Shown: positions 1-64,000 of the stretch, in pieces | How the letters are laid out: every line of letters begins with the position of its first letter | Numbering within the stretch: position 1 is the stretch's first letter | Virus record (IMG/VR): IMGVR_UViG_3300031977_002862 | Span: 27,845 to 91,844 of that record | Source: a virus | Length of the DNA stretch: 64,000 bases | Strand: one strand, 5' to 3' | The notes under the pieces: generated by a model | Databases searched by the model: none | The model's input: only the letters and a program-made list of their open reading frames with translations | What the model was told of the DNA's origin: nothing | Translations under genes and position numbers: made by a program

Positions 1-3000
1 TAGAATTAGAGAGGGGGTAGTTACAGAAGTAGGCGTAATCGCTCCAAGACCAAGAGTAAAGCTTGCATCCCCAGAAGTAACTGTTGCGCCCCCTGTGATA
101 CCATTATTTGTTGTAATGGCAACACCAGTAATATCGGCAGCACCAACAGTCTGGGAACCTCCAGAGCCCCCAGGAACAAAACCACCATCGGTCGTCGCGT
201 CTGTAATTGCAATCTCTCTTGCAGTTGTTCCGCTCCACTGATTTTCTGTGGCTACTCCTGTTCCTGCATAGCTTAATGCAGTTCGAAAATAGTAAGTATC
301 ATCTGCGGCTGCTAAAGTAACAGTATCAGTAGCAGTATCAAGAGTAATATATCCACTTGCGTCTATACAAGAACTTCCACCAAACTCTACGTTTGCTGTA
401 TAAGTTGTAAGAGTTACAAAAAGCTGTTCACCGCCTTCATAGCCGAGATCGATAATTTCTGTGTCTTCTGTTTGAACTACTTTATATTGAGTTGAAGTAG
501 GAGTTCCGCTTGTTATTCGAGTAAAAGTTCTTGTATAACTATCTCCTGAAACGGTTCCGTTTCCGCCGGCTGCAATACTTACTATGGTTGAACCATTAAA
601 AGAAGTATCATCGTCAACATCAAAAGTAATTGTTAAGCTTGTAGGGATTTTTGCGAGAGTACTTGCAGCACTATCTCCGTTATAACTATATCCTATCGCG
701 GAAAATCCTGCGAAAGCTTTTACTCGAACACGTACAGTTACATTTGAATTATCTACTGCTGTTGAAATCGTAGCATACTGGCCAGCAGTATTATGGTTTT
801 CTGCATAAGTTTCTACTTTTGTTTGAGAAACTTGAGCGATTTCTGTAAGAGCAGGAAATGAGAAGCCTCCGTCATTGCTGTCAAAATATACAGTGCCTTC
901 TGAAGAACGAAGTACTAAATTTCTTGCATTTACTAGGCCATCAGACTTTACAGAAAAAGTTCCAGAGGTAGGGGTTGATCCCGTATAAAATCTATAATCA
1001 CCGACTCCGGAAAGACTTGCTGAAGTAGCGCCGGTTCCGGCGGTAATCGTCGTGTCCGACGCTACAGCTCTTCCTGTTATACTTCCATCAACAATTAAGG
1101 AAGAATTTATTCGTAGAGTGTTTCCAAAACTCCATGCGGATCCATCATAAGACCATTCAGCCACTTTTGGGGGTGACGATCCATCATATACTAAAACAAT
1201 GTCTCCGTCAATAGGATTTCTTCCGGCAACGGCAAAAACTTCAGAGTTCGAAGGAGCGTCTAAATCATCGGGGGAGTTTGCGCTTCTTCTTACTCTCCAA
1301 TATCCTGGAATAGCGGAAGCGGCTTGAACTTCTTCAATTACTATATTGTCAACTAAAGTTGTGCCTGCTGCTCCGTTATATTGTACGAGAATGAGAGGTG
1401 CGATATATCTTACATTTGGATGTGCTACTGCAGGATCAAGAAAAGTTCTTGAATTATAGCCGCCAGCAGAAGCTCCGTGCCCTGAAAAATACCCTTCATA
1501 TAGAGTCCATGCGTCTGGAATATCTACTCCAACAGCAGCAAAATAGTGCTGACTGCTGTGGGTATTCGTACCATCTATATTTACAAGAGTTGTTTTGTCT
1601 GCTGCAAAACCTCCGAAACCAAAATAAGCAGCTCCACTTCCAGCGGTTTGTCGTGCAACAACTCTTACTCGATATATTCTTGAAGGATCAAAGGGAATTA
1701 ATTGCTTTGAAATCAACCATCTTTCATCGTTTCCAGAGTTATTCCCGATTGAGAGAGAAGTTCCTCCAGAATACGAAGTGGAGGAGAAAGTGATTTCTCC
1801 AGCTGCTGTATGGCTTGTCCAATAAGTAAGAAAATCGGCTGAATCTGCGTATTGTTCAAAATTATCGCGAAGTCGATCTACTACGATTGCTGTAGACTGA
1901 ATTGTTTCTCCGCCTTCATCCTTTAGGTCTACACCTGCAGTAGCTCCTACAGTCGCAGACGGAGAAGCTACAAGACTAAGAGGTATAGGAGCACCGAACA
2001 ATCCACCCGCAGCAATTTCGTCCGGAGAGCCCGCCGGTCTTGTTTCAAGCCAGCCTAAAGCTACATAACTATCGGCAGGAGTAAAATCTACCCAAGTAGA
2101 GTTGTTATCGTACTGCCACTGGGTTCCATTCAAGCGAGCAAACGCAACGTCCATCGCTGTACTTACAACAGTGAACGGATTACCTTTAGCCGTATCAAAT
2201 ACTATAAAGCCTTTAGTGTCTGTTTGGCTTGTTGCAAAAGTAATAGGATCTAACGCATTAAGTTGAACTGCGTCTACAGTTATTTTGGAACCATTCCAGA
2301 TAATAAATCCATCTGTGTTTAGCTGAGGGCTTCCTTCATTATCGCACCCAACAAGAGCGCCTTCTCCGTCATTGGCAGTGCCGTCAGAGCGTTTATTTAG
2401 TAAAAGAGCTAATCCTTGGCTTGCGTTATAACTATTTAGCAGGTCTGCGTCTGCGGGTTGCGAGGTGATGTTCGATCCCCAAGTAGCTCCAGCAGTAGCA
2501 CCGGCTTCAGCAACAGCATTTGTTATTTGAGTAGCATCAACTTGACCAGAACCACTTCCCGTATAGTTCAGAGTACCGTCAGAATTTATTTGAATGTCTT
2601 CATTAAATACGTTACCTGCTCCAGAACCTGTTAGAGCGACTCCTCCAATAGAAACTGTTCCTTTAAATCCTGCGCCTTCATCACTTGAATAAAAGAAAGG
2701 AGTTTGAATAATTCCATCGGTAAGGTCTATCGAAGAACCTGCCGAAGAAAAAGCATCGGGACTTCCTGTACCGCTATAGTTATCAGATTCAATAGAGCCC
2801 GTCGTAATATTTCCACCGTCAATAACAGTTTGACCGCTCGTGGACAGATTTGTGAAGGTTACAAGATTTGTAAAGCTTGCTGCTTTTAATGCGGTGCCAC
2901 CAAAAGTTAAAGTTTCACCACTATAGGTATCATTTCCAGAATTATATGTTCCGCTTTCAGATGCGGAAAATCCTATATACCAAAACTCTGCGTCCGGACT

Positions 3001-6000
3001 TCCACCTGTGTATGTTGGAGCATTATGGCTCCAATTAGAAAGAATTGTTCCGAATTCTCCTGTACCAAAATTCATCGTATTCGTGTCGGCACTTGTAGGA
3101 AGTGTAGTAGGTTGAGTGCTAGTTTTTACAGAGTAGAATAAATAGCCAGTTACAGTTCGAGTTCCTCGGGCACCCGTTGATCCCGTGTCTCCTTTACGAG
3201 AAATACTAAACCAAAACTGAATGGGATTGCCTGATGCAGTACTAAGATTTGAAGTGCCCCCTTCTTGATTAAAATTAAGCAGAGATACAGGAATCTTAAT
3301 TTTATTGGTAGTCTCTTCTATTGGAGAACCTGTAACTAAAAAGTTTACCCAACGATCTGAGGCTTCATACCAAGCAATTGTTGTTCCTGCTATAACTTGA
3401 TTGAGCAGAAAGTCTTTATTGTCTGTTCCATTAGTTTCGCTTCTATGAAAGAGTATATAATCAATATCTCCCGGAGTAGTAATATCGCTCCAACTTGTAG
3501 TTCCTTTATCTGGAGAAGCTGAATTTAAAAGAAGTGCATATCTTCCCTGACCAGCCGCCTCGCCGGTAGTATCCAAATCGTCATAGTTTAAAACAGTAGA
3601 AGCTGATGGTAGAGAATTTTCGCCATCTATTGCAAGAAGAGAAGGAGTGCTCCACTCTCCCTGAGCTATTGTATCAGTAGAAGAAGTTGAAGCAGCAGTA
3701 GCCTGAGATACCCATAAATATCTTCCGGTACCTGTACTCTGTATATCATCCGTCCAGCCATTTGCAGTTGTAAAAGAAATAGCGCCGCCCAAAAAAGTAT
3801 AGGTCGTGTTCCCTTCAGGTTTACCGCTATTTGATCCAGTACTTGGAGCAGTATCGGTAATAGTTCTTTGATATATAAATACTGAAGCAGTATTTAAACC
3901 ATCTCCACCATCCTCTGCTAATTTAACCGGAGCTGACCACTCAGGAGAACCTATATCGTCGGTGCTTCCGTTACCAGAAGCAGTTGCTGCTACAACATAT
4001 AAAGGATCGGAGCCTCCGGTAGGTTCTTTTTGCCACCCATCATCTAAAGTAGTGGTGGTTATTTTTCCCGTACTTAGGTTTACTGTTACAGGCCCGGGAT
4101 TATCTGAAGGAGCCGCTGCGCTTCTCTTATAAGCGTAGACGAGTGCATTTGAATTTCCGTCAGTTCTTACAGCATAAACCGAGCTTCCAGTCCAAGTAAT
4201 AGAAGCCGAAGTACTAGTTCTGGAACCTACAGCAAGGCCAACTCCTACATAAGAAGTTTCCCCATTTGCCAAAGTAGGGGGTGTAGTACTCCAATTTGTA
4301 GGAGCTGTTAGAGTATTAGTAGTAAAATTATAAGAGCCTCCAGTAAGACCAGCATTTGAAGTTTTTCTAAATACATATACTTCGGCTACAGCGTCTGCTT
4401 CGATTTGAAACGGGCTACCCCAGTCATAGTTTGTAGCTCCTACAGCTTTCTCACCCGTGCTGGCCCAAAGAGTATAAGGAGAACCATCATCTAAAAGTGT
4501 ATCGACTGCATTGGTTCTCCAGCCTACAGGTGTACCAGGAGTAGAGCTAGGAGTGTCTGGTTCACCGTCATTTCGCTTAAAGATTATATCTACACTAGCG
4601 CCTGTTTCTCCTGGAGATCCGTCTTCGCCCTCTACAGATTGAGCTAAAGATTGGATTTTTGTTAAACTAAAAGAAGTTCCATTAGCTCTCTTTCCCTCTA
4701 TAAGATAAGATACTGTAGCATTTGTAGCTGTCATATCATCATGAGGAGGGATAGTAGCGTAAGTACCCGAGTCAGTAACAGGGCTTCCTGGATCAATATT
4801 TACACCTGTAGAGGTTACTTTCCAAGTGCCATTTGAAGTTCCTACGCCGTCATAGGTAAGTTCTGTAGTACCTTCATAAACTCGAATAGTTGTTCCGGAG
4901 CCTGTATATGTAATCTGACTACCGCCTCCGGTGTTTGTAACCGGAAGAACATGGGAATCATTAGGCAATATAATAGTAAGAGCATCGGTTCCGTTTGCTC
5001 CCACAGTACCTTCCTGAATACCATAAATCGAAACAGTATCAAAAGAGTAGACTCCTCCGTCAGGGGATCCTGCGTCACTTTCCGCTACTTGAAGAGTATA
5101 TGAATGAACTTCGTTGGGCCCTGGTTCTCTTCTATCTGGAGATCCGGAATCAAAATCAGGAATATCATAAGTATTTTGAGAACCCCAAGCCCTTACCTCG
5201 ACCCCATCTTTTAAAAATCTATATATTGGAGAAGTATAGTTTGTGCCCGTTCCTGTAAGAGTAATAGTAGTTTCAGGGCTTTCATTACCATCAGCGTCGA
5301 ATAAAATTACATATTTATTTGCTGTAAGAGTTGCGGTTTTTCCTTCTGCTCCATCAGCTCCATCAGTAGATAATAGACTTGCAGCAACCCAATCACCACT
5401 ACCAATAGTTACAGTATCTGTTAAACTTTTTACATATTGCTGAACTATCCAAAGATATGCTCCTCCACTTGAAGGAATGCTGGTAGTCCAAGAATTAGAT
5501 GGAGCAGGATCAAGTGCGCCTGTACTAAAAGTATAGGTTACTTGATTATCGGGGGAACTAGGAGTGCTTCCAGAAGTAGTTCTACGATAAAGATTTATAA
5601 AAGCACTGTTAAACCTTCCAATAGTTGTTCCGGAAGCCTCAGTGCTATAATCGCTGTAGTAATCTCTTTGCTCCGAAGATCGAGTTGTTTGTACAGTTGT
5701 GCGAGTAAAGGCCCTTACCCAATAATAAAATGTTGTTCGAGTTTCTGGAAGAAGAATATCGATGTAGCTTCTTTCTAGCGTGGAAGATTGATCAGCGATT
5801 TTAACGGCTGTATTTACATTATTTGAAGTACTTCTCCAAATCTCATATCCATTTGCCTTTGCAACATTATCCCAAGTTACTGTAATCTGGTTAGTTTCCT
5901 CATTCGAAGTACCGGTTCCTGTTGCTGCAACATTCGTAGGCGCAGAAGGACGGCGAATAACCGCATCTACTTCAAGAGGTACATTGAAAGGGCTTGCTTT

Positions 6001-9000
6001 TGGAGCATCTATAAAATATATAGAGTCATCGTGCTCTGTAGCTACTACACTTACTAGACAATTTGTTTGATAAGTAAGGGATTGAATTCTGAAATACTTT
6101 CCGCTGTCCCAACCAAATCGAGGATATTTTACACGAATTAGTTCACCAGGACTCAATGCTAAACCAACAGGTCGAACTGTAAAAGAAATCTGGCGAGAAA
6201 ATCTTGAACGATTGAGGATCTGCTCAACAGCAAGTCGAGCATTGTAGTAGTTTGTAATTCCTTCGAGCTTGAAAGATCCTGAACGAACAACTCCTCGATC
6301 TTGCTTCAAATAATCTGAGTTAAAGAAAGATACGTTTCGACTGTTAAAATTATTCTGAGGGTCGATAATGCTTGCAGATAAAGAATTATACGCTTTCGAA
6401 AGTCCGTCGTCTTTAATCGAAAGAGAACCAATAATATCTTCTTGCTCAATGACTCGAACACTTGAGCCTACAGAAATCCACTCAATATCAAAATCATCTG
6501 CAGACGAAAGACCCAAATCTAATCGAAGACCCGTAATATAGCTGTCTTCCCAATCTGTTCCACCAGCAGTTAGATTTGACATATCCCACGAAGCAATCAC
6601 CCACTCATTTAAAACTGTGGGGTCAGAAATATCTTTTTGAAAAGAAGCCGATTCACCGTGAGAGTCGGTAGTGTAATAAGCAGCACCATCCCAACCAGTC
6701 CCTCCAGTTCTACGTATTCTTGCACGAATAATTAAGTTTTCAGAACCTTTGAAAGAAAGATTTGATTTTCTAAATACAGGATCGGAGCCACTTGAGTCAA
6801 GAGTTATATACTCTTCTTCTTGTGTAATTGAAGCCTGGCCATTTACTGTCCAACCCTCTGAAGAGTTCTGGAAATTCCAGAAAAGTTCTCCGTCAGCATC
6901 TCTCTTTGTCTCTACTGAAAGAGTGAACTTGCCGTCCTCAAATGCAAGTATTCCATTAAAGTGCTCAAGAATAACGCCAATAACATTAAAGACGGGCTGA
7001 GATGTATCAATTGATAAATTTCCCTGATGGCGAGTAACCCAACGCTGGTCGGGAGAGTCCCACCCAAGATACTTCCAATACTGTATAAAGTCGGAATCGT
7101 AGAGAGAATAATCTAAAACATTACCAGAGCCAGAGGCTACAGAAACACTTGTGCTGTCTCCGCCAACTTGAGTTAAGGTAAATGAAGAAATCTCAACAGC
7201 ATTTGTACTTATAGTTGTTTGCAAACCACTGGTTGTATTAAATCTATAAAGACTTGATCCAGCCTCCCAAATAATATCGTCTTGCAAGCGAGTACGGACT
7301 TTATTGAATTGATTTGTAAGTTTCCCAATACAGTCTGTAAAAGTAACTTTGAAACGATCTGGAGAACCACTCAATGCATCTTCAATAGTTTTAATAGTTC
7401 CTTGCCACTTAAAACCACCAGTAGGCTCATACTTAAACTTATCCCCTACTGCAAGAGTATGTCCGACACTGTCTACTTGTATTTCGACTGTAATATCTGA
7501 TCGAGTATCGCAAGTTCGGGCAGCTTGTAAAAAGCTATTAATATTTAACTTATCATCAGAAAGACCCGCCCCATAACGCTTACTCTTCATATAATCTAAA
7601 AGAATAAGTCCAAAGTTTGTAGTGGGCCGAACGTCTCTTCCTTCTTCGTTTCCGTATATTAGTACTTCATCTCCTGCTTCTGGAACTTCTCCATCGGCTA
7701 GATCAGTAGTAAGAGTTAGAATGCGAGTGGCTCCGTCGTAGTCTTTAATTACTTTAAGAGTTTCTATTATATTGCCATTAAAATCGGTTCTTCTGATTAA
7801 AACAGCTTTACCATTATAAGCATCATCAACAGAACTCGGGCTTCCAGTTGTAGAAAGTTTAATCTGATTCTTTATTGTTATATATGTAGTAGTAGAAGCA
7901 TTTCCTGTTACAGTACTTATATTATTTGTAGGAGTATCATCAAGGACAGTGTTAGTTTGATCTACAGTTACAGTAGTTGAAGAGGTTACCGGGTTTTCTT
8001 GATATGTTGGACTCTTAGGGTTTGAACCATCAAAACCATTAGCAAGAGGAATTGTTCTTTCTGTATTTACCGAGGCTCTAGAACTTCCAGTAGAGCTTTG
8101 AGCATCTCTTACGTTGCTTGTACTTGTTGTAGCATTTATGTCAGCAGTACCACTAGAATTTATTGCAGAAATTTCATCTTGAAGTTTTGTTTCAATAGTA
8201 AAGGCTGCATTCCCTTCTGTAAAATCATATGTTGCCATGGTCCAAGTATTTGAACCATCATCCATGTAGAATTTTTTAGCCTGCTGTAGAGAGATTTCTT
8301 GAGCCGCTGTTAAATCCCAACGAAATCTATAATTTGTATTTCCCTTCCCGTCCTGGTAAAACCACTTATCTATAATTTGAACATTTGAAGCAAGTGCAGT
8401 GTCATCAGAAGACTTTTTGATAGTTACTGTGTCGCCGAGAGAAAAATTAGTGTGGTTTTCACCACTTCCTACATGACCATAACTTCCGTCGTAGTTATAA
8501 GATTCTACAAGCTTTCCTTTTACTACGTAGTCTATATCTGGTACTGTAGTCTGGTCAGGTGTAATGGTGTGCTTAGAAACAGTATAAGCAGTATCAAGAA
8601 GTTTATGGTTTGCCCCCCAGTAATTAGTAGCTGGAGCAGATCCAAAATAATCATTCTGAAGTTTAAATTTTGTCCCGTTTGCAACACTAGATAAACGAGA
8701 AGATGCTTGTTGATCTTCTAAACCTGATTTAAACTCTATAACGGTGTCAGTAGGACTTGTAAAATTAATTCCGTAATCATGTACAAGACCTTTTTGTCCT
8801 ACAGGAACTCCGGAACTATATATTCCATTTACCAATCCATTGTAAACTTCATTTCTTTGTACGTAAACTCCAGAAGGAGCATTGAACACCCAAGAAACAA
8901 GCTCTTGTGCCGCTTGAGCATTTACTTCGGCCTCTGCTTCTATAGCTTCATAGTCCTCTACAGAAAGAGTTTGACTGCCGCTGTAAACCACTACGGAAGG

Positions 9001-10407
9001 GTCTACGGTATACTCTCCGAGAATTACGTCGCCTTTATCTGCTCTTCCATAACAAGCAATATCAACAGCATCGGAAGAGAAATTTGCTCCGGCAGAGTTT
9101 CTTACGTCAAAGTCTTGCTCAGAAATACAAACTAAGGGTTGGTCATCCACGTAAACATTCAGAATACTCTGAATCGGACCTTCAGCAAGACTTTCTGCAA
9201 TATAAACTGTATCGGCGTCCGAGGTATTCTCTAAATCTGCAAAGATTGGATTTCCGCCTACACGACGAACTCCGTAAATAACAGGAATATAAGTAGCATT
9301 TAAATTAAACCTTAAATCAACTTCATTCTCTACCTCTACTTCATATTTCTTTAGCTTTTTAGTTCCGAGAAGTTTATTTCTCCATACTTCTTTATACCGT
9401 TCTTCTGTTGTAGTGTATATTGCAATTACGTTTACCGCATTATTTGCATGTTGAAAACCCATATCGCTCGCATATTCAGGTCGAATAGTAGCATCTGGAT
9501 TGGGGTTGCCATTTCTGTTTAGCGCTCTGTGGAAATCATCTGAACCTAATCGCCCTCGAACTTGTTGAAAGTCTCCCCAGTGGCTTCTACATACCCAAGA
9601 AAACTGTGCAATACCGTTTGGGTCCTCTTTATAATTTGCTGTAGCAATAATACCACTGAAAAGAAGAACGGGAGATCCAATAAAAACATCGGGCTCGTCT
9701 TCATAGAAAAAAGCCTTATAGACAGATACCTGACGATTAACAAAGTTTGCAGCTTTTTGAGGAAGAGTAAGTGCAGTTAATTCAGTACTCGCTTGAAGAA
9801 TATCATAACTTTCTCCTGTTTCTGTCCAGGTAGAGAAAGGAAAAGTCTCTTCTTCAACTTTTACAGTTTTGCCCTCGTTTCGAAAAGAATGAATACGAAA
9901 TCTCTGAAGGCTAAAGTCGGCTGTTGGAGAGCTTGCTGTAGTTGCTTTTAAACGAATTAAGTCTCCTTCTACAAAACCAGCATCACTGAAGCTCTCATCC
10001 GCTGTAATTAAGTAATCCCCTCCAGAAGTTGAAAAAGTAAGAGATTGGTTGTAGAGAGCGGCATCAAGAGAATTTGCAGCTATATTAATAGTAAAGTTTG
10101 CTATCTTGTTTTCTGCAGAATCCTGAACAGAGGAGACACTAATTAGTTTATTGGCATGATACGTCTGAGAACCGTTATTCAGTACAGAACCTGACTCTTC
10201 GTAAGTTGATTCATCGTTAAAATTAATCGCATAAGAAGCATCCGTTACATAAGCGTAACGAGTAAATTTTTGGCTGTATAAAACCTCTAGATTTGGTGCA
10301 TTCCATTCTTTTAGTGGGCGCTCAAATTTTACAAGATGTGCATAAGTAAAAGGACGATTCTCGTCAAGATGAAGTGCGAGAGTAGGATTTAAATCTAATT
10401 TTGCCAT
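1..10407 (-). CDS. Giant baseplate hub (T5 pb3-like)/central tail fibre fusion protein, >3,469 aa, C-terminus runs off the window
   Basis: ATG at 10407 abuts the Dit stop (MAKLDLNPTLALHLDENRPF...). The frame was open wherever I checked down to position 1; it is missing from the ORF track, consistent with no stop in the window. It has hub-like motifs (IPVIYGVRRVGG, YMKSKRYGAG), an FN3-like segment and repeated Thr/Ser/Gly/Trp-rich fibre modules. Confidence 0.85.
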   Translation of the reverse strand, partial: MAKLDLNPTLALHLDENRPFTYAHLVKFERPLKEWNAPNLEVLYSQKFTRYAYVTDASYAINFNDESTYEESGSVLNNGSQTYHANKLISVSSVQDSAENKIANFTINIAANSLDAALYNQSLTFSTSGGDYLITADESFSDAGFVEGDLIRLKATTASSPTADFSLQRFRIHSFRNEGKTVKVEEETFPFSTWTETGESYDILQASTELTALTLPQKAANFVNRQVSVYKAFFYEDEPDVFIGSPVLLFSGIIATANYKEDPNGIAQFSWVCRSHWGDFQQVRGRLGSDDFHRALNRNGNPNPDATIRPEYASDMGFQHANNAVNVIAIYTTTEERYKEVWRNKLLGTKKLKKYEVEVENEVDLRFNLNATYIPVIYGVRRVGGNPIFADLENTSDADTVYIAESLAEGPIQSILNVYVDDQPLVCISEQDFDVRNSAGANFSSDAVDIACYGRADKGDVILGEYTVDPSVVVYSGSQTLSVEDYEAIEAEAEVNAQAAQELVSWVFNAPSGVYVQRNEVYNGLVNGIYSSGVPVGQKGLVHDYGINFTSPTDTVIEFKSGLEDQQASSRLSSVANGTKFKLQNDYFGSAPATNYWGANHKLLDTAYTVSKHTITPDQTTVPDIDYVVKGKLVESYNYDGSYGHVGSGENHTNFSLGDTVTIKKSSDDTALASNVQIIDKWFYQDGKGNTNYRFRWDLTAAQEISLQQAKKFYMDDGSNTWTMATYDFTEGNAAFTIETKLQDEISAINSSGTADINATTSTSNVRDAQSSTGSSRASVNTERTIPLANGFDGSNPKSPTYQENPVTSSTTVTVDQTNTVLDDTPTNNISTVTGNASTTTYITIKNQIKLSTTGSPSSVDDAYNGKAVLIRRTDFNGNIIETLKVIKDYDGATRILTLTTDLADGEVPEAGDEVLIYGNEEGRDVRPTTNFGLILLDYMKSKRYGAGLSDDKLNINSFLQAARTCDTRSDITVEIQVDSVGHTLAVGDKFKYEPTGGFKWQGTIKTIEDALSGSPDRFKVTFTDCIGKLTNQFNKVRTRLQDDIIWEAGSSLYRFNTTSGLQTTISTNAVEISSFTLTQVGGDSTSVSVASGSGNVLDYSLYDSDFIQYWKYLGWDSPDQRWVTRHQGNLSIDTSQPVFNVIGVILEHFNGILAFEDGKFTLSVETKRDADGELFWNFQNSSEGWTVNGQASITQEEEYITLDSSGSDPVFRKSNLSFKGSENLIIRARIRRTGGTGWDGAAYYTTDSHGESASFQKDISDPTVLNEWVIASWDMSNLTAGGTDWEDSYITGLRLDLGLSSADDFDIEWISVGSSVRVIEQEDIIGSLSIKDDGLSKAYNSLSASIIDPQNNFNSRNVSFFNSDYLKQDRGVVRSGSFKLEGITNYYNARLAVEQILNRSRFSRQISFTVRPVGLALSPGELIRVKYPRFGWDSGKYFRIQSLTYQTNCLVSVVATEHDDSIYFIDAPKASPFNVPLEVDAVIRRPSAPTNVAATGTGTSNEETNQITVTWDNVAKANGYEIWRSTSNNVNTAVKIADQSSTLERSYIDILLPETRTTFYYWVRAFTRTTVQTTRSSEQRDYYSDYSTEASGTTIGRFNSAFINLYRRTTSGSTPSSPDNQVTYTFSTGALDPAPSNSWTTSIPSSGGAYLWIVQQYVKSLTDTVTIGSGDWVAASLLSTDGADGAEGKTATLTANKYVILFDADGNESPETTITLTGTGTNYTSPIYRFLKDGVEVRAWGSQNTYDIPDFDSGSPDRREPGPNEVHSYTLQVAESDAGSPDGGVYSFDTVSIYGIQEGTVGANGTDALTIILPNDSHVLPVTNTGGGSQITYTGSGTTIRVYEGTTELTYDGVGTSNGTWKVTSTGVNIDPGSPVTDSGTYATIPPHDDMTATNATVSYLIEGKRANGTSFSLTKIQSLAQSVEGEDGSPGETGASVDIIFKRNDGEPDTPSSTPGTPVGWRTNAVDTLLDDGSPYTLWASTGEKAVGATNYDWGSPFQIEADAVAEVYVFRKTSNAGLTGGSYNFTTNTLTAPTNWSTTPPTLANGETSYVGVGLAVGSRTSTSASITWTGSSVYAVRTDGNSNALVYAYKRSAAAPSDNPGPVTVNLSTGKITTTTLDDGWQKEPTGGSDPLYVVAATASGNGSTDDIGSPEWSAPVKLAEDGGDGLNTASVFIYQRTITDTAPSTGSNSGKPEGNTTYTFLGGAISFTTANGWTDDIQSTGTGRYLWVSQATAASTSSTDTIAQGEWSTPSLLAIDGENSLPSASTVLNYDDLDTTGEAAGQGRYALLLNSASPDKGTTSWSDITTPGDIDYILFHRSETNGTDNKDFLLNQVIAGTTIAWYEASDRWVNFLVTGSPIEETTNKIKIPVSLLNFNQEGGTSNLSTASGNPIQFWFSISRKGDTGSTGARGTRTVTGYLFYSVKTSTQPTTLPTSADTNTMNFGTGEFGTILSNWSHNAPTYTGGSPDAEFWYIGFSASESGTYNSGNDTYSGETLTFGGTALKAASFTNLVTFTNLSTSGQTVIDGGNITTGSIESDNYSGTGSPDAFSSAGSSIDLTDGIIQTPFFYSSDEGAGFKGTVSIGGVALTGSGAGNVFNEDIQINSDGTLNYTGSGSGQVDATQITNAVAEAGATAGATWGSNITSQPADADLLNSYNASQGLALLLNKRSDGTANDGEGALVGCDNEGSPQLNTDGFIIWNGSKITVDAVQLNALDPITFATSQTDTKGFIVFDTAKGNPFTVVSTAMDVAFARLNGTQWQYDNNSTWVDFTPADSYVALGWLETRPAGSPDEIAAGGLFGAPIPLSLVASPSATVGATAGVDLKDEGGETIQSTAIVVDRLRDNFEQYADSADFLTYWTSHTAAGEITFSSTSYSGGTSLSIGNNSGNDERWLISKQLIPFDPSRIYRVRVVARQTAGSGAAYFGFGGFAADKTTLVNIDGTNTHSSQHYFAAVGVDIPDAWTLYEGYFSGHGASAGGYNSRTFLDPAVAHPNVRYIAPLILVQYNGAAGTTLVDNIVIEEVQAASAIPGYWRVRRSANSPDDLDAPSNSEVFAVAGRNPIDGDIVLVYDGSSPPKVAEWSYDGSAWSFGNTLRINSSLIVDGSITGRAVASDTTITAGTGATSASLSGVGDYRFYTGSTPTSGTFSVKSDGLVNARNLVLRSSEGTVYFDSNDGGFSFPALTEIAQVSQTKVETYAENHNTAGQYATISTAVDNSNVTVRVRVKAFAGFSAIGYSYNGDSAASTLAKIPTSLTITFDVDDDTSFNGSTIVSIAAGGNGTVSGDSYTRTFTRITSGTPTSTQYKVVQTEDTEIIDLGYEGGEQLFVTLTTYTANVEFGGSSCIDASGYITLDTATDTVTLAAADDTYYFRTALSYAGTGVATENQWSGTTAREIAITDATTDGGFVPGGSGGSQTVGAADITGVAITTNNGITGGATVTSGDASFTLGLGAITPTSVTTPSLIL

Positions 10408-11127
10408 TTAGGGTAGAGCCTCTTCTAAAGATAAACTGAACTGAAAAAGATTGTTCGTTCCAAGGGAGTATTCTTGAGTATCACCTTTTGGTATTACTCG
10501 AATTTTTGGTGCAGAAAAATTAACAGTAGCATTGTCCGCAACTGAATAAACAAGAGAAGGATTAAAATGAATAATTCTTTGATCCTCCGCGGGTTGAGTA
10601 GTTTCAAAATCTCCGTTAGTCTCAACACGAGTAACCATATATGCTTTTACATGGTTTGAGTTTGCTGAGTCTGTAATAGTAAATATGTCTCCTGGTTTTG
10701 GACTTCCACTTGCTCCAGTAAGGCCATCGATAGTCATTTTTGTAGCCCCAGAGTTTGTAGCACCGTTTACAGAGATTGTATTTGGAACCGCTAAATAAGT
10801 TGAAAATGTGGAGTCTTGTGTATCCTCATACTGGGGAAGAACTACGAAAAAAGGATTGAGTCTTCCCTGTCTCGACAAAAGAAAAGTATTAACTGGCTCG
10901 AACTCTGCTCGTGTAAGTGGATTATAAGAAATATCAAGAGACCAATGCTGCTTTGCCTGAGAACGAGTAACTACTCGTCCGCCGTTTGTTCGGGACATCA
11001 TCGTAGGCTGATTCGAAGTAAATTTTACAGAAGCAAAACCAGGACCGGCAGTACCAGTACTATTATTCTGCTTTCCTGAAGGAAGAATCTTTCGATCAGG
11101 ATCTGGTAATATATTCATAAAAGCCAT
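10408..11127 (-). CDS. Distal tail protein (Dit, T5 pb9-like)
   Basis: LPDP...PGFASV...ISYNPLT...LEEAL motifs; lies between tape measure and hub as in T5. Confidence 0.85.
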   Translation of the reverse strand: MAFMNILPDPDRKILPSGKQNNSTGTAGPGFASVKFTSNQPTMMSRTNGGRVVTRSQAKQHWSLDISYNPLTRAEFEPVNTFLLSRQGRLNPFFVVLPQYEDTQDSTFSTYLAVPNTISVNGATNSGATKMTIDGLTGASGSPKPGDIFTITDSANSNHVKAYMVTRVETNGDFETTQPAEDQRIIHFNPSLVYSVADNATVNFSAPKIRVIPKGDTQEYSLGTNNLFQFSLSLEEALP

Positions 11128-14100
11128 TAGATTTTACCTCCACCAGCATTAATTGCTGAGTCGTTCACTCCTTCGAGAAAGGTTTCTCCATATGTATTGG
11201 CGGCTTCTCGAATCATTGAGATAATATTTCCACGCTGAGTAGTCAGTGCATCATTGAAGCTTGAGGCATCAATGGCCTGAACATTAAAGTTGACATTGAC
11301 AGGCTGAGCTTGCTTCATTTCATCATTTGGCACAATTCTTCCAGGAGTTTCTGGAACGAAGAGTTCTGGACCCTGCTCTCCAACAACATATCCTGCTGTT
11401 GGTCCTCCTTCGGCGCGATACTTGGCACCCATGAAAGCAGAAGTGGGCATTCCGCCGATCTTTCTAGTATCTCCACCCCTTAGTCCTGCGAGTTCTGAAC
11501 CTGTCGCCTGTTGTGCGACATCTACTTTATTGGATCTTTCCCCTACACTTATATTCCTAGGGACCGAGGTTCCTCCAGAACTAGAGCCTCCCTGATATGT
11601 AGTTGATGAAATAATAGCTAATTGAGCTGCGGTCAAAGCTCCAATAGCTGCTGCTAGTATAGGACCTAATATTGGACCTCCTTCTGCTAATGCTTTTACT
11701 ATCGCTAAAGATCCTTGTATTACGGCTTCCGCCATACTAATCTTTTTATTTTGTTCAAACTGCTTTCTTTTAGCTCTATCCTTTTTCTTTTCAAGAGCTT
11801 GAATTTTTGATAAACTTTCCTTTGATTTTCCGTCTCGTTTTTTCTCAGCCTCAATCTCTTTGTCAATTCCTGCAATTCTTGCCTCGCTCGAAGCCGCCAT
11901 GATATTTCCTATTGAAGATACTATAGCTCCGACTGCTGCTATCTTATCTGCAGCAGTATTTGTTTCTTTTGACAATTCTATAAAGGCGGAAGACATTACA
12001 AGAGTTCCTTCGCTTATAGCTGCAACAAGCTCTCCGTTAGGACCTAGCTCTCTTAGCTTATTCAGCATAGGCTGAATACCTTCTAAAGTTGCATTTATAA
12101 AAGCTTGTTTAAGGCTTTTTCCAGCATCTTTTGCTTTACTTTTTGCTTTTTCTAATGCTTCTTCTAGCTTAGCTATTTCTTCAGCGGAGTCTCCCATTCC
12201 ACGACCAATAGCTAAGTCTATTTTTGCTCCAGCAACTTCTTTGTCAGCAGATTCTTTATCTCTTCCAGCTACCTCTATAGTAGCTTTGCCTCTTGTTATT
12301 CCCTCTCCTACTTGATTTATAAATTCGGCAGTTTTTGTAAATCCTGGAGAATCTTGTTCCGCTCTTTTTCTCAGAACTTGCTCTTCTAGTTCCAGTCTTT
12401 TTAAAGCTAGATCATACTCCTTTTTGGCGGCTTCTTGTGCCGCAGACCTTCCTTCACTTAATAGTTGAGAAATTCTACCAGTATTTGAAAGCTCTACACC
12501 GTTCGCTTTAGCTTGTGCCTTAATAATCTCAAACTTTGCTTCTAACAAATCATATTCTAGGTCGATGGCTTTTGTTTTTAAATTAAACTCTTCTAGCAAT
12601 ATTTTCTTTCTGTTTTCTTTTTCTTTTAAGAAAAAGTTTAATTCTTCAATTGGAGAAAGCTCTTCTGAACCTGTGTCTGCTAATCTTTGAAGTTTATACT
12701 GTACACGAGCAAGCTCCATTTCTGCTTCTAAAGTAGCTTTCTTAGAGGCGAAAATCTTTTGCTCTAACCCAAGTATTTCTTGTTTGGCTTTTAGTTGCTC
12801 TTGATTGACTCTTGCTGTTATTTCTTCTTGGGAAATTCTTTCTTTTCCTTTTGCAATAATTTGAGCATCAATTTGATCGATTCGTTCTTTTTGAGCTTCA
12901 GAAAGATTTAAAAGATCATAACCTTCTCTTTCGGTTTCGAGTTTTTCAATTTCTCTGTCAATAATAGTATTTGTAAGATCTAAAGATTTTTCTAAAACTA
13001 GAGGTTGGTTATTTACAAATTTATTTAAGTTTTTTTGGTCCGTTTGAAGACCTTTAATCTCAGAACCTATAGTTTGGTAGGTGGACACAACTCCATCTAA
13101 TTTTTCTTGTAGAGATTCGAGTCTTTTTACATCTGTGTCTCCAGTAATAAATCCCTCAGAGGCAAGCTTTTGTAGATATTCAGCAGAACCGGCTGCTTGC
13201 TCAAAAAAGGCGTCTATGCCTATACCTCCTACTTCAGAAGCTGCTTTGGCTTCGTTTAAGAAACCCTGAAGTCCTTCAGTGGCTCTATCAAAAGGAGTAG
13301 AGGACTTATCTCCGGCCGCCCTTGCAGCTTTTGTAAAATTAGCATAGGAGGCTGCTGCATTATCTATAGCGTCTGTAAATGCTTTTTCTTTTTTTCTAAG
13401 ACCCTCTAAAAAATTTTCTATCTGTTCTGCGCTTAGCTCTGCTCCTGCATCTAATCCGTTTTTTACTATCTTTAAAGATTTAACCTGTGTAGCCATTAGG
13501 GAGGATAAATTCTCATTGTCACCAATTCGGTCGATGGCTCGTTGTAAAATTTGCGAGGCGGCCTGTCTTCCAGCAGCATCTAAAGTATCTCCTTTAGAGA
13601 GTAAAGAATCAATATTCTCCTCTATTCTTTTTAGCTCTTTGTCTATGCCGACTACGCCGACGCCGCTCACTGCTAGTGCGTAGGCTTGGGCGAAGAATCC
13701 TGCATCTCCTGAAAGATTTAAAAAGTCTTCTCGAAGTTTAGCTATTTGTTGTGTCCTTGATTCTTTTATAGCCACTCCTAAAGAGCTAATCCCGTCTTTT
13801 ACTTGCCCAATAATATTTACCAATACTCTTGATTTTCTTGTAAAATTTTCTGTCTCAGAATTTGAGTCTTTTAAAGCTTTTCCCAGCTCATAAGAAATAT
13901 CCGAAAAAGAATCAAAACTCTTTGCGGCAGAATCCGCAGCTTGTTGAACTTTTGATTTTTCAAATAAACCTTTCAATAGGGGGAAGAGTAAAGAACCGAT
14001 ACTTAGAATTTGCCCTATTATAGGAATAAAATTTAAAAAAGCTCTTCCGAGAAGAATAGCTCCATTCCTGGCAACAGTAAGAGAAGTAGATAAAGTATTT

Positions 14101-15551
14101 ACTAGACCGGTAACCTGTCCGATTTTTTTGCCTTGTTTTCCTATACTGGCAAAGGCGACGCCAAAACCGCCAAATGCGCCAGTTTGATCTATTTTTTGCA
14201 GAGAAGCGGCTTGCAGGCCAGCTAAACGAGACTTTGCTCTCTTTGCTTCGCCTTTTGCTCCTAAAGTAAATCTCCTGTTCTCAGCCGCTATCAGTTGCTC
14301 CGTAGCAATACGAAGCTGACGAATTTGATCAAGTTCTGCTTGTTTTTGTACCTTTTTCTCGGCGGAATGGTTTTTGAGAGCAACTTGTCTTAATTGTTCT
14401 GATTTTTTAAGATTTTTAACAGCAGTTGTTAAGTCTTTGGCACTCAGAGTGCCTGCTCTCATCTGGTCTTCTAAAAGCTTTACACTTTTTGGTGCAGCAG
14501 CGAAAGTTGGTAAACTTTTTGCTTGTTTAGTATATTCTGCGGCTTGTTTTTTTACAGAGCCTATAGTTTCTTGTAAAGCTACTCTAGCTAAAAGTCTTTG
14601 TCTTTCTATAGCAATATTTATTGCGGGAACGATTTTGTCAATAATTGAGGAAGCAAAAAGTGCCAAAACACCAGCCAAAGCAGTAGGTGTTTCCGAAAGA
14701 AAACGAATTAGAGGAGTCAAAACATTGTTAGCAAGTTTAAGACCAGTATCACTTAACTCCCTAAAAGCTGCTGCTAACTGGTCATAGGGATTCGGATCTA
14801 CAGATTGAGAAATGTCTCCAAATTTCTTTATACCTTGAGTAATAGTTGCATTTAAAAATGCTTGCCTTCTTTCTGCTTGAGTAAGTTGTTTTGGAAGCTT
14901 TCCAAGGCTGTCCGCATAGTCGCTGACAGCATCGTCAAGACGAACCATAATACCTAATTCATCTAAAATTTCTGGCTCTAACTTAGCTGTACCTCGTACT
15001 AACCTATTCAGAGCATCTTCTAAATCTCTTCCAAGAGCTAATGAAGCTCCTTTTGCTACTTTGGTAAGCTCTTCAATTTGAGAAGACTCAAAACCAGCAC
15101 TTGTTCCAAGTGCCACAGCTTCTAAAGATGCCCTTGTTGAAATAGCGTCTCCGGTAATTTCTTTTAATTTGTCAGAAATAAATCCTAAATTTTTACCGGC
15201 AACTGTACCTGTTCTTTCTAGCCCCTGTTCTAACTGAGTTAATGCTGCATTTTGGCGAAGAACATTAAAAGCGGCAGAAATTGCAAATACGTTTGCCGCT
15301 AAGGTTGCATAAGCGGGTACTAAACCGCCCTCGATTGTTTGTGCTTGTTTTGCGAAAGCTTTTGTAGAGTTAGAAGTAATTTGGGCGGTGCCCTTCTCCT
15401 GTCTCTGATAAGCATTAGTTTTCTTAGCTTGAGTATCTCTAGCAGCAGTCTGCTTATTGATAGATTTAGTAACTCCATCAATCTGCTTCTGAACTACTTT
15501 TATGTTTTTACCTTCGAGTACTACCTCTAGTAAAACTGAACTATCTGCCAC
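11127..15551 (-). CDS. Tape measure protein (T5 pb2-like)
   Basis: 1474 aa, helical/coiled-coil. N-terminal YATLAANVFA and RGTAKLEPEILDELGI, hydrophobic segments, C-terminal GGP..VGEQGPE motif. Confidence 0.92.
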   Translation of the reverse strand: MADSSVLLEVVLEGKNIKVVQKQIDGVTKSINKQTAARDTQAKKTNAYQRQEKGTAQITSNSTKAFAKQAQTIEGGLVPAYATLAANVFAISAAFNVLRQNAALTQLEQGLERTGTVAGKNLGFISDKLKEITGDAISTRASLEAVALGTSAGFESSQIEELTKVAKGASLALGRDLEDALNRLVRGTAKLEPEILDELGIMVRLDDAVSDYADSLGKLPKQLTQAERRQAFLNATITQGIKKFGDISQSVDPNPYDQLAAAFRELSDTGLKLANNVLTPLIRFLSETPTALAGVLALFASSIIDKIVPAINIAIERQRLLARVALQETIGSVKKQAAEYTKQAKSLPTFAAAPKSVKLLEDQMRAGTLSAKDLTTAVKNLKKSEQLRQVALKNHSAEKKVQKQAELDQIRQLRIATEQLIAAENRRFTLGAKGEAKRAKSRLAGLQAASLQKIDQTGAFGGFGVAFASIGKQGKKIGQVTGLVNTLSTSLTVARNGAILLGRAFLNFIPIIGQILSIGSLLFPLLKGLFEKSKVQQAADSAAKSFDSFSDISYELGKALKDSNSETENFTRKSRVLVNIIGQVKDGISSLGVAIKESRTQQIAKLREDFLNLSGDAGFFAQAYALAVSGVGVVGIDKELKRIEENIDSLLSKGDTLDAAGRQAASQILQRAIDRIGDNENLSSLMATQVKSLKIVKNGLDAGAELSAEQIENFLEGLRKKEKAFTDAIDNAAASYANFTKAARAAGDKSSTPFDRATEGLQGFLNEAKAASEVGGIGIDAFFEQAAGSAEYLQKLASEGFITGDTDVKRLESLQEKLDGVVSTYQTIGSEIKGLQTDQKNLNKFVNNQPLVLEKSLDLTNTIIDREIEKLETEREGYDLLNLSEAQKERIDQIDAQIIAKGKERISQEEITARVNQEQLKAKQEILGLEQKIFASKKATLEAEMELARVQYKLQRLADTGSEELSPIEELNFFLKEKENRKKILLEEFNLKTKAIDLEYDLLEAKFEIIKAQAKANGVELSNTGRISQLLSEGRSAAQEAAKKEYDLALKRLELEEQVLRKRAEQDSPGFTKTAEFINQVGEGITRGKATIEVAGRDKESADKEVAGAKIDLAIGRGMGDSAEEIAKLEEALEKAKSKAKDAGKSLKQAFINATLEGIQPMLNKLRELGPNGELVAAISEGTLVMSSAFIELSKETNTAADKIAAVGAIVSSIGNIMAASSEARIAGIDKEIEAEKKRDGKSKESLSKIQALEKKKDRAKRKQFEQNKKISMAEAVIQGSLAIVKALAEGGPILGPILAAAIGALTAAQLAIISSTTYQGGSSSGGTSVPRNISVGERSNKVDVAQQATGSELAGLRGGDTRKIGGMPTSAFMGAKYRAEGGPTAGYVVGEQGPELFVPETPGRIVPNDEMKQAQPVNVNFNVQAIDASSFNDALTTQRGNIISMIREAANTYGETFLEGVNDSAINAGGGKI

Positions 15552-15939
15552 GCGATTTACTCTTCATCTTGTCGTATTCGCGTTTCAATCTCTCTTGTGA
15601 GATTCGAATCGCTTCTGCGTCAAGTCTTGATAATACTTCTAAAAGAAGTTCCTTATCATCAATCTGATAGAGTCCCATCAAAATTGGTAGGTTTGTATAA
15701 TCTTTTCCTATATAACCAATTTCTGGATAAACTCGATCACCTAAGAAATTAAATATTTCAATACCGTCAACTATAATTTGCGGAAAATCTTCAATACCTG
15801 GAGGACATCTTTCTGGGTTTGGTTCTCTTCCGAGCTGTTCTTCCATTTCCAGATATTTTTCTTTGGTCATTCCGACCGTATTATTCCTCTGCCACTGTTC
15901 GAAGCGTGTCCAAAGGGTCTCCTTTTCCTCCTCTGCGAA
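15541..15939 (-). CDS. Tail assembly chaperone, downstream (frameshift) part
   Basis: Overlaps the upstream chaperone in the +1 frame, has no clear own RBS, and sits just before the tape measure gene. Confidence 0.75.
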   Translation of the reverse strand, partial: FAEEEKETLWTRFEQWQRNNTVGMTKEKYLEMEEQLGREPNPERCPPGIEDFPQIIVDGIEIFNFLGDRVYPEIGYIGKDYTNLPILMGLYQIDDKELLLEVLSRLDAEAIRISQERLKREYDKMKSKSRGR

Positions 15940-16330
15940 AGTTGGCAAGGTCAAAGACCACCTCGTTTACCCAATTATCGAACTCTGTAGAGTTTTGAAC
16001 TAATACTTCTGCCTGCTCTTTATCATACTCTAGTTCTGCTTCTTCATCTTGATTGTTTAGATCTACAAGAATAAGATCTTCGAGATATTTAAGCTTTAAG
16101 CCTTTCCAACCTTTAATAGTTGCTTGTGCAAATTCAATTACAAATTTATCTTCGTCAAGTTCTTCGACCATTTGTCGTGTTTTTCGGTCAAATTTTTGTG
16201 CAATACATCTTTTTCTCAGGTTTAAAAGTTCTTTTCTAGATAAATTACAAACCTCAACCTGAAAGCCGGGACACCCAGGAAAGTCAAGCCATGCTGACTT
16301 GGTGTCAACCATCAAATCTTTTAATTTCAT
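15881..16330 (-). CDS. Tail assembly chaperone
   Basis: Position and T5-like motifs (IKGWKGL, FDNWVNEVVFDLANFR). Confidence 0.8.
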   Translation of the reverse strand: MKLKDLMVDTKSAWLDFPGCPGFQVEVCNLSRKELLNLRKRCIAQKFDRKTRQMVEELDEDKFVIEFAQATIKGWKGLKLKYLEDLILVDLNNQDEEAELEYDKEQAEVLVQNSTEFDNWVNEVVFDLANFRRGGKGDPLDTLRTVAEE

Positions 16331-16338
16331 TAAATCTC

Positions 16339-17259
16339 CTAATACGTGAAATAAGTATTTAAGTCTGTTGGGTTCGTCATAAGACGAAAATCATAGTTCT
16401 GTGAGAAAATATCTCCAAAGGTGGCGCGATTAGTAAAAGAACAGGCGTTATTCATTTCTACATCAAGTTGTAGGTTTGAAGCTGATAAGCCTGCTCGAAT
16501 ACGAACACTTGTACTTTCCTGCCATGTTAATAAGTTATTCACAGATTGAGCGTTGGTGCTATCAATATATTGACTAATACTTCCTCCAAGATTTCTACTT
16601 TGTAATGTAAAATTTGAGGGAAAAATTGTGTTGGACGCATTTGTAACCGCTTTTGTTGAATGTACGGTTTCATTTCTTGTCCAGTCTATATTGTTTTGCA
16701 GCTCTAAAGACGCTCCTTGAATATTGTCTAAATTACTTCCAGCAACTGAAACTATAAACTCTTTTGAAACAGCGAAAGATGGTGTTGAATCATAACTTCC
16801 ATCGGTATTCGACCAGCTCGCCTCTGTTCTCGTAAGTTTAGTTCCTTGACCATTTAAGGCCACGGTCATTATTCCTGCACGAGGAATATTGAAAGTTCCA
16901 CCAGTAAAGACAGCATTCTCTATTTTATAGTATACTGGAGTACTATTGTTCTCATATACAAAATATAGATTAAACTGCTTTAAAGTATTGCCTGAATAGT
17001 CTATTAGCAAATCCAAGGGCAAATGTTGGTGTACGGAAGCTTCATCTAACATATACAATGTGAATGAAAAATCCGCAGGGTTTGCTTTCTGAATAAGGGA
17101 ACCTTCGAACAAGTTATTTGGAGCGTGCAAAGTTCTTTTTGCAACGCCTTCTTGTGCGAAAGTTTGGGAGAAAGTGACATCTCTCATCGTATGGAGAAGG
17201 TAGAACGTGCTTGAATACTCTAACCAAACACGCCCTTCTCTTAATAGTTCAAAAGTCAC
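16339..17259 (-). CDS. Minor tail / baseplate tube protein (T5 p140-like)
   Basis: Tube-like beta-rich sequence (FSQTF...RTLH...ANPADFSF) following the major tail protein. Confidence 0.75.
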   Translation of the reverse strand: MTFELLREGRVWLEYSSTFYLLHTMRDVTFSQTFAQEGVAKRTLHAPNNLFEGSLIQKANPADFSFTLYMLDEASVHQHLPLDLLIDYSGNTLKQFNLYFVYENNSTPVYYKIENAVFTGGTFNIPRAGIMTVALNGQGTKLTRTEASWSNTDGSYDSTPSFAVSKEFIVSVAGSNLDNIQGASLELQNNIDWTRNETVHSTKAVTNASNTIFPSNFTLQSRNLGGSISQYIDSTNAQSVNNLLTWQESTSVRIRAGLSASNLQLDVEMNNACSFTNRATFGDIFSQNYDFRLMTNPTDLNTYFTY

Positions 17260-17294
17260 TAGGGGATCTCCTCGACAATCTCCTTATAGAGAAA

Positions 17295-17316
17295 CGGGGG
17301 AAACTATTTTCCCCCA
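17295..17316 (-). terminator. Hairpin after major tail gene
   Basis: GGGGGAAA-ctat-TTTCCCC inverted repeat, followed by a short U-rich run on the minus strand. Confidence 0.4.
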
Positions 17317-17325
17317 AGTCTCATA

Positions 17326-17354
17326 ATTATATCTAACGAGTAGTAAATTGTCAA
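17326..17354 (-). promoter_or_regulatory. sigma70 promoter
   Basis: TTGACA-17-TATAAT with AAAAATAATTC upstream. Confidence 0.85.
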
Positions 17355-17373
17355 GAATTATTTTTTGGTATGC

Positions 17374-18585
17374 TTATGCCTTATAAATAATCGTGGCTTC
17401 GTTGGTTGAATCAACATTGCCATCTGCTACCTGACCGTGGAAAGCGACTTCCAGCGTAAGCAAATCTTCAACATTAATTACAGGCACTTCGAGGTGTGCT
17501 GTGGGAAGGTCGAAAGCAATACGAGGAGTATTTGTGGTTTCGCCTCCAATATTTACAGTCATATCGAATACGTTTCTGACTGTTGAAGTATCGCTCACTA
17601 AGTCTGCAAAAAGTTCTCCTGATTTACTCTGGTTGGTATCATTATCAAGATAACAGGTTAGAGATCCTGAAATTGAACGAGCACCAGTAATATTTGCAAG
17701 AGGAGCATTTACAACACCGAGTTCCTCCGGAGTGAGGTAGGTGATGTTATTTTCCATAGAAATACTTCCACCGGTAAGAACAATACTGTAAACATCTTGA
17801 ATATTATCGGGAGAAGTTGATTCATTCAAACCAGCATCAGGTGAGCCAATAAACTTATCGTTTCTTACGAGAGAAAGTGTTGAGATTCGGTTACGAATAA
17901 AGTTTGTTGTATCAGTAAGACCATTTGAAATTACTTTATCAGGAGAAGTGTTACCAAGCTCATCAGGTTGAGTTAGTCCTTCATCTGAAATTTGCTTTGC
18001 AAAACCGCTCCACTGAAGAGTTGCAATTCCATCGATATCAAAATCCATCGTAATAGAGTTTACGACGGCACTCTGAAGTTTATAGTACTGTTTATTGTCC
18101 CCATCTTCAAAAGCAAACCAAATATCCCAGTTATCGGGCATCGATGAAACATTTGACTGGCTAAAATCAAATGTGTTTGTTGAATCAAGAGCGGGACTTT
18201 GATCTACTAAACTATTTACAGCGTTGCCGCCCTTTTTAAATACTTCGTTATTTGTATCCCACGTATCAGCACCTACAAACATGGCCCATAAAGACTCTTC
18301 TACAGCGTGACATTTTGAGTCATTATCCGGACTAGAAGTTGAGTCAAAAGGTCGAGCATAAGTACTCATTGACCATTCTACAGGGGCCAAACTGTCATTG
18401 AAGAGCAGTCTTGCTCGTCGTGAAGTTGTTCCTGCTTCATTGATCGTAATTTCTGAAGAATTAATTGATTGCGTAAAAGAAAAGCCATCAAGTACAGAAA
18501 GTTTCCATGATTGTACATGATTTCCTGAACTGGCGTCTCTCAACGAAACGTATACTTCTGCATTTCTTGTAAATTGTAATGCCAT
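17374..18585 (-). CDS. Major tail tube protein (T5 pb6-like)
   Basis: VLDGFSFTQ, FNDSLAPVEWS.STYARP, NNITYLTPEELG motifs. Confidence 0.9.
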   Translation of the reverse strand: MALQFTRNAEVYVSLRDASSGNHVQSWKLSVLDGFSFTQSINSSEITINEAGTTSRRARLLFNDSLAPVEWSMSTYARPFDSTSSPDNDSKCHAVEESLWAMFVGADTWDTNNEVFKKGGNAVNSLVDQSPALDSTNTFDFSQSNVSSMPDNWDIWFAFEDGDNKQYYKLQSAVVNSITMDFDIDGIATLQWSGFAKQISDEGLTQPDELGNTSPDKVISNGLTDTTNFIRNRISTLSLVRNDKFIGSPDAGLNESTSPDNIQDVYSIVLTGGSISMENNITYLTPEELGVVNAPLANITGARSISGSLTCYLDNDTNQSKSGELFADLVSDTSTVRNVFDMTVNIGGETTNTPRIAFDLPTAHLEVPVINVEDLLTLEVAFHGQVADGNVDSTNEATIIYKA

Positions 18586-18632
18586 TATTTATCTCCGAAG
18601 AGAAGATTATCTTCTCATCTTAACCTAAAAGG

Positions 18633-19085
18633 TTAGTATCGAACTTCGCAAATGATCTCCCCAACTGCTAGAGGTTCGAGAGCACCCTCATCGGTGTCCA
18701 AGCTCAAGATTGTTATCTGCTGAACACTTTGAGTATTTCCGTCCTGGTCCTTGTAAGAGAGACCTGCGTTGTCTTCTAATACTGTTTCAATATCTTCAAA
18801 GAGCTTTTCAAGTGCGAAAATTGCATTTTCTTCTTGAACATAAACTCGAAGAGTAACAGTTAGAAATCTGTCTTTGTAGCCTCCTCCTTGGTATTGTCGA
18901 GTCTCAGATCCAGCACTTACATGAACCGCTGGAAAATCCTCTACTTCATCCCAAAACTTTAATCGAGGAAGTACATTATTATATAAGTTTGTCCTATAAG
19001 GAGAATTGCCGTTAATTAACTTTAGCTTCTCTTCTAGGGCTCGGACAATGGCCATTCTACGTGTACTATAGTCTCTTGTGGCCAT
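18633..19085 (-). CDS. Tail terminator (T5 p142-like)
   Basis: KFWDEVEDFP..., TDEGAL.P..VGEI..EVRY; position in the tail module. Confidence 0.8.
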   Translation of the reverse strand: MATRDYSTRRMAIVRALEEKLKLINGNSPYRTNLYNNVLPRLKFWDEVEDFPAVHVSAGSETRQYQGGGYKDRFLTVTLRVYVQEENAIFALEKLFEDIETVLEDNAGLSYKDQDGNTQSVQQITILSLDTDEGALEPLAVGEIICEVRY

Positions 19086-20506
19086 TAAACTCTCCTAGTA
19101 TAAAATCTTGCTGTCAATAATTCTGCCGCTATCTCTCTTATAGATTTATCTATTAATTTCCTTGGATCTCTGTCTACTGTTGCCCAAGGAGGTTTTCCGG
19201 CCCCTTTCTCAAAAATCTGATAAGGATTTTTTCTATAAGTATATCCAATACTTGGAAAGCCTCTTGCTGTTTGTGAAATATCTGTTACTCTAACACTCTC
19301 TGCGAATCTTCCAGTTTTATTCTCTAGTCCTGGGGCTCCCATATTGTTTTTTACAGTTCTTGGTAGCTTTTGATTAATTAAAGCTATCATAGAAATATTG
19401 CTAGCTGCGGAAGATTTTTTAGGTCCTGGAGCTTTGAGTCCTTTCAGTGCCCCAAGCTGTAAATTTTTTGGTTTTACTTTTTTTACTTTTTTATTAGCTT
19501 TTTTAGTTTCTTTTGCCGTTTTAGTTAAATCTATTTTAAAATTATCGCTTTTAACTTTTACATTTTTTCTTCGAACTATTTTAGTATCAAACCTTTCTAT
19601 TACTTTTTTTCGCTCTACGTCTATTCTGGTATCTGAGCCAGGCCTTTTAGACAAACTCTTAGATTTATCTACTTTTAATAGAGCGTTTCGTAATCTTTGT
19701 AAAGCATCTCTTTTAAAAGAGGCTTCAGTTGTTGTACCGTATAACCTATTATAATATTCTGATTCAAAACCAACTTCTAATGTTTCTTTTTCTTTAGTAG
19801 CCTTCTTTTTTACGAAAAAACCTAACCCTAAATTTCTGATGTCTTTTTCAGTTATTTTATTATCTTGCTTAGCTCTTTGATTGTATGTATTAATTCTGCT
19901 GCTTAGTTGTGAACTGGCCCTGCCAACCTGCTGCTCTACAACAGAAGAACCTGCCCGATGTCCTAAATCTAAAAACTTCCCTGCTTGTATTTCTGAGCTT
20001 TGCGAGTTTTTAAAAGCATCGGGATCTATACTCTTCAAAACTGTATTTAAGTTTTTTACTAAAGTGTCTTTTCTACTAGAGAATAAATTTTTTATCGCAT
20101 TGAAAACACTTTCAGGAGTATCTTTCCAGTAAACTCTTTCGTTTTTTTCAGCCTCTAAAACTTTTATTGCCCACGCCGACCTATTACCAACTACACGGGT
20201 ATTAACATTAGATCCGTATTTTTTTCGTGCCTTCTCGTAGGTACCATTTACAAGATTTCTTACATACTTATCTAAGGTTTCTTCAAATCTTTGATCGATT
20301 AAAACTCTAATATCTATTCTGTATGTCGGGGAGGTCAGTTCTCTAATAACTTGAGCCTTTACTCCGTTCACTGAAGATTTGAAAGTATGTTCTTTTAGGT
20401 CAGAATCCGTTTGTCTAAAACCATCTATGCCTTGTCTAGTATTAGAAGGTTTCTCTAACTCTGCTATAGTTTCTTCAAGTAATTTCTTTAAAAACCTTTT
20501 GCTCAC
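19085..20506 (-). CDS. Tail completion / neck protein (T5 p143-like, N-terminally extended)
   Basis: C-terminal NMGAPGLENKTGRFAESV...PYQIFE...RDPRKLIDKSIRE motif. Confidence 0.7.
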   Translation of the reverse strand: MSKRFLKKLLEETIAELEKPSNTRQGIDGFRQTDSDLKEHTFKSSVNGVKAQVIRELTSPTYRIDIRVLIDQRFEETLDKYVRNLVNGTYEKARKKYGSNVNTRVVGNRSAWAIKVLEAEKNERVYWKDTPESVFNAIKNLFSSRKDTLVKNLNTVLKSIDPDAFKNSQSSEIQAGKFLDLGHRAGSSVVEQQVGRASSQLSSRINTYNQRAKQDNKITEKDIRNLGLGFFVKKKATKEKETLEVGFESEYYNRLYGTTTEASFKRDALQRLRNALLKVDKSKSLSKRPGSDTRIDVERKKVIERFDTKIVRRKNVKVKSDNFKIDLTKTAKETKKANKKVKKVKPKNLQLGALKGLKAPGPKKSSAASNISMIALINQKLPRTVKNNMGAPGLENKTGRFAESVRVTDISQTARGFPSIGYTYRKNPYQIFEKGAGKPPWATVDRDPRKLIDKSIREIAAELLTARFYTRRV

Positions 20507-21111
20507 GTTCTATACATATCCAGCACTCTTCGAATATGGTCCGGAAATCCAGGATCATTTCGTATTGCAGAGCTTCCTGCACCTTCACGAGTAGCTGAAC
20601 CAATAGTTTGACGCTCTTTCCATTCGTCTTTATGGTAATAAGTTACCAAGTCACTAATAGCTAATTTCAAATCTGAAGGAGTTTCTACATATCCGGCAGT
20701 ATATACCACCTTTACAGCTCCTACTCCTTTCGGCCAATTTCTATACTGCCCGCTTTCATAAGTTCTAAAAATAGAATCGCTTACAGTATCAAGATACCAA
20801 GAATAATCTGCCGGGCTTCCTTCTCCCGCGCTAAATAATTCTTTATAATCGGCCGATTGTGTAGCTCTCTCATATACATTTAAAACATTAATGACAGGGC
20901 TTTCTCTTAGTTGTACTACATAAGTATCCCACTGAATATTAAATAATTCTGTATATCCAGGGGAGGCAGAATAAGTATCAAACTCATTACTACAATAAGT
21001 TCGGACAAGTTGACTTACACTCGTAATCAATGACTCAAACTTTTCGTCGTACTGAGTAGAGTTTACACCTTCAAATAACTTATACTCATCTAATGTAATT
21101 AAATCTGCCAT
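20503..21111 (-). CDS. Head completion / head-tail adaptor (T5 p144-like)
   Basis: LITLDEYK, VKVVYTAGY..P.DLKLA, FPDHIRRVLDMYR. Confidence 0.85.
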   Translation of the reverse strand: MADLITLDEYKLFEGVNSTQYDEKFESLITSVSQLVRTYCSNEFDTYSASPGYTELFNIQWDTYVVQLRESPVINVLNVYERATQSADYKELFSAGEGSPADYSWYLDTVSDSIFRTYESGQYRNWPKGVGAVKVVYTAGYVETPSDLKLAISDLVTYYHKDEWKERQTIGSATREGAGSSAIRNDPGFPDHIRRVLDMYRT

Positions 21112-21174
21112 GATTTCCTCAGGAAAAAGAGCTTGGGAGGCCCAGATGAACCTCCCATTCTCAATAAGTATCTA

Positions 21175-23235
21175 TTAATACTTGTGAACAACAACCTGAC
21201 CAGCTGCTTCAAAGATCTGGTCGAAACCACGTCTTTGAGTAGCAACCAATACACGGCGCTGAGCTTCGACTTGATAGTCTTGCTCAACCGTAGCGCCACG
21301 CAATACGGGAACTACGAAGTTGCGGGTATTTACAGCAACACCCCATGCAGCATTTTCAGCTACAGCAGGGAATTCGTCACATACGACTACGGGTGAACCG
21401 TAAACCGTACCCAACTCACCCGTTACACGAGTACCAACTTCACCGAGTTCATTAGACTTCTGGAAGTCAACATCATCAAGCAGATCGTAGTAAGCATCCA
21501 AAGAAATAATGTATACTACATCACCAGGACGACGACCATACTTGCCCATTGCTTGACGCATATCTAAAAGCTTAGCTGCCGTGATAGAAATATCGACCGC
21601 AGGTGAGCCCAAATCAAGAACCATACCAGAGCCTGAAAGATCTTCAGCACGCTTTACAAGACCCTTGTAGCTTGCGGGAGTAGTAATAGAGTCGCCAGAA
21701 GCATTACCCATCAAAAGCGAGTGTTCAATCAAACGAGCGTGTGCACGAATCATTGACTCACGAATCAAAGGCAATACTGGAATAATTGCGTCTTCCTCTA
21801 CTTCATTAGCAATGTAAGACTTTGATACCATCTTTTCAACGGTAAGAATCTTGCTTCCCATTGCAATGCCATCATTAGGAGACGTGCCTGCACGATCTTC
21901 TAAGTTGCCGCCAAAGGGATTTTCTGCACCTGAACCTGCAGTGTTACCTGCAGTAGTAAAGTCTGCATAACCTGCATCGGGCATAGTAGGAATAACCATT
22001 GAAGCGGCAGTCATCTGAATCTTACGGAAAAGAGGATCCAAAACAAGCTCAAGCTCGATGTCACGCTCAATCGCCGTAGAAACAGTAGTTTCAAAAGCTT
22101 CAATAGAAGCGGAAGGAACAGAAACGCCTGAATTTTCATTCACAGCCTTTTCAATTAAAGACTTAGCGAGTTTGTTGTCCCAACCCTTGCGAGAAATAAC
22201 GCCCAACAAATGAGCATCAACTAAATCAGACTCATGAGTCTTGATAAAATCACGCTCTTGGCCACGATCAGCAAAGACACGCTTTGACTCACGAATCTTC
22301 TCAATTTCAGCAGCTTTTTCCGTCAGCTCACCTTGCAGTTCGCCAATAATTTTTTCATAATCAGCATCTTTTTCAGCCATTTTAGCTTCAACGTCAGCCA
22401 TTAATTTTTCTGTACCGCTAGTTACGGCGGTAACAATACGCTGTTCTTCGTCAGCTTTCTGAGCTTCAGCTTCGGCAGCAGCTTTTTGTTCTGCTTCCAT
22501 CTTAGCTTGCTCTTCTGCCTTGCGCTCAGCGTCTTTCATTGCCATTGCAGCCGCAGTCTTCTCGACAGCAGCGGCTACGATAGCGTCGATATCAATATCG
22601 CTCATAGTTTTCTCCTGTGCTTCGACTTGTGATAAGTCTTTTGGCATTGATTCGTCAGAATGTTTTTCAAACTCAACAGTTACTTTATCTTCGGTCTCCC
22701 GAACACTCAGTACATGTTTCTCTTCGGAATCGTTTAATTTGAAAGATTTCTTGAACTCTTCGTACTCATTCTCTGAGTCAAAAGATTTCGCAAGAGAAAA
22801 GGTTGCAGCCTGGTTAGCAGGAACCGTGACTACCGAAACCTCCAGTAATTCTGCATCCTTGATCTTGTATCCATCGGTTTCCGTCATATACTCCGCGTCC
22901 TTGACTCGGAAACCAACAGAAAAAGCTCCAAGAACGCCTTCTTTAATCAATTCGCCTACGTGACCAGCAGATTTAGCAATTTTTGCTTTTAACTGCAGAC
23001 CATTATCATTCGTACCAAGCTGAACTGCCCGGCCAATCGGCTGATTGTAGTCATGATTAAAAAGAATTACAGGGTTATTAAGAAAGTTGTCAAGCCCGCC
23101 TTTAGTCCAGGCCTCTGTCTCAATAACATCTCCAACTCGGTCAGTACCATTAGTACTGGCCATTCCAGCAATGTGAAGGTCATCGCCCTCATCAAATGCT
23201 TTGAAAGTGGAGCCAATATGAAAAATTTTATTCAC
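21175..23235 (-). CDS. Prohead protease - scaffold - major capsid protein fusion (HK97 fold)
   Basis: N-terminal HK97-type protease (NPVILFNHD, FSVGF, EVSVVTVPAN), then a coiled-coil delta domain and a capsid domain. In-frame internal AGGAG-ATG at 22605. Confidence 0.92.
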   Translation of the reverse strand: MNKIFHIGSTFKAFDEGDDLHIAGMASTNGTDRVGDVIETEAWTKGGLDNFLNNPVILFNHDYNQPIGRAVQLGTNDNGLQLKAKIAKSAGHVGELIKEGVLGAFSVGFRVKDAEYMTETDGYKIKDAELLEVSVVTVPANQAATFSLAKSFDSENEYEEFKKSFKLNDSEEKHVLSVRETEDKVTVEFEKHSDESMPKDLSQVEAQEKTMSDIDIDAIVAAAVEKTAAAMAMKDAERKAEEQAKMEAEQKAAAEAEAQKADEEQRIVTAVTSGTEKLMADVEAKMAEKDADYEKIIGELQGELTEKAAEIEKIRESKRVFADRGQERDFIKTHESDLVDAHLLGVISRKGWDNKLAKSLIEKAVNENSGVSVPSASIEAFETTVSTAIERDIELELVLDPLFRKIQMTAASMVIPTMPDAGYADFTTAGNTAGSGAENPFGGNLEDRAGTSPNDGIAMGSKILTVEKMVSKSYIANEVEEDAIIPVLPLIRESMIRAHARLIEHSLLMGNASGDSITTPASYKGLVKRAEDLSGSGMVLDLGSPAVDISITAAKLLDMRQAMGKYGRRPGDVVYIISLDAYYDLLDDVDFQKSNELGEVGTRVTGELGTVYGSPVVVCDEFPAVAENAAWGVAVNTRNFVVPVLRGATVEQDYQVEAQRRVLVATQRRGFDQIFEAAGQVVVHKY

Positions 23236-23557
23236 TTGATTCTCCTCTTGCGGTACGAAGTTTCTCTAAAGGAGAAAGTTCGTCTCTGGGAGCTTCTACT
23301 GGCTCCGCTTTTGGAACCGGAGCTGGTTCCAGTTTTTTAGTGGCTGGCTTTGCAGCGGTCTGCTTTTCGTATTCTCGAAGAGCCGATACTCGAATTCTAT
23401 TCCAACCAGATCCAGGAAACGCCCTTACTAAAAGTCCTCTATCAAACCCTAGATCTGCGTCTGGTACAAGACGAAACTCTCTTGAGGTCATTTTCTTCTG
23501 TCCTCTTTCAGTTAAAAGTTTCCCTAATTTAAAAAGAAGTTCTGATTTACTTGCCAT
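23228..23557 (-). CDS. Hypothetical head-module protein
   Basis: ORF between portal and protease, with RBS; ends in DELSPLEKLR. Confidence 0.6.
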   Translation of the reverse strand: MASKSELLFKLGKLLTERGQKKMTSREFRLVPDADLGFDRGLLVRAFPGSGWNRIRVSALREYEKQTAAKPATKKLEPAPVPKAEPVEAPRDELSPLEKLRTARGESSE

Positions 23558-23605
23558 ATTTATTCCTTCTCTAAAGCTTCTTTATTTACTTCAAAAGTAA
23601 AGCAT

Positions 23606-24802
23606 TTACTGATCTGACCCATCATCTGCTGGCCTACCTCCTTCTGTTGGATTGGCTGCTGATCCTGCAATATTTGCAGGTACTCGAAGCTCGCCTGCCC
23701 CAAACTGTTCATCATAATTTAATGCCTCTCTTGCTTCATTCGGAGTAATAATTCCTGTATTTACAAGAGTGGCGTAATATGCGGCAGCATCTCGAAGTTC
23801 TGGCTGAAGTGCGGGAATATTACTCACGTCTTCAGTAATTTCATATCCGAAAAATCTCTCTAAGCCATAGTTAATCTTTCGGATAATCGGTAAAACCGTT
23901 TCTAAATAGTAAAGTCGATGATTTGGGCGAATGTTTGCATTATTCCCAGAATCAAGCATAATAGGTGGAACACCTAACACCTTTAAGATTTCTTTTTCGG
24001 CAGTTTCAATAGACTGCTCAAAATCAAGTTCTCTAAAGTTGACATTTGAAAGTGCGTCTAAGTCCATTCCTCCATCTAAGATCAGAGGTCTTCTTCCCCC
24101 ACCATCTGGACGATAACGAGTCATCCAGGATTGAATCATTCTTTCTTTGTTCTTCTCACTTATGACCGCCGGAGACTTAAGAACCAACCCAGGAACTGCA
24201 CCGTTCTTAAAGAAATTATCTTGAAATTCTCGCATACGAGTAAGCTGAGACATAATGCGACGAGCCGCTCTTAGTCTGCTGGTTCCTCTATAAATGCTAT
24301 GAAAGGAGTTTTCTTTTACGTGGATAATTTCTGAGGGAGAGTAGTCAATACTCTTCTGGAAAGTAAACTTTTGTATATAAGTTTTCTTATCTGGTTCAAT
24401 GTCTGTGTAAACAGCAGGTAAATGGTAGAGATGCGCCCCATCAAAGTAGACAAAAATATTTCCATCAAGTATATAATCGATAATGAGGTTTCGCTTAAAG
24501 GTGGAAATATCTTGAAAAGGATTCGGCTCTTTATTCAGTAGCAACTGAACTCTTGAACGTCTTACTCCTTTTGCAACCGAATTCAGTCCCTGAATTGGTT
24601 CGCCTACCCGAAGGGGGATCTCAGCCGTGTCGTCAACAATCATATTAACGGCACGATTCACAACTTCTAAATATTCATAGTATGCTGTATAATTAGTCGG
24701 AAGCTCACGAGAACCTATAGGCCCTGCACCTTCGAGACTAACTACAATCTCTTCCTGGGCTGGGTTGAGCTTTTCTTTCTGCCAGAAATTATACCATGCC
24801 AT
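23606..24802 (-). CDS. Portal protein (HK97 family, T5 pb7-like)
   Basis: PNPFQ, FFKNGAVPG, LGVPP, ITPNEARE motifs. Confidence 0.95.
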   Translation of the reverse strand: MAWYNFWQKEKLNPAQEEIVVSLEGAGPIGSRELPTNYTAYYEYLEVVNRAVNMIVDDTAEIPLRVGEPIQGLNSVAKGVRRSRVQLLLNKEPNPFQDISTFKRNLIIDYILDGNIFVYFDGAHLYHLPAVYTDIEPDKKTYIQKFTFQKSIDYSPSEIIHVKENSFHSIYRGTSRLRAARRIMSQLTRMREFQDNFFKNGAVPGLVLKSPAVISEKNKERMIQSWMTRYRPDGGGRRPLILDGGMDLDALSNVNFRELDFEQSIETAEKEILKVLGVPPIMLDSGNNANIRPNHRLYYLETVLPIIRKINYGLERFFGYEITEDVSNIPALQPELRDAAAYYATLVNTGIITPNEAREALNYDEQFGAGELRVPANIAGSAANPTEGGRPADDGSDQ

Positions 24803-25172
24803 GTTTTTCTCGTTGAATCTCTACCCAGCGCATTTGCTTCATTGCTGTGTGAAGCGGCGGATTGCGCCCATAAATACTATGCAGCTTTAGATGGTGCTCA
24901 TGGCACAAAGTAACTGTATCGTTATACAGTTCTTGCCAATTATCCTCGATAAACTCGTCTCTCCAGATTGTAATGTATTCATCTGTGTAATGTTCTGGAC
25001 GAAGTTTTTTCTTCTCTTCTATCCACTTATGATACAATGGAGCCAGTGTATAGAAATGATGAAAGTCGAGTCTTACCTTTGCATCGCAAATCTCACAAGC
25101 ATCGCCTTTTTCATATTTCGCTTTGGCTTTGTCTCTGATATACTTGATCGGGTCGCGTTTTAGCTGTGCCAT
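24789..25172 (-). CDS. HNH-type nicking endonuclease (T5-like)
   Basis: CEIC...LDFHHF...TLCHEHH..LH..YG; adjacent to the portal gene as in T5. Confidence 0.8.
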   Translation of the reverse strand: MAQLKRDPIKYIRDKAKAKYEKGDACEICDAKVRLDFHHFYTLAPLYHKWIEEKKKLRPEHYTDEYITIWRDEFIEDNWQELYNDTVTLCHEHHLKLHSIYGRNPPLHTAMKQMRWVEIQREKHGMV

Positions 25173-25180
25173 TTTTATAA

Positions 25181-25209
25181 ATTATACTGAGAGGTTAGTT
25201 GAAAGTCAA
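25181..25209 (-). promoter_or_regulatory. sigma70 promoter
   Basis: TTGACT-17-TATAAT with AAAAATAATTC upstream. Confidence 0.85.
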
Positions 25210-25229
25210 GAATTATTTTTTCTTCGGAT

Positions 25230-26513
25230 TTAAAATGTCGGAGCGTTCTCTTGAAAGCTATAAAGAGCGTATCGTAATGCGTCAGCCATATGAGAAGAAG
25301 AATCGTGTACAGGTTTCTCTTTGATTAAGTTCGGATTTGGATCCCACCGATATTGGTCGAGAGATCGAAGAACTTCTACACACGAAGAATCAACGATAAG
25401 CCGATCATTGTCAATAAGGGAAGCTACGTGGCCAATCCCATCCACAACAGATTTTTTGGCGTTAATGGTTGAAATGTCATATTGTTGAGCAAAGTCAAAA
25501 CGTGTTTGTGCTGCTGCTGCGTCGATAAAGCAATAGTCGACTTCTCGTCGATCAATGATTTCTGCAAGATATCCGGCATGTTCCTCCGTTGTGCGCTCCG
25601 CGGCATAATACTCTTCCATGAGATAGTATTTATCTCCGTCGAAAGCAATTACGCACAGTGCTGTGGGGTCTTTAAATCCTACGTCGAGCCCCGATATTAT
25701 ATCCATCCCCCTAAAATCCATTTCGGACAGATCTTGCACACAGTCTTCATAATTGAAGTTCCAAATCTGTCCTTCGAATACGTTAAAGTCTGCCTCGTAT
25801 TCTTGTGCAAACTCGGCTTGTGACATTGAGCGCCGAGCTTCTGCAATATCTTCTTCTGATGCTCTTGGATTATCCTCCCAAGTAGCTTTTATGCTGGCCC
25901 ATTCAGCAAATTCATCAGTATAGCCCCGATTATAAAAACGACTGAACCAATTGTTACGACCCCGAGGAGTGCTAATAAATAAAGCCTTACTACCCGGTTT
26001 ATCGAGTGTGGGTCGGATGGCAACATTGAAGGCAGTTTCTCCATCCGCCAAAGCCGCTTCATCGAAGAGAACAAAGTCATATGAACGTCCTACTACTGAA
26101 TCAATTTGATTTACAGAACCGAGTCGAATTGTTGAGCCGTTTGTCAGTTCAATTACACGGTCCTTCGCATTATCTCGTGCAACTTCAAGGTCAAAGTGTT
26201 TTATAAGATTGCGTTGAAGGTCAAACGATATGTTACTAAGGTTATAATTAGGGCTAACAATAAGTACATGGCATCCTGGAACGAGGGCGACGCATTGGGC
26301 AATAATATTTCCGATATACGTCTTCCCTTGACGACGACTAAGAGCAGCGACAATAAAGCGATACTTGCTAGAATTAATTGCATTGATGAGAGCCATCTGC
26401 GATGGAATTGCAGTAATTCCGAGCAGCTCAAGGTACGACTCAATCGGTACCTTTAGGAATGATCCTCCGTCGAGGATTCTGTCGTCGATGATGTCTCTTC
26501 TACTGAGTTCCAT
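25230..26513 (-). CDS. terL: Terminase large subunit
   Basis: SRRQGKT Walker A, FVLFDEAA Walker B, ISTPRG, GLDVGFKD and HMADALRY nuclease motifs. Confidence 0.96.
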   Translation of the reverse strand: MELSRRDIIDDRILDGGSFLKVPIESYLELLGITAIPSQMALINAINSSKYRFIVAALSRRQGKTYIGNIIAQCVALVPGCHVLIVSPNYNLSNISFDLQRNLIKHFDLEVARDNAKDRVIELTNGSTIRLGSVNQIDSVVGRSYDFVLFDEAALADGETAFNVAIRPTLDKPGSKALFISTPRGRNNWFSRFYNRGYTDEFAEWASIKATWEDNPRASEEDIAEARRSMSQAEFAQEYEADFNVFEGQIWNFNYEDCVQDLSEMDFRGMDIISGLDVGFKDPTALCVIAFDGDKYYLMEEYYAAERTTEEHAGYLAEIIDRREVDYCFIDAAAAQTRFDFAQQYDISTINAKKSVVDGIGHVASLIDNDRLIVDSSCVEVLRSLDQYRWDPNPNLIKEKPVHDSSSHMADALRYALYSFQENAPTF

Positions 26514-26734
26514 TCTTCTTCACACTCACATGGGTCGCAATCACACTCTTCACAAATCTTGTGCCCTCTTAATCTTTCTAATGGGCTTAATTCCTCAGAA
26601 AGCTGAACAACCTCGGGAATTTCTTTAGGGGGAAGGTGTAAATGTTCTGCTTCTGCTTTTTCCGCCTCTTTATAGCTGTGAAACTTTTGTGGAAGATATG
26701 TACTTTTCCACATTCCTCTTTTTTGATAAATCAT
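26453..26734 (-). CDS. Hypothetical protein with Cys cluster
   Basis: Likely start MIYQKRG; contains ELSPLERLR and CEECDCDPCEC. Confidence 0.55.
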   Translation of the reverse strand: MIYQKRGMWKSTYLPQKFHSYKEAEKAEAEHLHLPPKEIPEVVQLSEELSPLERLRGHKICEECDCDPCECEEEWNSVEETSSTTESSTEDHS

Positions 26735-26964
26735 AGAACATTTCCTGCAGCAACCATTCCCGCTAAAAAGAGAATGACTGCTCCTCCGCCTGCCCAAACG
26801 AGACGATGTAGAGATTGAACCGAAAGTTTGACTTCAGCCCATCGTTCCTTTGACTCTTCCTTTCCTTCTCGAAGTTCGTTAAATATTGTTCTCCATCTCT
26901 CTTCGCACACAGCTTCGTGCTGTAGAAAGGCGCTCTTCAAATCATTCAGATCCTGGTTGTCCAC
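26731..26964 (-). CDS. Small coiled-coil protein with C-terminal TM helix
   Basis: HEAVCEERW motif and a hydrophobic C-terminus. Confidence 0.6.
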   Translation of the reverse strand: MDNQDLNDLKSAFLQHEAVCEERWRTIFNELREGKEESKERWAEVKLSVQSLHRLVWAGGGAVILFLAGMVAAGNVL

Positions 26965-27382
26965 CTAAAAGTTTCTCCATTAATTTTCCGTAATTTCCTT
27001 CACCAAATGGAGAGTTGATCTGCACGTTCTGCTGTTTGATATTCGTAGTCGCTTTTGCTTCTTTTGAATGATCTGTGGAGATTTTGTGTGCGAGAGCAAT
27101 TATATCTACAAGGTCTTTACTGGAATACTGGTCGGAGTCGCGTGCTTCTTGAATTTTATTCTCAATTACTTCGTCAAGAAGCTCAGCGAGCCGAAAGCGG
27201 TTTCTGTAACCCTGGTCGAGGTAGACCGAGTTGATATATTCTTTGACTTCGTTCTTTTCAAGTATTTCGTAAACTTTATCTGGCGGGATACCCATCTCAG
27301 TTGCGACAGCGATCGCGTTGCCGGTGCTCAGATAAGCATTCGCAACCTCAACATTTTCCGGAGCCATTTTTACGAGTTTCAT
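26942..27382 (-). CDS. terS: Terminase small subunit (T5-like)
   Basis: HTH N-terminus (VANAYL), GYRNRF, GNYGKLMEKL; upstream of terL. Confidence 0.8.
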   Translation of the reverse strand: MKLVKMAPENVEVANAYLSTGNAIAVATEMGIPPDKVYEILEKNEVKEYINSVYLDQGYRNRFRLAELLDEVIENKIQEARDSDQYSSKDLVDIIALAHKISTDHSKEAKATTNIKQQNVQINSPFGEGNYGKLMEKLLGGQPGSE

Positions 27383-27389
27383 AGACTTA

Positions 27390-27418
27390 AGTATAGACCG
27401 ATAAGACCAAAAAGTCAA
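27390..27418 (-). promoter_or_regulatory. sigma70 promoter
   Basis: TTGACT-17-TATACT. Confidence 0.75.
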
Positions 27419-27427
27419 GAACTTTTT

Positions 27428-27796
27428 TTAGCTTGGAGTTCTCCAACGAATTAGTTCTACCTCATTTTGCATTGAAGACTCCATCAATCTATCAATAATA
27501 AGATTCTTTTGAGACTGAATTTGAGCCGGTGCCTGAGCCTCACACCACTCCAGTAGCATTTCTTCTGTAATGTCTTCATAAGCAATATAAGGGCTGGAAG
27601 TTACTTCAGATAAATCTAATCCGATTATGCAGCCTCCCTCTATGGGGGCTAGTCCTGGTGCTGAACCTTTCAATCCATAACAGACTTGAAAGATTACCTC
27701 ACTTTGAGTATCTCCATCAGCCGTATAATAACTATTATACTTTCGTACATATTCAACCCACCTTTCGATGGTAATATCATTTATTTGTAAATACAT
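27428..27796 (-). CDS. Putative tail fibre assembly / accessory protein
   Basis: YIAYEDITEEMLLEW motif recalls small fibre-associated proteins; follows the putative RBP. Confidence 0.5.
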   Translation of the reverse strand: MYLQINDITIERWVEYVRKYNSYYTADGDTQSEVIFQVCYGLKGSAPGLAPIEGGCIIGLDLSEVTSSPYIAYEDITEEMLLEWCEAQAPAQIQSQKNLIIDRLMESSMQNEVELIRWRTPS

Positions 27797-27805
27797 AAAA
27801 ATTCC

Positions 27806-29293
27806 TTAGGTAAAATAATTTACTAAAACCGTATTCATTTCTTCTGGCACATTCATTGCGAACGTTTTTGAACTACCTATCCAGTCACTCGGCACCTCTG
27901 TTAACCAAGAAACCTGCCATCTCTGTTTATCCCCACAGTTCGAAAAACTAGCCATTCTACGATTATGGTAGTTACCTCCATCAATGTTTCCTAAATCCGC
28001 ATTGTCCCAAGTATAGCTTATTCCGCTATCTGCTATAACTAAGTAGTCTTCGACGGACGTTATTTCTGAAAGGTTTGCGCTATTCCAGGATTTATGAACA
28101 AGAGTTTGAGAACTCGAATTGTTCTCAAAAAGGGGAGACTTTCCATCATCCCAGTTTGTTACATAATCAAAAGAAAATACTACCCAGTCTCCTGCTTTAA
28201 TATCATGGCCTCCTACAGGTCCAGAGGTGAAGCTATAAGCTGATTGATAACTTACAAAATATTCGGTATATCCATTATCAGTAACCATCATAGCTCTATT
28301 ATTTGTGGATACATAGTCTAAAAAAGCTCCTGTAGATCCGTTATACGCTCTGTAATAACTTTGAAGTACAAAAGGCCCTGCTGTTGCATTTCGAAACTCT
28401 CCGATTGAAATGGTTGTGCCAGGAGTTTTATTTATTCCATCTCCACCATCATAGGTTGAATCGGTTGCTCGAATCGCTCGAAAATCGGCATCGTTCAAAC
28501 TACAAGTGGTTTGACTTACTGTCGAAGTTTTTGATACGTTAATATGAATTGAATTCATGCTTAAATTGGTGGTTTGTAGAGGCGCTCTTTGAGATCCTGA
28601 AATAACACACATTTTTATCTTGATAGTTTTTCCGAGCGAGTAAAGAAATTTCCATGCTGCGAACCAGTTATCAAAATTAGCGTCACAACGAATAAAAGAC
28701 TTTTCTCCGTCTCCCCCAGTTAATCCATTTGTACAAGTTGCGTTTTTTGAAAATAAATATTCCCAGTTATAATTATCGGAGATACTTTGTTGATACGGAG
28801 ATTCCGAATTGAGGGTGGTATCGAGAGTAACTTCTATCACGTCATTTAAAGCAACATTATTTCCATAATAGTAAAAAGAACCCGGTGAAGGAGTTCCATC
28901 GAAATAAAGAGTTAATTGAAAGTCAGAAGATCCGGTTGCAGCAGTACCGTCCCAAGTTACTGTAGTTTGTGCATCAATACCAGAGGTAAAAGGATTGGAC
29001 ATCGAGGCCCACGTGTACTGAGTACGAGTGGGACTACTTAAGGTACTAGCTGTGGCAGCAGTTCTATTTAAAGTGGTGCTGCCAATAGTAATACTCGTCC
29101 ATTCTGTATTTGAAGAATAACTTCCTGCAAGTGTAAAGTATGGCGTTCCGGTGGCCCACTTTACTTCTAATATTTCTGGTTGTCCGGTTATATTAAATAT
29201 ATTATTACTTATATAACCATAACTTCCTAGATCGCTGTAACCGTAAGTAGTTGTACTGGTATTTGTAACAATCGCACTATCAATCTGTGCCAT
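27806..29293 (-). CDS. Putative receptor-binding / adhesin protein
   Basis: 495 aa, rich in Ser/Thr/aromatics, at the T5 pb5 position upstream of terS. Internal CSLNDADFRAI...ISIGEF adhesin-type segment. Confidence 0.6.
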   Translation of the reverse strand: MAQIDSAIVTNTSTTTYGYSDLGSYGYISNNIFNITGQPEILEVKWATGTPYFTLAGSYSSNTEWTSITIGSTTLNRTAATASTLSSPTRTQYTWASMSNPFTSGIDAQTTVTWDGTAATGSSDFQLTLYFDGTPSPGSFYYYGNNVALNDVIEVTLDTTLNSESPYQQSISDNYNWEYLFSKNATCTNGLTGGDGEKSFIRCDANFDNWFAAWKFLYSLGKTIKIKMCVISGSQRAPLQTTNLSMNSIHINVSKTSTVSQTTCSLNDADFRAIRATDSTYDGGDGINKTPGTTISIGEFRNATAGPFVLQSYYRAYNGSTGAFLDYVSTNNRAMMVTDNGYTEYFVSYQSAYSFTSGPVGGHDIKAGDWVVFSFDYVTNWDDGKSPLFENNSSSQTLVHKSWNSANLSEITSVEDYLVIADSGISYTWDNADLGNIDGGNYHNRRMASFSNCGDKQRWQVSWLTEVPSDWIGSSKTFAMNVPEEMNTVLVNYFT

Positions 29294-29464
29294 TTTGCTG
29301 CTCGAATAAAACTATGTGATCTAGTTTTGCTTGATCTATAATCTGCTGGATATGGTCTTCAGAAGTAAGAGTCTGAAAAGGCAATACAATAGTACATAAC
29401 CCAACTATTGGAGAATCATATTCAAATTCTATTCTTCCTTCTTTTGTAAGAGTGTATGGAGTCA
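29280..29464 (-). CDS. Hypothetical protein
   Basis: ORF overlapping both neighbours, suggesting translational coupling. Confidence 0.5.
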
Positions 29465-29956
29465 TTTTCCTCTTTTCCAAAGTTCGCTGCCGTTAGGGTT
29501 TGTGGTGGGCATCTTTTGCCATTTTGAGTTTAATGTTTGAGCTTTTTCAGAATCGGGCAAAACTATGTTTATATCTACAATTCCCCAATCTGAGCGATAA
29601 AGAAGCCACTTCCCCATTTCTGAGCTTGATGCGAGAAGCTCTCCGGTGTCTCTGTAGTCGGGATGAACAATCATACCTCGAATCGAGTAAGTTGCTAAGG
29701 TTTCATACATTCCCGTAATAATTACTACGGGTGTGTTAGTTTCGATTTTTGTAAGAATGCAGGGAGCCCATAAGTTTTCTCGGGGCCCACGATTGACTTC
29801 CCAAGCACGGAATTCTTCGGCATGGTCTAAAATATCTTGTGGACTAAAAATAAATTCGGGAGCATCTACAATACAGCTTTCGATCCAGGTTCGATCGGCT
29901 TCTGTGGGAAGATGCCAGCGATAATTGTCAATATCGTATTGCATAGAACTCTCCAA
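29462..29956 (-). CDS. Hypothetical protein, possible GNAT fold
   Basis: MIVHPDYRDTG resembles GNAT motif A; promoter TTGACT-17-TAGAAT just upstream. Confidence 0.45.
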   Translation of the reverse strand: MESSMQYDIDNYRWHLPTEADRTWIESCIVDAPEFIFSPQDILDHAEEFRAWEVNRGPRENLWAPCILTKIETNTPVVIITGMYETLATYSIRGMIVHPDYRDTGELLASSSEMGKWLLYRSDWGIVDINIVLPDSEKAQTLNSKWQKMPTTNPNGSELWKRGK

Positions 29957-30032
29957 AAGATATATTCTAATTTACTCGAAGGTAAAAGTCAAGAAAAATT
30001 TTTGGGAGAAGGTGTGGAAAAGACTTGACAAG

Positions 30033-30284
30033 CTAGTCTTTTGGGCATATACTAGAGGCATATTCGGGGTCGTATTGAGTCCATACTTCACACTGAAGAA
30101 TCGGATCGAGACCACCATTGAGGCTTTTCAAATATTTTTTTCTTTTGGGAGAGTTGAGGGGCTTCATTCGATACTCGCAGTAGCTTTCACCTCTTTTTTG
30201 GCAGGCTAGAATCTTTCTCTCGATGTGTTCGGAGTACAGAATACCTCCGGGGAGGAGAAGAAGAAAGAGAAGCACGGCACCCAT
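30033..30284 (-). CDS. Small membrane-anchored protein
   Basis: Hydrophobic N-terminus and four Cys. Confidence 0.5.
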   Translation of the reverse strand: MGAVLLFLLLLPGGILYSEHIERKILACQKRGESYCEYRMKPLNSPKRKKYLKSLNGGLDPILQCEVWTQYDPEYASSICPKD

Positions 30285-30352
30285 TTAGGCGTACCGTGTT
30301 TCGTCTTCGGTTTCAAAAATTGTGGGGCAGAGAGCGCGGCAGGAGGGTTCCT

Positions 30353-30571
30353 TTAGGCTTCTGCGTCTTGCGACTTTTTTGAGACAGTGTACCCTGCCTT
30401 TTCCCACTCTGCAATCGTGCGACACTTTTTCACTTTGCGTGAGCCAGTAACGGTTGCGACTTCTACACGAGCACAGAAAACTTCTCCGTCTTCGGATTTG
30501 GCGACATAATCTTTCTCATCTGCTAGAAGAGCGAAGGGCGAGAGAAGTACAGCGGCGAGTAAATATTTCAT
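30353..30571 (-). CDS. Small exported protein
   Basis: Signal peptide MKYLLAAVLLSPFALLA; C..TGSR..KKCRT..EW motif. Confidence 0.65.
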   Translation of the reverse strand: MKYLLAAVLLSPFALLADEKDYVAKSEDGEVFCARVEVATVTGSRKVKKCRTIAEWEKAGYTVSKKSQDAEA

Positions 30572-30864
30572 TTGATTGTTCCTTGTCTGGGCTTTGAAAT
30601 CTTTGTTGATTTCGGTGCATATTATACAGGTCGTGTGTTGCTTTTTGATAAAGATTTTGTTAAGATTCGGTTAAGATTAGCACCATTTGCGGTTCAAAAA
30701 TACCCCAAGTTGCGCATGAAGGTGGGCGCGAGCGCGCGCTTATAACTTTTGTCTATAAACCGCCCCCTCTATATAACAAATTAATCTAAAAAAATATTTG
30801 CAAAGGGCTTGTGCTCTCGGTCGCGATATGCGAGAATCATCCTATCAATTAAGGATGAAACGAA

Positions 30865-31062
30865 ATGACTAGCTACACAATCAGCCACTTTCAAAAGGTT
30901 AACGCTAACGCCAGCAAAGCAAGCCGCTTTGTCATTGAAGCTCACAACATCCGCAACGCAATGCGGAAGCTTTGGGACGCTCACGGCGTCAACCTAATCA
31001 ACGGCGACACCATCACATGGCAAGATGGCGGCCGCTTCCACCGTTTAATGATTAACCAATAA
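30865..31062 (+). CDS. First pre-early-like hypothetical protein
   Basis: AAGGA RBS; first ORF of the GC-richer block. Confidence 0.65.
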   Translation: MTSYTISHFQKVNANASKASRFVIEAHNIRNAMRKLWDAHGVNLINGDTITWQDGGRFHRLMINQ

Positions 31063-31074
31063 GGGGGTCAGGTC

Positions 31075-31239
31075 ATGGCTTTTCTTCTGAAATTTTTGCT
31101 AGAGGCTTGGGCGATCATCGCGCTAATAATTGGCATGATTACTGCTTTCCTCGGCGCTCCGCTTTGGGCCGCCTTCCCAATCGTTTGCGCGATCGCTTGC
31201 GCTTATTCAGCAAGCCTCATTGATGAAATTCTGGAATAG
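31075..31239 (+). CDS. 54-aa membrane protein
   Basis: Translated by hand: MAFLLKFLLEAWAIIALIIGMITAFLGAPLWAAFPIVCAIACAYSASLIDEILE; RBS AAGGGGGT. Confidence 0.6.
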   Translation: MAFLLKFLLEAWAIIALIIGMITAFLGAPLWAAFPIVCAIACAYSASLIDEILE

Positions 31240-31318
31240 GATATATTCCGGATTTTCTCTGGACTTTTTCAAAAACCGCAGGCATACTATGCCTGTTCAA
31301 TCAACTAAAGGAGACGCT

Positions 31319-31621
31319 ATGTCTAACTACTCAACTTCAATGGTAACTGCTCTTCAATCTCAATCTTGGGATTATGAGAGCGCCTCGGCCTTCGCTGCCG
31401 AGCACAATCTGTCGGTTCGTTCTGTCATCTCCAAGATTAAAAATCTTGACCTTGACTATACGCCAAAGCCTAAGACGGTTTCCACCGCTGGCCCTCGCGT
31501 TGTCAAAGCTGACATTGTGGACGCCATCACCAAGGCGCTAGACGCTGACCCCGACTCGCTCGCGGGTCTGGCTAAAGCTGACGCTCGCGCACTCAACGCG
31601 CTATTGATGGCGATTAGCTAA
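31319..31621 (+). CDS. T5 A2-like DNA-binding protein (copy 1)
   Basis: AAGGAG RBS. SVRSVISK...PK...RVVKADIV..I...LAGLAKA resembles the T5 A2 pattern (SVRSKL...IRKAHYV...LASLESA) as I recall it. Confidence 0.75.
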   Translation: MSNYSTSMVTALQSQSWDYESASAFAAEHNLSVRSVISKIKNLDLDYTPKPKTVSTAGPRVVKADIVDAITKALDADPDSLAGLAKADARALNALLMAIS

Positions 31622-31821
31622 TGCTTATCAATGCCTCCGCTTGGGTTGGGACCGCTCTCATGGGGGCGGCTCCCTTCCTCATCGACTCGGCCACTGGTAA
31701 GATCATGGCAATTTTAGGGCTCGCGCTTTTATGCTTGCAAGCCTACGATAAAAAATGCTACAATCTGATCATATTAAACTTGATAGGAATTTTCGGTTAT
31801 GCTTCACACTTTTATCTTTGA
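31621..31821 (+). CDS. Small multi-TM membrane protein
   Basis: Three hydrophobic segments; coupled to the A2 stop. Confidence 0.65.
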   Translation: MLINASAWVGTALMGAAPFLIDSATGKIMAILGLALLCLQAYDKKCYNLIILNLIGIFGYASHFYL

Positions 31822-32263
31822 TCTCGACGGCACGACCGTCAACTCTGATCACCGACTCGGCGAGACTCTCGCAGACTGGCGCAGGATGAATACTCCCGCC
31901 AACATTATGCGAGATACTCCGCTCCCGTTGGCCGAGCAAATGCGCCAGGCCATCCGCGATGGTTTGGACGTTGTGATCTTGACCTCGCGTGTTATGGGTC
32001 ACGCTGACCGCGTTTGGCTACATGCTCACGGCATGGTTGCCCCTGTCATTATGTCGCGGCATATCAGCGACAATCGTCCGGCTGGTGAATACAAGCTTGC
32101 TAAACTTCACGAGCTTGCCGTTGATCGTCGCGTCTCATTCCGCGATCTGGCCGCCTCGGTCGTCATGTGGGATGATGACTCGGATGTCCAACAAACTCTC
32201 GCAAATGCTGGCGTTCGCGTCATCGATCCTGTAAACTTCAATCAATTAGCAGAGGCTATCTAA
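31799..32263 (+). CDS. HAD-superfamily phosphatase
   Basis: FDLDGT motif I, LTSR motif II, K motif III, WDDD motif IV. Confidence 0.85.
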   Translation: MLHTFIFDLDGTTVNSDHRLGETLADWRRMNTPANIMRDTPLPLAEQMRQAIRDGLDVVILTSRVMGHADRVWLHAHGMVAPVIMSRHISDNRPAGEYKLAKLHELAVDRRVSFRDLAASVVMWDDDSDVQQTLANAGVRVIDPVNFNQLAEAI

Positions 32264-32931
32264 TGAAACAGATTATCCTAACCCTTGACACTGAAACCGC
32301 AGACCTAACCGGTGATGTCTATGATGTTGGCTTTGTGGTTCATACGCGAGACGGTGAGATTCTCGAAACTTACAATGCGCTCGTTGAAGAGATCTTCACG
32401 GATGCTAAGAAAATGATGGGCGCATTCTATGCTTCAAAACTTTTCACCCACTACAGCAAAATGCTTTCCGAGCAATCTATCGGCTTTGCATCTTGGGGTG
32501 ATATCGTTGCCAACATTCAACGCGCTATCGCGGAGCATGGCGTTACCACTATCGCCGCCTACAATCTCGGCTTTGACCGTCGTGTCATGCGAAACACTCA
32601 CCGAGCGCTCGGCTTTTCTGGCTCCATTTGTCCGGCTGGCTTGCAACAGCTCGACATCTGGCAATTTGCCTGCGAAACCAAATTGAGCCAAGCCACCTAC
32701 AAAAAACTCGCTCGTGAGGCTGGCTGGGTTTCTGCCGCTGGCAATATCAAGACGGGCGCAGAATACGCATATCGATTTTGCTCTGGCGATTTTGGATTTA
32801 TCGAAGATCATACCGCCTTGAGCGATGCTTTAATCGAGGTTCAGATTCTCGCGGCTTGCTTTGCAACCAAGAAAAAAATTCCGTATAATATCGTGAACGG
32901 CGCACCTTGGAGGATTGTAAACAATGGCTAA
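32263..32931 (+). CDS. DEDDh 3'-5' exonuclease
   Basis: LDTET, AYNLGFD, HTALSDA. Confidence 0.88.
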   Translation: MKQIILTLDTETADLTGDVYDVGFVVHTRDGEILETYNALVEEIFTDAKKMMGAFYASKLFTHYSKMLSEQSIGFASWGDIVANIQRAIAEHGVTTIAAYNLGFDRRVMRNTHRALGFSGSICPAGLQQLDIWQFACETKLSQATYKKLAREAGWVSAAGNIKTGAEYAYRFCSGDFGFIEDHTALSDALIEVQILAACFATKKKIPYNIVNGAPWRIVNNG

Positions 32932-33031
32932 AAAATTCGCAGCTCTGGCTTTCAAAGCCTATCTTGTTTATTCCGTCACCGCTGACTTGCTCGTCATCGC
33001 TGGCATAATTTACCTAATCTTTGGAGGCTAG
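32924..33031 (+). CDS. 35-aa membrane peptide
   Basis: MAKKFAALAFKAYLVYSVTADLLVIAGIIYLIFGG; GGAGG RBS; fills the gap before ppk2. Confidence 0.55.
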   Translation: MAKKFAALAFKAYLVYSVTADLLVIAGIIYLIFGG

Positions 33032-33034
33032 AAA

Positions 33035-33643
33035 ATGCTCAAGGAACAACAAGCAAGACTCAATCGGATTTTAGACTCTCGGGGGCATGGCGGGATTGCC
33101 GTTGTGCTTGAAGGTCGCGACACTGCCGGAAAATCTAGCACGATTCGCGAGGTTACGCATTATCTGAATCCGGCAAAATACAGCGTGCATCTCTCGCGCA
33201 AGCCTAGCAAATCCACCATGAAACACTGGCTCGGGTATTGGTCAAAACGAATGCCCGCAACGAATCAAATCGTATTTTACGATCGAAGCTGGTATTCTCG
33301 CGCAATGGTTCAACGCATGAACGGCTGGTGCTCAGAAACTCAATATGAGAATTTTCTGGCAAAGCATAAATCATGGGAAGAAAAGCAGGGCTTGCGTTTT
33401 ATTAAATTCTGGCTTTCGATTTCAGAAGAGGAACAACGCCGCCGAATTGAACGCCGCAAAGCTTCGCCTCTCACCTATTGGAAATTTTCCGAGAATGACG
33501 AAAATGCGCTCTCGTATTATGACCGCATGACGCTCTTAAAGGAGCGCGTCATTGATTCCGATTGGCACGTGATCGACTACAACGACAAGCGCCAGGGCAT
33601 CCTTGACCTCACCACCCGCCTCTGTGACCTGCTAGAATCCTAG
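33035..33643 (+). CDS. ppk2: Polyphosphate kinase 2
   Basis: EGRDTAGKS Walker A, YDRSWY, KFWLSISEEEQ..R...P...WKFS motifs. Confidence 0.92.
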   Translation: MLKEQQARLNRILDSRGHGGIAVVLEGRDTAGKSSTIREVTHYLNPAKYSVHLSRKPSKSTMKHWLGYWSKRMPATNQIVFYDRSWYSRAMVQRMNGWCSETQYENFLAKHKSWEEKQGLRFIKFWLSISEEEQRRRIERRKASPLTYWKFSENDENALSYYDRMTLLKERVIDSDWHVIDYNDKRQGILDLTTRLCDLLES

Positions 33644-33658
33644 CAGGTTTCATGCCAA
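33641..33658 (-). promoter_or_regulatory. sigma54 (-24/-12) motif
   Basis: TTGGCATGAAACCTGCTA on the minus strand. Confidence 0.55.
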
Positions 33659-33664
33659 CTTTTT

Positions 33665-33680
33665 TGTTTCACGTGAAACA
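33665..33680. promoter_or_regulatory. parS centromere-like site
   Basis: Perfect 16-bp palindrome TGTTTCACGTGAAACA matching the bacterial chromosomal parS consensus; intergenic. Confidence 0.85.
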
Positions 33681-33694
33681 TGAGAAAAACGCGC

Positions 33695-33707
33695 TAACCC
33701 CTTGATT
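33695..33707 (-). promoter_or_regulatory. IHF binding consensus
   Basis: AATCAAGGGGTTA matches WATCAANNNNTTR. Confidence 0.55.
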
Positions 33708-33742
33708 TTATTGGATTTTTGGCGCGCGGGCGCCAGTGCGAA

Positions 33743-33875
33743 AGTGAAGTTCTGAACCTATGTGGCGCGCGTAAAATTTCGAGAGTGCAGTTTCGAGGCT
33801 ATAGTCTCTTATAGCAAGAACCGTGCCAAGTTTTCGGCGCGGCCGCGCCTATTATAGTGCAGTTCCGAACCTATG
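33743..33875 (+). repeat. Three imperfect ~21-bp direct repeats
   Basis: AGTGAAGTTCTGAACCTATGT (33743), AGTGCAGTTTCGAGGCTATAGT (33784), AGTGCAGTTCCGAACCTATGT (33856), interleaved with GGCGCG-rich palindromes. Confidence 0.75.
33812..33829 (-). promoter_or_regulatory. sigma54 (-24/-12) motif, consensus match
   Basis: TTGGCACGGTTCTTGCTA matches TGGCACG-N4-TTGCW. Confidence 0.7.
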
Positions 33876-33879
33876 TCAA
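33851..33879 (-). promoter_or_regulatory. Leftward sigma70 promoter with no downstream ORF
   Basis: TTGACA-17-TATAAT on the minus strand. Confidence 0.8.
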
Positions 33880-33935
33880 GAGTTTTTTACACTTGATGTG
33901 AAAAAAATTATTTCACCTAGTCTCCTAAAAAATTG

Positions 33936-33964
33936 TTGACACGGCTTGCTCCATCCCATATAAT
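33936..33964 (+). promoter_or_regulatory. sigma70 promoter for A2-like copy 2
   Basis: TTGACA-17-TATAAT. Confidence 0.85.
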
Positions 33965-34009
33965 ATCCGCATTGATTGAGAGAACACACACAAACAAAAG
34001 GAAAAATTT

Positions 34010-34321
34010 ATGTCTGCATACACTGATAAAATGGTAAACGAACTCAAAGCTGTTGACTCTTGGAACTACGACCTTGCCTCCGACTATGCCGCTCTGCACG
34101 GCCTGTCAGTACGCTCTGTCATCTCCAAGCTCAAGAACTTAGACATTGACTACACGCCCAAGCCTGTTGTCAAAGCAGCAAGCCCACGCATTCGCAAGGC
34201 TGACATTGTTGTCCAGATTGCCGAAGCATTAGGCATGGCTGACAATGCCGAAGCCCTGGCGGGATTGGAGAAAGCTGACGCACGCTCGCTCACTGCAGTG
34301 CTCAAGCAATTGCCCTGCTAA
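34010..34321 (+). CDS. T5 A2-like DNA-binding protein (copy 2)
   Basis: Clear paralogue of 31319-31621 (LSVRSVISKLKNLDIDYTPKP...KADIV...LAGLEKADAR). Confidence 0.8.
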   Translation: MSAYTDKMVNELKAVDSWNYDLASDYAALHGLSVRSVISKLKNLDIDYTPKPVVKAASPRIRKADIVVQIAEALGMADNAEALAGLEKADARSLTAVLKQLPC

Positions 34322-34337
34322 GGCTTGCTGAAACCAC

Positions 34338-34362
34338 AAAGCCCCGATAAGGGGCTTTTTTT
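34338..34362 (+). terminator. Rho-independent terminator (likely bidirectional)
   Basis: AAAGCCCC-gataa-GGGGCTTTTTTT. Confidence 0.85.
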
Positions 34363-34388
34363 ATGCCTGTAGAAAGCGCTCGGCGCCA

Positions 34389-34417
34389 ATTTTAGTGCCA
34401 AAGTGATGGCATGTCAA
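34389..34417 (-). promoter_or_regulatory. Second leftward sigma70 promoter
   Basis: TTGACA-17-TAAAAT; its flanks duplicate those of the 33851 promoter. Confidence 0.7.
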
Positions 34418-34725
34418 GAGTTTTTTAAATTTTAGCACTTATTTAAGTTTTAGAAGGTCTTGTCGGGGCAAGAGCAAGTTTTTTTAACTTTTTAAGACTT
34501 TTGCAAGCAAATAAAACTTGACCCGAAGTGGTCGTGAGCGCCCGCCCCCGATAAAATTTGCGTCTGCTCTCAGAAGCCCCGGAAAGTAAGAAAACCACCT
34601 AAATTTTGTGTAGATCTACCTATTTTTTAGGTAAAATTTACGGTTTTTAGTTTTTGACGTGGTGCCTAAATTAGTTTTTTAAGTAAAATTTACGATTTTT
34701 TTCATAGGTCCGGTGTAAATATCTT

Positions 34726-34754
34726 TTGACACAGTTGCTCTCAGCTCGTATAAT
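34726..34754 (+). promoter_or_regulatory. sigma70 early promoter
   Basis: TTGACA-17-TATAAT. Confidence 0.85.
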
Positions 34755-34777
34755 ATACGGAAATTAGGAGCAAAATT

Positions 34778-35188
34778 ATGATGTTAAAAAAGTTAGAGAT
34801 TGCAAGAATTACGATGGAGTTGGTATCCGACTACTTCGGGCTGCACGGCACTCGTGTTAAAGTTGTGCCCACCAGAGAAGTAGGAGACCAAGATAACGCG
34901 TACCTCAAGCCCATTTCGGACTGGGAGTATGAGATCGAAGTGCATCCTGACTTTATGAAAAACTCTACAGAAGAAGAGTTAGTCAAAGTTATTGCTCACG
35001 AAATGACTCACGTAAAACAGTATGAATACGACGACCTTGAACTTGGTGTGAAGTGCCAATACTGGAAAGGTGAGATATATGACGAAGAGGTCGAAGGCTA
35101 CTGGTTTATGCCTTGGGAGATTGAAGCCCGAGGTTATGAAGCAGCCTTCTGGGCTCTTTATTCAGACAAATGGGAGCAGTATGTCTAG
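34778..35188 (+). CDS. Zn metallopeptidase-like protein
   Basis: IAHEMTHVKQ (HExxH) and PWEIEA motifs. Confidence 0.75.
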   Translation: MMLKKLEIARITMELVSDYFGLHGTRVKVVPTREVGDQDNAYLKPISDWEYEIEVHPDFMKNSTEEELVKVIAHEMTHVKQYEYDDLELGVKCQYWKGEIYDEEVEGYWFMPWEIEARGYEAAFWALYSDKWEQYV

Positions 35189-35366
35189 GCAAGAAATTAT
35201 GTATAAAATGGATAAGTTCGGTGAGCAGTACGGACATAAGTATGTACTCAACGAATTTATGCTCTATATGAACGATAATCAACTGAAGGAATTTTATGAC
35301 GCATTCAAAAGGCTTCATCCACAATCTTATTATGACGACGAAGGGAACCTACTTGGACAAGATTGA
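35181..35366 (+). CDS. Hypothetical protein
   Basis: ORF starting MSRQEIMY, coupled to the upstream gene. Confidence 0.5.
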   Translation: MSRQEIMYKMDKFGEQYGHKYVLNEFMLYMNDNQLKEFYDAFKRLHPQSYYDDEGNLLGQD

Positions 35367-35435
35367 TATGGCTTACTGGGTTGGCTTTCTTTGTGGTGTG
35401 ATTACACTAAAACTTGTTCTGTTAGGAGTGCTAAT

Positions 35436-35735
35436 ATGGTCAATATAACGGAACCGCTAGAAAAGGTAAATGAGGAATTCTCTGAAACTCTGAAAAGCCT
35501 TGAAGATGGTGAAAACTATTGGAACTATCGAGTAGTAAAACGAGGTTCGTATTATGGTATTCACGAAGTACATTACTGCCAAGGCGGAAAGATTGAGTTG
35601 ATAAGTGAAAATCCTATAGCTATCGAAGCTGATAGCAAAGAAAGTGTAAAATGGATAATGAGAATGATGCAAGCCAACTGGGTTTTGCCTACAATCGACT
35701 ACGATACGTTGGAGGAAATTGATGACATTGTATGA
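35436..35735 (+). CDS. Hypothetical protein
   Basis: WNYRVV...YGIHEVHY motif; AGGAG RBS. Confidence 0.6.
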   Translation: MVNITEPLEKVNEEFSETLKSLEDGENYWNYRVVKRGSYYGIHEVHYCQGGKIELISENPIAIEADSKESVKWIMRMMQANWVLPTIDYDTLEEIDDIV

Positions 35736-36142
35736 AATCTTTATGATGCCTGTGGAGCTGTTCAAGATTGCATTTGCTCTTGTAATCTGGGGCATGATGG
35801 TAATGGGAATCTATGAGTTTGTATTCAAATGGCTTGATGCGAACTCCCTAATTGAGAGGGTAAAGAAATGGCTGAAGCGCTAGGTTTTTTATTCTTTTTT
35901 GCTGTAGGAATTTGTGGCTGTATTTACGGATTGATAGAGGATAATGAAGATGATTGAAGCAATGGCGGCAGCACTTTTTGGAGTGTCTTGTTTAGCAATC
36001 ATAATGTGGGCTTATAAAAAAGATTTGGACAACTTTGATAGAAAGTACCATAAAAGTGATAAACATTATCGAGATAAGGACCACACATGAAGAATAAACT
36101 TGACAGATTTATTGAAGTATTGGACATAACAGTAATAATTCT

Positions 36143-36400
36143 ATGTACACTAATGATTTTTTTAATCGCGGAGAGCGCATGGTAGAAGGTTTGAAAAGAG
36201 TTGTTTATATCAGTGCAGAACCAGACGGCCCTCACTACGGATTTCCGAAGCGTGTGCCTGAAGAGTATATAACTTGGTTTGGTGACACAGACTATGAGTT
36301 AGCGCCTGGAGTGCGCAAGTGGATGACTTCACAAGGATATCCTGGCGTGAATGGGAAGAATGTACAAATCTGGCATCAGATGAGACTTGTAGATGAATAA
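36143..36400 (+). CDS. Hypothetical protein
   Basis: ORF track; YGFPK..P and GYP motifs. Confidence 0.5.
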   Translation: MYTNDFFNRGERMVEGLKRVVYISAEPDGPHYGFPKRVPEEYITWFGDTDYELAPGVRKWMTSQGYPGVNGKNVQIWHQMRLVDE

Positions 36401-36612
36401 ATTATTTTGGGCATTTAAAATGGCTGGAATATGGTTTCTAGTAACTCTTGGGGTTATTAAAGTTCTGGAAATTATACTAGAAGGAGCTATAAAATGACTG
36501 ATGATGACCAACTACTTGACGCAGTGATAAGAAAACAAGTAAGTATTTTTACAATCTCAGATGAAAGATTAAGAAAACTTTTTATAATTCTACTTAGAAG
36601 GATAAGAAATAG

Positions 36613-36828
36613 GTGAAAACTAAAATTTATTGCGTGGTGGAAGACGATACCTGTTGGATTCGTGGAGCCTATTCACGCTTTGAGACGGCCATGAAAATGG
36701 CAAAAGCCTTTCATGGGGTTGATGAAGTAAAACATACTATACGAACGGTTGATTTTGACTTCATTGATTTCGATATCATCGCACAGCACGTCGAGAAAAA
36801 AGTTCTTGACAGAGAGAGGTCATCGTAG
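36613..36828 (+). CDS. Hypothetical protein
   Basis: ORF track; co-oriented with neighbours. Confidence 0.5.
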   Translation: MKTKIYCVVEDDTCWIRGAYSRFETAMKMAKAFHGVDEVKHTIRTVDFDFIDFDIIAQHVEKKVLDRERSS

Positions 36829-36832
36829 TATA

Positions 36833-37060
36833 ATGGATAACATGACTGTCATCGAATTTCCCGAGCATCCTCGACTAAAGCGAGCCAAGGCGATTCTCGC
36901 CCTCGTCGAAGAAAAAATAAAACGAGGCAAACAGCTCAACGCGGAAGTCGATACGCTCATGATGGAATATAATCTGATAATGCTGCAGATTGCTCCTGTA
37001 GAAATAGAAAAGCTTGCAGCACATTTTGCCACACCTCAACAACTGGAGTTGAATTTCTAA
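36833..37060 (+). CDS. Hypothetical protein
   Basis: Downstream of TTGACA-17-TATAAT at ~36805-36834; exact start uncertain. Confidence 0.5.
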   Translation: MDNMTVIEFPEHPRLKRAKAILALVEEKIKRGKQLNAEVDTLMMEYNLIMLQIAPVEIEKLAAHFATPQQLELNF

Positions 37061-37362
37061 TGTATACGAAGGAAGAAGAGAGTTATCTATTAGAAGCCTA
37101 CATCGGGGCAGAGGACAAGCAACTCGTGATAGACGAGTTAGCCAGCCAACTTCAAAAAAGTCGAAGAAGTATTATCGGCAAGTTGTCCCGTTTAGGTGTA
37201 TACGAAAAAAAGGTCTATCTGACCAAAAGAGGGGAAAACCCTATTACAAAACTAGAACTTGTAGCGGAGATCGCAGCGGCACTGAACATTGAGCTAACAA
37301 AGCTCGAAGGATTAGAAAAAGCTCCAAAGGAAGTTCTAAAATGCTTGAAATTATCTGTGTAG
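37060..37362 (+). CDS. A2/D3-family DNA-binding protein (third A2-like paralogue)
   Basis: SRRSIIGKLSRLGVY...ITKLELVAEIA...LEGLEKA. Confidence 0.7.
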   Translation: MYTKEEESYLLEAYIGAEDKQLVIDELASQLQKSRRSIIGKLSRLGVYEKKVYLTKRGENPITKLELVAEIAAALNIELTKLEGLEKAPKEVLKCLKLSV

Positions 37363-37673
37363 CACTCGCAGTTTATTTCGAGTCGAGAGGAGAAGAGTTA
37401 CAAGGCCAGCGTGCCGTTGCTTCTGTGGTCTGGAACAGAAGAGACGATCCACGTTGGCCTTCTTCGTCTTGTGAAGTAGTAAAACAACCAAATCAGTTTG
37501 CAACACTCTTTGAGCCAACTGATCCAAAAGCTTGGCAGACTGCTGTTTTAGTGGCGGCTGAAACACGCAACAATCGAACCACTCCCGCCTTCTTTTTTGC
37601 CACTCCTGGCCTACATAACTACAAATACCTAGAGACGATTGGAAATCACGAATTCTTTGGACTAGAAGAGTAG
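37341..37673 (+). CDS. Cell wall hydrolase (SleB/Hydrolase_2)
   Basis: YFESRGE...Q.AVA.VV.NR, QPNQF, IGNHEF. Confidence 0.85.
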   Translation: MLEIICVALAVYFESRGEELQGQRAVASVVWNRRDDPRWPSSSCEVVKQPNQFATLFEPTDPKAWQTAVLVAAETRNNRTTPAFFFATPGLHNYKYLETIGNHEFFGLEE

Positions 37674-37679
37674 GAAGCC

Positions 37680-38089
37680 TTCGTTCTACTACGGCGGGGC
37701 CGGTCCACCTGTTCGGCTAAGGGGAAACTTCTCCTTTGTCCCCAATGTTTGTGAAAAATCTTTTGAAAATTTTTGGGCTTTTTTCAGGTAAAAAAGTGGC
37801 AGCCAATTAAAAAGACCGAGTAGGTGAAAGGCGGTTGACCCAATTGACCATCCGCCAAATCCCGTATCAGAAGCTTTAGTTGATGCTTCGCATACGTGGG
37901 GTATCAGATCCTTCGTTATTTGACTTCTGTGGAGCAACGCACAACATTTACTATCCGCCTCTCCCTTAGTTCCGAGGCGGGATGTAAGTGTGCGCGAAGC
38001 AGCACTGTATTAAATCAAATCTCAGGATCTGTCTGATTGAAAATATCATGAATCCGCTAATGCGCGGTTCGACTTTGTTGCCAAAATCT
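37680..38089 (-). ncRNA. Putative structured non-coding RNA (~400 nt)
   Basis: Promoter TTGACT-17-TATTAT at 38096-38124; no credible ORF; long interrupted hairpin 37905-38031 plus further stems. Confidence 0.5.
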
Positions 38090-38414
38090 TTACTTATAAT
38101 AGCAGATCGAAAGTTGAAAGTCAAGATTTTTTTACACGCAAGGGTAGAGACAATGAGCAGCAATGCTAAAATTTTTAGTGCACAGACAAAAAACCCGTCA
38201 TTTCGACGGGTCAATTGTAAGTCCAACTTCGACACTCCACCAGAGCCAGGACAGTGTGAGACTTTTATCGTTCACGAAACCTGAATCTTGATAGTAAATC
38301 AATGCCGGCAGAATGTGAAAGATTGAACTTCGTTTCCAGCAATTTTCGCTTCTCATCCACATAATTTTCCTCCTTTGCAACTATTATAATTGAAAGAGCA
38401 AATTGTGTCAAGAG

Positions 38415-38741
38415 TTATTTTTTACCTACTGCATCGGCAGCAAAGAATGCTGAGACGAGTACTGCAATTGAAGCAAAGTACGTTGGTGCAATGTCTGCAA
38501 TGAGATTTGCCGCAGTATCGAGACCAAAAAATGAAGTGCAAAAGATACCAAAAGGATAGAGCAATAAACCAAAGAGCGAAAACCAAGCCATTTTTCGAAT
38601 CGCGTCACGCTGTGCATCTTTATCTTCAAGTTCTTTGCGCTTGAACTCCATGTGCATATCCCACTCTTCTTGTGAAATATGCCCATCACCATTTGCATCA
38701 ATGTGTTTTGCTACTTCAGAATCTACTGTATGCTCGCTCAT
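38415..38741 (-). CDS. EF-hand-containing membrane protein (holin-like)
   Basis: DANGDGHISQEE EF-hand loop followed by two TM helices. Confidence 0.6.
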   Translation of the reverse strand: MSEHTVDSEVAKHIDANGDGHISQEEWDMHMEFKRKELEDKDAQRDAIRKMAWFSLFGLLLYPFGIFCTSFFGLDTAANLIADIAPTYFASIAVLVSAFFAADAVGKK

Positions 38742-38911
38742 TGCTTTTTCTCACACTTGGCATTGAAGAAGTTCAAAGCTAATGCATCGATTACAGGCTG
38801 AACGTAGTTTTGCATAAAGTTGTCGTCAGCCTTCGTCGGGGTTGCCGCACTTACGGCGCTCGCCACTGTAACCAGAGTTGTTAAACCCGTCCAAATTTCC
38901 ATTAAATCCAT
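38738..38911 (-). CDS. Small membrane protein (holin-like)
   Basis: VTVASAVSAATPTKADD motif; GGAG RBS. Confidence 0.5.
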   Translation of the reverse strand: MDLMEIWTGLTTLVTVASAVSAATPTKADDNFMQNYVQPVIDALALNFFNAKCEKKQ

Positions 38912-38912
38912 T

Positions 38913-47452: not shown

Positions 47453-47812
47453 CTATTTTGGTCGTTTCCAGTATTCATTCAATGCTGAGTTATCTGTTAG
47501 GTAGTAGTTTTCTGCTGGTTCTTTTTTATCTAAGAGTTCGTCTTCTAGCTTAAAAAGAAGACAACACATAGCATGAGCAAGGTGAGATAATCCTGTCTCT
47601 TCATCATTTTTCTCGCCCGCCATATGAGCAAGAATATGTCTCATCGCAGCACTTGTGTATCGTTCTTGAAGATTTTCAAGTTTTCTCCAGTTATGGGGGT
47701 CATACTTTTCCGCTCCATAGGTAAGAACTTTTCCCACTTCTAAAGTTGCCAGAGGAGGCAGAAGATACATATCTGGTTTTTCTTTATCAAATTTTAAACC
47801 AACTTTAGACAT
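47453..47812 (-). CDS. dATP/dGTP diphosphohydrolase-like (DUF5664) protein
   Basis: KFDKEKP..LLP, VLTYGAEKY..NW, AAMRH, DEETGLSHLAHA. Confidence 0.75.
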   Translation of the reverse strand: MSKVGLKFDKEKPDMYLLPPLATLEVGKVLTYGAEKYDPHNWRKLENLQERYTSAAMRHILAHMAGEKNDEETGLSHLAHAMCCLLFKLEDELLDKKEPAENYYLTDNSALNEYWKRPK

Positions 47813-47985
47813 CCCAACTTATTCCTAATTCTATTGCATCCTGTGCACACTGCACGTATTCTCGATCTTCTTCGCTGAGTACCGACCAGAACTTACTAAT
47901 ACTTAATGTAAGAGCATAAACCTGAGAAGGGTTTTCCAAATGAAAATCTTTCTCCATCCAAGACTGAAGAGTATCCATTCTAAAA

Positions 47986-48417
47986 TCAATCCTCTCTCTG
48001 AGACTCAAGCCACTCTTCTGCTGTTGTTCCTTCACTTTCTGTAGTTGCCTCTCTATAATAAATGATGAGTTCTTTTTGTTGGCGCACGTACCGGCGCACC
48101 TCTTGAAAGTTCTCTGCCATCTTCTCATACCCATCAGGAGTAAGTGCGAACACGACAAACTGACCATCGAGCATCTTCTCGATAATCTTTATCTGCTCTG
48201 CTAGATTTTCCTCTGTAATTACAAAGAAGTTGACATCTAATAAGTCAATCTCCTGTGGAAGAGGGGGCTGATAGATTCTTAGAGGAACTTTCTCAGTTAC
48301 TGTTATTATCTGTGGTTCCGGTTGTACCATCTCCCTCTCGGGAAACTTCGGAAGCCACTGACAGCCACTAACTACTGATAACCCCACCGCAAGTTGGAGC
48401 GGTCGTAGCATTGACAT
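47986..48417 (-). CDS. Putative o-spanin lipoprotein
   Basis: Lipobox VVSG-C; Pro-rich region; downstream of the i-spanin. Confidence 0.65.
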   Translation of the reverse strand: MSMLRPLQLAVGLSVVSGCQWLPKFPEREMVQPEPQIITVTEKVPLRIYQPPLPQEIDLLDVNFFVITEENLAEQIKIIEKMLDGQFVVFALTPDGYEKMAENFQEVRRYVRQQKELIIYYREATTESEGTTAEEWLESQRED

Positions 48418-48560
48418 ATTTGTTTACTCCCAAATTTTTCACACACCATTACTTTCTCTCCACAAGGAGTAGAATAACTAAGAGGGCTGATTTGTTTCAC
48501 TGCTGCGCATCCCTGTATCGTCAGGAGTGTCGTCAGCAGCCATAAGTTCTTTCGTGTCAT
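48372..48560 (-). CDS. Small Cys-rich lipoprotein overlapping the spanin genes
   Basis: Lipobox IQG-C and four further Cys. Confidence 0.5.
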   Translation of the reverse strand: MTRKNLWLLTTLLTIQGCAAVKQISPLSYSTPCGEKVMVCEKFGSKQICQCYDRSNLRWGYQ

Positions 48561-48936
48561 TTTCCAGGTCTCTAAACACTTTAGCAGTGCCTTTATTTAT
48601 GCGTGTTTCAATCATCCCTGGTCTTGCACGCGCTAGTCTTGTAAGATTATGGTCCTTAAAAATCTTTAAATAGTTTTGTTTCTCTTTGTTCAGTGCGTTG
48701 TTCGCTTCTGTCAGCTTTGACATCGCAGCTTCAGATTTCTTTGCATTTTCTTCCGCTGCTTTTAGTGACTCTTCCGCAGTCTTTACAGCTTGCTCCATCT
48801 GAATCTGATTCTCTTTCAAAGTGCGATTGTTACTTTCAAGTTGAACAACCGTACTCTCAAGCTTTGAGACAGTAGCTACGTGATATGCGTAGCCACCGCC
48901 TGCAGCCATTAAAAAGACTAAGATAAGCCAAGGCAT
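48478..48936 (-). CDS. Putative i-spanin
   Basis: N-terminal TM helix and coiled coil, directly after the endolysin. Confidence 0.7.
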   Translation of the reverse strand: MPWLILVFLMAAGGGYAYHVATVSKLESTVVQLESNNRTLKENQIQMEQAVKTAEESLKAAEENAKKSEAAMSKLTEANNALNKEKQNYLKIFKDHNLTRLARARPGMIETRINKGTAKVFRDLENDTKELMAADDTPDDTGMRSSETNQPS

Positions 48937-49379
48937 TACATAGACTCTAAACGCACCATGAGCCTTTCTGCTCGGTTCGTTACTTGCTTATGCCAGCGAG
49001 AGTCCCGTCCTTCGACGGCAGCCTTCGCCCAGTCATGCTCACACAGTGCAGCATTGAACTTCTTAAATTGAGACAAACGAGGACGTCCCATGTTGAACAT
49101 CATGTTTACCACAACTTCTTGAACTTCTCCAGGAAAGTCGTGCCATGCTGCCTCATAAAGGACTTCACACTCGTCAATCGCAATATCAAGATCGCGTTCA
49201 AATGCTTCCCAAACTCGCTCTTCTGATACTTCAGTACCAACTTCCCAGCCATACTCTGGATCGTTTTCAACAACCAGATGACCAACACCGAAAGTATCAT
49301 ACCCAAGATGGTCTTTATATATTTTATACTCGACACCTTCGTCCACCTTCAATGTTTCAAAAACTGATTCTCTATTCAT
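48936..49379 (-). CDS. Endolysin (T4-lysozyme-like, GH24)
   Basis: DEG....Y.D..G..T.GVGHL, NMMFNMG, SRWHKQV.NRA. Confidence 0.9.
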   Translation of the reverse strand: MNRESVFETLKVDEGVEYKIYKDHLGYDTFGVGHLVVENDPEYGWEVGTEVSEERVWEAFERDLDIAIDECEVLYEAAWHDFPGEVQEVVVNMMFNMGRPRLSQFKKFNAALCEHDWAKAAVEGRDSRWHKQVTNRAERLMVRLESM

Positions 49380-49588
49380 GCTACTTTCCACTCTATAATG
49401 GTAGACTTGTCTATGTCTTCCCATTCCTTGGCTATTGGATTATAGCCTACGATTTTATCGGATTGTGGGTTTTGAGGAACTTTAAAACACGTATTCAAAG
49501 TGAATGTTTTTGTTATCTCTTGCCCACTAGTTAAACTTTTAAATGTAATATCAACTTTACCCTTTCGTAAAGCTTCAATTAGGCTCAT
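49376..49588 (-). CDS. Hypothetical SH3-like protein
   Basis: G.VDITFKS...TL pattern. Confidence 0.5.
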   Translation of the reverse strand: MSLIEALRKGKVDITFKSLTSGQEITKTFTLNTCFKVPQNPQSDKIVGYNPIAKEWEDIDKSTIIEWKVA

Positions 49589-49917
49589 AAATCCTCTTCT
49601 TTCACAAAGATGCCGTCAATCATCTTTCCTTTTCGATCTTTAATATCAACCCACGCAACTTCAAGGCAATCGGTCATATGAAGCTCATTGCGTTCCATAA
49701 TGTTTATCATGACTACAAGCATATCGCCGAGGTCGTCACGAATATCTTTGCCCTTACAAACACTGTCAGAGAGCTCTCCAAGTTCTTGCATTAGTTTCAA
49801 TACTTGGTCTTTGTCAGTGCTTCCTTCAATGAGATTTCTTTCTCGATGCCAAGTTTTAATTCTTGACACCATTACATCCGTAATACCTCTTGCCTCTCCG
49901 TTCCACTTATCGTTCAT
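49585..49917 (-). CDS. MazG-like nucleotide pyrophosphohydrolase
   Basis: KLMQELGEL, DDLGDMLVV, IKDRKG...G.FVKE. Confidence 0.8.
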   Translation of the reverse strand: MNDKWNGEARGITDVMVSRIKTWHRERNLIEGSTDKDQVLKLMQELGELSDSVCKGKDIRDDLGDMLVVMINIMERNELHMTDCLEVAWVDIKDRKGKMIDGIFVKEEDL

Positions 49918-50041
49918 ATATAAGATCCATAGTAAGGGTTATTAAATAGTTCATACTTTATAACATACGTATAGCTGTAGTAACTTAATAGTGCAATCCC
50001 GCCCAAAACAGCTATAGCGACTCCACTATATTTAATTCGTT

Positions 50042-50668
50042 TCATTCGTCTCCCCAAACGTCTCCCCCGTTTTCAACGAGGATTCTCTTGCACTCAAGTG
50101 CAATCTCTTGATGTTCTTTCTGAGTTCCGTTTCCACCGCGTAATTCTACAAAGTGCATCCACGATCTCAGAGTCCCTGTCATATACAGTCGAGATTGAAT
50201 TAGGCCTTCCGGTAATAACGCTCTCGCCTGTTCTTTTGCAATTCCTCTCGATATTGCCCACTTATAATGAGTTTCTGCTGCCCAACGTACATTACTCTGT
50301 CGACGTTCCCACTCTTGCTGTAAACTTTCGTCGTCAGTTTCAATACTATTCTGACGATTCTTTGTATCTTGAAGACGAGCTTCACGAGTTTCAAACTCTA
50401 AATCCTGTGTGGGATCTGCATATCTTTGACTAAACTCTTGAAAAGAAAAAGAGCGGTGTCGAAGAATTTGTCGAGCAATATCTCTCGTTGTAGTAATCTC
50501 CATACAGGCTGAAGCCATCTCGAAAGGACTGAAATGGCCTTCTTTTTTCAAATACTTAAGTAGCTTGGGTGCAGTTTTTGAATTGTTCTGGTTGGAGGGA
50601 TTACTAACACGAGCACAATAAGCGATAACATCCATCGCATTTGGTGTTATCCAAACTAAGTTAATCAT
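50042..50668 (-). CDS. thyX: Flavin-dependent thymidylate synthase
   Basis: RHRSFSFQEFSQRY signature; HFSPFE; TQKEH. Confidence 0.96.
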   Translation of the reverse strand: MINLVWITPNAMDVIAYCARVSNPSNQNNSKTAPKLLKYLKKEGHFSPFEMASACMEITTTRDIARQILRHRSFSFQEFSQRYADPTQDLEFETREARLQDTKNRQNSIETDDESLQQEWERRQSNVRWAAETHYKWAISRGIAKEQARALLPEGLIQSRLYMTGTLRSWMHFVELRGGNGTQKEHQEIALECKRILVENGGDVWGDE

Positions 50669-50693
50669 TGTTTTCTCCAGTGTTTAAGTGCAT

Positions 50694-50789
50694 ATTATAT
50701 AATAAGTAAGATTTCATGTCAAGAATTATTTAGCCGATGGTAGTTGGGCAAAAAAAGTATTTGACATAAAAGGTCAAAGCTTGTATAAT
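50694..50789. promoter_or_regulatory. Divergent pair of sigma70 promoters
   Basis: TTGACA-17-TATAAT on the minus strand (to thyX) and the plus strand (to hsp20). Confidence 0.85.
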
Positions 50790-50898
50790 ATCCCCTGAAT
50801 TGAGTGTCGGTATATCCGCGCTTAATTCAATTCCGTATAAACGAATGTTAGTGCTTCCGAAAGGGGCAAGTTATTCTTTCTTAAAAGGAGAAGAACCT

Positions 50899-51288
50899 AT
50901 GAATGCTATTAATTTAGATAAATTTTTTGTCGGTTTCGACAATTTTGCTAGTAACCCGTTGTATACCCAACAGGCTCCAGAGTATCCTCGTTACAACATT
51001 GAAAAAGTTAAGGACGGCTATGAAGTGCAAGTGGCCGTTCCAGGTTGGAAAAAAGAACAAGTATCAGTGAACGTTCACAAAAACATTCTCTCTATTAAAG
51101 GAGAGAAGAAGGAATGTAACGAAGGTAGGAATTGGGTCCATAAAGGTATCAGTGGTAAGAGTTTCGAAAAGCACTTAAAGCTGGATAACAGTTTAGAAGT
51201 GACCGAAGCCACCATGGAACACGGAATGTTAGTTATCTGTTTAACGTATTCGCCCTCTAGTAAGCCCACATCAATACCTATTGGGTAA
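50899..51288 (+). CDS. Small heat shock protein (Hsp20/IbpA family)
   Basis: FFVGFD, YPRYNI, HKGIS..SF, GML motifs; AAGGAG RBS. Confidence 0.9.
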   Translation: MNAINLDKFFVGFDNFASNPLYTQQAPEYPRYNIEKVKDGYEVQVAVPGWKKEQVSVNVHKNILSIKGEKKECNEGRNWVHKGISGKSFEKHLKLDNSLEVTEATMEHGMLVICLTYSPSSKPTSIPIG

Positions 51289-51302
51289 TTATTGGAGATT
51301 CA

Positions 51303-51413
51303 ATGAAGAACTTCGTTAATAAAAGGTGGGACATATTAGAGGCTGCTATGCAGATTAGTTTGGTGCTTTTTACACCGATCGCATTTGCAGCTCTAAGTTA
51401 CGTCTCAGCTTAG
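51303..51413 (+). CDS. 36-aa membrane peptide
   Basis: GGAG RBS; MKNFVNKRWDILEAAMQISLVLFTPIAFAALSYVSA. Confidence 0.5.
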   Translation: MKNFVNKRWDILEAAMQISLVLFTPIAFAALSYVSA

Positions 51414-51420
51414 TCACGGG

Positions 51421-51450
51421 AGCCGGGCCTTCGGGTCCGGCTTTTTATTT
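51421..51450 (+). terminator. Rho-independent terminator
   Basis: AGCCGGGCC-TTCG-GGTCCGGCT followed by a T run. Confidence 0.85.
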
Positions 51451-51451
51451 T

Positions 51452-52087
51452 ATGACAGTAAAAATACCTTTAAAATATCGAAACAAGCCGGCTATTCTTT
51501 TCGCTACAGGACCGACAATGCTAGAAGCCGTTCCTATAGTAGAAGAGTATAAGGATGATTACATTATCTTTGGGTGTAATGATTCTTATAAAGTAATTCC
51601 TTGGTTAGACGAACACTACGCTTGCGATGATCGTTGGTGGAGATTTAATGGGCCTGATTTTCGTAAAAGGTGTCCTAATCTGTCTTCTTGGACTCAATCG
51701 AAAGAAGGGGCAAAAAGTTGGAACATTCAATTAGTTCAAGGATACCATAGAGACCTTATGAGTATAGATTCTTCCTATATTCACTTCGGGTCTAATTCTG
51801 GGTTTCAAATGCTAAATATAGCTTTTTTAATGGGCTGTTCCAAGTTTATTTTGGTTGGCTATGATATGCAGCATATAAATAAAAAAACGCATTTTTTTGG
51901 TGACCATCCAGGAGGCATGTCCAACAGCAGTCCCTATGGAAAATTTATAAATTATTATTCTAAAATACAGCCTGAGATTAGAGAATTGATTGTTAATTGT
52001 AGTCCTAATTCTGCTTTAACGGTTTTTAGAAAAAATACATTGAGAGAAGAGCTTGAGAATAATAAGTCTTTCAAAACAAATTCTTAA
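51452..52087 (+). CDS. Maf/DUF115-like putative glycosyltransferase
   Basis: ATGPT, GCND, NSGFQMLNIA..MG...ILVGYDM, HFF. Confidence 0.65.
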   Translation: MTVKIPLKYRNKPAILFATGPTMLEAVPIVEEYKDDYIIFGCNDSYKVIPWLDEHYACDDRWWRFNGPDFRKRCPNLSSWTQSKEGAKSWNIQLVQGYHRDLMSIDSSYIHFGSNSGFQMLNIAFLMGCSKFILVGYDMQHINKKTHFFGDHPGGMSNSSPYGKFINYYSKIQPEIRELIVNCSPNSALTVFRKNTLREELENNKSFKTNS

Positions 52088-52715
52088 TAAAGAGCTCGAT
52101 CAAGTAGTGGCCTCGAAGGTATATAGAAGCTTAAATAATCCTGTAACAAATTTAATTTCTGGGTTGTATCTTCGAAAAAAAGCGGGAAGAGTTTTTCTAG
52201 GGTTAAAAGAGCATTCAGAAGAAAAAATAGAAGAATTCTTTAGTTTAATAAAAGATCAAAAGTATTTACTGTCTTTACCGGAGAACTCTCTTGGAAGACA
52301 TATATACAACCATGGAGGCTATGAAACTTTCAAAGAGTTTTATACAAATAAAGAAGTGTATTTCTATACTGGAAAAAATAAAAAACTTCTTTTTTATATT
52401 AATAATTTTATGAATCATGTAAAGATTTCACACGATTATTGGCATATAATGTTCGGCTACGGAAGAAGTTATGTTGATGAAGGGTGTATACAGGCCATAA
52501 CCTTTAGTGCTTTAAAATCTTTTGGGCCTCTATATATTTGTTTACTAATATGTATATCAGATATGCTCGAAACCAAAAATTTAGTTGGAACTAAAAGAAT
52601 ATATAAAGCATATAAAAGGGCTCAGAAAACTAAAAGGGAATTCTTTTTTAAAAAGTTCGATAACTTATTGGAAGAAGATATTAATGAAATAAGGAAAAGG
52701 TACGGCATAGTATGA
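52053..52715 (+). CDS. Coq4-like protein
   Basis: L.LPENSLG..., HDYWH..FGY....DEG. Confidence 0.6.
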   Translation: MRIISLSKQILNKELDQVVASKVYRSLNNPVTNLISGLYLRKKAGRVFLGLKEHSEEKIEEFFSLIKDQKYLLSLPENSLGRHIYNHGGYETFKEFYTNKEVYFYTGKNKKLLFYINNFMNHVKISHDYWHIMFGYGRSYVDEGCIQAITFSALKSFGPLYICLLICISDMLETKNLVGTKRIYKAYKRAQKTKREFFFKKFDNLLEEDINEIRKRYGIV

Positions 52716-53350
52716 TAAAAATATTTGTAGGTACTTCTGCAAATGGAGAAGATGATATTGCGGAAAAAACTCTTAAATATTCTTTAGAAAAGCATTCTTC
52801 AGAAGAATTAGAAATTGTTTTTATGCGAAACAGAAAAGACGGCTTTATGGGTCTTTTTGACTCTTCTGGCTGGGCTACGCCTTTTACTAATCTTCGTTGG
52901 GTAATTCCAGAGTATTGCAATTTTTCTGGAAGAGCTATTTATATGGATGTAGATCAATTAAACTTACGAGATATTTCCGAACTCTACAATATAGATTTAC
53001 AAGATAAACCCTTTGCTTCTAGGGATAATCGTCTTTGTGTGATGGTAATGGACTGCGAAAAAATGCAGACGGAGTTGAAATCTGCACAACATATAAAACA
53101 AACTCCTACATACGGTAGAGAAATTTATTGGAACATAGTTAAAAAAAGTAAACATTTTGATCCTAGATGGAATTGTTTAGATGGAGAAGATAGAGAGATA
53201 AATGATATCTGGCATCTTCATTTCACCACTATGCCTACACAGCCTTGGAAACCTTCTTGGTATAGAGGAGCTCACAGAGAACACCCAAGACAGGATTTAG
53301 TTAATTTATGGAAGCAGTATAGTTTGGAGGCTATAAATGGCACTAATTAG
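52712..53350 (+). CDS. GT-A (GT8-like) glycosyltransferase
   Basis: IFVG, TPF...RW.IP, AIYMDVD, WNCLD, LHFT. Confidence 0.8.
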   Translation: MIKIFVGTSANGEDDIAEKTLKYSLEKHSSEELEIVFMRNRKDGFMGLFDSSGWATPFTNLRWVIPEYCNFSGRAIYMDVDQLNLRDISELYNIDLQDKPFASRDNRLCVMVMDCEKMQTELKSAQHIKQTPTYGREIYWNIVKKSKHFDPRWNCLDGEDREINDIWHLHFTTMPTQPWKPSWYRGAHREHPRQDLVNLWKQYSLEAINGTN

Positions 53351-53897
53351 TGAAAAATACTCTAACTTATTGAAAGAATACCATCAAGAAAGAGAAAGTT
53401 TTGGAGAGTCAAAGAATCCTGAGTCCTATTATTTATTATACTACATAAAGAAAATGTATTTAAATTCTTTTTTAGATTATGGGTGTGGGAAAGGCGGTTT
53501 AATTAAAGAATTAAAAGATTTATATCCTACTATGGAAGTAGAAGGCTATGATCCTGGAACGGTAGAATTTGAAAAACACCCAGAAAATCATTATGATTTT
53601 GTAAGTAGTATAGATGTACTAGAACACATAGAGCCAGAACATATAGACGAAGTGCTACTAGATATAAAAAATCTTTCTTTAAACTATATATACCTTCTAA
53701 TATGTCACTCACCAGCAAAAAAGAAATTACCAGATGGAAGAAATGCTCATATACTGCAAAAACCTTTGGATTGGTGGTTAAAGAAGTTAGAATTAACTAT
53801 GCCAGACTTCGGATTTGCGGAGGTTACACAAATCGTTTCAGATAGGGTAGATCTGCCACGTAAGATAGATAGTAGAATTTTACTAAAAAGAAAATGA
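53337..53897 (+). CDS. Class I SAM methyltransferase
   Basis: LDYGCGKG, GYDP, DVLEHIEP. Confidence 0.85.
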   Translation: MALISEKYSNLLKEYHQERESFGESKNPESYYLLYYIKKMYLNSFLDYGCGKGGLIKELKDLYPTMEVEGYDPGTVEFEKHPENHYDFVSSIDVLEHIEPEHIDEVLLDIKNLSLNYIYLLICHSPAKKKLPDGRNAHILQKPLDWWLKKLELTMPDFGFAEVTQIVSDRVDLPRKIDSRILLKRK

Positions 53898-54499
53898 ATA
53901 TAGCTATTATTGGACACGGCCCTAGTATGCTTTTAGAAAAAAGGGCAAGTTTTATAGATTCTTTTGATTTTGTTGTCAGACAAAAGAAAAGAGGAATAGA
54001 ACTAATGCAAGAGCACCCTGAATTTTTCGGAAACAAAACAAATGCAGTGTGCGGGTCTGTAGGCCAGTATAGAGCAATAAACTACCCTAATACTGAAAAG
54101 TGGGTATTCATAGATTCACGATATGAGAATGCAAATGTCTCTAATCTTGTAGGTGCCCGGGTAGATAAAGATCTTTGCAACAAGTGGAACCAAAAATTTA
54201 GAGAGAAAAGAACAGATTATTCTCCTCCAGACGAAAGGATCGTGTCCTCTAAAAGTTCTGATTCTTTTGGCCATAGGCATTTATCTTCAGGTTTTCACAC
54301 AATACTTTATGCGTGTAAACTGTTAAGTCCGAAAAGTATAACACTGTTTGGTTTTGACAGCCTACAAAACGGAGATTTTACTTGGTCATTAACAAGGGGC
54401 GAACAGTGGAAGCAGTACCCAGATCATAGATGGGACATAGAGTTTCTTATGATAGAAGAAGTAAAAAAACATTTCGGAATTAATATGGAGTTTAAATAA
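53894..54499 (+). CDS. Sialyltransferase-like (GT29/GT42-type fold) protein
   Basis: IIGHGPS...IDSFDFVVR, LSSGF, LFGFD, H.W..E. Confidence 0.65.
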   Translation: MNIAIIGHGPSMLLEKRASFIDSFDFVVRQKKRGIELMQEHPEFFGNKTNAVCGSVGQYRAINYPNTEKWVFIDSRYENANVSNLVGARVDKDLCNKWNQKFREKRTDYSPPDERIVSSKSSDSFGHRHLSSGFHTILYACKLLSPKSITLFGFDSLQNGDFTWSLTRGEQWKQYPDHRWDIEFLMIEEVKKHFGINMEFK

Positions 54500-55047
54500 T
54501 GAATAGATATACAGAGCTTACTACTTTGGTAAGAAATGAGAAACCAAAACATATTCTAGAGATAGGTACCTGGAACGGGAACAGGGCTATAGCTTTATGC
54601 AATATCAATAATTCTAGCTATACTGGATTTGATTTATTTGAGGAAGCTACGAAAGAAACTGATGAAGTAGAAAAAAATGTTAAAAAACATAACTCAAGAG
54701 ATTCAGTGCTGCGAAAAATAAGAGGTAATGGAATTGTTTGTGAATTAATACAAGGTAATACAAATATAACCTTACCCGAATACGTAAAAATTAATTCACC
54801 TAAGTTTGATTTTGCTTTTATAGATGGAGGGCACTCTGTAGAGACTATTGCCAATGACTGGAAGTATGTTAAAGAATTAATGCTACCCAATAGTTTAGTA
54901 GTTTTTGACGATTATTATGAAAATTGCTCAGATTTACATATTTGGGGAGCTAATAAGGTACTTGAAGGTTTGGACTATTCACTAGGAGAGTGTAGAGATC
55001 CTGTGGTTACAGGAGAATTTGTAAGGCTCGCTACAGTAAGGGTATGA
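54499..55047 (+). CDS. Class I SAM methyltransferase (Methyltransf_24-like)
   Basis: LEIGTWNG, GFDLF, FIDGGHS, VFDDY. Confidence 0.85.
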   Translation: MNRYTELTTLVRNEKPKHILEIGTWNGNRAIALCNINNSSYTGFDLFEEATKETDEVEKNVKKHNSRDSVLRKIRGNGIVCELIQGNTNITLPEYVKINSPKFDFAFIDGGHSVETIANDWKYVKELMLPNSLVVFDDYYENCSDLHIWGANKVLEGLDYSLGECRDPVVTGEFVRLATVRV

Positions 55048-55700
55048 GAGTTTTTATCGGGTATGACTCAAGGGAAGATATAGCATATAGAGTTGCTAAA
55101 GCTTCTATCTTAAAATATAACTCTTCTTTAGAGGTTCTGCCTATTATAAGAAAAGATTTAATAGAAGAAGGTATTTACTCTGTGGAAGACTCTTTAGGTT
55201 CTACAGAGTTCACAATTACAAGATTTCTAACTCCCTACTTGAGTAATTATACTGGAATATCTGTCTTTATGGATTGTGACGTATTAGTACAAACAGATTT
55301 GGAAGACATTTTAGTAGAGTGTGACTTATCATTACCAGTAAATTGTGTAAAACATGAGTACACACCTAAAACGGACTTAAAGATGGACAATAGAACACAG
55401 TATGTTTATCCTAGAAAAAATTGGTCTTCTGTTATGGTTTTTAATTGCGAGCATAAATTAATTAGGAAAAACCTTACTGTTGAGTCTGTGAATTCTTCTA
55501 CTCCAAAATATTTACATAGAATGGGATGGGCTGAAGAAAATATAGGAGAGCTACACCATACGTGGAACTATTTAGTGGGATATTATAGTGATATTGAAAA
55601 ACCTAATATACTTCACTACACTGATGGGGGACCTTGGTTTGAGAACTATAAAAACTGTGAATTTTCGGAAAACTGGAATAGTGAGTTAAAAAATGTATAA
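55044..55700 (+). CDS. GT-A (GT8-like) glycosyltransferase
   Basis: FIGYDSRE, STEFT.TRF, FMDCD, YPRKNWSS, HYTDGGPW. Confidence 0.85.
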   Translation: MRVFIGYDSREDIAYRVAKASILKYNSSLEVLPIIRKDLIEEGIYSVEDSLGSTEFTITRFLTPYLSNYTGISVFMDCDVLVQTDLEDILVECDLSLPVNCVKHEYTPKTDLKMDNRTQYVYPRKNWSSVMVFNCEHKLIRKNLTVESVNSSTPKYLHRMGWAEENIGELHHTWNYLVGYYSDIEKPNILHYTDGGPWFENYKNCEFSENWNSELKNV

Positions 55701-56415
55701 TGTATATACCACTTTTGCCCCAAAAGATTATCTTCTCTACGGAAAAAACTGTATAGAGACTTTTATAGAATATTGGCCAGAAGATATTAAACTGTACGTT
55801 TACTATGAAGGAAAGCCTGAATTAGAGAATGATAGGGTAGTTTGGTTGGATTTTAATACGGAATGTTCTGACCAATTAGTGTTTGCTGAATATGCAAAAA
55901 ACTATCCACAAGATAATTTTTATAAAGCGGCTACTAGATTCTCCTATAAAGCTTATACTATAATCAATCACCTAGAAAAAAGACTAAATAGATACAGCAT
56001 TTGGCTAGATGGCGATTGCATAGCAACTAAAAAAATACCTTTAGATTGGTTAAGTAAAGTTAAACGTGATAATTGTTGTGTTTCTACATTATTACGAAAA
56101 ACAAGAGCTGCAGAATCTGGATTTATCTTAGTAGATAATGAACATGAAGATTTTAATTTATTTTTACAAAAATACTCAGAATTTTATAGGGAGTATAAAC
56201 TTTTCAAGCTTCCTGAATGGCATGATGGGTATATACTAAGCCACGTAATAGGTGAGTTTAAGATAAAAACTTTTAACCTTACCCCTCCTAACAATACTAG
56301 ACAAGCAGAATACCATCCTTTTGTTCGGGGAATATTAGGAAAATATTTGGACCATTTAAAAGGCCCAAGAAAAAATATCGGTTTTTCTAAAGAAAGACAG
56401 GATGTTTGGAATTGA
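55693..56415 (+). CDS. Nucleotide-diphospho-sugar transferase
   Basis: RFSYK, IWLDGD (DxD), ESGF, EWHD, HLKG. Confidence 0.75.
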   Translation: MYNVYTTFAPKDYLLYGKNCIETFIEYWPEDIKLYVYYEGKPELENDRVVWLDFNTECSDQLVFAEYAKNYPQDNFYKAATRFSYKAYTIINHLEKRLNRYSIWLDGDCIATKKIPLDWLSKVKRDNCCVSTLLRKTRAAESGFILVDNEHEDFNLFLQKYSEFYREYKLFKLPEWHDGYILSHVIGEFKIKTFNLTPPNNTRQAEYHPFVRGILGKYLDHLKGPRKNIGFSKERQDVWN

Positions 56416-57053
56416 AAAATATAAAAGGTTGGTTTTTTCCGGATAACGAGAAACATTTTATAAAATTTGTGGACTTTTTTCCGGAAACTAGCTACCAACA
56501 AAATATCTTTTCTCACGCCTTATTTAAAACTAAAAACAAATCTTGTTTTGTTGATATTGGAGCTAATTTAGGGTTACACACAGTTAGAGCAGCTTCTTGC
56601 TTTGATTATGTTCATTCTTTTGAGCCTGCGAGAGTTAATTACGAAGCTTTATCCAAAAATTCCCAAAATTTTACAAATATAAAAACCTATAATGTAGGCT
56701 TGGGAGGGAAGGAGTCCCTAGGTTATTTAAAAATACCAAAAAATTCTAATAATCTGGGGAGTTTTTCTTTTAAAGATTTTAATAACATGAAAGAACACGA
56801 ACTCTCTATAGAGGAAGTAACTATTAAATCTTTAGATTCTTATAAATTGAGTCCAGATTTAATTAAAATAGACGCACAGGGGTTCGAGGTGCAAATACTG
56901 CAAGGGTCGATAGATACTATACGCAGACATTCTCCAGTTATACTGATTGAAATGCTGAAGTATAACTCAAAGAAGATCGAAAAATTACTTACCGAATATT
57001 CGTATGTACTAGATACAAAAATTAAAAAAGATGGAGTATGGATTAAAAAATGA
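56406..57053 (+). CDS. FkbM-family methyltransferase
   Basis: VDIGANLG, SFEP, IKIDAQGFE. Confidence 0.88.
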   Translation: MELKNIKGWFFPDNEKHFIKFVDFFPETSYQQNIFSHALFKTKNKSCFVDIGANLGLHTVRAASCFDYVHSFEPARVNYEALSKNSQNFTNIKTYNVGLGGKESLGYLKIPKNSNNLGSFSFKDFNNMKEHELSIEEVTIKSLDSYKLSPDLIKIDAQGFEVQILQGSIDTIRRHSPVILIEMLKYNSKKIEKLLTEYSYVLDTKIKKDGVWIKK

Positions 57054-57409
57054 AATCAGGAAAAGTTTGGGGAACAACACAATTAATTGAGCATAACAAC
57101 TCATTAGAGTTTCATAGAATTGAATTTCAAGAAGGCTTTTGTTGTTCCGAACATTATCACAAAACAAAATGGAATGGATTTTTTGTAGAATCCGGCGAGA
57201 TGATGGTAAAGACTTGGCAAGAAGAGCCAAAAGAAGAAACGCCCCATCTCTGCGATCAAACAATTCTTCGTGCGGGAGACTATTACAAAGTCGAGCCTGG
57301 AAAATGGCATCAATTTTTAGGCATTAAATCAGGAGTTGCTTTTGAGCTGTATTGGGCAGAGTTTGATGGCAATGACATTATAAGACGAACACAAGGAAAA
57401 AAATTATGA
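57050..57409 (+). CDS. Cupin-domain protein (sugar isomerase-like)
   Basis: GKVWG, SEHYH..K...F, PG.WHQF. Confidence 0.7.
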   Translation: MKSGKVWGTTQLIEHNNSLEFHRIEFQEGFCCSEHYHKTKWNGFFVESGEMMVKTWQEEPKEETPHLCDQTILRAGDYYKVEPGKWHQFLGIKSGVAFELYWAEFDGNDIIRRTQGKKL

Positions 57410-57533
57410 GACAGACAGAATTAAAACTTGACACAAAACTAGAAAGCCCTTATAATGGTCGTTTCTGGTGTTGGATTCGGCAAGAATTTTTTTCTTGGCC
57501 GGAATTTGTTAGCTATTATAGGAGAAAGAGATT

Positions 57534-58106
57534 ATGATTATTCACTGCCATGAAGATGACAGATGGATGTACACAGACGGATGGAATAGCCCTCCAATTG
57601 TTGTGCCCTCAGTAGTATTTCAAACGCGAGTGCGAGATGAAACTATTGAAGGTGCGAATCCTTATCGTTGGGAGCAGAAAACTACCTATGATTACTTTGC
57701 AAGTAAAAGAGTAGTTGTATTCTCCCTGCCGGGCGCTTTCACGCCAACCTGTTCAACCTATCAGCTTCCTGGTTTTGAAGCGCTCTATCCTACTTTTCAG
57801 AATAGAGGTATCGATGAAATCTACTGTATTTCTATGAACGATGCTTTTGTCATGAACAAGTGGGCGGTTGATCAGAATATTCAAGACGTAAAACTTATAG
57901 CCGATGGAAATGGGGATTTTACTCGTGGGATGAATATGGAAGTTCGAAAAGAGAATCTTGGCTTCGGAACTCGTTCTTGGCGCTATGCAATGGTAGTTAA
58001 TAACGGTCTCATCGAAAGTATGTTTATTGAAGAAGGCAAAGGGGATAATCATGAAGAAGATCCCTACGAATACACTATTCCTGCCTTTATTCTGGATACT
58101 CTCTAA
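57534..58106 (+). CDS. Peroxiredoxin (Prx5-like)
   Basis: LPGAFTPTCS, NDAFVM, RSWRYAM; promoter TTGACA-17-TATAAT at ~57428. Confidence 0.92.
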   Translation: MIIHCHEDDRWMYTDGWNSPPIVVPSVVFQTRVRDETIEGANPYRWEQKTTYDYFASKRVVVFSLPGAFTPTCSTYQLPGFEALYPTFQNRGIDEIYCISMNDAFVMNKWAVDQNIQDVKLIADGNGDFTRGMNMEVRKENLGFGTRSWRYAMVVNNGLIESMFIEEGKGDNHEEDPYEYTIPAFILDTL

Positions 58107-58354
58107 TGGATTTGACTAAAATCAATAAGCTGGTAATCACAATGGAGGAGTGCGGAGAACTTATCCGCGCTTGCTCGAAAGTGATGAGACATGGAACTGA
58201 AAATCCCAAGTATCTCACAAATCTAATCGACGAAATGGGTGATGTCAAGGCGATGATTGCTGTGCTCGCAGACGCATATAACCTAGACCAGGGCAAGATT
58301 GAAGATGCCGTGCAGAAACGTCTTGCAAAGATGAAACGCCCCGATTACGAGTGA
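58106..58354 (+). CDS. MazG-like nucleotide pyrophosphohydrolase
   Basis: MEECGEL...SK, EMGDV. Confidence 0.7.
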   Translation: MDLTKINKLVITMEECGELIRACSKVMRHGTENPKYLTNLIDEMGDVKAMIAVLADAYNLDQGKIEDAVQKRLAKMKRPDYE

Positions 58355-58424
58355 GGACAAAAAAAGTTCTTGACATTTTTTCCGAACACTGTTATACTAT
58401 TGGAAATTGTGAGAGAAGCGTTCC

Positions 58425-59012
58425 GTGAATATTTTTGTTCTTGACAACGACATTGACTTATGTGCCCAGTATCATATAGACCCACACTCGGGTAAGATGC
58501 AGCTCGAAAGCGCGCAAATGCTGTGCACAAATCACTGGATTGATAGGTATCTCGGATATGTACCGCGTAAGCTCACAAGTGAAGAATGGGCCGTACTTAA
58601 AGAGGCTAAGGCGAATCAACATCGCGATTTTCCTTATCTTCCTACTATGTACAATCACCCTTGTACAGTGTGGGCCAGAGAGTCACAAGAAAACTACGAG
58701 TGGCTCTTCTGCTACGCCCACGCGCTCAATCAAGAACACATCTACAGAGGTGGTGCAGACCACAAATCTTTTTCCCAAGTCATCTCGAAGTTGCCTGATA
58801 TGGTACACCTACCAAACAGGGGACTTACGCCTTTCGCTCAAGCAATGCCAGAAGAACTAAAAAGTGATGATGCCATTGCTTCGTATCGAATGTTCTATAT
58901 GAAAGACAAAGCCGCTATCGGTAAAGGTGCCACATGGAAAGTCCGTGGCAAACCGTGGTGGTGGGACGAAGAAATTGCAGACTACAATGAACGAATTTCG
59001 AGAGTAGCATGA
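58425..59012 (+). CDS. Pyrimidine-dimer DNA glycosylase-like protein
   Basis: MNIF.LD, KM.LE.AQML, NHPC.VW, TPFAQAMP. Confidence 0.7.
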   Translation: MNIFVLDNDIDLCAQYHIDPHSGKMQLESAQMLCTNHWIDRYLGYVPRKLTSEEWAVLKEAKANQHRDFPYLPTMYNHPCTVWARESQENYEWLFCYAHALNQEHIYRGGADHKSFSQVISKLPDMVHLPNRGLTPFAQAMPEELKSDDAIASYRMFYMKDKAAIGKGATWKVRGKPWWWDEEIADYNERISRVA

Positions 59013-59176
59013 TTCTAAAAGCAAATACATCAATTGAGTTACAGTGTGACTGGAACGGTAACTTCAAGCTTATTGATCCTGAAGGAGTAATCTGGCACTA
59101 CAAAAGAGAGAAGTGGGCGGAGTGTCAGAAGCATATGTGGGACTTAGTTAAACCGGCTCAGGGAGATCCAAAGTGA
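59009..59176 (+). CDS. Hypothetical 55-aa protein
   Basis: Hand-read ORF overlapping both neighbours (ATGA/GTGA). Confidence 0.5.
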   Translation: MILKANTSIELQCDWNGNFKLIDPEGVIWHYKREKWAECQKHMWDLVKPAQGDPK

Positions 59177-59823
59177 GAAGAGGAATCAAGAAAAAGGAAG
59201 GAGAAAACCTAACTGATGCAAACATTAAGAAGGTTATCCGTTTACTTACGCAGGAAAACCCGATTACAAAAAGGGAAGCGTGCGATATTCTTAATATCAG
59301 CTATAATACCACTCGTCTTTCTCGGATTATGGAACAGTATCAAGCGGATATGGAATTTCGTAAAACGAGAATGGCGCAAAAGAGGGGTAGACCCGCGACC
59401 AAGGATGAGATCTCAGATATTGCAGAGTCCTATCTCGGAGGGGAGAGTTTATCAGATATTGGCAAGAGAGTTTACCGTTCGGTAGCTTTTGTCAAAAATG
59501 TAATTGAAAAAGTAGGTGTTCCAACTCGAACTGTCGGAGACGATAAGTTTGAAATTGAATACCTGCCAGAAGAGTGTGTAGGTGAAGACTTCACTGTTGG
59601 AGAGATCGCCTGGTCAGCCAAATACCACACTTCGTGTGAAGTAATGGCAAAACTTGAAGATAGATACAATGATACATATGGTACTAACTGTTATCGTATA
59701 TGGATACGAGAGCCAAGTGAACATGCAACCACGTTCGGAGGATTCAATGCCTACGTTCCTGCATACGACCTTGGAAAGTTGGAGCATCTAAAAGAATATG
59801 GACTCAATACTAAGCGTCTTTAG
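59173..59823 (+). CDS. T5 D2-like protein
   Basis: ITKREACDILNISYNTTRL...; position before D3 and ligase. Confidence 0.7.
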   Translation: MRRGIKKKEGENLTDANIKKVIRLLTQENPITKREACDILNISYNTTRLSRIMEQYQADMEFRKTRMAQKRGRPATKDEISDIAESYLGGESLSDIGKRVYRSVAFVKNVIEKVGVPTRTVGDDKFEIEYLPEECVGEDFTVGEIAWSAKYHTSCEVMAKLEDRYNDTYGTNCYRIWIREPSEHATTFGGFNAYVPAYDLGKLEHLKEYGLNTKRL

Positions 59824-60052
59824 TTACTATGCAATCTTCTGTATTACAACTTTAATTTGTATACTTGGACTTCAAATACATGCCATTCGCACCGTCGGAG
59901 TTCGCTTCGGCTGGTGGGGTGGCACAATCTATTACACACTTACTGCTGGAGGAGTTCTTATCTTCGCCCCAGCATTTTTTATTGTTTTTATATTTCGGTC
60001 AGAACGATATTATAATCGATTAATTGACTATTTGGTAGAAAATTTTACTTGA
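59798..60052 (+). CDS. Membrane protein
   Basis: Two TM helices. Confidence 0.55.
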   Translation: MDSILSVFSYYAIFCITTLICILGLQIHAIRTVGVRFGWWGGTIYYTLTAGGVLIFAPAFFIVFIFRSERYYNRLIDYLVENFT

Positions 60053-60185
60053 CATACTTGCTCTCACCCACTATAATACTTGTATTGAATGTGAGGAAGC
60101 AATGGGCGACCGATTTTATTTACAACAACTTGAACGCCTTGGCACTTGTCCAGGGTACTATGGCAAACCAAAACGGAGATCACGA

Positions 60186-60545
60186 ATGGCGTGGGATGAT
60201 GACAAGAAAGAACAGGCAGTAGAGATGTATACGGCAGAAGAGCCAACGCCTGAAAATTCTATGGAGATTGTGAAGAGTATTGCAGACGAACTGGGTGAGA
60301 GCCCCAATGGTGTGCGTATGATTCTAACGAAAGCAGGCGTATATGTCAAGAAGGCTCCTGCTGTCGGTGCCAAGAAGTCTACTACTTCTACCGGCGGAAC
60401 TCGTATCAACAAAGCTGCGGCTCAGGAAGCTCTGACTGCTGCCTTGACTGACGCAGGTGTCGATATTGACGATGATATTATTTCTAAACTTACTGGTAAA
60501 GCTGCCCAGTATTTTGCAGACGCTCTCAATAAAGTAGCAGCTTAA
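60186..60545 (+). CDS. T5 D3-like DNA-binding protein
   Basis: MAWDD.KK..AV.MY, SPNGVRMIL.KAGVYVKK, KLTGKAA.YF; GGAG RBS; promoter at ~60049. Confidence 0.8.
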   Translation: MAWDDDKKEQAVEMYTAEEPTPENSMEIVKSIADELGESPNGVRMILTKAGVYVKKAPAVGAKKSTTSTGGTRINKAAAQEALTAALTDAGVDIDDDIISKLTGKAAQYFADALNKVAA

Positions 60546-60550
60546 TTAGC

Positions 60551-60577
60551 CAGGGGCCTTGCGCCCCTGCATTTTTA
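60551..60577 (+). terminator. Terminator-like hairpin
   Basis: CAGGGGC-cttgc-GCCCCTG followed by CATTTTT. Confidence 0.6.
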
Positions 60578-60632
60578 GCCCAAGACATTACGACAAAAGA
60601 GGTTTTGCTCAACGTGTCATTGGAGCTAAATA

Positions 60633-60896
60633 GTGAACAAAGAAGAACTCAAGTCGAAGGTTGAGGACTGTGGGGACGCTATCATTACGTATAAGAGTCC
60701 CAACTCAAAGAAAACAAAGTACAATGTCTGTACTGTAGATTTCTCTACTCCTTACATCCAAGACAAAAAGAATAGAGCGAAGGAAGACGATCGAAGTGTC
60801 CTAATGTTTTGTTGGGACACCGATTCTTTTCGCCTTATGAAAGCTGAGAATGTGACCTCGGTAGTACCCCTCTCGAATGTGTTGAGGAACGACTGA
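60633..60896 (+). CDS. Conserved T5-like hypothetical protein
   Basis: KYNVCT.DF.TPYI, FCWDTDSFR. Confidence 0.65.
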   Translation: MNKEELKSKVEDCGDAIITYKSPNSKKTKYNVCTVDFSTPYIQDKKNRAKEDDRSVLMFCWDTDSFRLMKAENVTSVVPLSNVLRND

Positions 60897-61174
60897 TGGA
60901 AGCATACTCAAAAATTATCAAATCAGAACCTCATCGTCAGGTTCGTCTAACTATTAATGAGTTTCGAGAGGAAGAATATCTTCATCTTCGTGAGTATTAT
61001 CAGGATTTTGATGAAGAGTGGAAGCCTACTGATAAAGGCATTGCCATACCTCTTGAGCTTGAAACCTCGAAGGAATTATTCGTGGCTTTTTCTGAAATCA
61101 TTTCTCTAGCGGAGAGTAAACAAGTGCTAGAAGAATTCTTCGGAGAACTTATTCGTGACTTATATCAAAAATAA
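60896..61174 (+). CDS. PC4/p15-like ssDNA-binding protein
   Basis: VRLTINEFR..YLHLREYY....EW.PT.KGI. Confidence 0.75.
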   Translation: MEAYSKIIKSEPHRQVRLTINEFREEEYLHLREYYQDFDEEWKPTDKGIAIPLELETSKELFVAFSEIISLAESKQVLEEFFGELIRDLYQK

Positions 61175-61230
61175 ACTTGACATAAATCGCTTAAGCCTCT
61201 ATAATATTCTTTTTAATTGTGAAGGGTAAA

Positions 61231-62196
61231 ATGCAAAAACTTCTTGATGCAGCCTCCAAAGCCTACTACGAAGGCACTCCCATTATGTCAGATGCACAGT
61301 TCGACGAGCTGTCTTCTTCCTTTGGGTACGAATCCGTAGGATACAACGATAACTTTGAAATGAGTCATCTGTATCCGATGTACAGCCTTCAGAAAGTCTT
61401 TGTAGGAGAAGAGCATCCTCCCATATACCATACCGTCAGCGAAGCTGGGGAGCAGGAGACAATCGTGTCACCCAAGCTCGACGGTGCAGCAGTATCTCTC
61501 GGGTACTACGAAGGCGAGCTAGTAGTAGCTCTCACTCGTGGAAACGGAAAGATGGGTCGTATCATTACTGATAAGATGCGCTTTCTAGTTCCTGAAAAGA
61601 TAACTCGTATGGGTGCGGTACAGATAACCGGTGAAGTAGTTGCTCCGAAGTCTATACCGAATGCTCGGAACTATGCGTCAGGCTCTTTGAACCTCAAGTC
61701 TCTTGATGAGTTCAAACTCAGAACGAATGAGTTGCGTTTCGTAGCTTATGATGTTCAGCCTGCCCTTTGCGAAACTTGGTCTGAAGATCTGTGTAGGCTC
61801 ATTTTGAATGGGTTTGCTACAGTGATTGAGTCCAACTGGGAGCAGTTTCCACAGGATGGCCTCGTATACCGCACTAACAATCGTGCGGAGTATGAAGCAA
61901 TGGGCTACACAGCTCACCATCCTCGTGGTGCTTTTGCTCTCAAAGAACGACCTCCTGGAGTTATTACTCAACTTCTTGACGTTGTTTGGCAGGTAGGGAA
62001 ATCCGGAGTGGTCTCTCCTGTTGCTATACTTGAGCCTGTACTGATTGGGGAAGCCACAGTCAGTCGGGCTACACTCCACAATATGAAATATATCACTGAG
62101 CTAGGATTAGAGATTGGTTGTTCTGTCGAAGTAATTCGATCCGGTGAGATTATTCCAAGAGTCGTCAGACGAGTAGAAGGAGAAGCGTGTGTTTGA
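61231..62196 (+). CDS. ligA: NAD-dependent DNA ligase, subunit A (adenylation + OB)
   Basis: KLDG, TRGNG, GEV, NARNYASG, DGLV, WQVGKSG, RATLHN, RSGEIIP. Confidence 0.93.
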   Translation: MQKLLDAASKAYYEGTPIMSDAQFDELSSSFGYESVGYNDNFEMSHLYPMYSLQKVFVGEEHPPIYHTVSEAGEQETIVSPKLDGAAVSLGYYEGELVVALTRGNGKMGRIITDKMRFLVPEKITRMGAVQITGEVVAPKSIPNARNYASGSLNLKSLDEFKLRTNELRFVAYDVQPALCETWSEDLCRLILNGFATVIESNWEQFPQDGLVYRTNNRAEYEAMGYTAHHPRGAFALKERPPGVITQLLDVVWQVGKSGVVSPVAILEPVLIGEATVSRATLHNMKYITELGLEIGCSVEVIRSGEIIPRVVRRVEGEACV

Positions 62197-62473
62197 AGAT
62201 GACCAAGACGAAAACATTTTCGGTTGGGTTGGGTTGAAAGATAATGGAGACCACTATGTTTCAGCGGTAGGATTATATGACTACTTCTGGGCACTAAAAG
62301 AAGAATCACGCACTAAAATACTTGAAGGATGGATTTCTGCGATAGAAGCCTATCTTGACCCTGAGTTTGCAAAGATAGTTAATTCTGAGGAAGGCGTTAT
62401 CTACATTTCAGAGAATGCTGAATCAGTTGAAGACAAACCTACTGCAAACATCATACAGTTTCCGAGTAGATGA
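62189..62473 (+). CDS. Hypothetical protein
   Basis: ORF coupled to ligA. Confidence 0.55.
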   Translation: MFEDDQDENIFGWVGLKDNGDHYVSAVGLYDYFWALKEESRTKILEGWISAIEAYLDPEFAKIVNSEEGVIYISENAESVEDKPTANIIQFPSR

Positions 62474-62832
62474 GTGGAGTATATAATTTAACATACTTCG
62501 AGAATCATCCCGAAGAAGCGCAAAAAGACGGAGTCCTTTACTGTGTCGTGTTAGTCAACAAAAAGACTAACAAAAGAGAATGCTTGAAGGTTGGAATCGC
62601 CGCTGGCAGAAACTGGAAAGACGTTCTTAGACGCAGTAAAGGATTTTCGCACTATGATATTCGCATTCAGCGAACCTACCATAGCACACTATTTAATGTA
62701 TGGAAGCTTGAGCAAGCCCTGCATGAAGAATTCAAAGAGTTTAGTTACTTACCAACGGAAAATTTTGGCGGTTATACAGAGTGTTTCGAAATCCGGAAAG
62801 AAATTATTTTAGCTATACCAGGACAAAAATAG
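62470..62832 (+). CDS. GIY-YIG-like (T5orf172-type) protein
   Basis: LY.V...KVGI...RR...LEQ.LH...GYTECF. Confidence 0.65.
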   Translation: MSGVYNLTYFENHPEEAQKDGVLYCVVLVNKKTNKRECLKVGIAAGRNWKDVLRRSKGFSHYDIRIQRTYHSTLFNVWKLEQALHEEFKEFSYLPTENFGGYTECFEIRKEIILAIPGQK

Positions 62833-62890
62833 TTCTTGACATACTAACTCAAACCGCGTATAATATGTATTCAATCGTTGGAGAAAGGCT

Positions 62891-63643
62891 TTGAAAGAAA
62901 TCATAGCACCTACAAACTGTCCGTCGTGTGGTTTCGCCCTTGAGTGGGAGAACGACCAGTTGTTTTGCTATAATCCGTCTTGTGAGTCAAAGACTTACAA
63001 ACTCATCGAGCATTTTGCTTCCACATTGAAAATTAAGGGTCTGGGACCATCAACTATTCAAAAGCTCAGGATAACTACAATTCCACAAATATACGAACTG
63101 AGCTTAGGTGAAATGGTAGAAGCCCTTAACTCTGAAAAGATCGCTGTAAAATTATTTGACGAAATACAGGACAGTAAGAAGGCTAGTCTTTCTGAAGTGC
63201 TGCCTGCTTTTTCAATTCCACTCATCGGAAAAAGTGCGTCCGCCAAATTGTGTGCAGTAATCAGTTCAATCTATGACTTAAACGAAGAGGCTTGTACTGC
63301 TGGAGGATTAGGACCCAAAGCAAGCAAAAATTTGCTAGACTGGTACAGTACCAAATTTCTCCGCGAGTACAAGTGGTTACCTTTCTCTTTTGAGTCTATA
63401 GAAGTTACTTCTGTAATTGAGCCGAAAGGCGTAATCTGTATCAGTGGCAAACTGACGTCTTTCAAAACTAAAGCAGAAGCACAAAAAGCTCTCACAAGTA
63501 GAGGCTACTTAGTTAAATCATCACTCACAAAAGATGTAACAATACTTGTCAATGAGAGCGGTCTGGAAAGTTCCAAGACAAAGAAGGCAAGAGAAAGTGG
63601 AATCTCTATTATCACTAATCTAAATCAACTTATAGGAAATTAA
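62891..63643 (+). CDS. ligB: NAD-dependent DNA ligase, subunit B (Zn finger, HhH, BRCT)
   Basis: PTNCPSC...C.N..C, IKGLG, IPLIG, BRCT (ISGKL, SSKTKKA); own promoter TTGACA-17-TATAAT at ~62836. Confidence 0.9.
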   Translation: MKEIIAPTNCPSCGFALEWENDQLFCYNPSCESKTYKLIEHFASTLKIKGLGPSTIQKLRITTIPQIYELSLGEMVEALNSEKIAVKLFDEIQDSKKASLSEVLPAFSIPLIGKSASAKLCAVISSIYDLNEEACTAGGLGPKASKNLLDWYSTKFLREYKWLPFSFESIEVTSVIEPKGVICISGKLTSFKTKAEAQKALTSRGYLVKSSLTKDVTILVNESGLESSKTKKARESGISIITNLNQLIGN

Positions 63644-63644
63644 T

Positions 63645-64000
63645 ATGGCAATTCCAAAGTGGACTGATGAGCGCACCGCTGCTCTTACTGAGTTTGTTGG
63701 TAGCGAATCACCAGTATCTTACAACACGGTTGTCGAAGCTGCTGACCAGCTCGAAACCTCTCCTCGTTCTGTAGCATCTAAGCTGCGTAAAATGGGGCAC
63801 GAAGTAGAATCTTCTGCTTCTGTAACTTCTCGTGCATTCACTGAATCACAAGAAAATACTCTCCGTAGCTTTGTTACGGACAACTCAGGTGCATACACCT
63901 ACGGTCAAATCGCTGAAGCTTTTGAAGATGGCGAGTTCTCTTCAAAGCAGATTCAGGGCAAGTTGCTTTCTATGCAACTGACTGAGCACGTGAAGCCTAC
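63645..64000 (+). CDS. T5 D5-like DNA-binding protein (partial)
   Basis: MAIPKWTDERT..., RSVASKLRKMG, KQIQGKLLSM.LT; follows ligB as in T5. Confidence 0.8.
   Translation, partial: MAIPKWTDERTAALTEFVGSESPVSYNTVVEAADQLETSPRSVASKLRKMGHEVESSASVTSRAFTESQENTLRSFVTDNSGAYTYGQIAEAFEDGEFSSKQIQGKLLSMQLTEHVKP

What the first reader, a model, noticed from the sequence alone, without database searches (positions are those of the whole stretch)
1..57409. Recurrent (G)-S-P-(D) motif across virion proteins plus a dedicated glycosylation island: candidate sequon-directed virion glycosylation system
Seen: by hand I counted at least 15 in-frame GSP tripeptides in the giant tail protein (Pro codons near 2023, 2326, 2758, 2995, 3322, 3943, 4411, 4477, 4612, 4780, 5062, 5137, 7360, 7837, 9670) and about a dozen other xSP, many followed by D. 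They use mixed synonymous codons, so this is a protein-level motif and not a DNA repeat. The same motif occurs in the major tail tube (TSSPDN, QSPA, TSPDK, GSPDA, TSPDN), capsid (GTSPND, LGSPA), head adaptor (EGSPAD), Dit (SGSPK), putative RBP and the 42382 protein (GGSPS). It looks scarce in the metabolic and replication proteins. The same genome carries an AT-rich block of about five glycosyltransferases, three methyltransferases and a cupin (51452-57409). Known: Maf-type enzymes O-glycosylate flagellin Ser/Thr, and some mycobacteriophages glycosylate capsid and tail proteins. Inference: the SP serines are acceptor sites for a phage-built, methylated O-glycan coat, which could shield against proteases or grazers or alter adsorption.
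Basis: partly seen in the sequence, partly recalled or inferred. Interest (0 to 1): 0.9.

Follow-up and report, generated by a model that had tools for sequence, protein, structure and literature searches.

The report
Ser-Pro excess on phage tail proteins
An uncultured marine T5-like phage has about twice as many Ser-Pro pairs as chance predicts in its exposed tail proteins and also carries a cluster of soluble sugar-transferase genes, so its particle may be sugar-coated at Ser-Pro sites, but no chemistry or strong comparative evidence yet links the two.

Summary
All 15 listed GSP sites exist. In the giant tail protein, GSP is the most over-represented tripeptide (15 seen, 1.3 expected). Across the virion proteins SP ranks 2nd of 346 dipeptides (69 vs 38). 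Non-virion proteins show no excess (35 vs 33).

The excess depends on order and residue (PS 37/38, TP 41/39). It uses 18 codon pairs and mostly lies outside internal repeats. It is not virion-wide: it sits in the tail-tip and fibre proteins and in disordered, hypervariable loops of the T5 pb6-like tail tube.

The island is real. It has a Maf-like protein (best solved match 5MU5), a GT29-like protein, three GT8/GT-A-like proteins, three methyltransferases and a cupin. All lack membrane helices.

A complete relative with the same Maf-like/GT8 pair has an even stronger SP excess (135 vs 62). Three relatives without the island have none. However, the closest relatives by terminase also have none and their island status is unknown, the motif context differs between the two positive genomes, and some SPs are plainly structural.

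Virion O-glycosylation at Ser-Pro is a coherent but unproven reading (about 0.35). This scan has noted similar motif-plus-island pairs, with other motifs, in many other aquatic phages.

The parts
1..10407 (-). Giant tail-tip protein (Tal/pb3-like position, directly after Dit). The window holds the N-terminal 3469 of 4794 aa. It is the main carrier of the GSP(D) motif.
   Evidence: ORF. SP 28/13.3 and GSP 15/1.3. Few internal repeats, and the GSPs mostly lie outside them. No Pfam family. Modules are shared with about 1900 large tail proteins that, pooled, have no SP excess.
10408..11127 (-). Distal tail protein (Dit), with one GSP.
   Evidence: phrog_1302, E = 1e-24. SP 1/1.6.
17374..18585 (-). 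Major tail tube protein with the T5 pb6 fold. Its five SPs (four as SP-D/N) lie in four hypervariable loops.
   Evidence: phrog_3575. Foldseek match to T5/DT57C tail tube, E = 1e-17. SP[DN] 4 vs 0.28. The loops are the variable parts of an alignment that is otherwise about 70% identical. Four of the five SPs lie in segments with pLDDT < 50. All 5 SPs are kept in a 92%-identical homologue whose flanking residues are only 63% identical.
20503..21111 (-). Head-tail adaptor, SP 3 vs 0.7.
   Evidence: phrog_442.
21175..23235 (-). Prohead protease fused to the major capsid protein; GSP 2 vs 0.08.
   Evidence: phrog_80 and phrog_617/267.
27806..29293 (-). 495-aa protein of unknown family upstream of TerS; SP 4 vs 1.7. 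In relative G001 the gene at the same position (511 aa, not detectably homologous) has SP 20 vs 4.4.
51452..52087 (+). Maf-like / DUF115 (MptE-like) sialyltransferase-fold protein. It consists of the catalytic core only (211 aa).
   Evidence: PF01973, 37.8 bits against a cut-off of 34.6. phrog_4603. AF2 model with pLDDT 87.5. Best solved match is Maf 5MU5 (E = 1.8e-4, TMq 0.61), followed by GT29 sialyltransferases.
52053..52715 (+). Coq4-like protein of unknown role in the island.
   Evidence: PF05019, 28 bits against a cut-off of 22.9. No homologue in G001.
52712..53350 (+). GT8-like glycosyltransferase. With the Maf-like gene it forms the conserved core pair of the island.
   Evidence: PF01501. 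75% identical in G001 and 68-73% in seven further viral contigs, each with a Maf-like gene just upstream.
53337..53897 (+). SAM methyltransferase (Methyltransf_23).
53894..54499 (+). GT29-like (sialyltransferase family) protein.
   Evidence: Protein-atlas features score 0.95 and structure TM 0.73 to viral GT29 clusters. Viral GT29+GT8 and GT29+methyltransferase fusions exist. This is a lead, not an alignment-based assignment.
54499..55047 (+). SAM methyltransferase (Methyltransf_24).
55044..55700 (+). Second GT8-like protein, a distant paralogue of 52712-53350.
   Evidence: phrog_28018. 23% identity to the GT8-like protein of G001, E = 8e-6.
55693..56415 (+). GT-A-like nucleotide-sugar transferase.
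   Evidence: Protein atlas: nearest named clusters are GT8 / Nucleotid_trans. Structure TM is 0.89 to a domain of 764-aa viral proteins that also carry PF01973 and Methyltransf_24.
56406..57053 (+). FkbM-family methyltransferase, a family commonly associated with sugar O-methylation.
   Evidence: PF05050; TIGR01444.
57050..57409 (+). Small cupin, with a weak match to the WbuC family.
   Evidence: PF07883; TIGR04366 below its cut-off.

Best explanation
The phage makes a set of soluble cytoplasmic glycan-building enzymes from the AT-rich island at 51452-57409: a Maf-like protein, a GT29-like protein, three GT8/GT-A-like transferases, three methyltransferases and a cupin. These enzymes build a short, methylated O-glycan on serines followed by proline. 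The serines lie in exposed loops of the tail tube, the giant tail-tip protein and some fibre, adaptor and capsid sites. Modification would happen before or during assembly.

The most likely initiating enzyme is the Maf-like protein, acting as Maf does on flagellin, possibly with a host-supplied CMP-activated sugar. The GT8/GT-A-like enzymes would extend the glycan and the methyltransferases would cap it.

Shown: the motif excess, its placement, the enzyme families, and a limited co-occurrence. Inferred: that the serines are modified at all, which enzyme starts the glycan, what the donor is, and what the coat is for (shielding, or altered adsorption).
For: 1. The SP excess is real and specific. 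Virion proteins have 69 vs 37.7 (rank 2 of 346); non-virion proteins have 35 vs 32.8. PS is 37/38 and TP 41/39, so local S/P-rich composition cannot explain it. GSP is 25 vs 9.3 even after allowing for the dipeptide frequencies.

2. The excess is not fixed by the fold. 150 homologues of residues 1700-2850 of the giant protein have pooled SP 1203 vs 1188 expected, with median z = -0.4. At most of this phage's GSP sites the aligned homologues do not have SP; for example 0 of 161 and 0 of 271.

3. In the tail tube the SPs sit in four hypervariable loops, which are the low-confidence parts of the model. They are kept while their flanks change: 5/5 kept against 63% flank identity at 92% overall identity, and 4/5 kept against 35% flank identity.

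4. Proteins that are internal or not exposed (tape measure, portal, terminase, chaperone) show no excess.

5. Relative G001 is complete, 106 kb and syntenic. It carries the Maf-like/GT8 pair (53% and 75% identity) in a larger sugar island, and its virion proteins have SP 135 vs 61.7 (rank 1 of 344; 91 vs 48 without the repeat protein), while its non-virion proteins have z = 0.4. Two more island-positive contigs show weaker excess in the few tail proteins they hold: G051 24/16.6, and G055 7/1.8.

6. Relatives whose syntenic locus is covered and has no island show none: G002 z = 1.2, G003 z = -1.3, G081 z = -0.9.

7. The Maf-like protein's best solved match is a flagellin O-glycosyltransferase. 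No island protein has a membrane helix, and no flippase, polymerase or priming transferase is present, which fits a soluble acceptor.

8. Viral fusion proteins join these same modules: DUF115+MT24+GT-A, GT29+GT8 and GT29+MT. In Pseudomonas phage D3 a DUF115 homologue lies between the capsid and adaptor genes, near a methyltransferase.
Against: - There is no chemistry. No described O-glycosyltransferase uses a Ser-Pro sequon, and it is unusual that Thr-Pro is not enriched.
- The island-positive and island-negative genomes fall into two clades, so there is roughly one independent contrast.
- The three closest relatives by TerL (90-91% identity) have no SP excess (21/21.1, 25/20.8, 20/21.6). Their contigs do not reach the island locus.
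- The context differs between genomes: G at -1 and D at +1 here, V/T/A at -1 and T/A/S/V at +1 in G001.
- In G001 the core proteins from Dit to TerL have no excess (14/14.6). Its 1223-aa tail protein carries SPs inside tandem repeats of the 'EWSSPV' type, which look structural. The SP-rich homologues P0126 and P0196 are likewise repeat-driven.
- G062, a close relative with a variant island (two Maf-like genes, GT8 at 51% identity), shows 16/15.8 in its distal tail proteins.
- Phages of about 76-158 kb with a GT8-like gene but no Maf-like gene show no excess. Phage D3 shows none either.
- The island is on the early/middle strand, about 22 kb (some 30 genes) from the nearest gene of the virion module (TerS side), and no donor-synthesis genes for a CMP-sugar were found in it.
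Confidence: 0.35

Rival explanations
1. The Ser-Pro excess is a structural or evolutionary property of fast-evolving, exchangeable tail-fibre modules and surface loops. It could be a rigid Ser-Pro turn or cap that stabilises exposed loops or beta-sandwich edges. On this reading it has nothing to do with the island. The island would do what is usually proposed for glycan genes in marine phages: remodel host surface glycans during infection, for example to stop progeny or competitors adsorbing to the infected cell.
For: - Some SPs are clearly structural: they recur at fixed positions in tandem repeat domains in G001, P0126 and P0196.
- One tail-tube SP (the 'VSPDD' site) is conserved in nearly all homologues, with an invariant Pro.
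- The strong signal lies in mosaic tail-tip and fibre proteins rather than in core virion proteins.
- SP-rich tail proteins also occur on T4-like contigs (L227, L234).
- The trait is patchy among the closest relatives.
- The motif context differs between G000 and G001.
- The island lies among early/middle genes, is AT-rich, and varies in content between close relatives, as host-interaction islands do.
Against: - Homologous modules in about 140 of 150 other phages have no SP excess, and they lack SP at this phage's sites. The folds therefore do not require it.
- A purely structural turn motif would be expected to use Thr, Asp or Asn as well, but only Ser-Pro is enriched.
- The island has no membrane, flippase, polymerase or lipid-carrier components, although peripheral transferases acting on host intermediates cannot be excluded.
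- This reading leaves unexplained why the two strongly SP-rich genomes are the two that carry the Maf-like/GT8 pair.
Confidence: 0.3
2. Ser-Pro marks a different modification or interaction that does not depend on the island. Candidates are a host-encoded protein glycosylation or phosphorylation system, or proline hydroxylation followed by glycosylation, as in Ser-Hyp glycomodules.
For: The selection on SP in exposed loops is real. G001's island holds a prolyl-4-hydroxylase-type 2OG-Fe(II) oxygenase, PF13640. The likely hosts are marine bacteria, many of which glycosylate flagellins (general knowledge, not tested here).
Against: No P4H-type oxygenase was found in this phage's own island; only a 119-aa cupin is present. 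General bacterial O-glycosylation systems act in the periplasm, which virion proteins do not enter. Nothing in the data points to a particular host enzyme.
Confidence: 0.1
3. The island glycosylates phage DNA (hypermodified bases) to evade restriction, and the SP motif is unrelated.
For: Soluble phage glycosyltransferases are classic DNA modifiers, and multi-sugar DNA glycans are known (Pyle et al. 2024, cited in PMC12619734). The island lies near nucleotide-metabolism genes such as ThyX.
Against: The thymidylate synthase is ThyX (PF02511), not a ThyA-type hydroxymethylase. No TET/JBP dioxygenase, DNA cytosine methyltransferase or hydroxymethylase was found in the replication module or island. 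Not every small ORF was scanned.
Confidence: 0.07

Closest known systems
Maf flagellin O-glycosyltransferases (PF01973; solved structure 5MU5, Magnetospirillum magneticum)
   Same: The fold of the catalytic core matches (Foldseek E = 1.8e-4, TMq 0.61) and the Pfam hit is above its cut-off. The enzyme is cytoplasmic and soluble. The proposed acceptor is Ser on a protein that later polymerises into an extracellular filament or tube.
   Different: The phage protein has only 211 aa, whereas the solved Maf chain has 632 residues; from general knowledge Mafs carry extra N- and C-terminal domains beside the core, which the phage protein lacks. Mafs have no sequon and modify both Ser and Thr. No CMP-nonulosonate pathway is present in the island. 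The acceptor would be virion proteins rather than flagellin.
Mycobacteriophage virion glycosylation (Freeman et al. 2023, Cell Host Microbe; known here only through its citation in PMC12619734, as the paper is not held)
   Same: Phage-encoded soluble glycosyltransferases are proposed to put O-glycans on capsid and tail tube subunits.
   Different: There the glycans sit at the C-termini of capsid and tail tube subunits (as quoted in PMC12619734). Here the candidate sites are internal loops and the C-termini are conserved and plain. The glycosyltransferase genes here are about 22 kb (some 30 genes) from the virion module, on the other strand. The enzyme families and host type differ, and no chemistry exists.
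Chlorovirus PBCV-1 capsid glycosylation (virus-encoded soluble glycosyltransferases and methyltransferases acting at non-canonical sequons; from general knowledge)
   Same: The virus itself encodes a multi-enzyme, methylating, cytoplasmic glycan pathway for its structural protein, at a virus-specific motif.
   Different: That system is N-linked, the virus is eukaryotic, the enzymes are unrelated, and the chemistry is proven there.
Ser-Pro / Ser-Hyp glycomodules of plant and algal cell-wall proteins and mucin-type O-GalNAc sites, which favour Pro near the acceptor (from general knowledge)
   Same: A Ser next to a Pro serves as the acceptor context for O-glycans on exposed, extended segments.
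   Different: These are eukaryotic secretory-pathway enzymes. No homologues of them were identified here, apart from a P4H-type oxygenase in relative G001 only.

Membership tests
Maf-type protein O-glycosyltransferase (PF01973 / MAF_flag10) | Pfam PF01973 match above the gathering score | tested here: met
   37.8 bits against a cut-off of 34.6, but only residues 8-48 align. The G001 orthologue scores below the cut-off at 24.9 bits.
Maf-type protein O-glycosyltransferase (PF01973 / MAF_flag10) | Fold of the central Maf / sialyltransferase-like domain | tested here: met
   AF2 model with pLDDT 87.5. The top PDB match is 5MU5 Maf (E = 1.8e-4, prob 1.00, TMq 0.61), followed by GT29 sialyltransferases.
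Maf-type protein O-glycosyltransferase (PF01973 / MAF_flag10) | Full multi-domain architecture with flanking domains that bind flagellin | tested here: not met
   The protein has 211 aa and aligns to a fraction of the 632-residue Maf chain (TMt 0.23).
Maf-type protein O-glycosyltransferase (PF01973 / MAF_flag10) | Accompanying CMP-nonulosonic acid biosynthesis genes | tested here: not met
   No NeuB/PseI-type synthase or CMP-transferase was found in the ten island proteins. The host might supply the donor.
Maf-type protein O-glycosyltransferase (PF01973 / MAF_flag10) | Transfers sugar to Ser/Thr of a protein acceptor | not testable with these tools
   Needs enzymology or mass spectrometry.
Mycobacteriophage-type virion glycosylation | Glycans on C-terminal segments of capsid and tail tube subunits | tested here: not met
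   The tail tube C-terminus is conserved and has no Ser/Thr-rich extension. The candidate sites are internal loops.
Mycobacteriophage-type virion glycosylation | Glycosyltransferase genes within or next to the structural operon | tested here: not met
   The island is on the + strand at 51.4-57.4 kb. The virion module is on the - strand and ends near 29.3 kb.
Mycobacteriophage-type virion glycosylation | Chemically demonstrated glycans on virions | not testable with these tools
   The phage is uncultured and no proteomic data were available.
Sequon-directed protein glycosylation (generic) | Short acceptor motif over-represented on substrates, beyond composition and local clustering | tested here: met
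   SP 69/37.7 against PS 37/38; GSP 25 against 9.3 (Markov expectation); no excess in non-virion proteins.
Sequon-directed protein glycosylation (generic) | The motif travels with the enzymes across genomes | tested here: inconclusive
   Island-positive: G000 z = 5.1, G001 z = 9.3, G051 z = 1.8, G055 z = 3.8 (one protein). Island-negative: G002 1.2, G003 -1.3, G081 -0.9. The two groups are separate clades. The variant-island contig G062 has z = 0.0. The closest relatives, G093-95, have z near 0 and unknown island status.
Phage DNA glycosylation systems | An enzyme that makes a hydroxymethyl- or otherwise activated base (ThyA-type hydroxymethylase, TET/JBP) | tested here: not met
   The thymidylate synthase is ThyX only, and the replication module is ordinary. 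The scan of small ORFs was incomplete.
Host O-antigen / LPS seroconversion modules | Membrane components (Gtr-type, Wzx/Wzy, priming transferase) | tested here: not met
   No island protein has a convincing transmembrane helix. The highest 19-residue hydropathy values are 1.66 (the Coq4-like protein) and 1.51 (the Maf-like protein); all others are at or below 1.16. There are no such Pfam families.
T5-like siphophage (Demerecviridae-like) | pb6-type duplicated tail tube protein and T5-like tail gene order | tested here: met
   Foldseek match to T5 and DT57C tail tube, E = 1e-17. 30-31% identity to tail tube proteins of Vibrio T5-like phages. PHROG annotation of the module.

The most novel reading that the evidence does not exclude
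Marine T5-like phages coat their tail tube and tail-tip proteins with a phage-built, methylated O-glycan attached to the serine of Ser-Pro motifs. The glycan would be started by a minimal Maf-like (sialyltransferase-fold) enzyme. This would be the first sequon-like, phage-encoded virion glycosylation system outside mycobacteriophages, and the first protein O-glycosylation directed by Ser-Pro in the bacterial world.
Probability: 0.3. Interest if true: 0.8.

Novelty: new variant of a known kind. Interest (0 to 1): 0.55.

Why it matters
Virion glycosylation has been shown chemically only for some mycobacteriophages. If abundant marine siphophages also coat their particles, using a simple and readable acceptor motif, that would bear on three things:
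- how long virions last in seawater and how they interact with hosts, grazers and particles;
- what the very common but unexplained glycosyltransferase/methyltransferase islands of aquatic phages are for;
- whether a compact soluble toolkit exists for putting glycans on chosen loops of proteins.

Even if the link to the island fails, a lineage-specific, order-specific Ser-Pro excess on exposed virion surfaces is a selection signal that still needs an explanation.

Tried and rejected
Explanations tested and rejected:
- Chance or overall composition: shuffles reject it.
- Local S/P-rich composition: PS, TP and PT are not enriched.
- A DNA repeat or a single codon pair: 18 codon pairs are used.
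- Internal repeat domains in the giant protein: only a few roughly 90-aa repeats exist, and the GSPs mostly lie outside them.
- A known Pfam domain explaining the motif: there is no family in the giant protein or in G001's non-repetitive SP-rich proteins.
- A property of the shared folds: 150 homologues show no pooled excess.

Attempts to broaden the co-occurrence test:
- Eighty IMG/VR loci around tail tube homologues are almost all fragments with z near 0.
- GT8-like homologues in phages of about 76-158 kb without a Maf-like gene show no SP excess.
- Pseudomonas phage D3, which has a DUF115 gene in its head module, shows no SP excess (19/15.4).
- The SP-rich homologues P0126, P0228 and P0269 could not be placed on contigs long enough to judge the island.
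- P0121 turned out to be G001's own protein.
- The closest relatives by TerL were fetched, but their contigs stop short of the island locus.

Other dead ends:
The 84-100 kb ENA/Logan contigs that carry SP-rich or SP-poor tail tube variants could therefore not be read.
- No cultured relative carries the GT8-like gene, and there is no close DNA relative among deposited phages.
- PDB sequence searches for the two core enzymes gave nothing useful.
- The DNA-modification reading of the island found no supporting genes.
- No complex prediction was run; an enzyme-substrate pair is a poor use of that test.


Full report
**What the window is.** The window is bases 27845-91844 of a 91,844-bp virus record. 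It has no close DNA relative among deposited phages.

The minus-strand block from 29.3 kb down to 1 is a T5-like virion module. In order it holds TerS, TerL, an HNH gene, portal, a protease-capsid fusion, adaptor, a p143-like protein, tail terminator, tail tube, a tube-initiator-like protein, chaperone, tape measure, Dit and a giant tail-tip protein. The tail tube model matches T5 and DT57C pb6 (Foldseek E = 1e-17). It is 30-31% identical to the tail tube proteins of Vibrio T5-like phages.

The giant protein runs off the window. In the genome it is 4794 aa and is followed by three further fibre-sized proteins. The replication genes are ordinary: a DnaB-like helicase, primase, PolA, helicases, FEN and RNR.

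**Checking the observation.** Every one of the 15 listed GSP sites is there, at the stated Pro codons.

In the window part of the giant protein:
- GSP is the most over-represented of all tripeptides (15 vs 1.3 expected).
- SP is 28 vs 13.3 and GSPD 6 vs 0.09.
- TP is not enriched (15 vs 14.5).

An unbiased scan of all dipeptides over all virion-module proteins puts SP second of 346 (69 vs 37.7, z = 5.1), just behind GS. In non-virion proteins SP is 35 vs 32.8.

The most important control is orientation. PS is 37 vs 38, TP 41 vs 39 and PT 45 vs 39. Co-clustering of Ser and Pro in loops therefore cannot explain the excess. GSP (25) also exceeds what the GS and SP frequencies predict (9.3). Eighteen codon pairs encode the 69 SPs. 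The giant protein has few internal repeats, and the GSPs mostly lie outside them.

The excess is not uniform. The tape measure, portal, terminase, chaperone and tube-initiator proteins have none. The core set from Dit to TerL has 20 vs 12.3. 'Virion-wide' is therefore too strong. The signal sits in the tail-tip protein, one fibre, the tail tube loops and a few adaptor and capsid sites.

**The tail tube.** Metagenomic homologues are about 70% identical overall, except in four hypervariable loops. The SPs of this phage and of many homologues lie in those loops, with varying flanks and in varying numbers, from 1 to 6.

Four of the five SPs fall in segments of the AF2 model with pLDDT below 50. 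Against a 92%-identical homologue all five SPs are kept, while the six flanking residues around each are only 63% identical. Against a 76%-identical homologue four of five are kept with 35% flank identity. One SP (the 'VSPDD' site) is nearly universal and probably structural.

Across 176 homologues, loop SP is twice the loop-composition expectation. PS (1.5 times) and PA (2 times) are also raised, so those loops are partly just S/P/A-rich. These counts are not phylogenetically independent.

**Is the motif fold-determined?** Residues 1700-2850 of the giant protein share modules with about 1900 proteins. The best 150 have pooled SP 1203 vs 1188 expected and a median z of -0.4.

At most of this phage's GSP sites the aligned homologues have something else: 0 of 161, 0 of 271 and 19 of 137 keep SP. 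The excess is therefore lineage-specific. A few homologues are SP-rich, but P0126 and P0196 owe that to tandem repeat domains with fixed SPs.

**The island.** GC drops to 0.32-0.35. The ten genes are:
- a Maf-like / DUF115 protein: PF01973 above its cut-off, phrog_4603, and an AF2 model whose best solved match is Maf 5MU5, followed by GT29 sialyltransferases
- a Coq4-like protein
- a GT8-like protein
- a Methyltransf_23 methyltransferase
- a GT29-like protein
- a Methyltransf_24 methyltransferase
- a second GT8-like protein
- a GT-A-like protein
- an FkbM methyltransferase
- a cupin

None has a convincing membrane helix. There is no flippase, polymerase or priming transferase. Viral proteins exist that fuse DUF115+MT24+GT-A, GT29+GT8 and GT29+MT, so these modules work together. 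The neighbouring thymidylate synthase is ThyX, not a hydroxymethylase.

**Relatives.** G001 (IMG/VR, 106 kb) is complete and circularly permuted, because its giant protein wraps around the ends. It is syntenic with this phage. At the same locus it carries the Maf-like gene (53% identity) and the GT8-like gene (75%). These are followed by two GT2s, methyltransferases, an FnlA/B/C-like trio for a 6-deoxy-hexosamine, a dehydrogenase and a P4H-type oxygenase.

Its virion proteins have SP 135 vs 61.7 (rank 1 of 344) and PS 63 vs 62. Without the repeat protein the figure is 91 vs 48. Its non-virion proteins have z = 0.4. Two non-repetitive proteins without any Pfam family stand out: 812 aa with 20 vs 5.0, and 511 aa with 20 vs 4.4.

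G002, G003 and G081 cover the syntenic locus and have no island. They show no SP excess and, if anything, a deficit in their giant proteins.

The Maf-like/GT8 pair recurs on several further viral contigs. The two island-positive contigs that hold some tail genes show weak excess: G051 24/16.6, and G055 7/1.8 in one partial protein.

Four observations cut the other way:
- G062 has a variant island and shows 16/15.8.
- Phages of about 76-158 kb with only a GT8-like homologue show nothing.
- Phage D3 shows nothing.
- The three closest relatives by TerL (90-91%) have no excess at all, and G096 (84%) has only a partial one. Their contigs end before the island locus, so they neither support nor refute the link. 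They do show that the trait is patchy within the clade.

The preferred context also differs: G-S-P-D here, V/T/A-S-P-T/A/S in G001.

**Reading.** Two unusual features coexist. One is a specific Ser-Pro excess on exposed virion surfaces that is not required by the folds. The other is a soluble glycan-building island whose core enzyme has the fold of the only bacterial family known to O-glycosylate a filament subunit in the cytoplasm.

Glycosylation of the SP serines explains both features and fits the limited co-occurrence. I rate it the single best explanation, at about 0.35.

The main rival, at about 0.30, is that SP is a structural habit of mosaic tail modules and loops, and that the island serves another purpose such as remodelling host surface glycans. 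In its favour are the repeat-borne SPs, the concentration of the signal in fibre proteins, the patchiness among close relatives, and the island's early/middle genomic position.

A different modification of SP (0.10) and DNA glycosylation by the island (0.07) are less likely.

**Context from the scan.** Earlier notes on this genome record the same motif and the same island. Notes on another genome describe what appears to be a G001-like island. More than 130 notes elsewhere report other short motifs together with glycosyltransferase islands in aquatic phages. [S/T]-[G/A]-S, a motif reported there, is also enriched here (59 vs 37). This recurrence may point to a general phenomenon. It may equally reflect a general tendency of Gly/Ser-rich virion proteins to yield enriched short words. 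It is not independent evidence.

**Limits.** The Freeman et al. paper is not held and is cited only through PMC12619734. The GT29-like and GT-A-like assignments rest on the protein atlas and are leads. That the tail tube loops face outwards is inferred from model confidence and from general knowledge of tail tube proteins; it was not measured.

Noticed in passing
L199 (Pseudomonas phage D3, NC_002484.2) 5790-6409: The DUF115/Maf-like homologue of D3 lies between the major head protein and the head-tail adaptor. Its open frame, starting with the conserved GPS motif, extends upstream of the annotated orf7 and overlaps orf6.5 in another frame. A methyltransferase (orf13) sits in the same morphogenesis module.
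   Followed up: partly
L100 (G001 50001-66500) 12530-13249: The sugar island of relative G001 contains a prolyl-4-hydroxylase-type 2OG-Fe(II) oxygenase (PF13640) next to an FnlA/FnlB/FnlC-like trio. This is notable given the Ser-Pro motif, but this phage has no counterpart.
   Followed up: partly
G093, G094 and G095 (loci L320-L325), e.g. G093 7675-10388: The closest relatives by terminase carry two tandem tail tube paralogues (437 and 462 aa, 61-68% identical to the single tail tube protein here).
   Followed up: no
window 21175-23235 (-): The prohead protease and major capsid protein are fused in one 686-aa ORF. The fusion is conserved in all relatives examined.
   Followed up: no
window 50042-51288 and 57534-58106: The island is flanked by ThyX, an Hsp20 small heat-shock protein and a peroxiredoxin. 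The peroxiredoxin is about 67% identical at the DNA level to cyanophage peroxiredoxin genes.
   Followed up: partly
L227 9370-16992 and L234 (T4-like baseplate contigs): Tail proteins that share modules with the giant protein are also SP-rich on T4-like myovirus contigs (24/8.8, 16/5.8, 10/3.5, 9/3.7). One of them prefers [D/N]-[D/N]-S-P. The contigs are too short to tell whether a sugar island is present.
   Followed up: partly
all virion-module proteins of the genome: GS is the single most over-represented dipeptide (155 vs 100), and [S/T]-[G/A]-S is also enriched (59 vs 37). This is the motif that other notes of this scan report in other aquatic phages.
   Followed up: partly
G001 (loci L224, L225): The IMG/VR record of G001 is listed as 'linear', but its 1709-aa tail protein wraps from the end of the contig to its start. 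The contig is therefore a complete, circularly permuted genome.
   Followed up: yes

Follow-up and report, generated by a model that had tools for sequence, protein, structure and literature searches.

The early region of an uncultured, apparently virulent T5-like marine virus carries a perfect chromosomal-type parS palindrome, and this parS is an orphan, with no cognate parB or parA on the same replicon. Judged from its conservation and from the precedent of phage phi29, the palindrome is probably a working, selected loading site for the ParB of the host chromosome, through which a virulent T5-like phage would be tethered much as phi29 is. The two parts of this reading carry different weight. 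That the palindrome is a genuine host-ParB site under selection is very likely from the comparison of related sequences, and that its consequence is phi29-like tethering or segregation is an argument by analogy which we hold tentatively, with somewhat less than even confidence.

The window analysed is a 64-kb stretch (64,000 nucleotides), bases 27845-91844 of the contig of an uncultured virus; the contig measures 91,844 bp and has a completeness rating of 91%. Four seawater runs contain the DNA of the window in full, and marine and estuarine runs from ten further studies contain parts of it. Genes for a siphovirus structural module, with tail proteins of the T5 type, lie on the minus strand; the large terminase shares 51% identity with those of Vibrio and Klebsiella T5-like Demerecviridae, and a homologue of the T5-like nicking endonuclease is present (Table 1). 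A domain search of the whole contig returned no ParB_N, HTH_ParB or integrase. No ParA was found in the contig either; the sole match to the ParA/CbiA P-loop ATPase family was sub-threshold and fell on the P-loop of a 445-aa ORF. With this terminase, these tail proteins and the nicking endonuclease, and with no integrase, ParA or ParB, the contig is apparently a distant, virulent relative of T5, which agrees with the lytic appearance and the missing parA and parB of the original prediction. At the DNA level, the region had no match among isolated phages.

The palindrome lies in a compact non-coding module. Between the stop codon of the polyphosphate kinase 2 (PPK2) gene (33643) and the next gene (34010), 366 bp contain no ORF of at least 40 aa, save for overlaps at the right edge. 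Relatives share the gene order, with an A2-like gene, a HAD phosphatase, an exonuclease and usually PPK2 preceding the non-coding module, which is often followed by a second A2-like gene and a gene for a SprT-like peptidase. The order within the module is fixed as well: terminator, parS, a spacer that always measures 26-105 bp in loci with both flanking elements, GC palindrome with AGT, and leftward then rightward promoters. The hairpin over the PPK2 stop codon is by its sequence likely to be the operon terminator; a consensus scan did not list it, and terminators at the same place are stronger in relatives. GC palindromes had been predicted here; two are present, and none of this kind occurs elsewhere in the genome. 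GCGC is richest at the first, which is a candidate nick or recognition site. The predicted repeats of about 21 bp do exist, as three 40-nt units derived from a promoter, but they do not constitute a separate repeat class: judged from their sequences, the first two are degraded versions of the promoter unit. The perfect leftward promoter fires through the module and, in antisense, into PPK2, and is followed by no ORF; relatives have one to four leftward consensus sigma70 promoters, again with no ORF. Folding of the leftward transcript was only modestly better than that of shuffles (z = -2.1). No Rfam RNA family was found in the module, and Pfam searches with ten neighbouring small proteins returned nothing.

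Table 1. Features of the window that bear on the parS module (positions are those of the window).
Feature	Position	Strand	Remarks
T5-like nicking endonuclease homologue	24789..25172	-	45% identity, E 3e-29, to so-annotated Vibrio phage 234P1 protein; adjoins large terminase gene
Inferred T5-type left genome end	30723..30767	+	GTCT-N3-AACCGCCCCC at 30751-30767
A2-like small DNA-binding protein, copy a	31220..31621	+	phrog_1725; earliest recognisable gene in the pre-early-like operon; shares 58% identity with copy b
HAD phosphatase, homologue of T5 Dmp (pre-early 5'-deoxynucleotidase)	31799..32263	+	37% identity, E 1e-12; phrog_415, Pfam HAD
Exonuclease-like protein	32263..32931	+	phrog_20187 and phrog_192
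Polyphosphate kinase 2 (PPK2)	33035..33643	+	Pfam PPK2, E 3e-42; last gene before module
Hairpin, 8-bp stem, 4-nt loop	33628..33647	+	Over PPK2 stop codon; read from sequence; overlaps sigma54-type element 1
Sigma54-type element 1 (TGGCATG-N4-CTGCT)	33642..33657	-	Near match; 7 bp left of parS; points left
Perfect chromosomal-type parS palindrome, 16 bp	33665..33680		Exact 16/16 match to TGTTNCACGTGAAACA
IHF-consensus match	33695..33707	-	Chance-level pattern
GC palindrome 1 + AGT (GGCGCG-N-GGCGCC-AGT)	33721..33737		Palindrome itself 33721-33734; most conserved module element; in 34 related loci
Three 40-nt repeat units	33724..33876	+	Starts 33724, 33765, 33837
Sigma54-type element 2 (TGGCACG-N4-TTGCT)	33813..33828	-	Full consensus match; points left
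GC palindrome 2	33836..33849		
Perfect sigma70 promoter (TTGACA-N17-TATAAT)	33851..33879	-	12/12 consensus; is the third repeat unit
Perfect sigma70 promoter for first early gene	33936..33964	+	Mirrors leftward promoter; matches position of right-end signature of T5 left terminal repeat
A2-like protein, copy b	34010..34321	+	32% identical to T5 A2, E 6e-5; first gene after module

The exact parS 16-mer that had been predicted in non-coding DNA was confirmed, and it is found once in the window and once in the whole contig. Estimating its chance frequency, as had been proposed, gave about 1.5e-5 exact matches expected in 64 kb. Conservation was assessed in 42 related viral loci, which were retrieved with the neighbouring PPK2 and show 62-95% PPK2 protein identity. 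The GC palindrome served as an independent anchor, and a site was counted if it had at most one mismatch from TGTTYCACGTGRAACA. By this measure a parS-class site stood 26-105 bp left of the GC palindrome in 33 of 34 loci (22 of 23 distinct ones). Mean pairwise identity among the relatives was 0.91 for parS versus 0.28-0.42 for the adjoining 32 bp to its left and right; these flanks are now near random, while the site was kept. Apart from three single exceptions, substitutions in 27 sites from 26 distinct loci fell at positions 1, 5 and 12, and gave TTTC/GAAA, TTCC/GGAA and hybrid forms, all of which are natural parS variants. The parS consensus TGTTNCACGTGAAACA, reportedly published by Lin and Grossman in 1998, is said to be degenerate at position 5. 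Across the 26 distinct loci, the pattern of variation fits ParB specificity, with the core fixed and positions 5 and 12 free. In one relative, L026, PPK2 is 4 kb away and parS is still with the module. PPK2 was rejected as a functional partner of parS on this ground, as the module keeps its site with no PPK2 adjacent.

The proposed scan of related genomes thus found the site in nearly all anchored loci, but not throughout: two close relatives, L004 and L021, have no parS in the fetched DNA, and parS is therefore dispensable in the phage family. The sigma54-type element is gone from L004 too, and L021 has five such elements within 300 bp. No parS is present in three T5-like Vibrio phages, nor in T5, though T5 has A2. 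The accompanying check for parB in relatives was negative, as neither ParB_N nor HTH_ParB was found in G001 and G002, which are 98% and 100% complete. In viral DNA at large, the perfect 16-mer occurred in at least 119 contigs versus 2 for a reversed palindrome of the same composition, and among the matches listed, one of the 119 parS contigs had a ParB-like gene in the fetched flank. Several parS copies of other viral contigs are intergenic and lie in long contigs. These counts suggest that orphan parS is common in viral DNA.

We infer that the host is a marine Pseudomonadota bacterium. The tmRNA of the phage is permuted, of the alpha type, a hint of an alphaproteobacterial host. The closest cellular PPK2 proteins, with about 40% identity, belong to marine gammaproteobacteria (Porticoccaceae, Cellvibrionales) and hint at a gammaproteobacterial one. 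Two PPK2 matches of 65% were rejected as cellular sequences; they come from small, probably mis-binned phage contigs. Three of five marine gammaproteobacterial genomes with the closest PPK2 contain one parB each and, about 12 kb away from it, one perfect GTTCCACGTGGAAC; this variant of the candidate hosts is also used by many of the related phages.

The location of the module can be read against T5. There dmp, A1 and A2 lie in the left terminal repeat (1-10219), whose last part is the annotated injection-stop zone (9140-10149), with a terminator at its start and the major nick at GCGC (NC_005859). Nucleotides 29-48 of the T5 left end are GTCTGCTAACCGCCACCCCC. Besides the window, at least 16 related loci have a counterpart, GTCT-N3-AACCGCCCCC, and from that in the window we infer a T5-equivalent left end near 30724. 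In every locus with both, parS lies 2.8-3.3 kb right of this signature. The right end of the T5 repeat is GGGGGCAAAA-N4-TTGACAA; six distinct relatives have counterparts at 420-550 bp to the right of parS, and in the window the promoter at 33936 is the counterpart. The first-entering block probably ends at about this promoter (33936..33964), and the module would then be the right-hand few hundred bp of a terminal, first-entering block of about 3.2 kb. The A2 and Dmp homologues upstream and the T5-like end signatures to the left and right would make the module the positional equivalent of the T5 stop zone, in line with the injection-stop region originally proposed. Contig ends were rejected as a clue to the termini, for they scatter on both sides of PPK2. 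The ends of G001 were likewise dismissed as termini because they overlap inside an early gene, and in G002 a 4.9-kb "terminal repeat" spans the terminase and portal genes and looks like an assembly wrap-around.

The module shares much with the injection-stop zone of T5 and the Demerecviridae (iss, Repeat Region 3; NC_005859, 10.1101/866236). Both are non-coding zones at the right end of a dmp/A2 block, dense in repeats, inverted repeats and palindromes, with a terminator at the start, GCGC palindromes, strong promoters at the right edge and similar end signatures on both sides. The marine contig has GCGC-rich palindromes together with a nicking-endonuclease homologue. T5-like stop zones contain eight conserved DnaA boxes, and Davison proposes that docking of host DnaA stops the transfer (10.1101/866236). 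In contrast, the marine family has parS, not DnaA boxes: none was found in the module, and near matches numbered zero or one per locus (one near match in 26 loci). The two also differ in the sigma54-type elements of the marine family and in its block of about 3.2 kb (10 kb in T5), in which no A1 homologue was seen and whose terminal repeat is putative.

Two sigma54 motifs had been predicted in the module, and both are there, on the minus strand. A relaxed sigma54 pattern gave 3 matches in the window versus 0.21 expected, a number reached in 0 of 100 shuffles; the third match (31131) was set aside as it lies inside a small membrane-protein ORF. Counterparts of element 1 stand 24 bp left of parS in three relatives, and element 2 is found as the same element in the same place in two. 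The pattern GTTGGCAYG-N4-TTGC occurs 20 times in 371 kb of relatives, versus 0 for the reversed control and about 1.4 expected. All 20 matches are in non-coding DNA at the two edges of the block, and those at the right edge point left. At the other edge, seven relatives have a plus-strand element 19-59 bp inside the left-end signature that points into the pre-early operon. Both window elements are directed antisense into PPK2 with no ORF downstream, and no Sigma54_activat domain (enhancer-binding activator) was found in the phage; an activator of the host might serve instead. Judged by this recurrence the elements are a genuine feature of the phage family, and they are probably true binding sites of the sigma54 holoenzyme. 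The IHF site of the original prediction is present as a pattern (WATCAANNNNTTR) but at chance frequency, with 4 matches versus 5.6 expected. The full pattern is kept in few relatives; its core CTTGAYTT alone is semi-conserved.

The parS is real, conserved and an orphan, and host ParB is therefore the binder to expect. Recruitment of host ParB, the central idea of the original prediction, remains the natural reading of the sequence. After entry of the first DNA into the cell, parS would nucleate ParB-CTP dimers, which would close as clamps and form a small partition complex on the phage DNA. By analogy with phi29, the phage chromosome would then be hitched to the ParABS/SMC machinery of the host, and might be held, positioned or passed to daughter cells during slow or stalled infection of nutrient-limited marine hosts. 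Phi29, a virulent Bacillus phage, has five host-type parS sites that are used through Spo0J, and Spo0A boxes at its early promoters; in an alternative strategy its genome is silenced and carried into the spore (PMC2731898). The likeness to phi29 and Nf (PMC2731898) is that of a lytic phage which has no ParB of its own, carries the parS type of the host chromosome and has sites for other host proteins near early promoters (in phi29 Spo0A boxes, in the marine phage sigma54-type and Fur-like boxes). Unlike phi29, with its five parS sites and spores, the marine phage has one site and a putative marine Pseudomonadota host. Phi29 is a protein-primed podovirus, whereas the marine phage is a T5-like siphovirus with its site fixed at the edge of the first-entering block, and Spo0J binding is known for phi29, whereas a role of ParB here is a prediction. 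The chromosomal ParABS centromeres of B. subtilis, Caulobacter and P. aeruginosa have the identical 16-bp palindrome and the same variation at positions 5 and 12, but the marine site differs from them in being single, with no parAB nearby, and on a virus.

The idea itself is less new than had been supposed, as the use of host parS by a virulent phage was already known from phi29 (PMC2731898). A literature search on orphan chromosomal parS in lytic phages found no paper on the subject, with phi29 as the closest precedent. The interest lies chiefly in the exchange of DnaA boxes for parS at the T5 stop position.

Some observations were counted against a host ParB loading site with a tethering role. 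Segregation would be of little benefit to a T5-like phage that degrades the DNA of its host, and the fixed place of the site by the GC palindrome and the promoters, which suggests a local role, was counted against a free-standing centromere. The T5-like Vibrio phages that have no parS were also counted here; the hosts of T5-like Vibrio phages have ParABS. ParB clamps slide off free DNA ends, which complicates a function on linear, just-injected DNA.

Tethering is not exclusive of two further readings, in which the site holds the entering DNA or insulates transcription; none of the three excludes the others. According to the first, ParB at parS, sigma54 closed complexes and other host proteins would hold the first-step DNA and so replace the DnaA boxes of T5. 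We consider this unlikely, even with the module at the position of the T5 stop zone, after the Dmp and A2 homologues and between T5-like end signatures, and with parS in the marine family where T5-like phages keep eight DnaA boxes as a proposed DnaA docking stop (10.1101/866236). L021, where five sigma54-type elements are packed into 300 bp and parS is missing, hints that sites for host factors are interchangeable; L004, however, has lost both parS and the sigma54 element. Two-step transfer is itself putative in the marine family, in which no A1 homologue was seen, and the DnaA stop model is a proposal even for T5. Furthermore, a cytoplasmic protein behind the entry point has no obvious way to halt DNA that is still in the tail.

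The second reading appears about equally improbable. Here ParB would spread a few hundred bp from parS and repress the divergent promoters, or separate the pre-early operon from antisense or early transcription; that the outcome would be a host-dependent temporal switch is just as doubtful. The geometry is suitable, as parS always lies immediately beyond the operon terminator, with consensus promoters directed towards and away from it at a distance of 170-300 bp. There are also precedents: P. aeruginosa ParB represses promoters adjoining parS3 and parS4 (PMC5521831), and phi29 combines parS with boxes for host regulators at early promoters (PMC2731898). Silencing by chromosomal ParB is usually weak, however, the spacing between parS and the promoters varies among relatives, and a phage repressor would be simpler.

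A broader form of the hold would make proteins of the host origin region a general brake or anchor of T5-type two-step transfer that is swapped among lineages, with DnaA in enteric T5-like phages and ParB-CTP clamps in the marine family, the latter helped by sigma54 closed complexes that face inwards from either edge of a miniature terminal repeat of 3.2 kb. This is a more speculative proposal, less probable than the simple hold. If it were true, parS would be in both terminal repeats, and ParB bridging could pair the genome ends for circularisation.

The site could alternatively be a private operator, bound by a regulator of the phage, for example one of the flanking A2-like paralogues, and resembling parS by chance. 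Two A2-like DNA-binding paralogues do bracket the module and a palindrome suits any dimeric regulator, but the probability that such an operator would agree with the parS half-site at all 8 positions is about 1.5e-5. The A2-like proteins moreover diverge to 30-45% identity among relatives while the site is fixed, T5 has A2 and no such site, and the tolerated changes are mostly at degenerate positions of the parS consensus, all of which make a private operator very unlikely. That the palindrome is a neutral scrap of host origin-region DNA, as the host-like metabolic gene PPK2 next to it might suggest, or part of an assembly chimera, is scarcely credible and effectively refuted: the stretch is whole in four runs and partial in those of ten further studies, phage genes flank it on both sides in over 30 related contigs, the site is kept between flanks that drifted to random, and in L026 it stays with the module and not with PPK2.

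How T5 stops transfer after the first 8% of its genome is a question of some sixty years' standing. A sister lineage that keeps the architecture of the stop zone and exchanges DnaA boxes for parS amounts to a natural swap experiment, and the swap points to host chromosome-binding proteins as the shared ingredient. With a loading site for host ParB as the preferred reading, the borrowing of the host centromere protein by phi29 would be extended to Gram-negative marine phages. If orphan parS is indeed common, host ParB would be an under-appreciated interface between phage and host in the sea, possibly one tied to slow or stalled infections.

In some relatives a further palindrome, TGAGAAYNATTCTCA, stands 22-28 bp to the left of parS; it resembles a Fur box, and its core is shared exactly with a predicted Fur site of Caulobacter (PMC2724300).

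The perfect parS 16-mer, the palindromic chromosomal ParB site, was found in at least 119 viral contigs in IMG/VR (L044-L162), versus 2 contigs for its reversed-palindrome control. Among the matches listed, the GC content of the parS-bearing contigs ranged from 0.27 to 0.72, and parS was intergenic in several contigs of 55-122 kb. When the fetched flanks of L044-L162 were checked for ParB-like genes, only one of the 119 contigs (among the matches listed) had one.

Further elements were seen around parS and in related viral loci, and these are listed with the other features in the table below. The core of the Fur-box-like palindrome is the same sequence as a predicted Caulobacter Fur site (PMC2724300). 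In L021, a close relative without parS, five sigma54-type elements in both orientations lie within 300 bp (7150-7445), followed by an AT-rich repeat in three copies. The left-boundary signature is similar to nucleotides 1-48 of T5. Transcription from the predicted promoter at 34389-34417 would run antisense to the A2-like gene, the homologue of T5 A2.

Features of the window and of related viral loci (L-numbers)
Feature	Position	Strand	Remarks
Giant ORF, 4,794 aa	1-10407, extending upstream in the contig	-	Downstream of tape-measure and distal-tail genes
686-aa ORF	21175-23235	-	Family matches to both head-maturation protease and major head protein
Left-boundary signature	30680-30770		AGTTGTACGTGAAGG ... 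GC-rich ... GTCT-N3-AACCGCCCCC; conserved in relatives
Sigma70 promoter, second leftward	34389-34417	-	Near-consensus; immediately past the A2-like gene's terminator
Permuted (two-piece) tmRNA, phage-encoded	43928-44271	-	Rfam match
Low-GC island, ten ~200-aa genes	51452-57053	+	GC 0.32-0.35
Fur-box-like palindrome TGAGAAYNATTCTCA	22-28 bp left of parS		L018, L019, L023, L006, L003
Fur-box-like palindrome TGAGAAYNATTCTCA, further occurrence	L026:~355

The tmRNA, with the tag peptide ANDEVYDLAIAA, scored 94.9 bits with Rfam tmRNA_permuted and 60.3 bits with alpha_tmRNA. Its permuted form hints at an alphaproteobacterial host, whereas the affinity of PPK2, the polyphosphate kinase 2 gene adjoining the parS module, hints at a gammaproteobacterial one.

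Among the products of the low-GC island are an MptE/Maf-like protein, a family-8 glycosyltransferase and one FkbM methyltransferase, and on this gene content the island is likely a glycosylation cassette. The dual family match of the single 686-aa ORF suggests a protease-capsid fusion gene, and the giant ORF probably encodes a tail tip or fibre protein.

The near-complete contig carrying L026, a relative with PPK2 placed elsewhere, has an exact "direct terminal repeat" of 4,911 bp at its two ends. A true terminal repeat is disfavoured here: the repeat spans the terminase and portal genes and is probably an assembly wrap-around.
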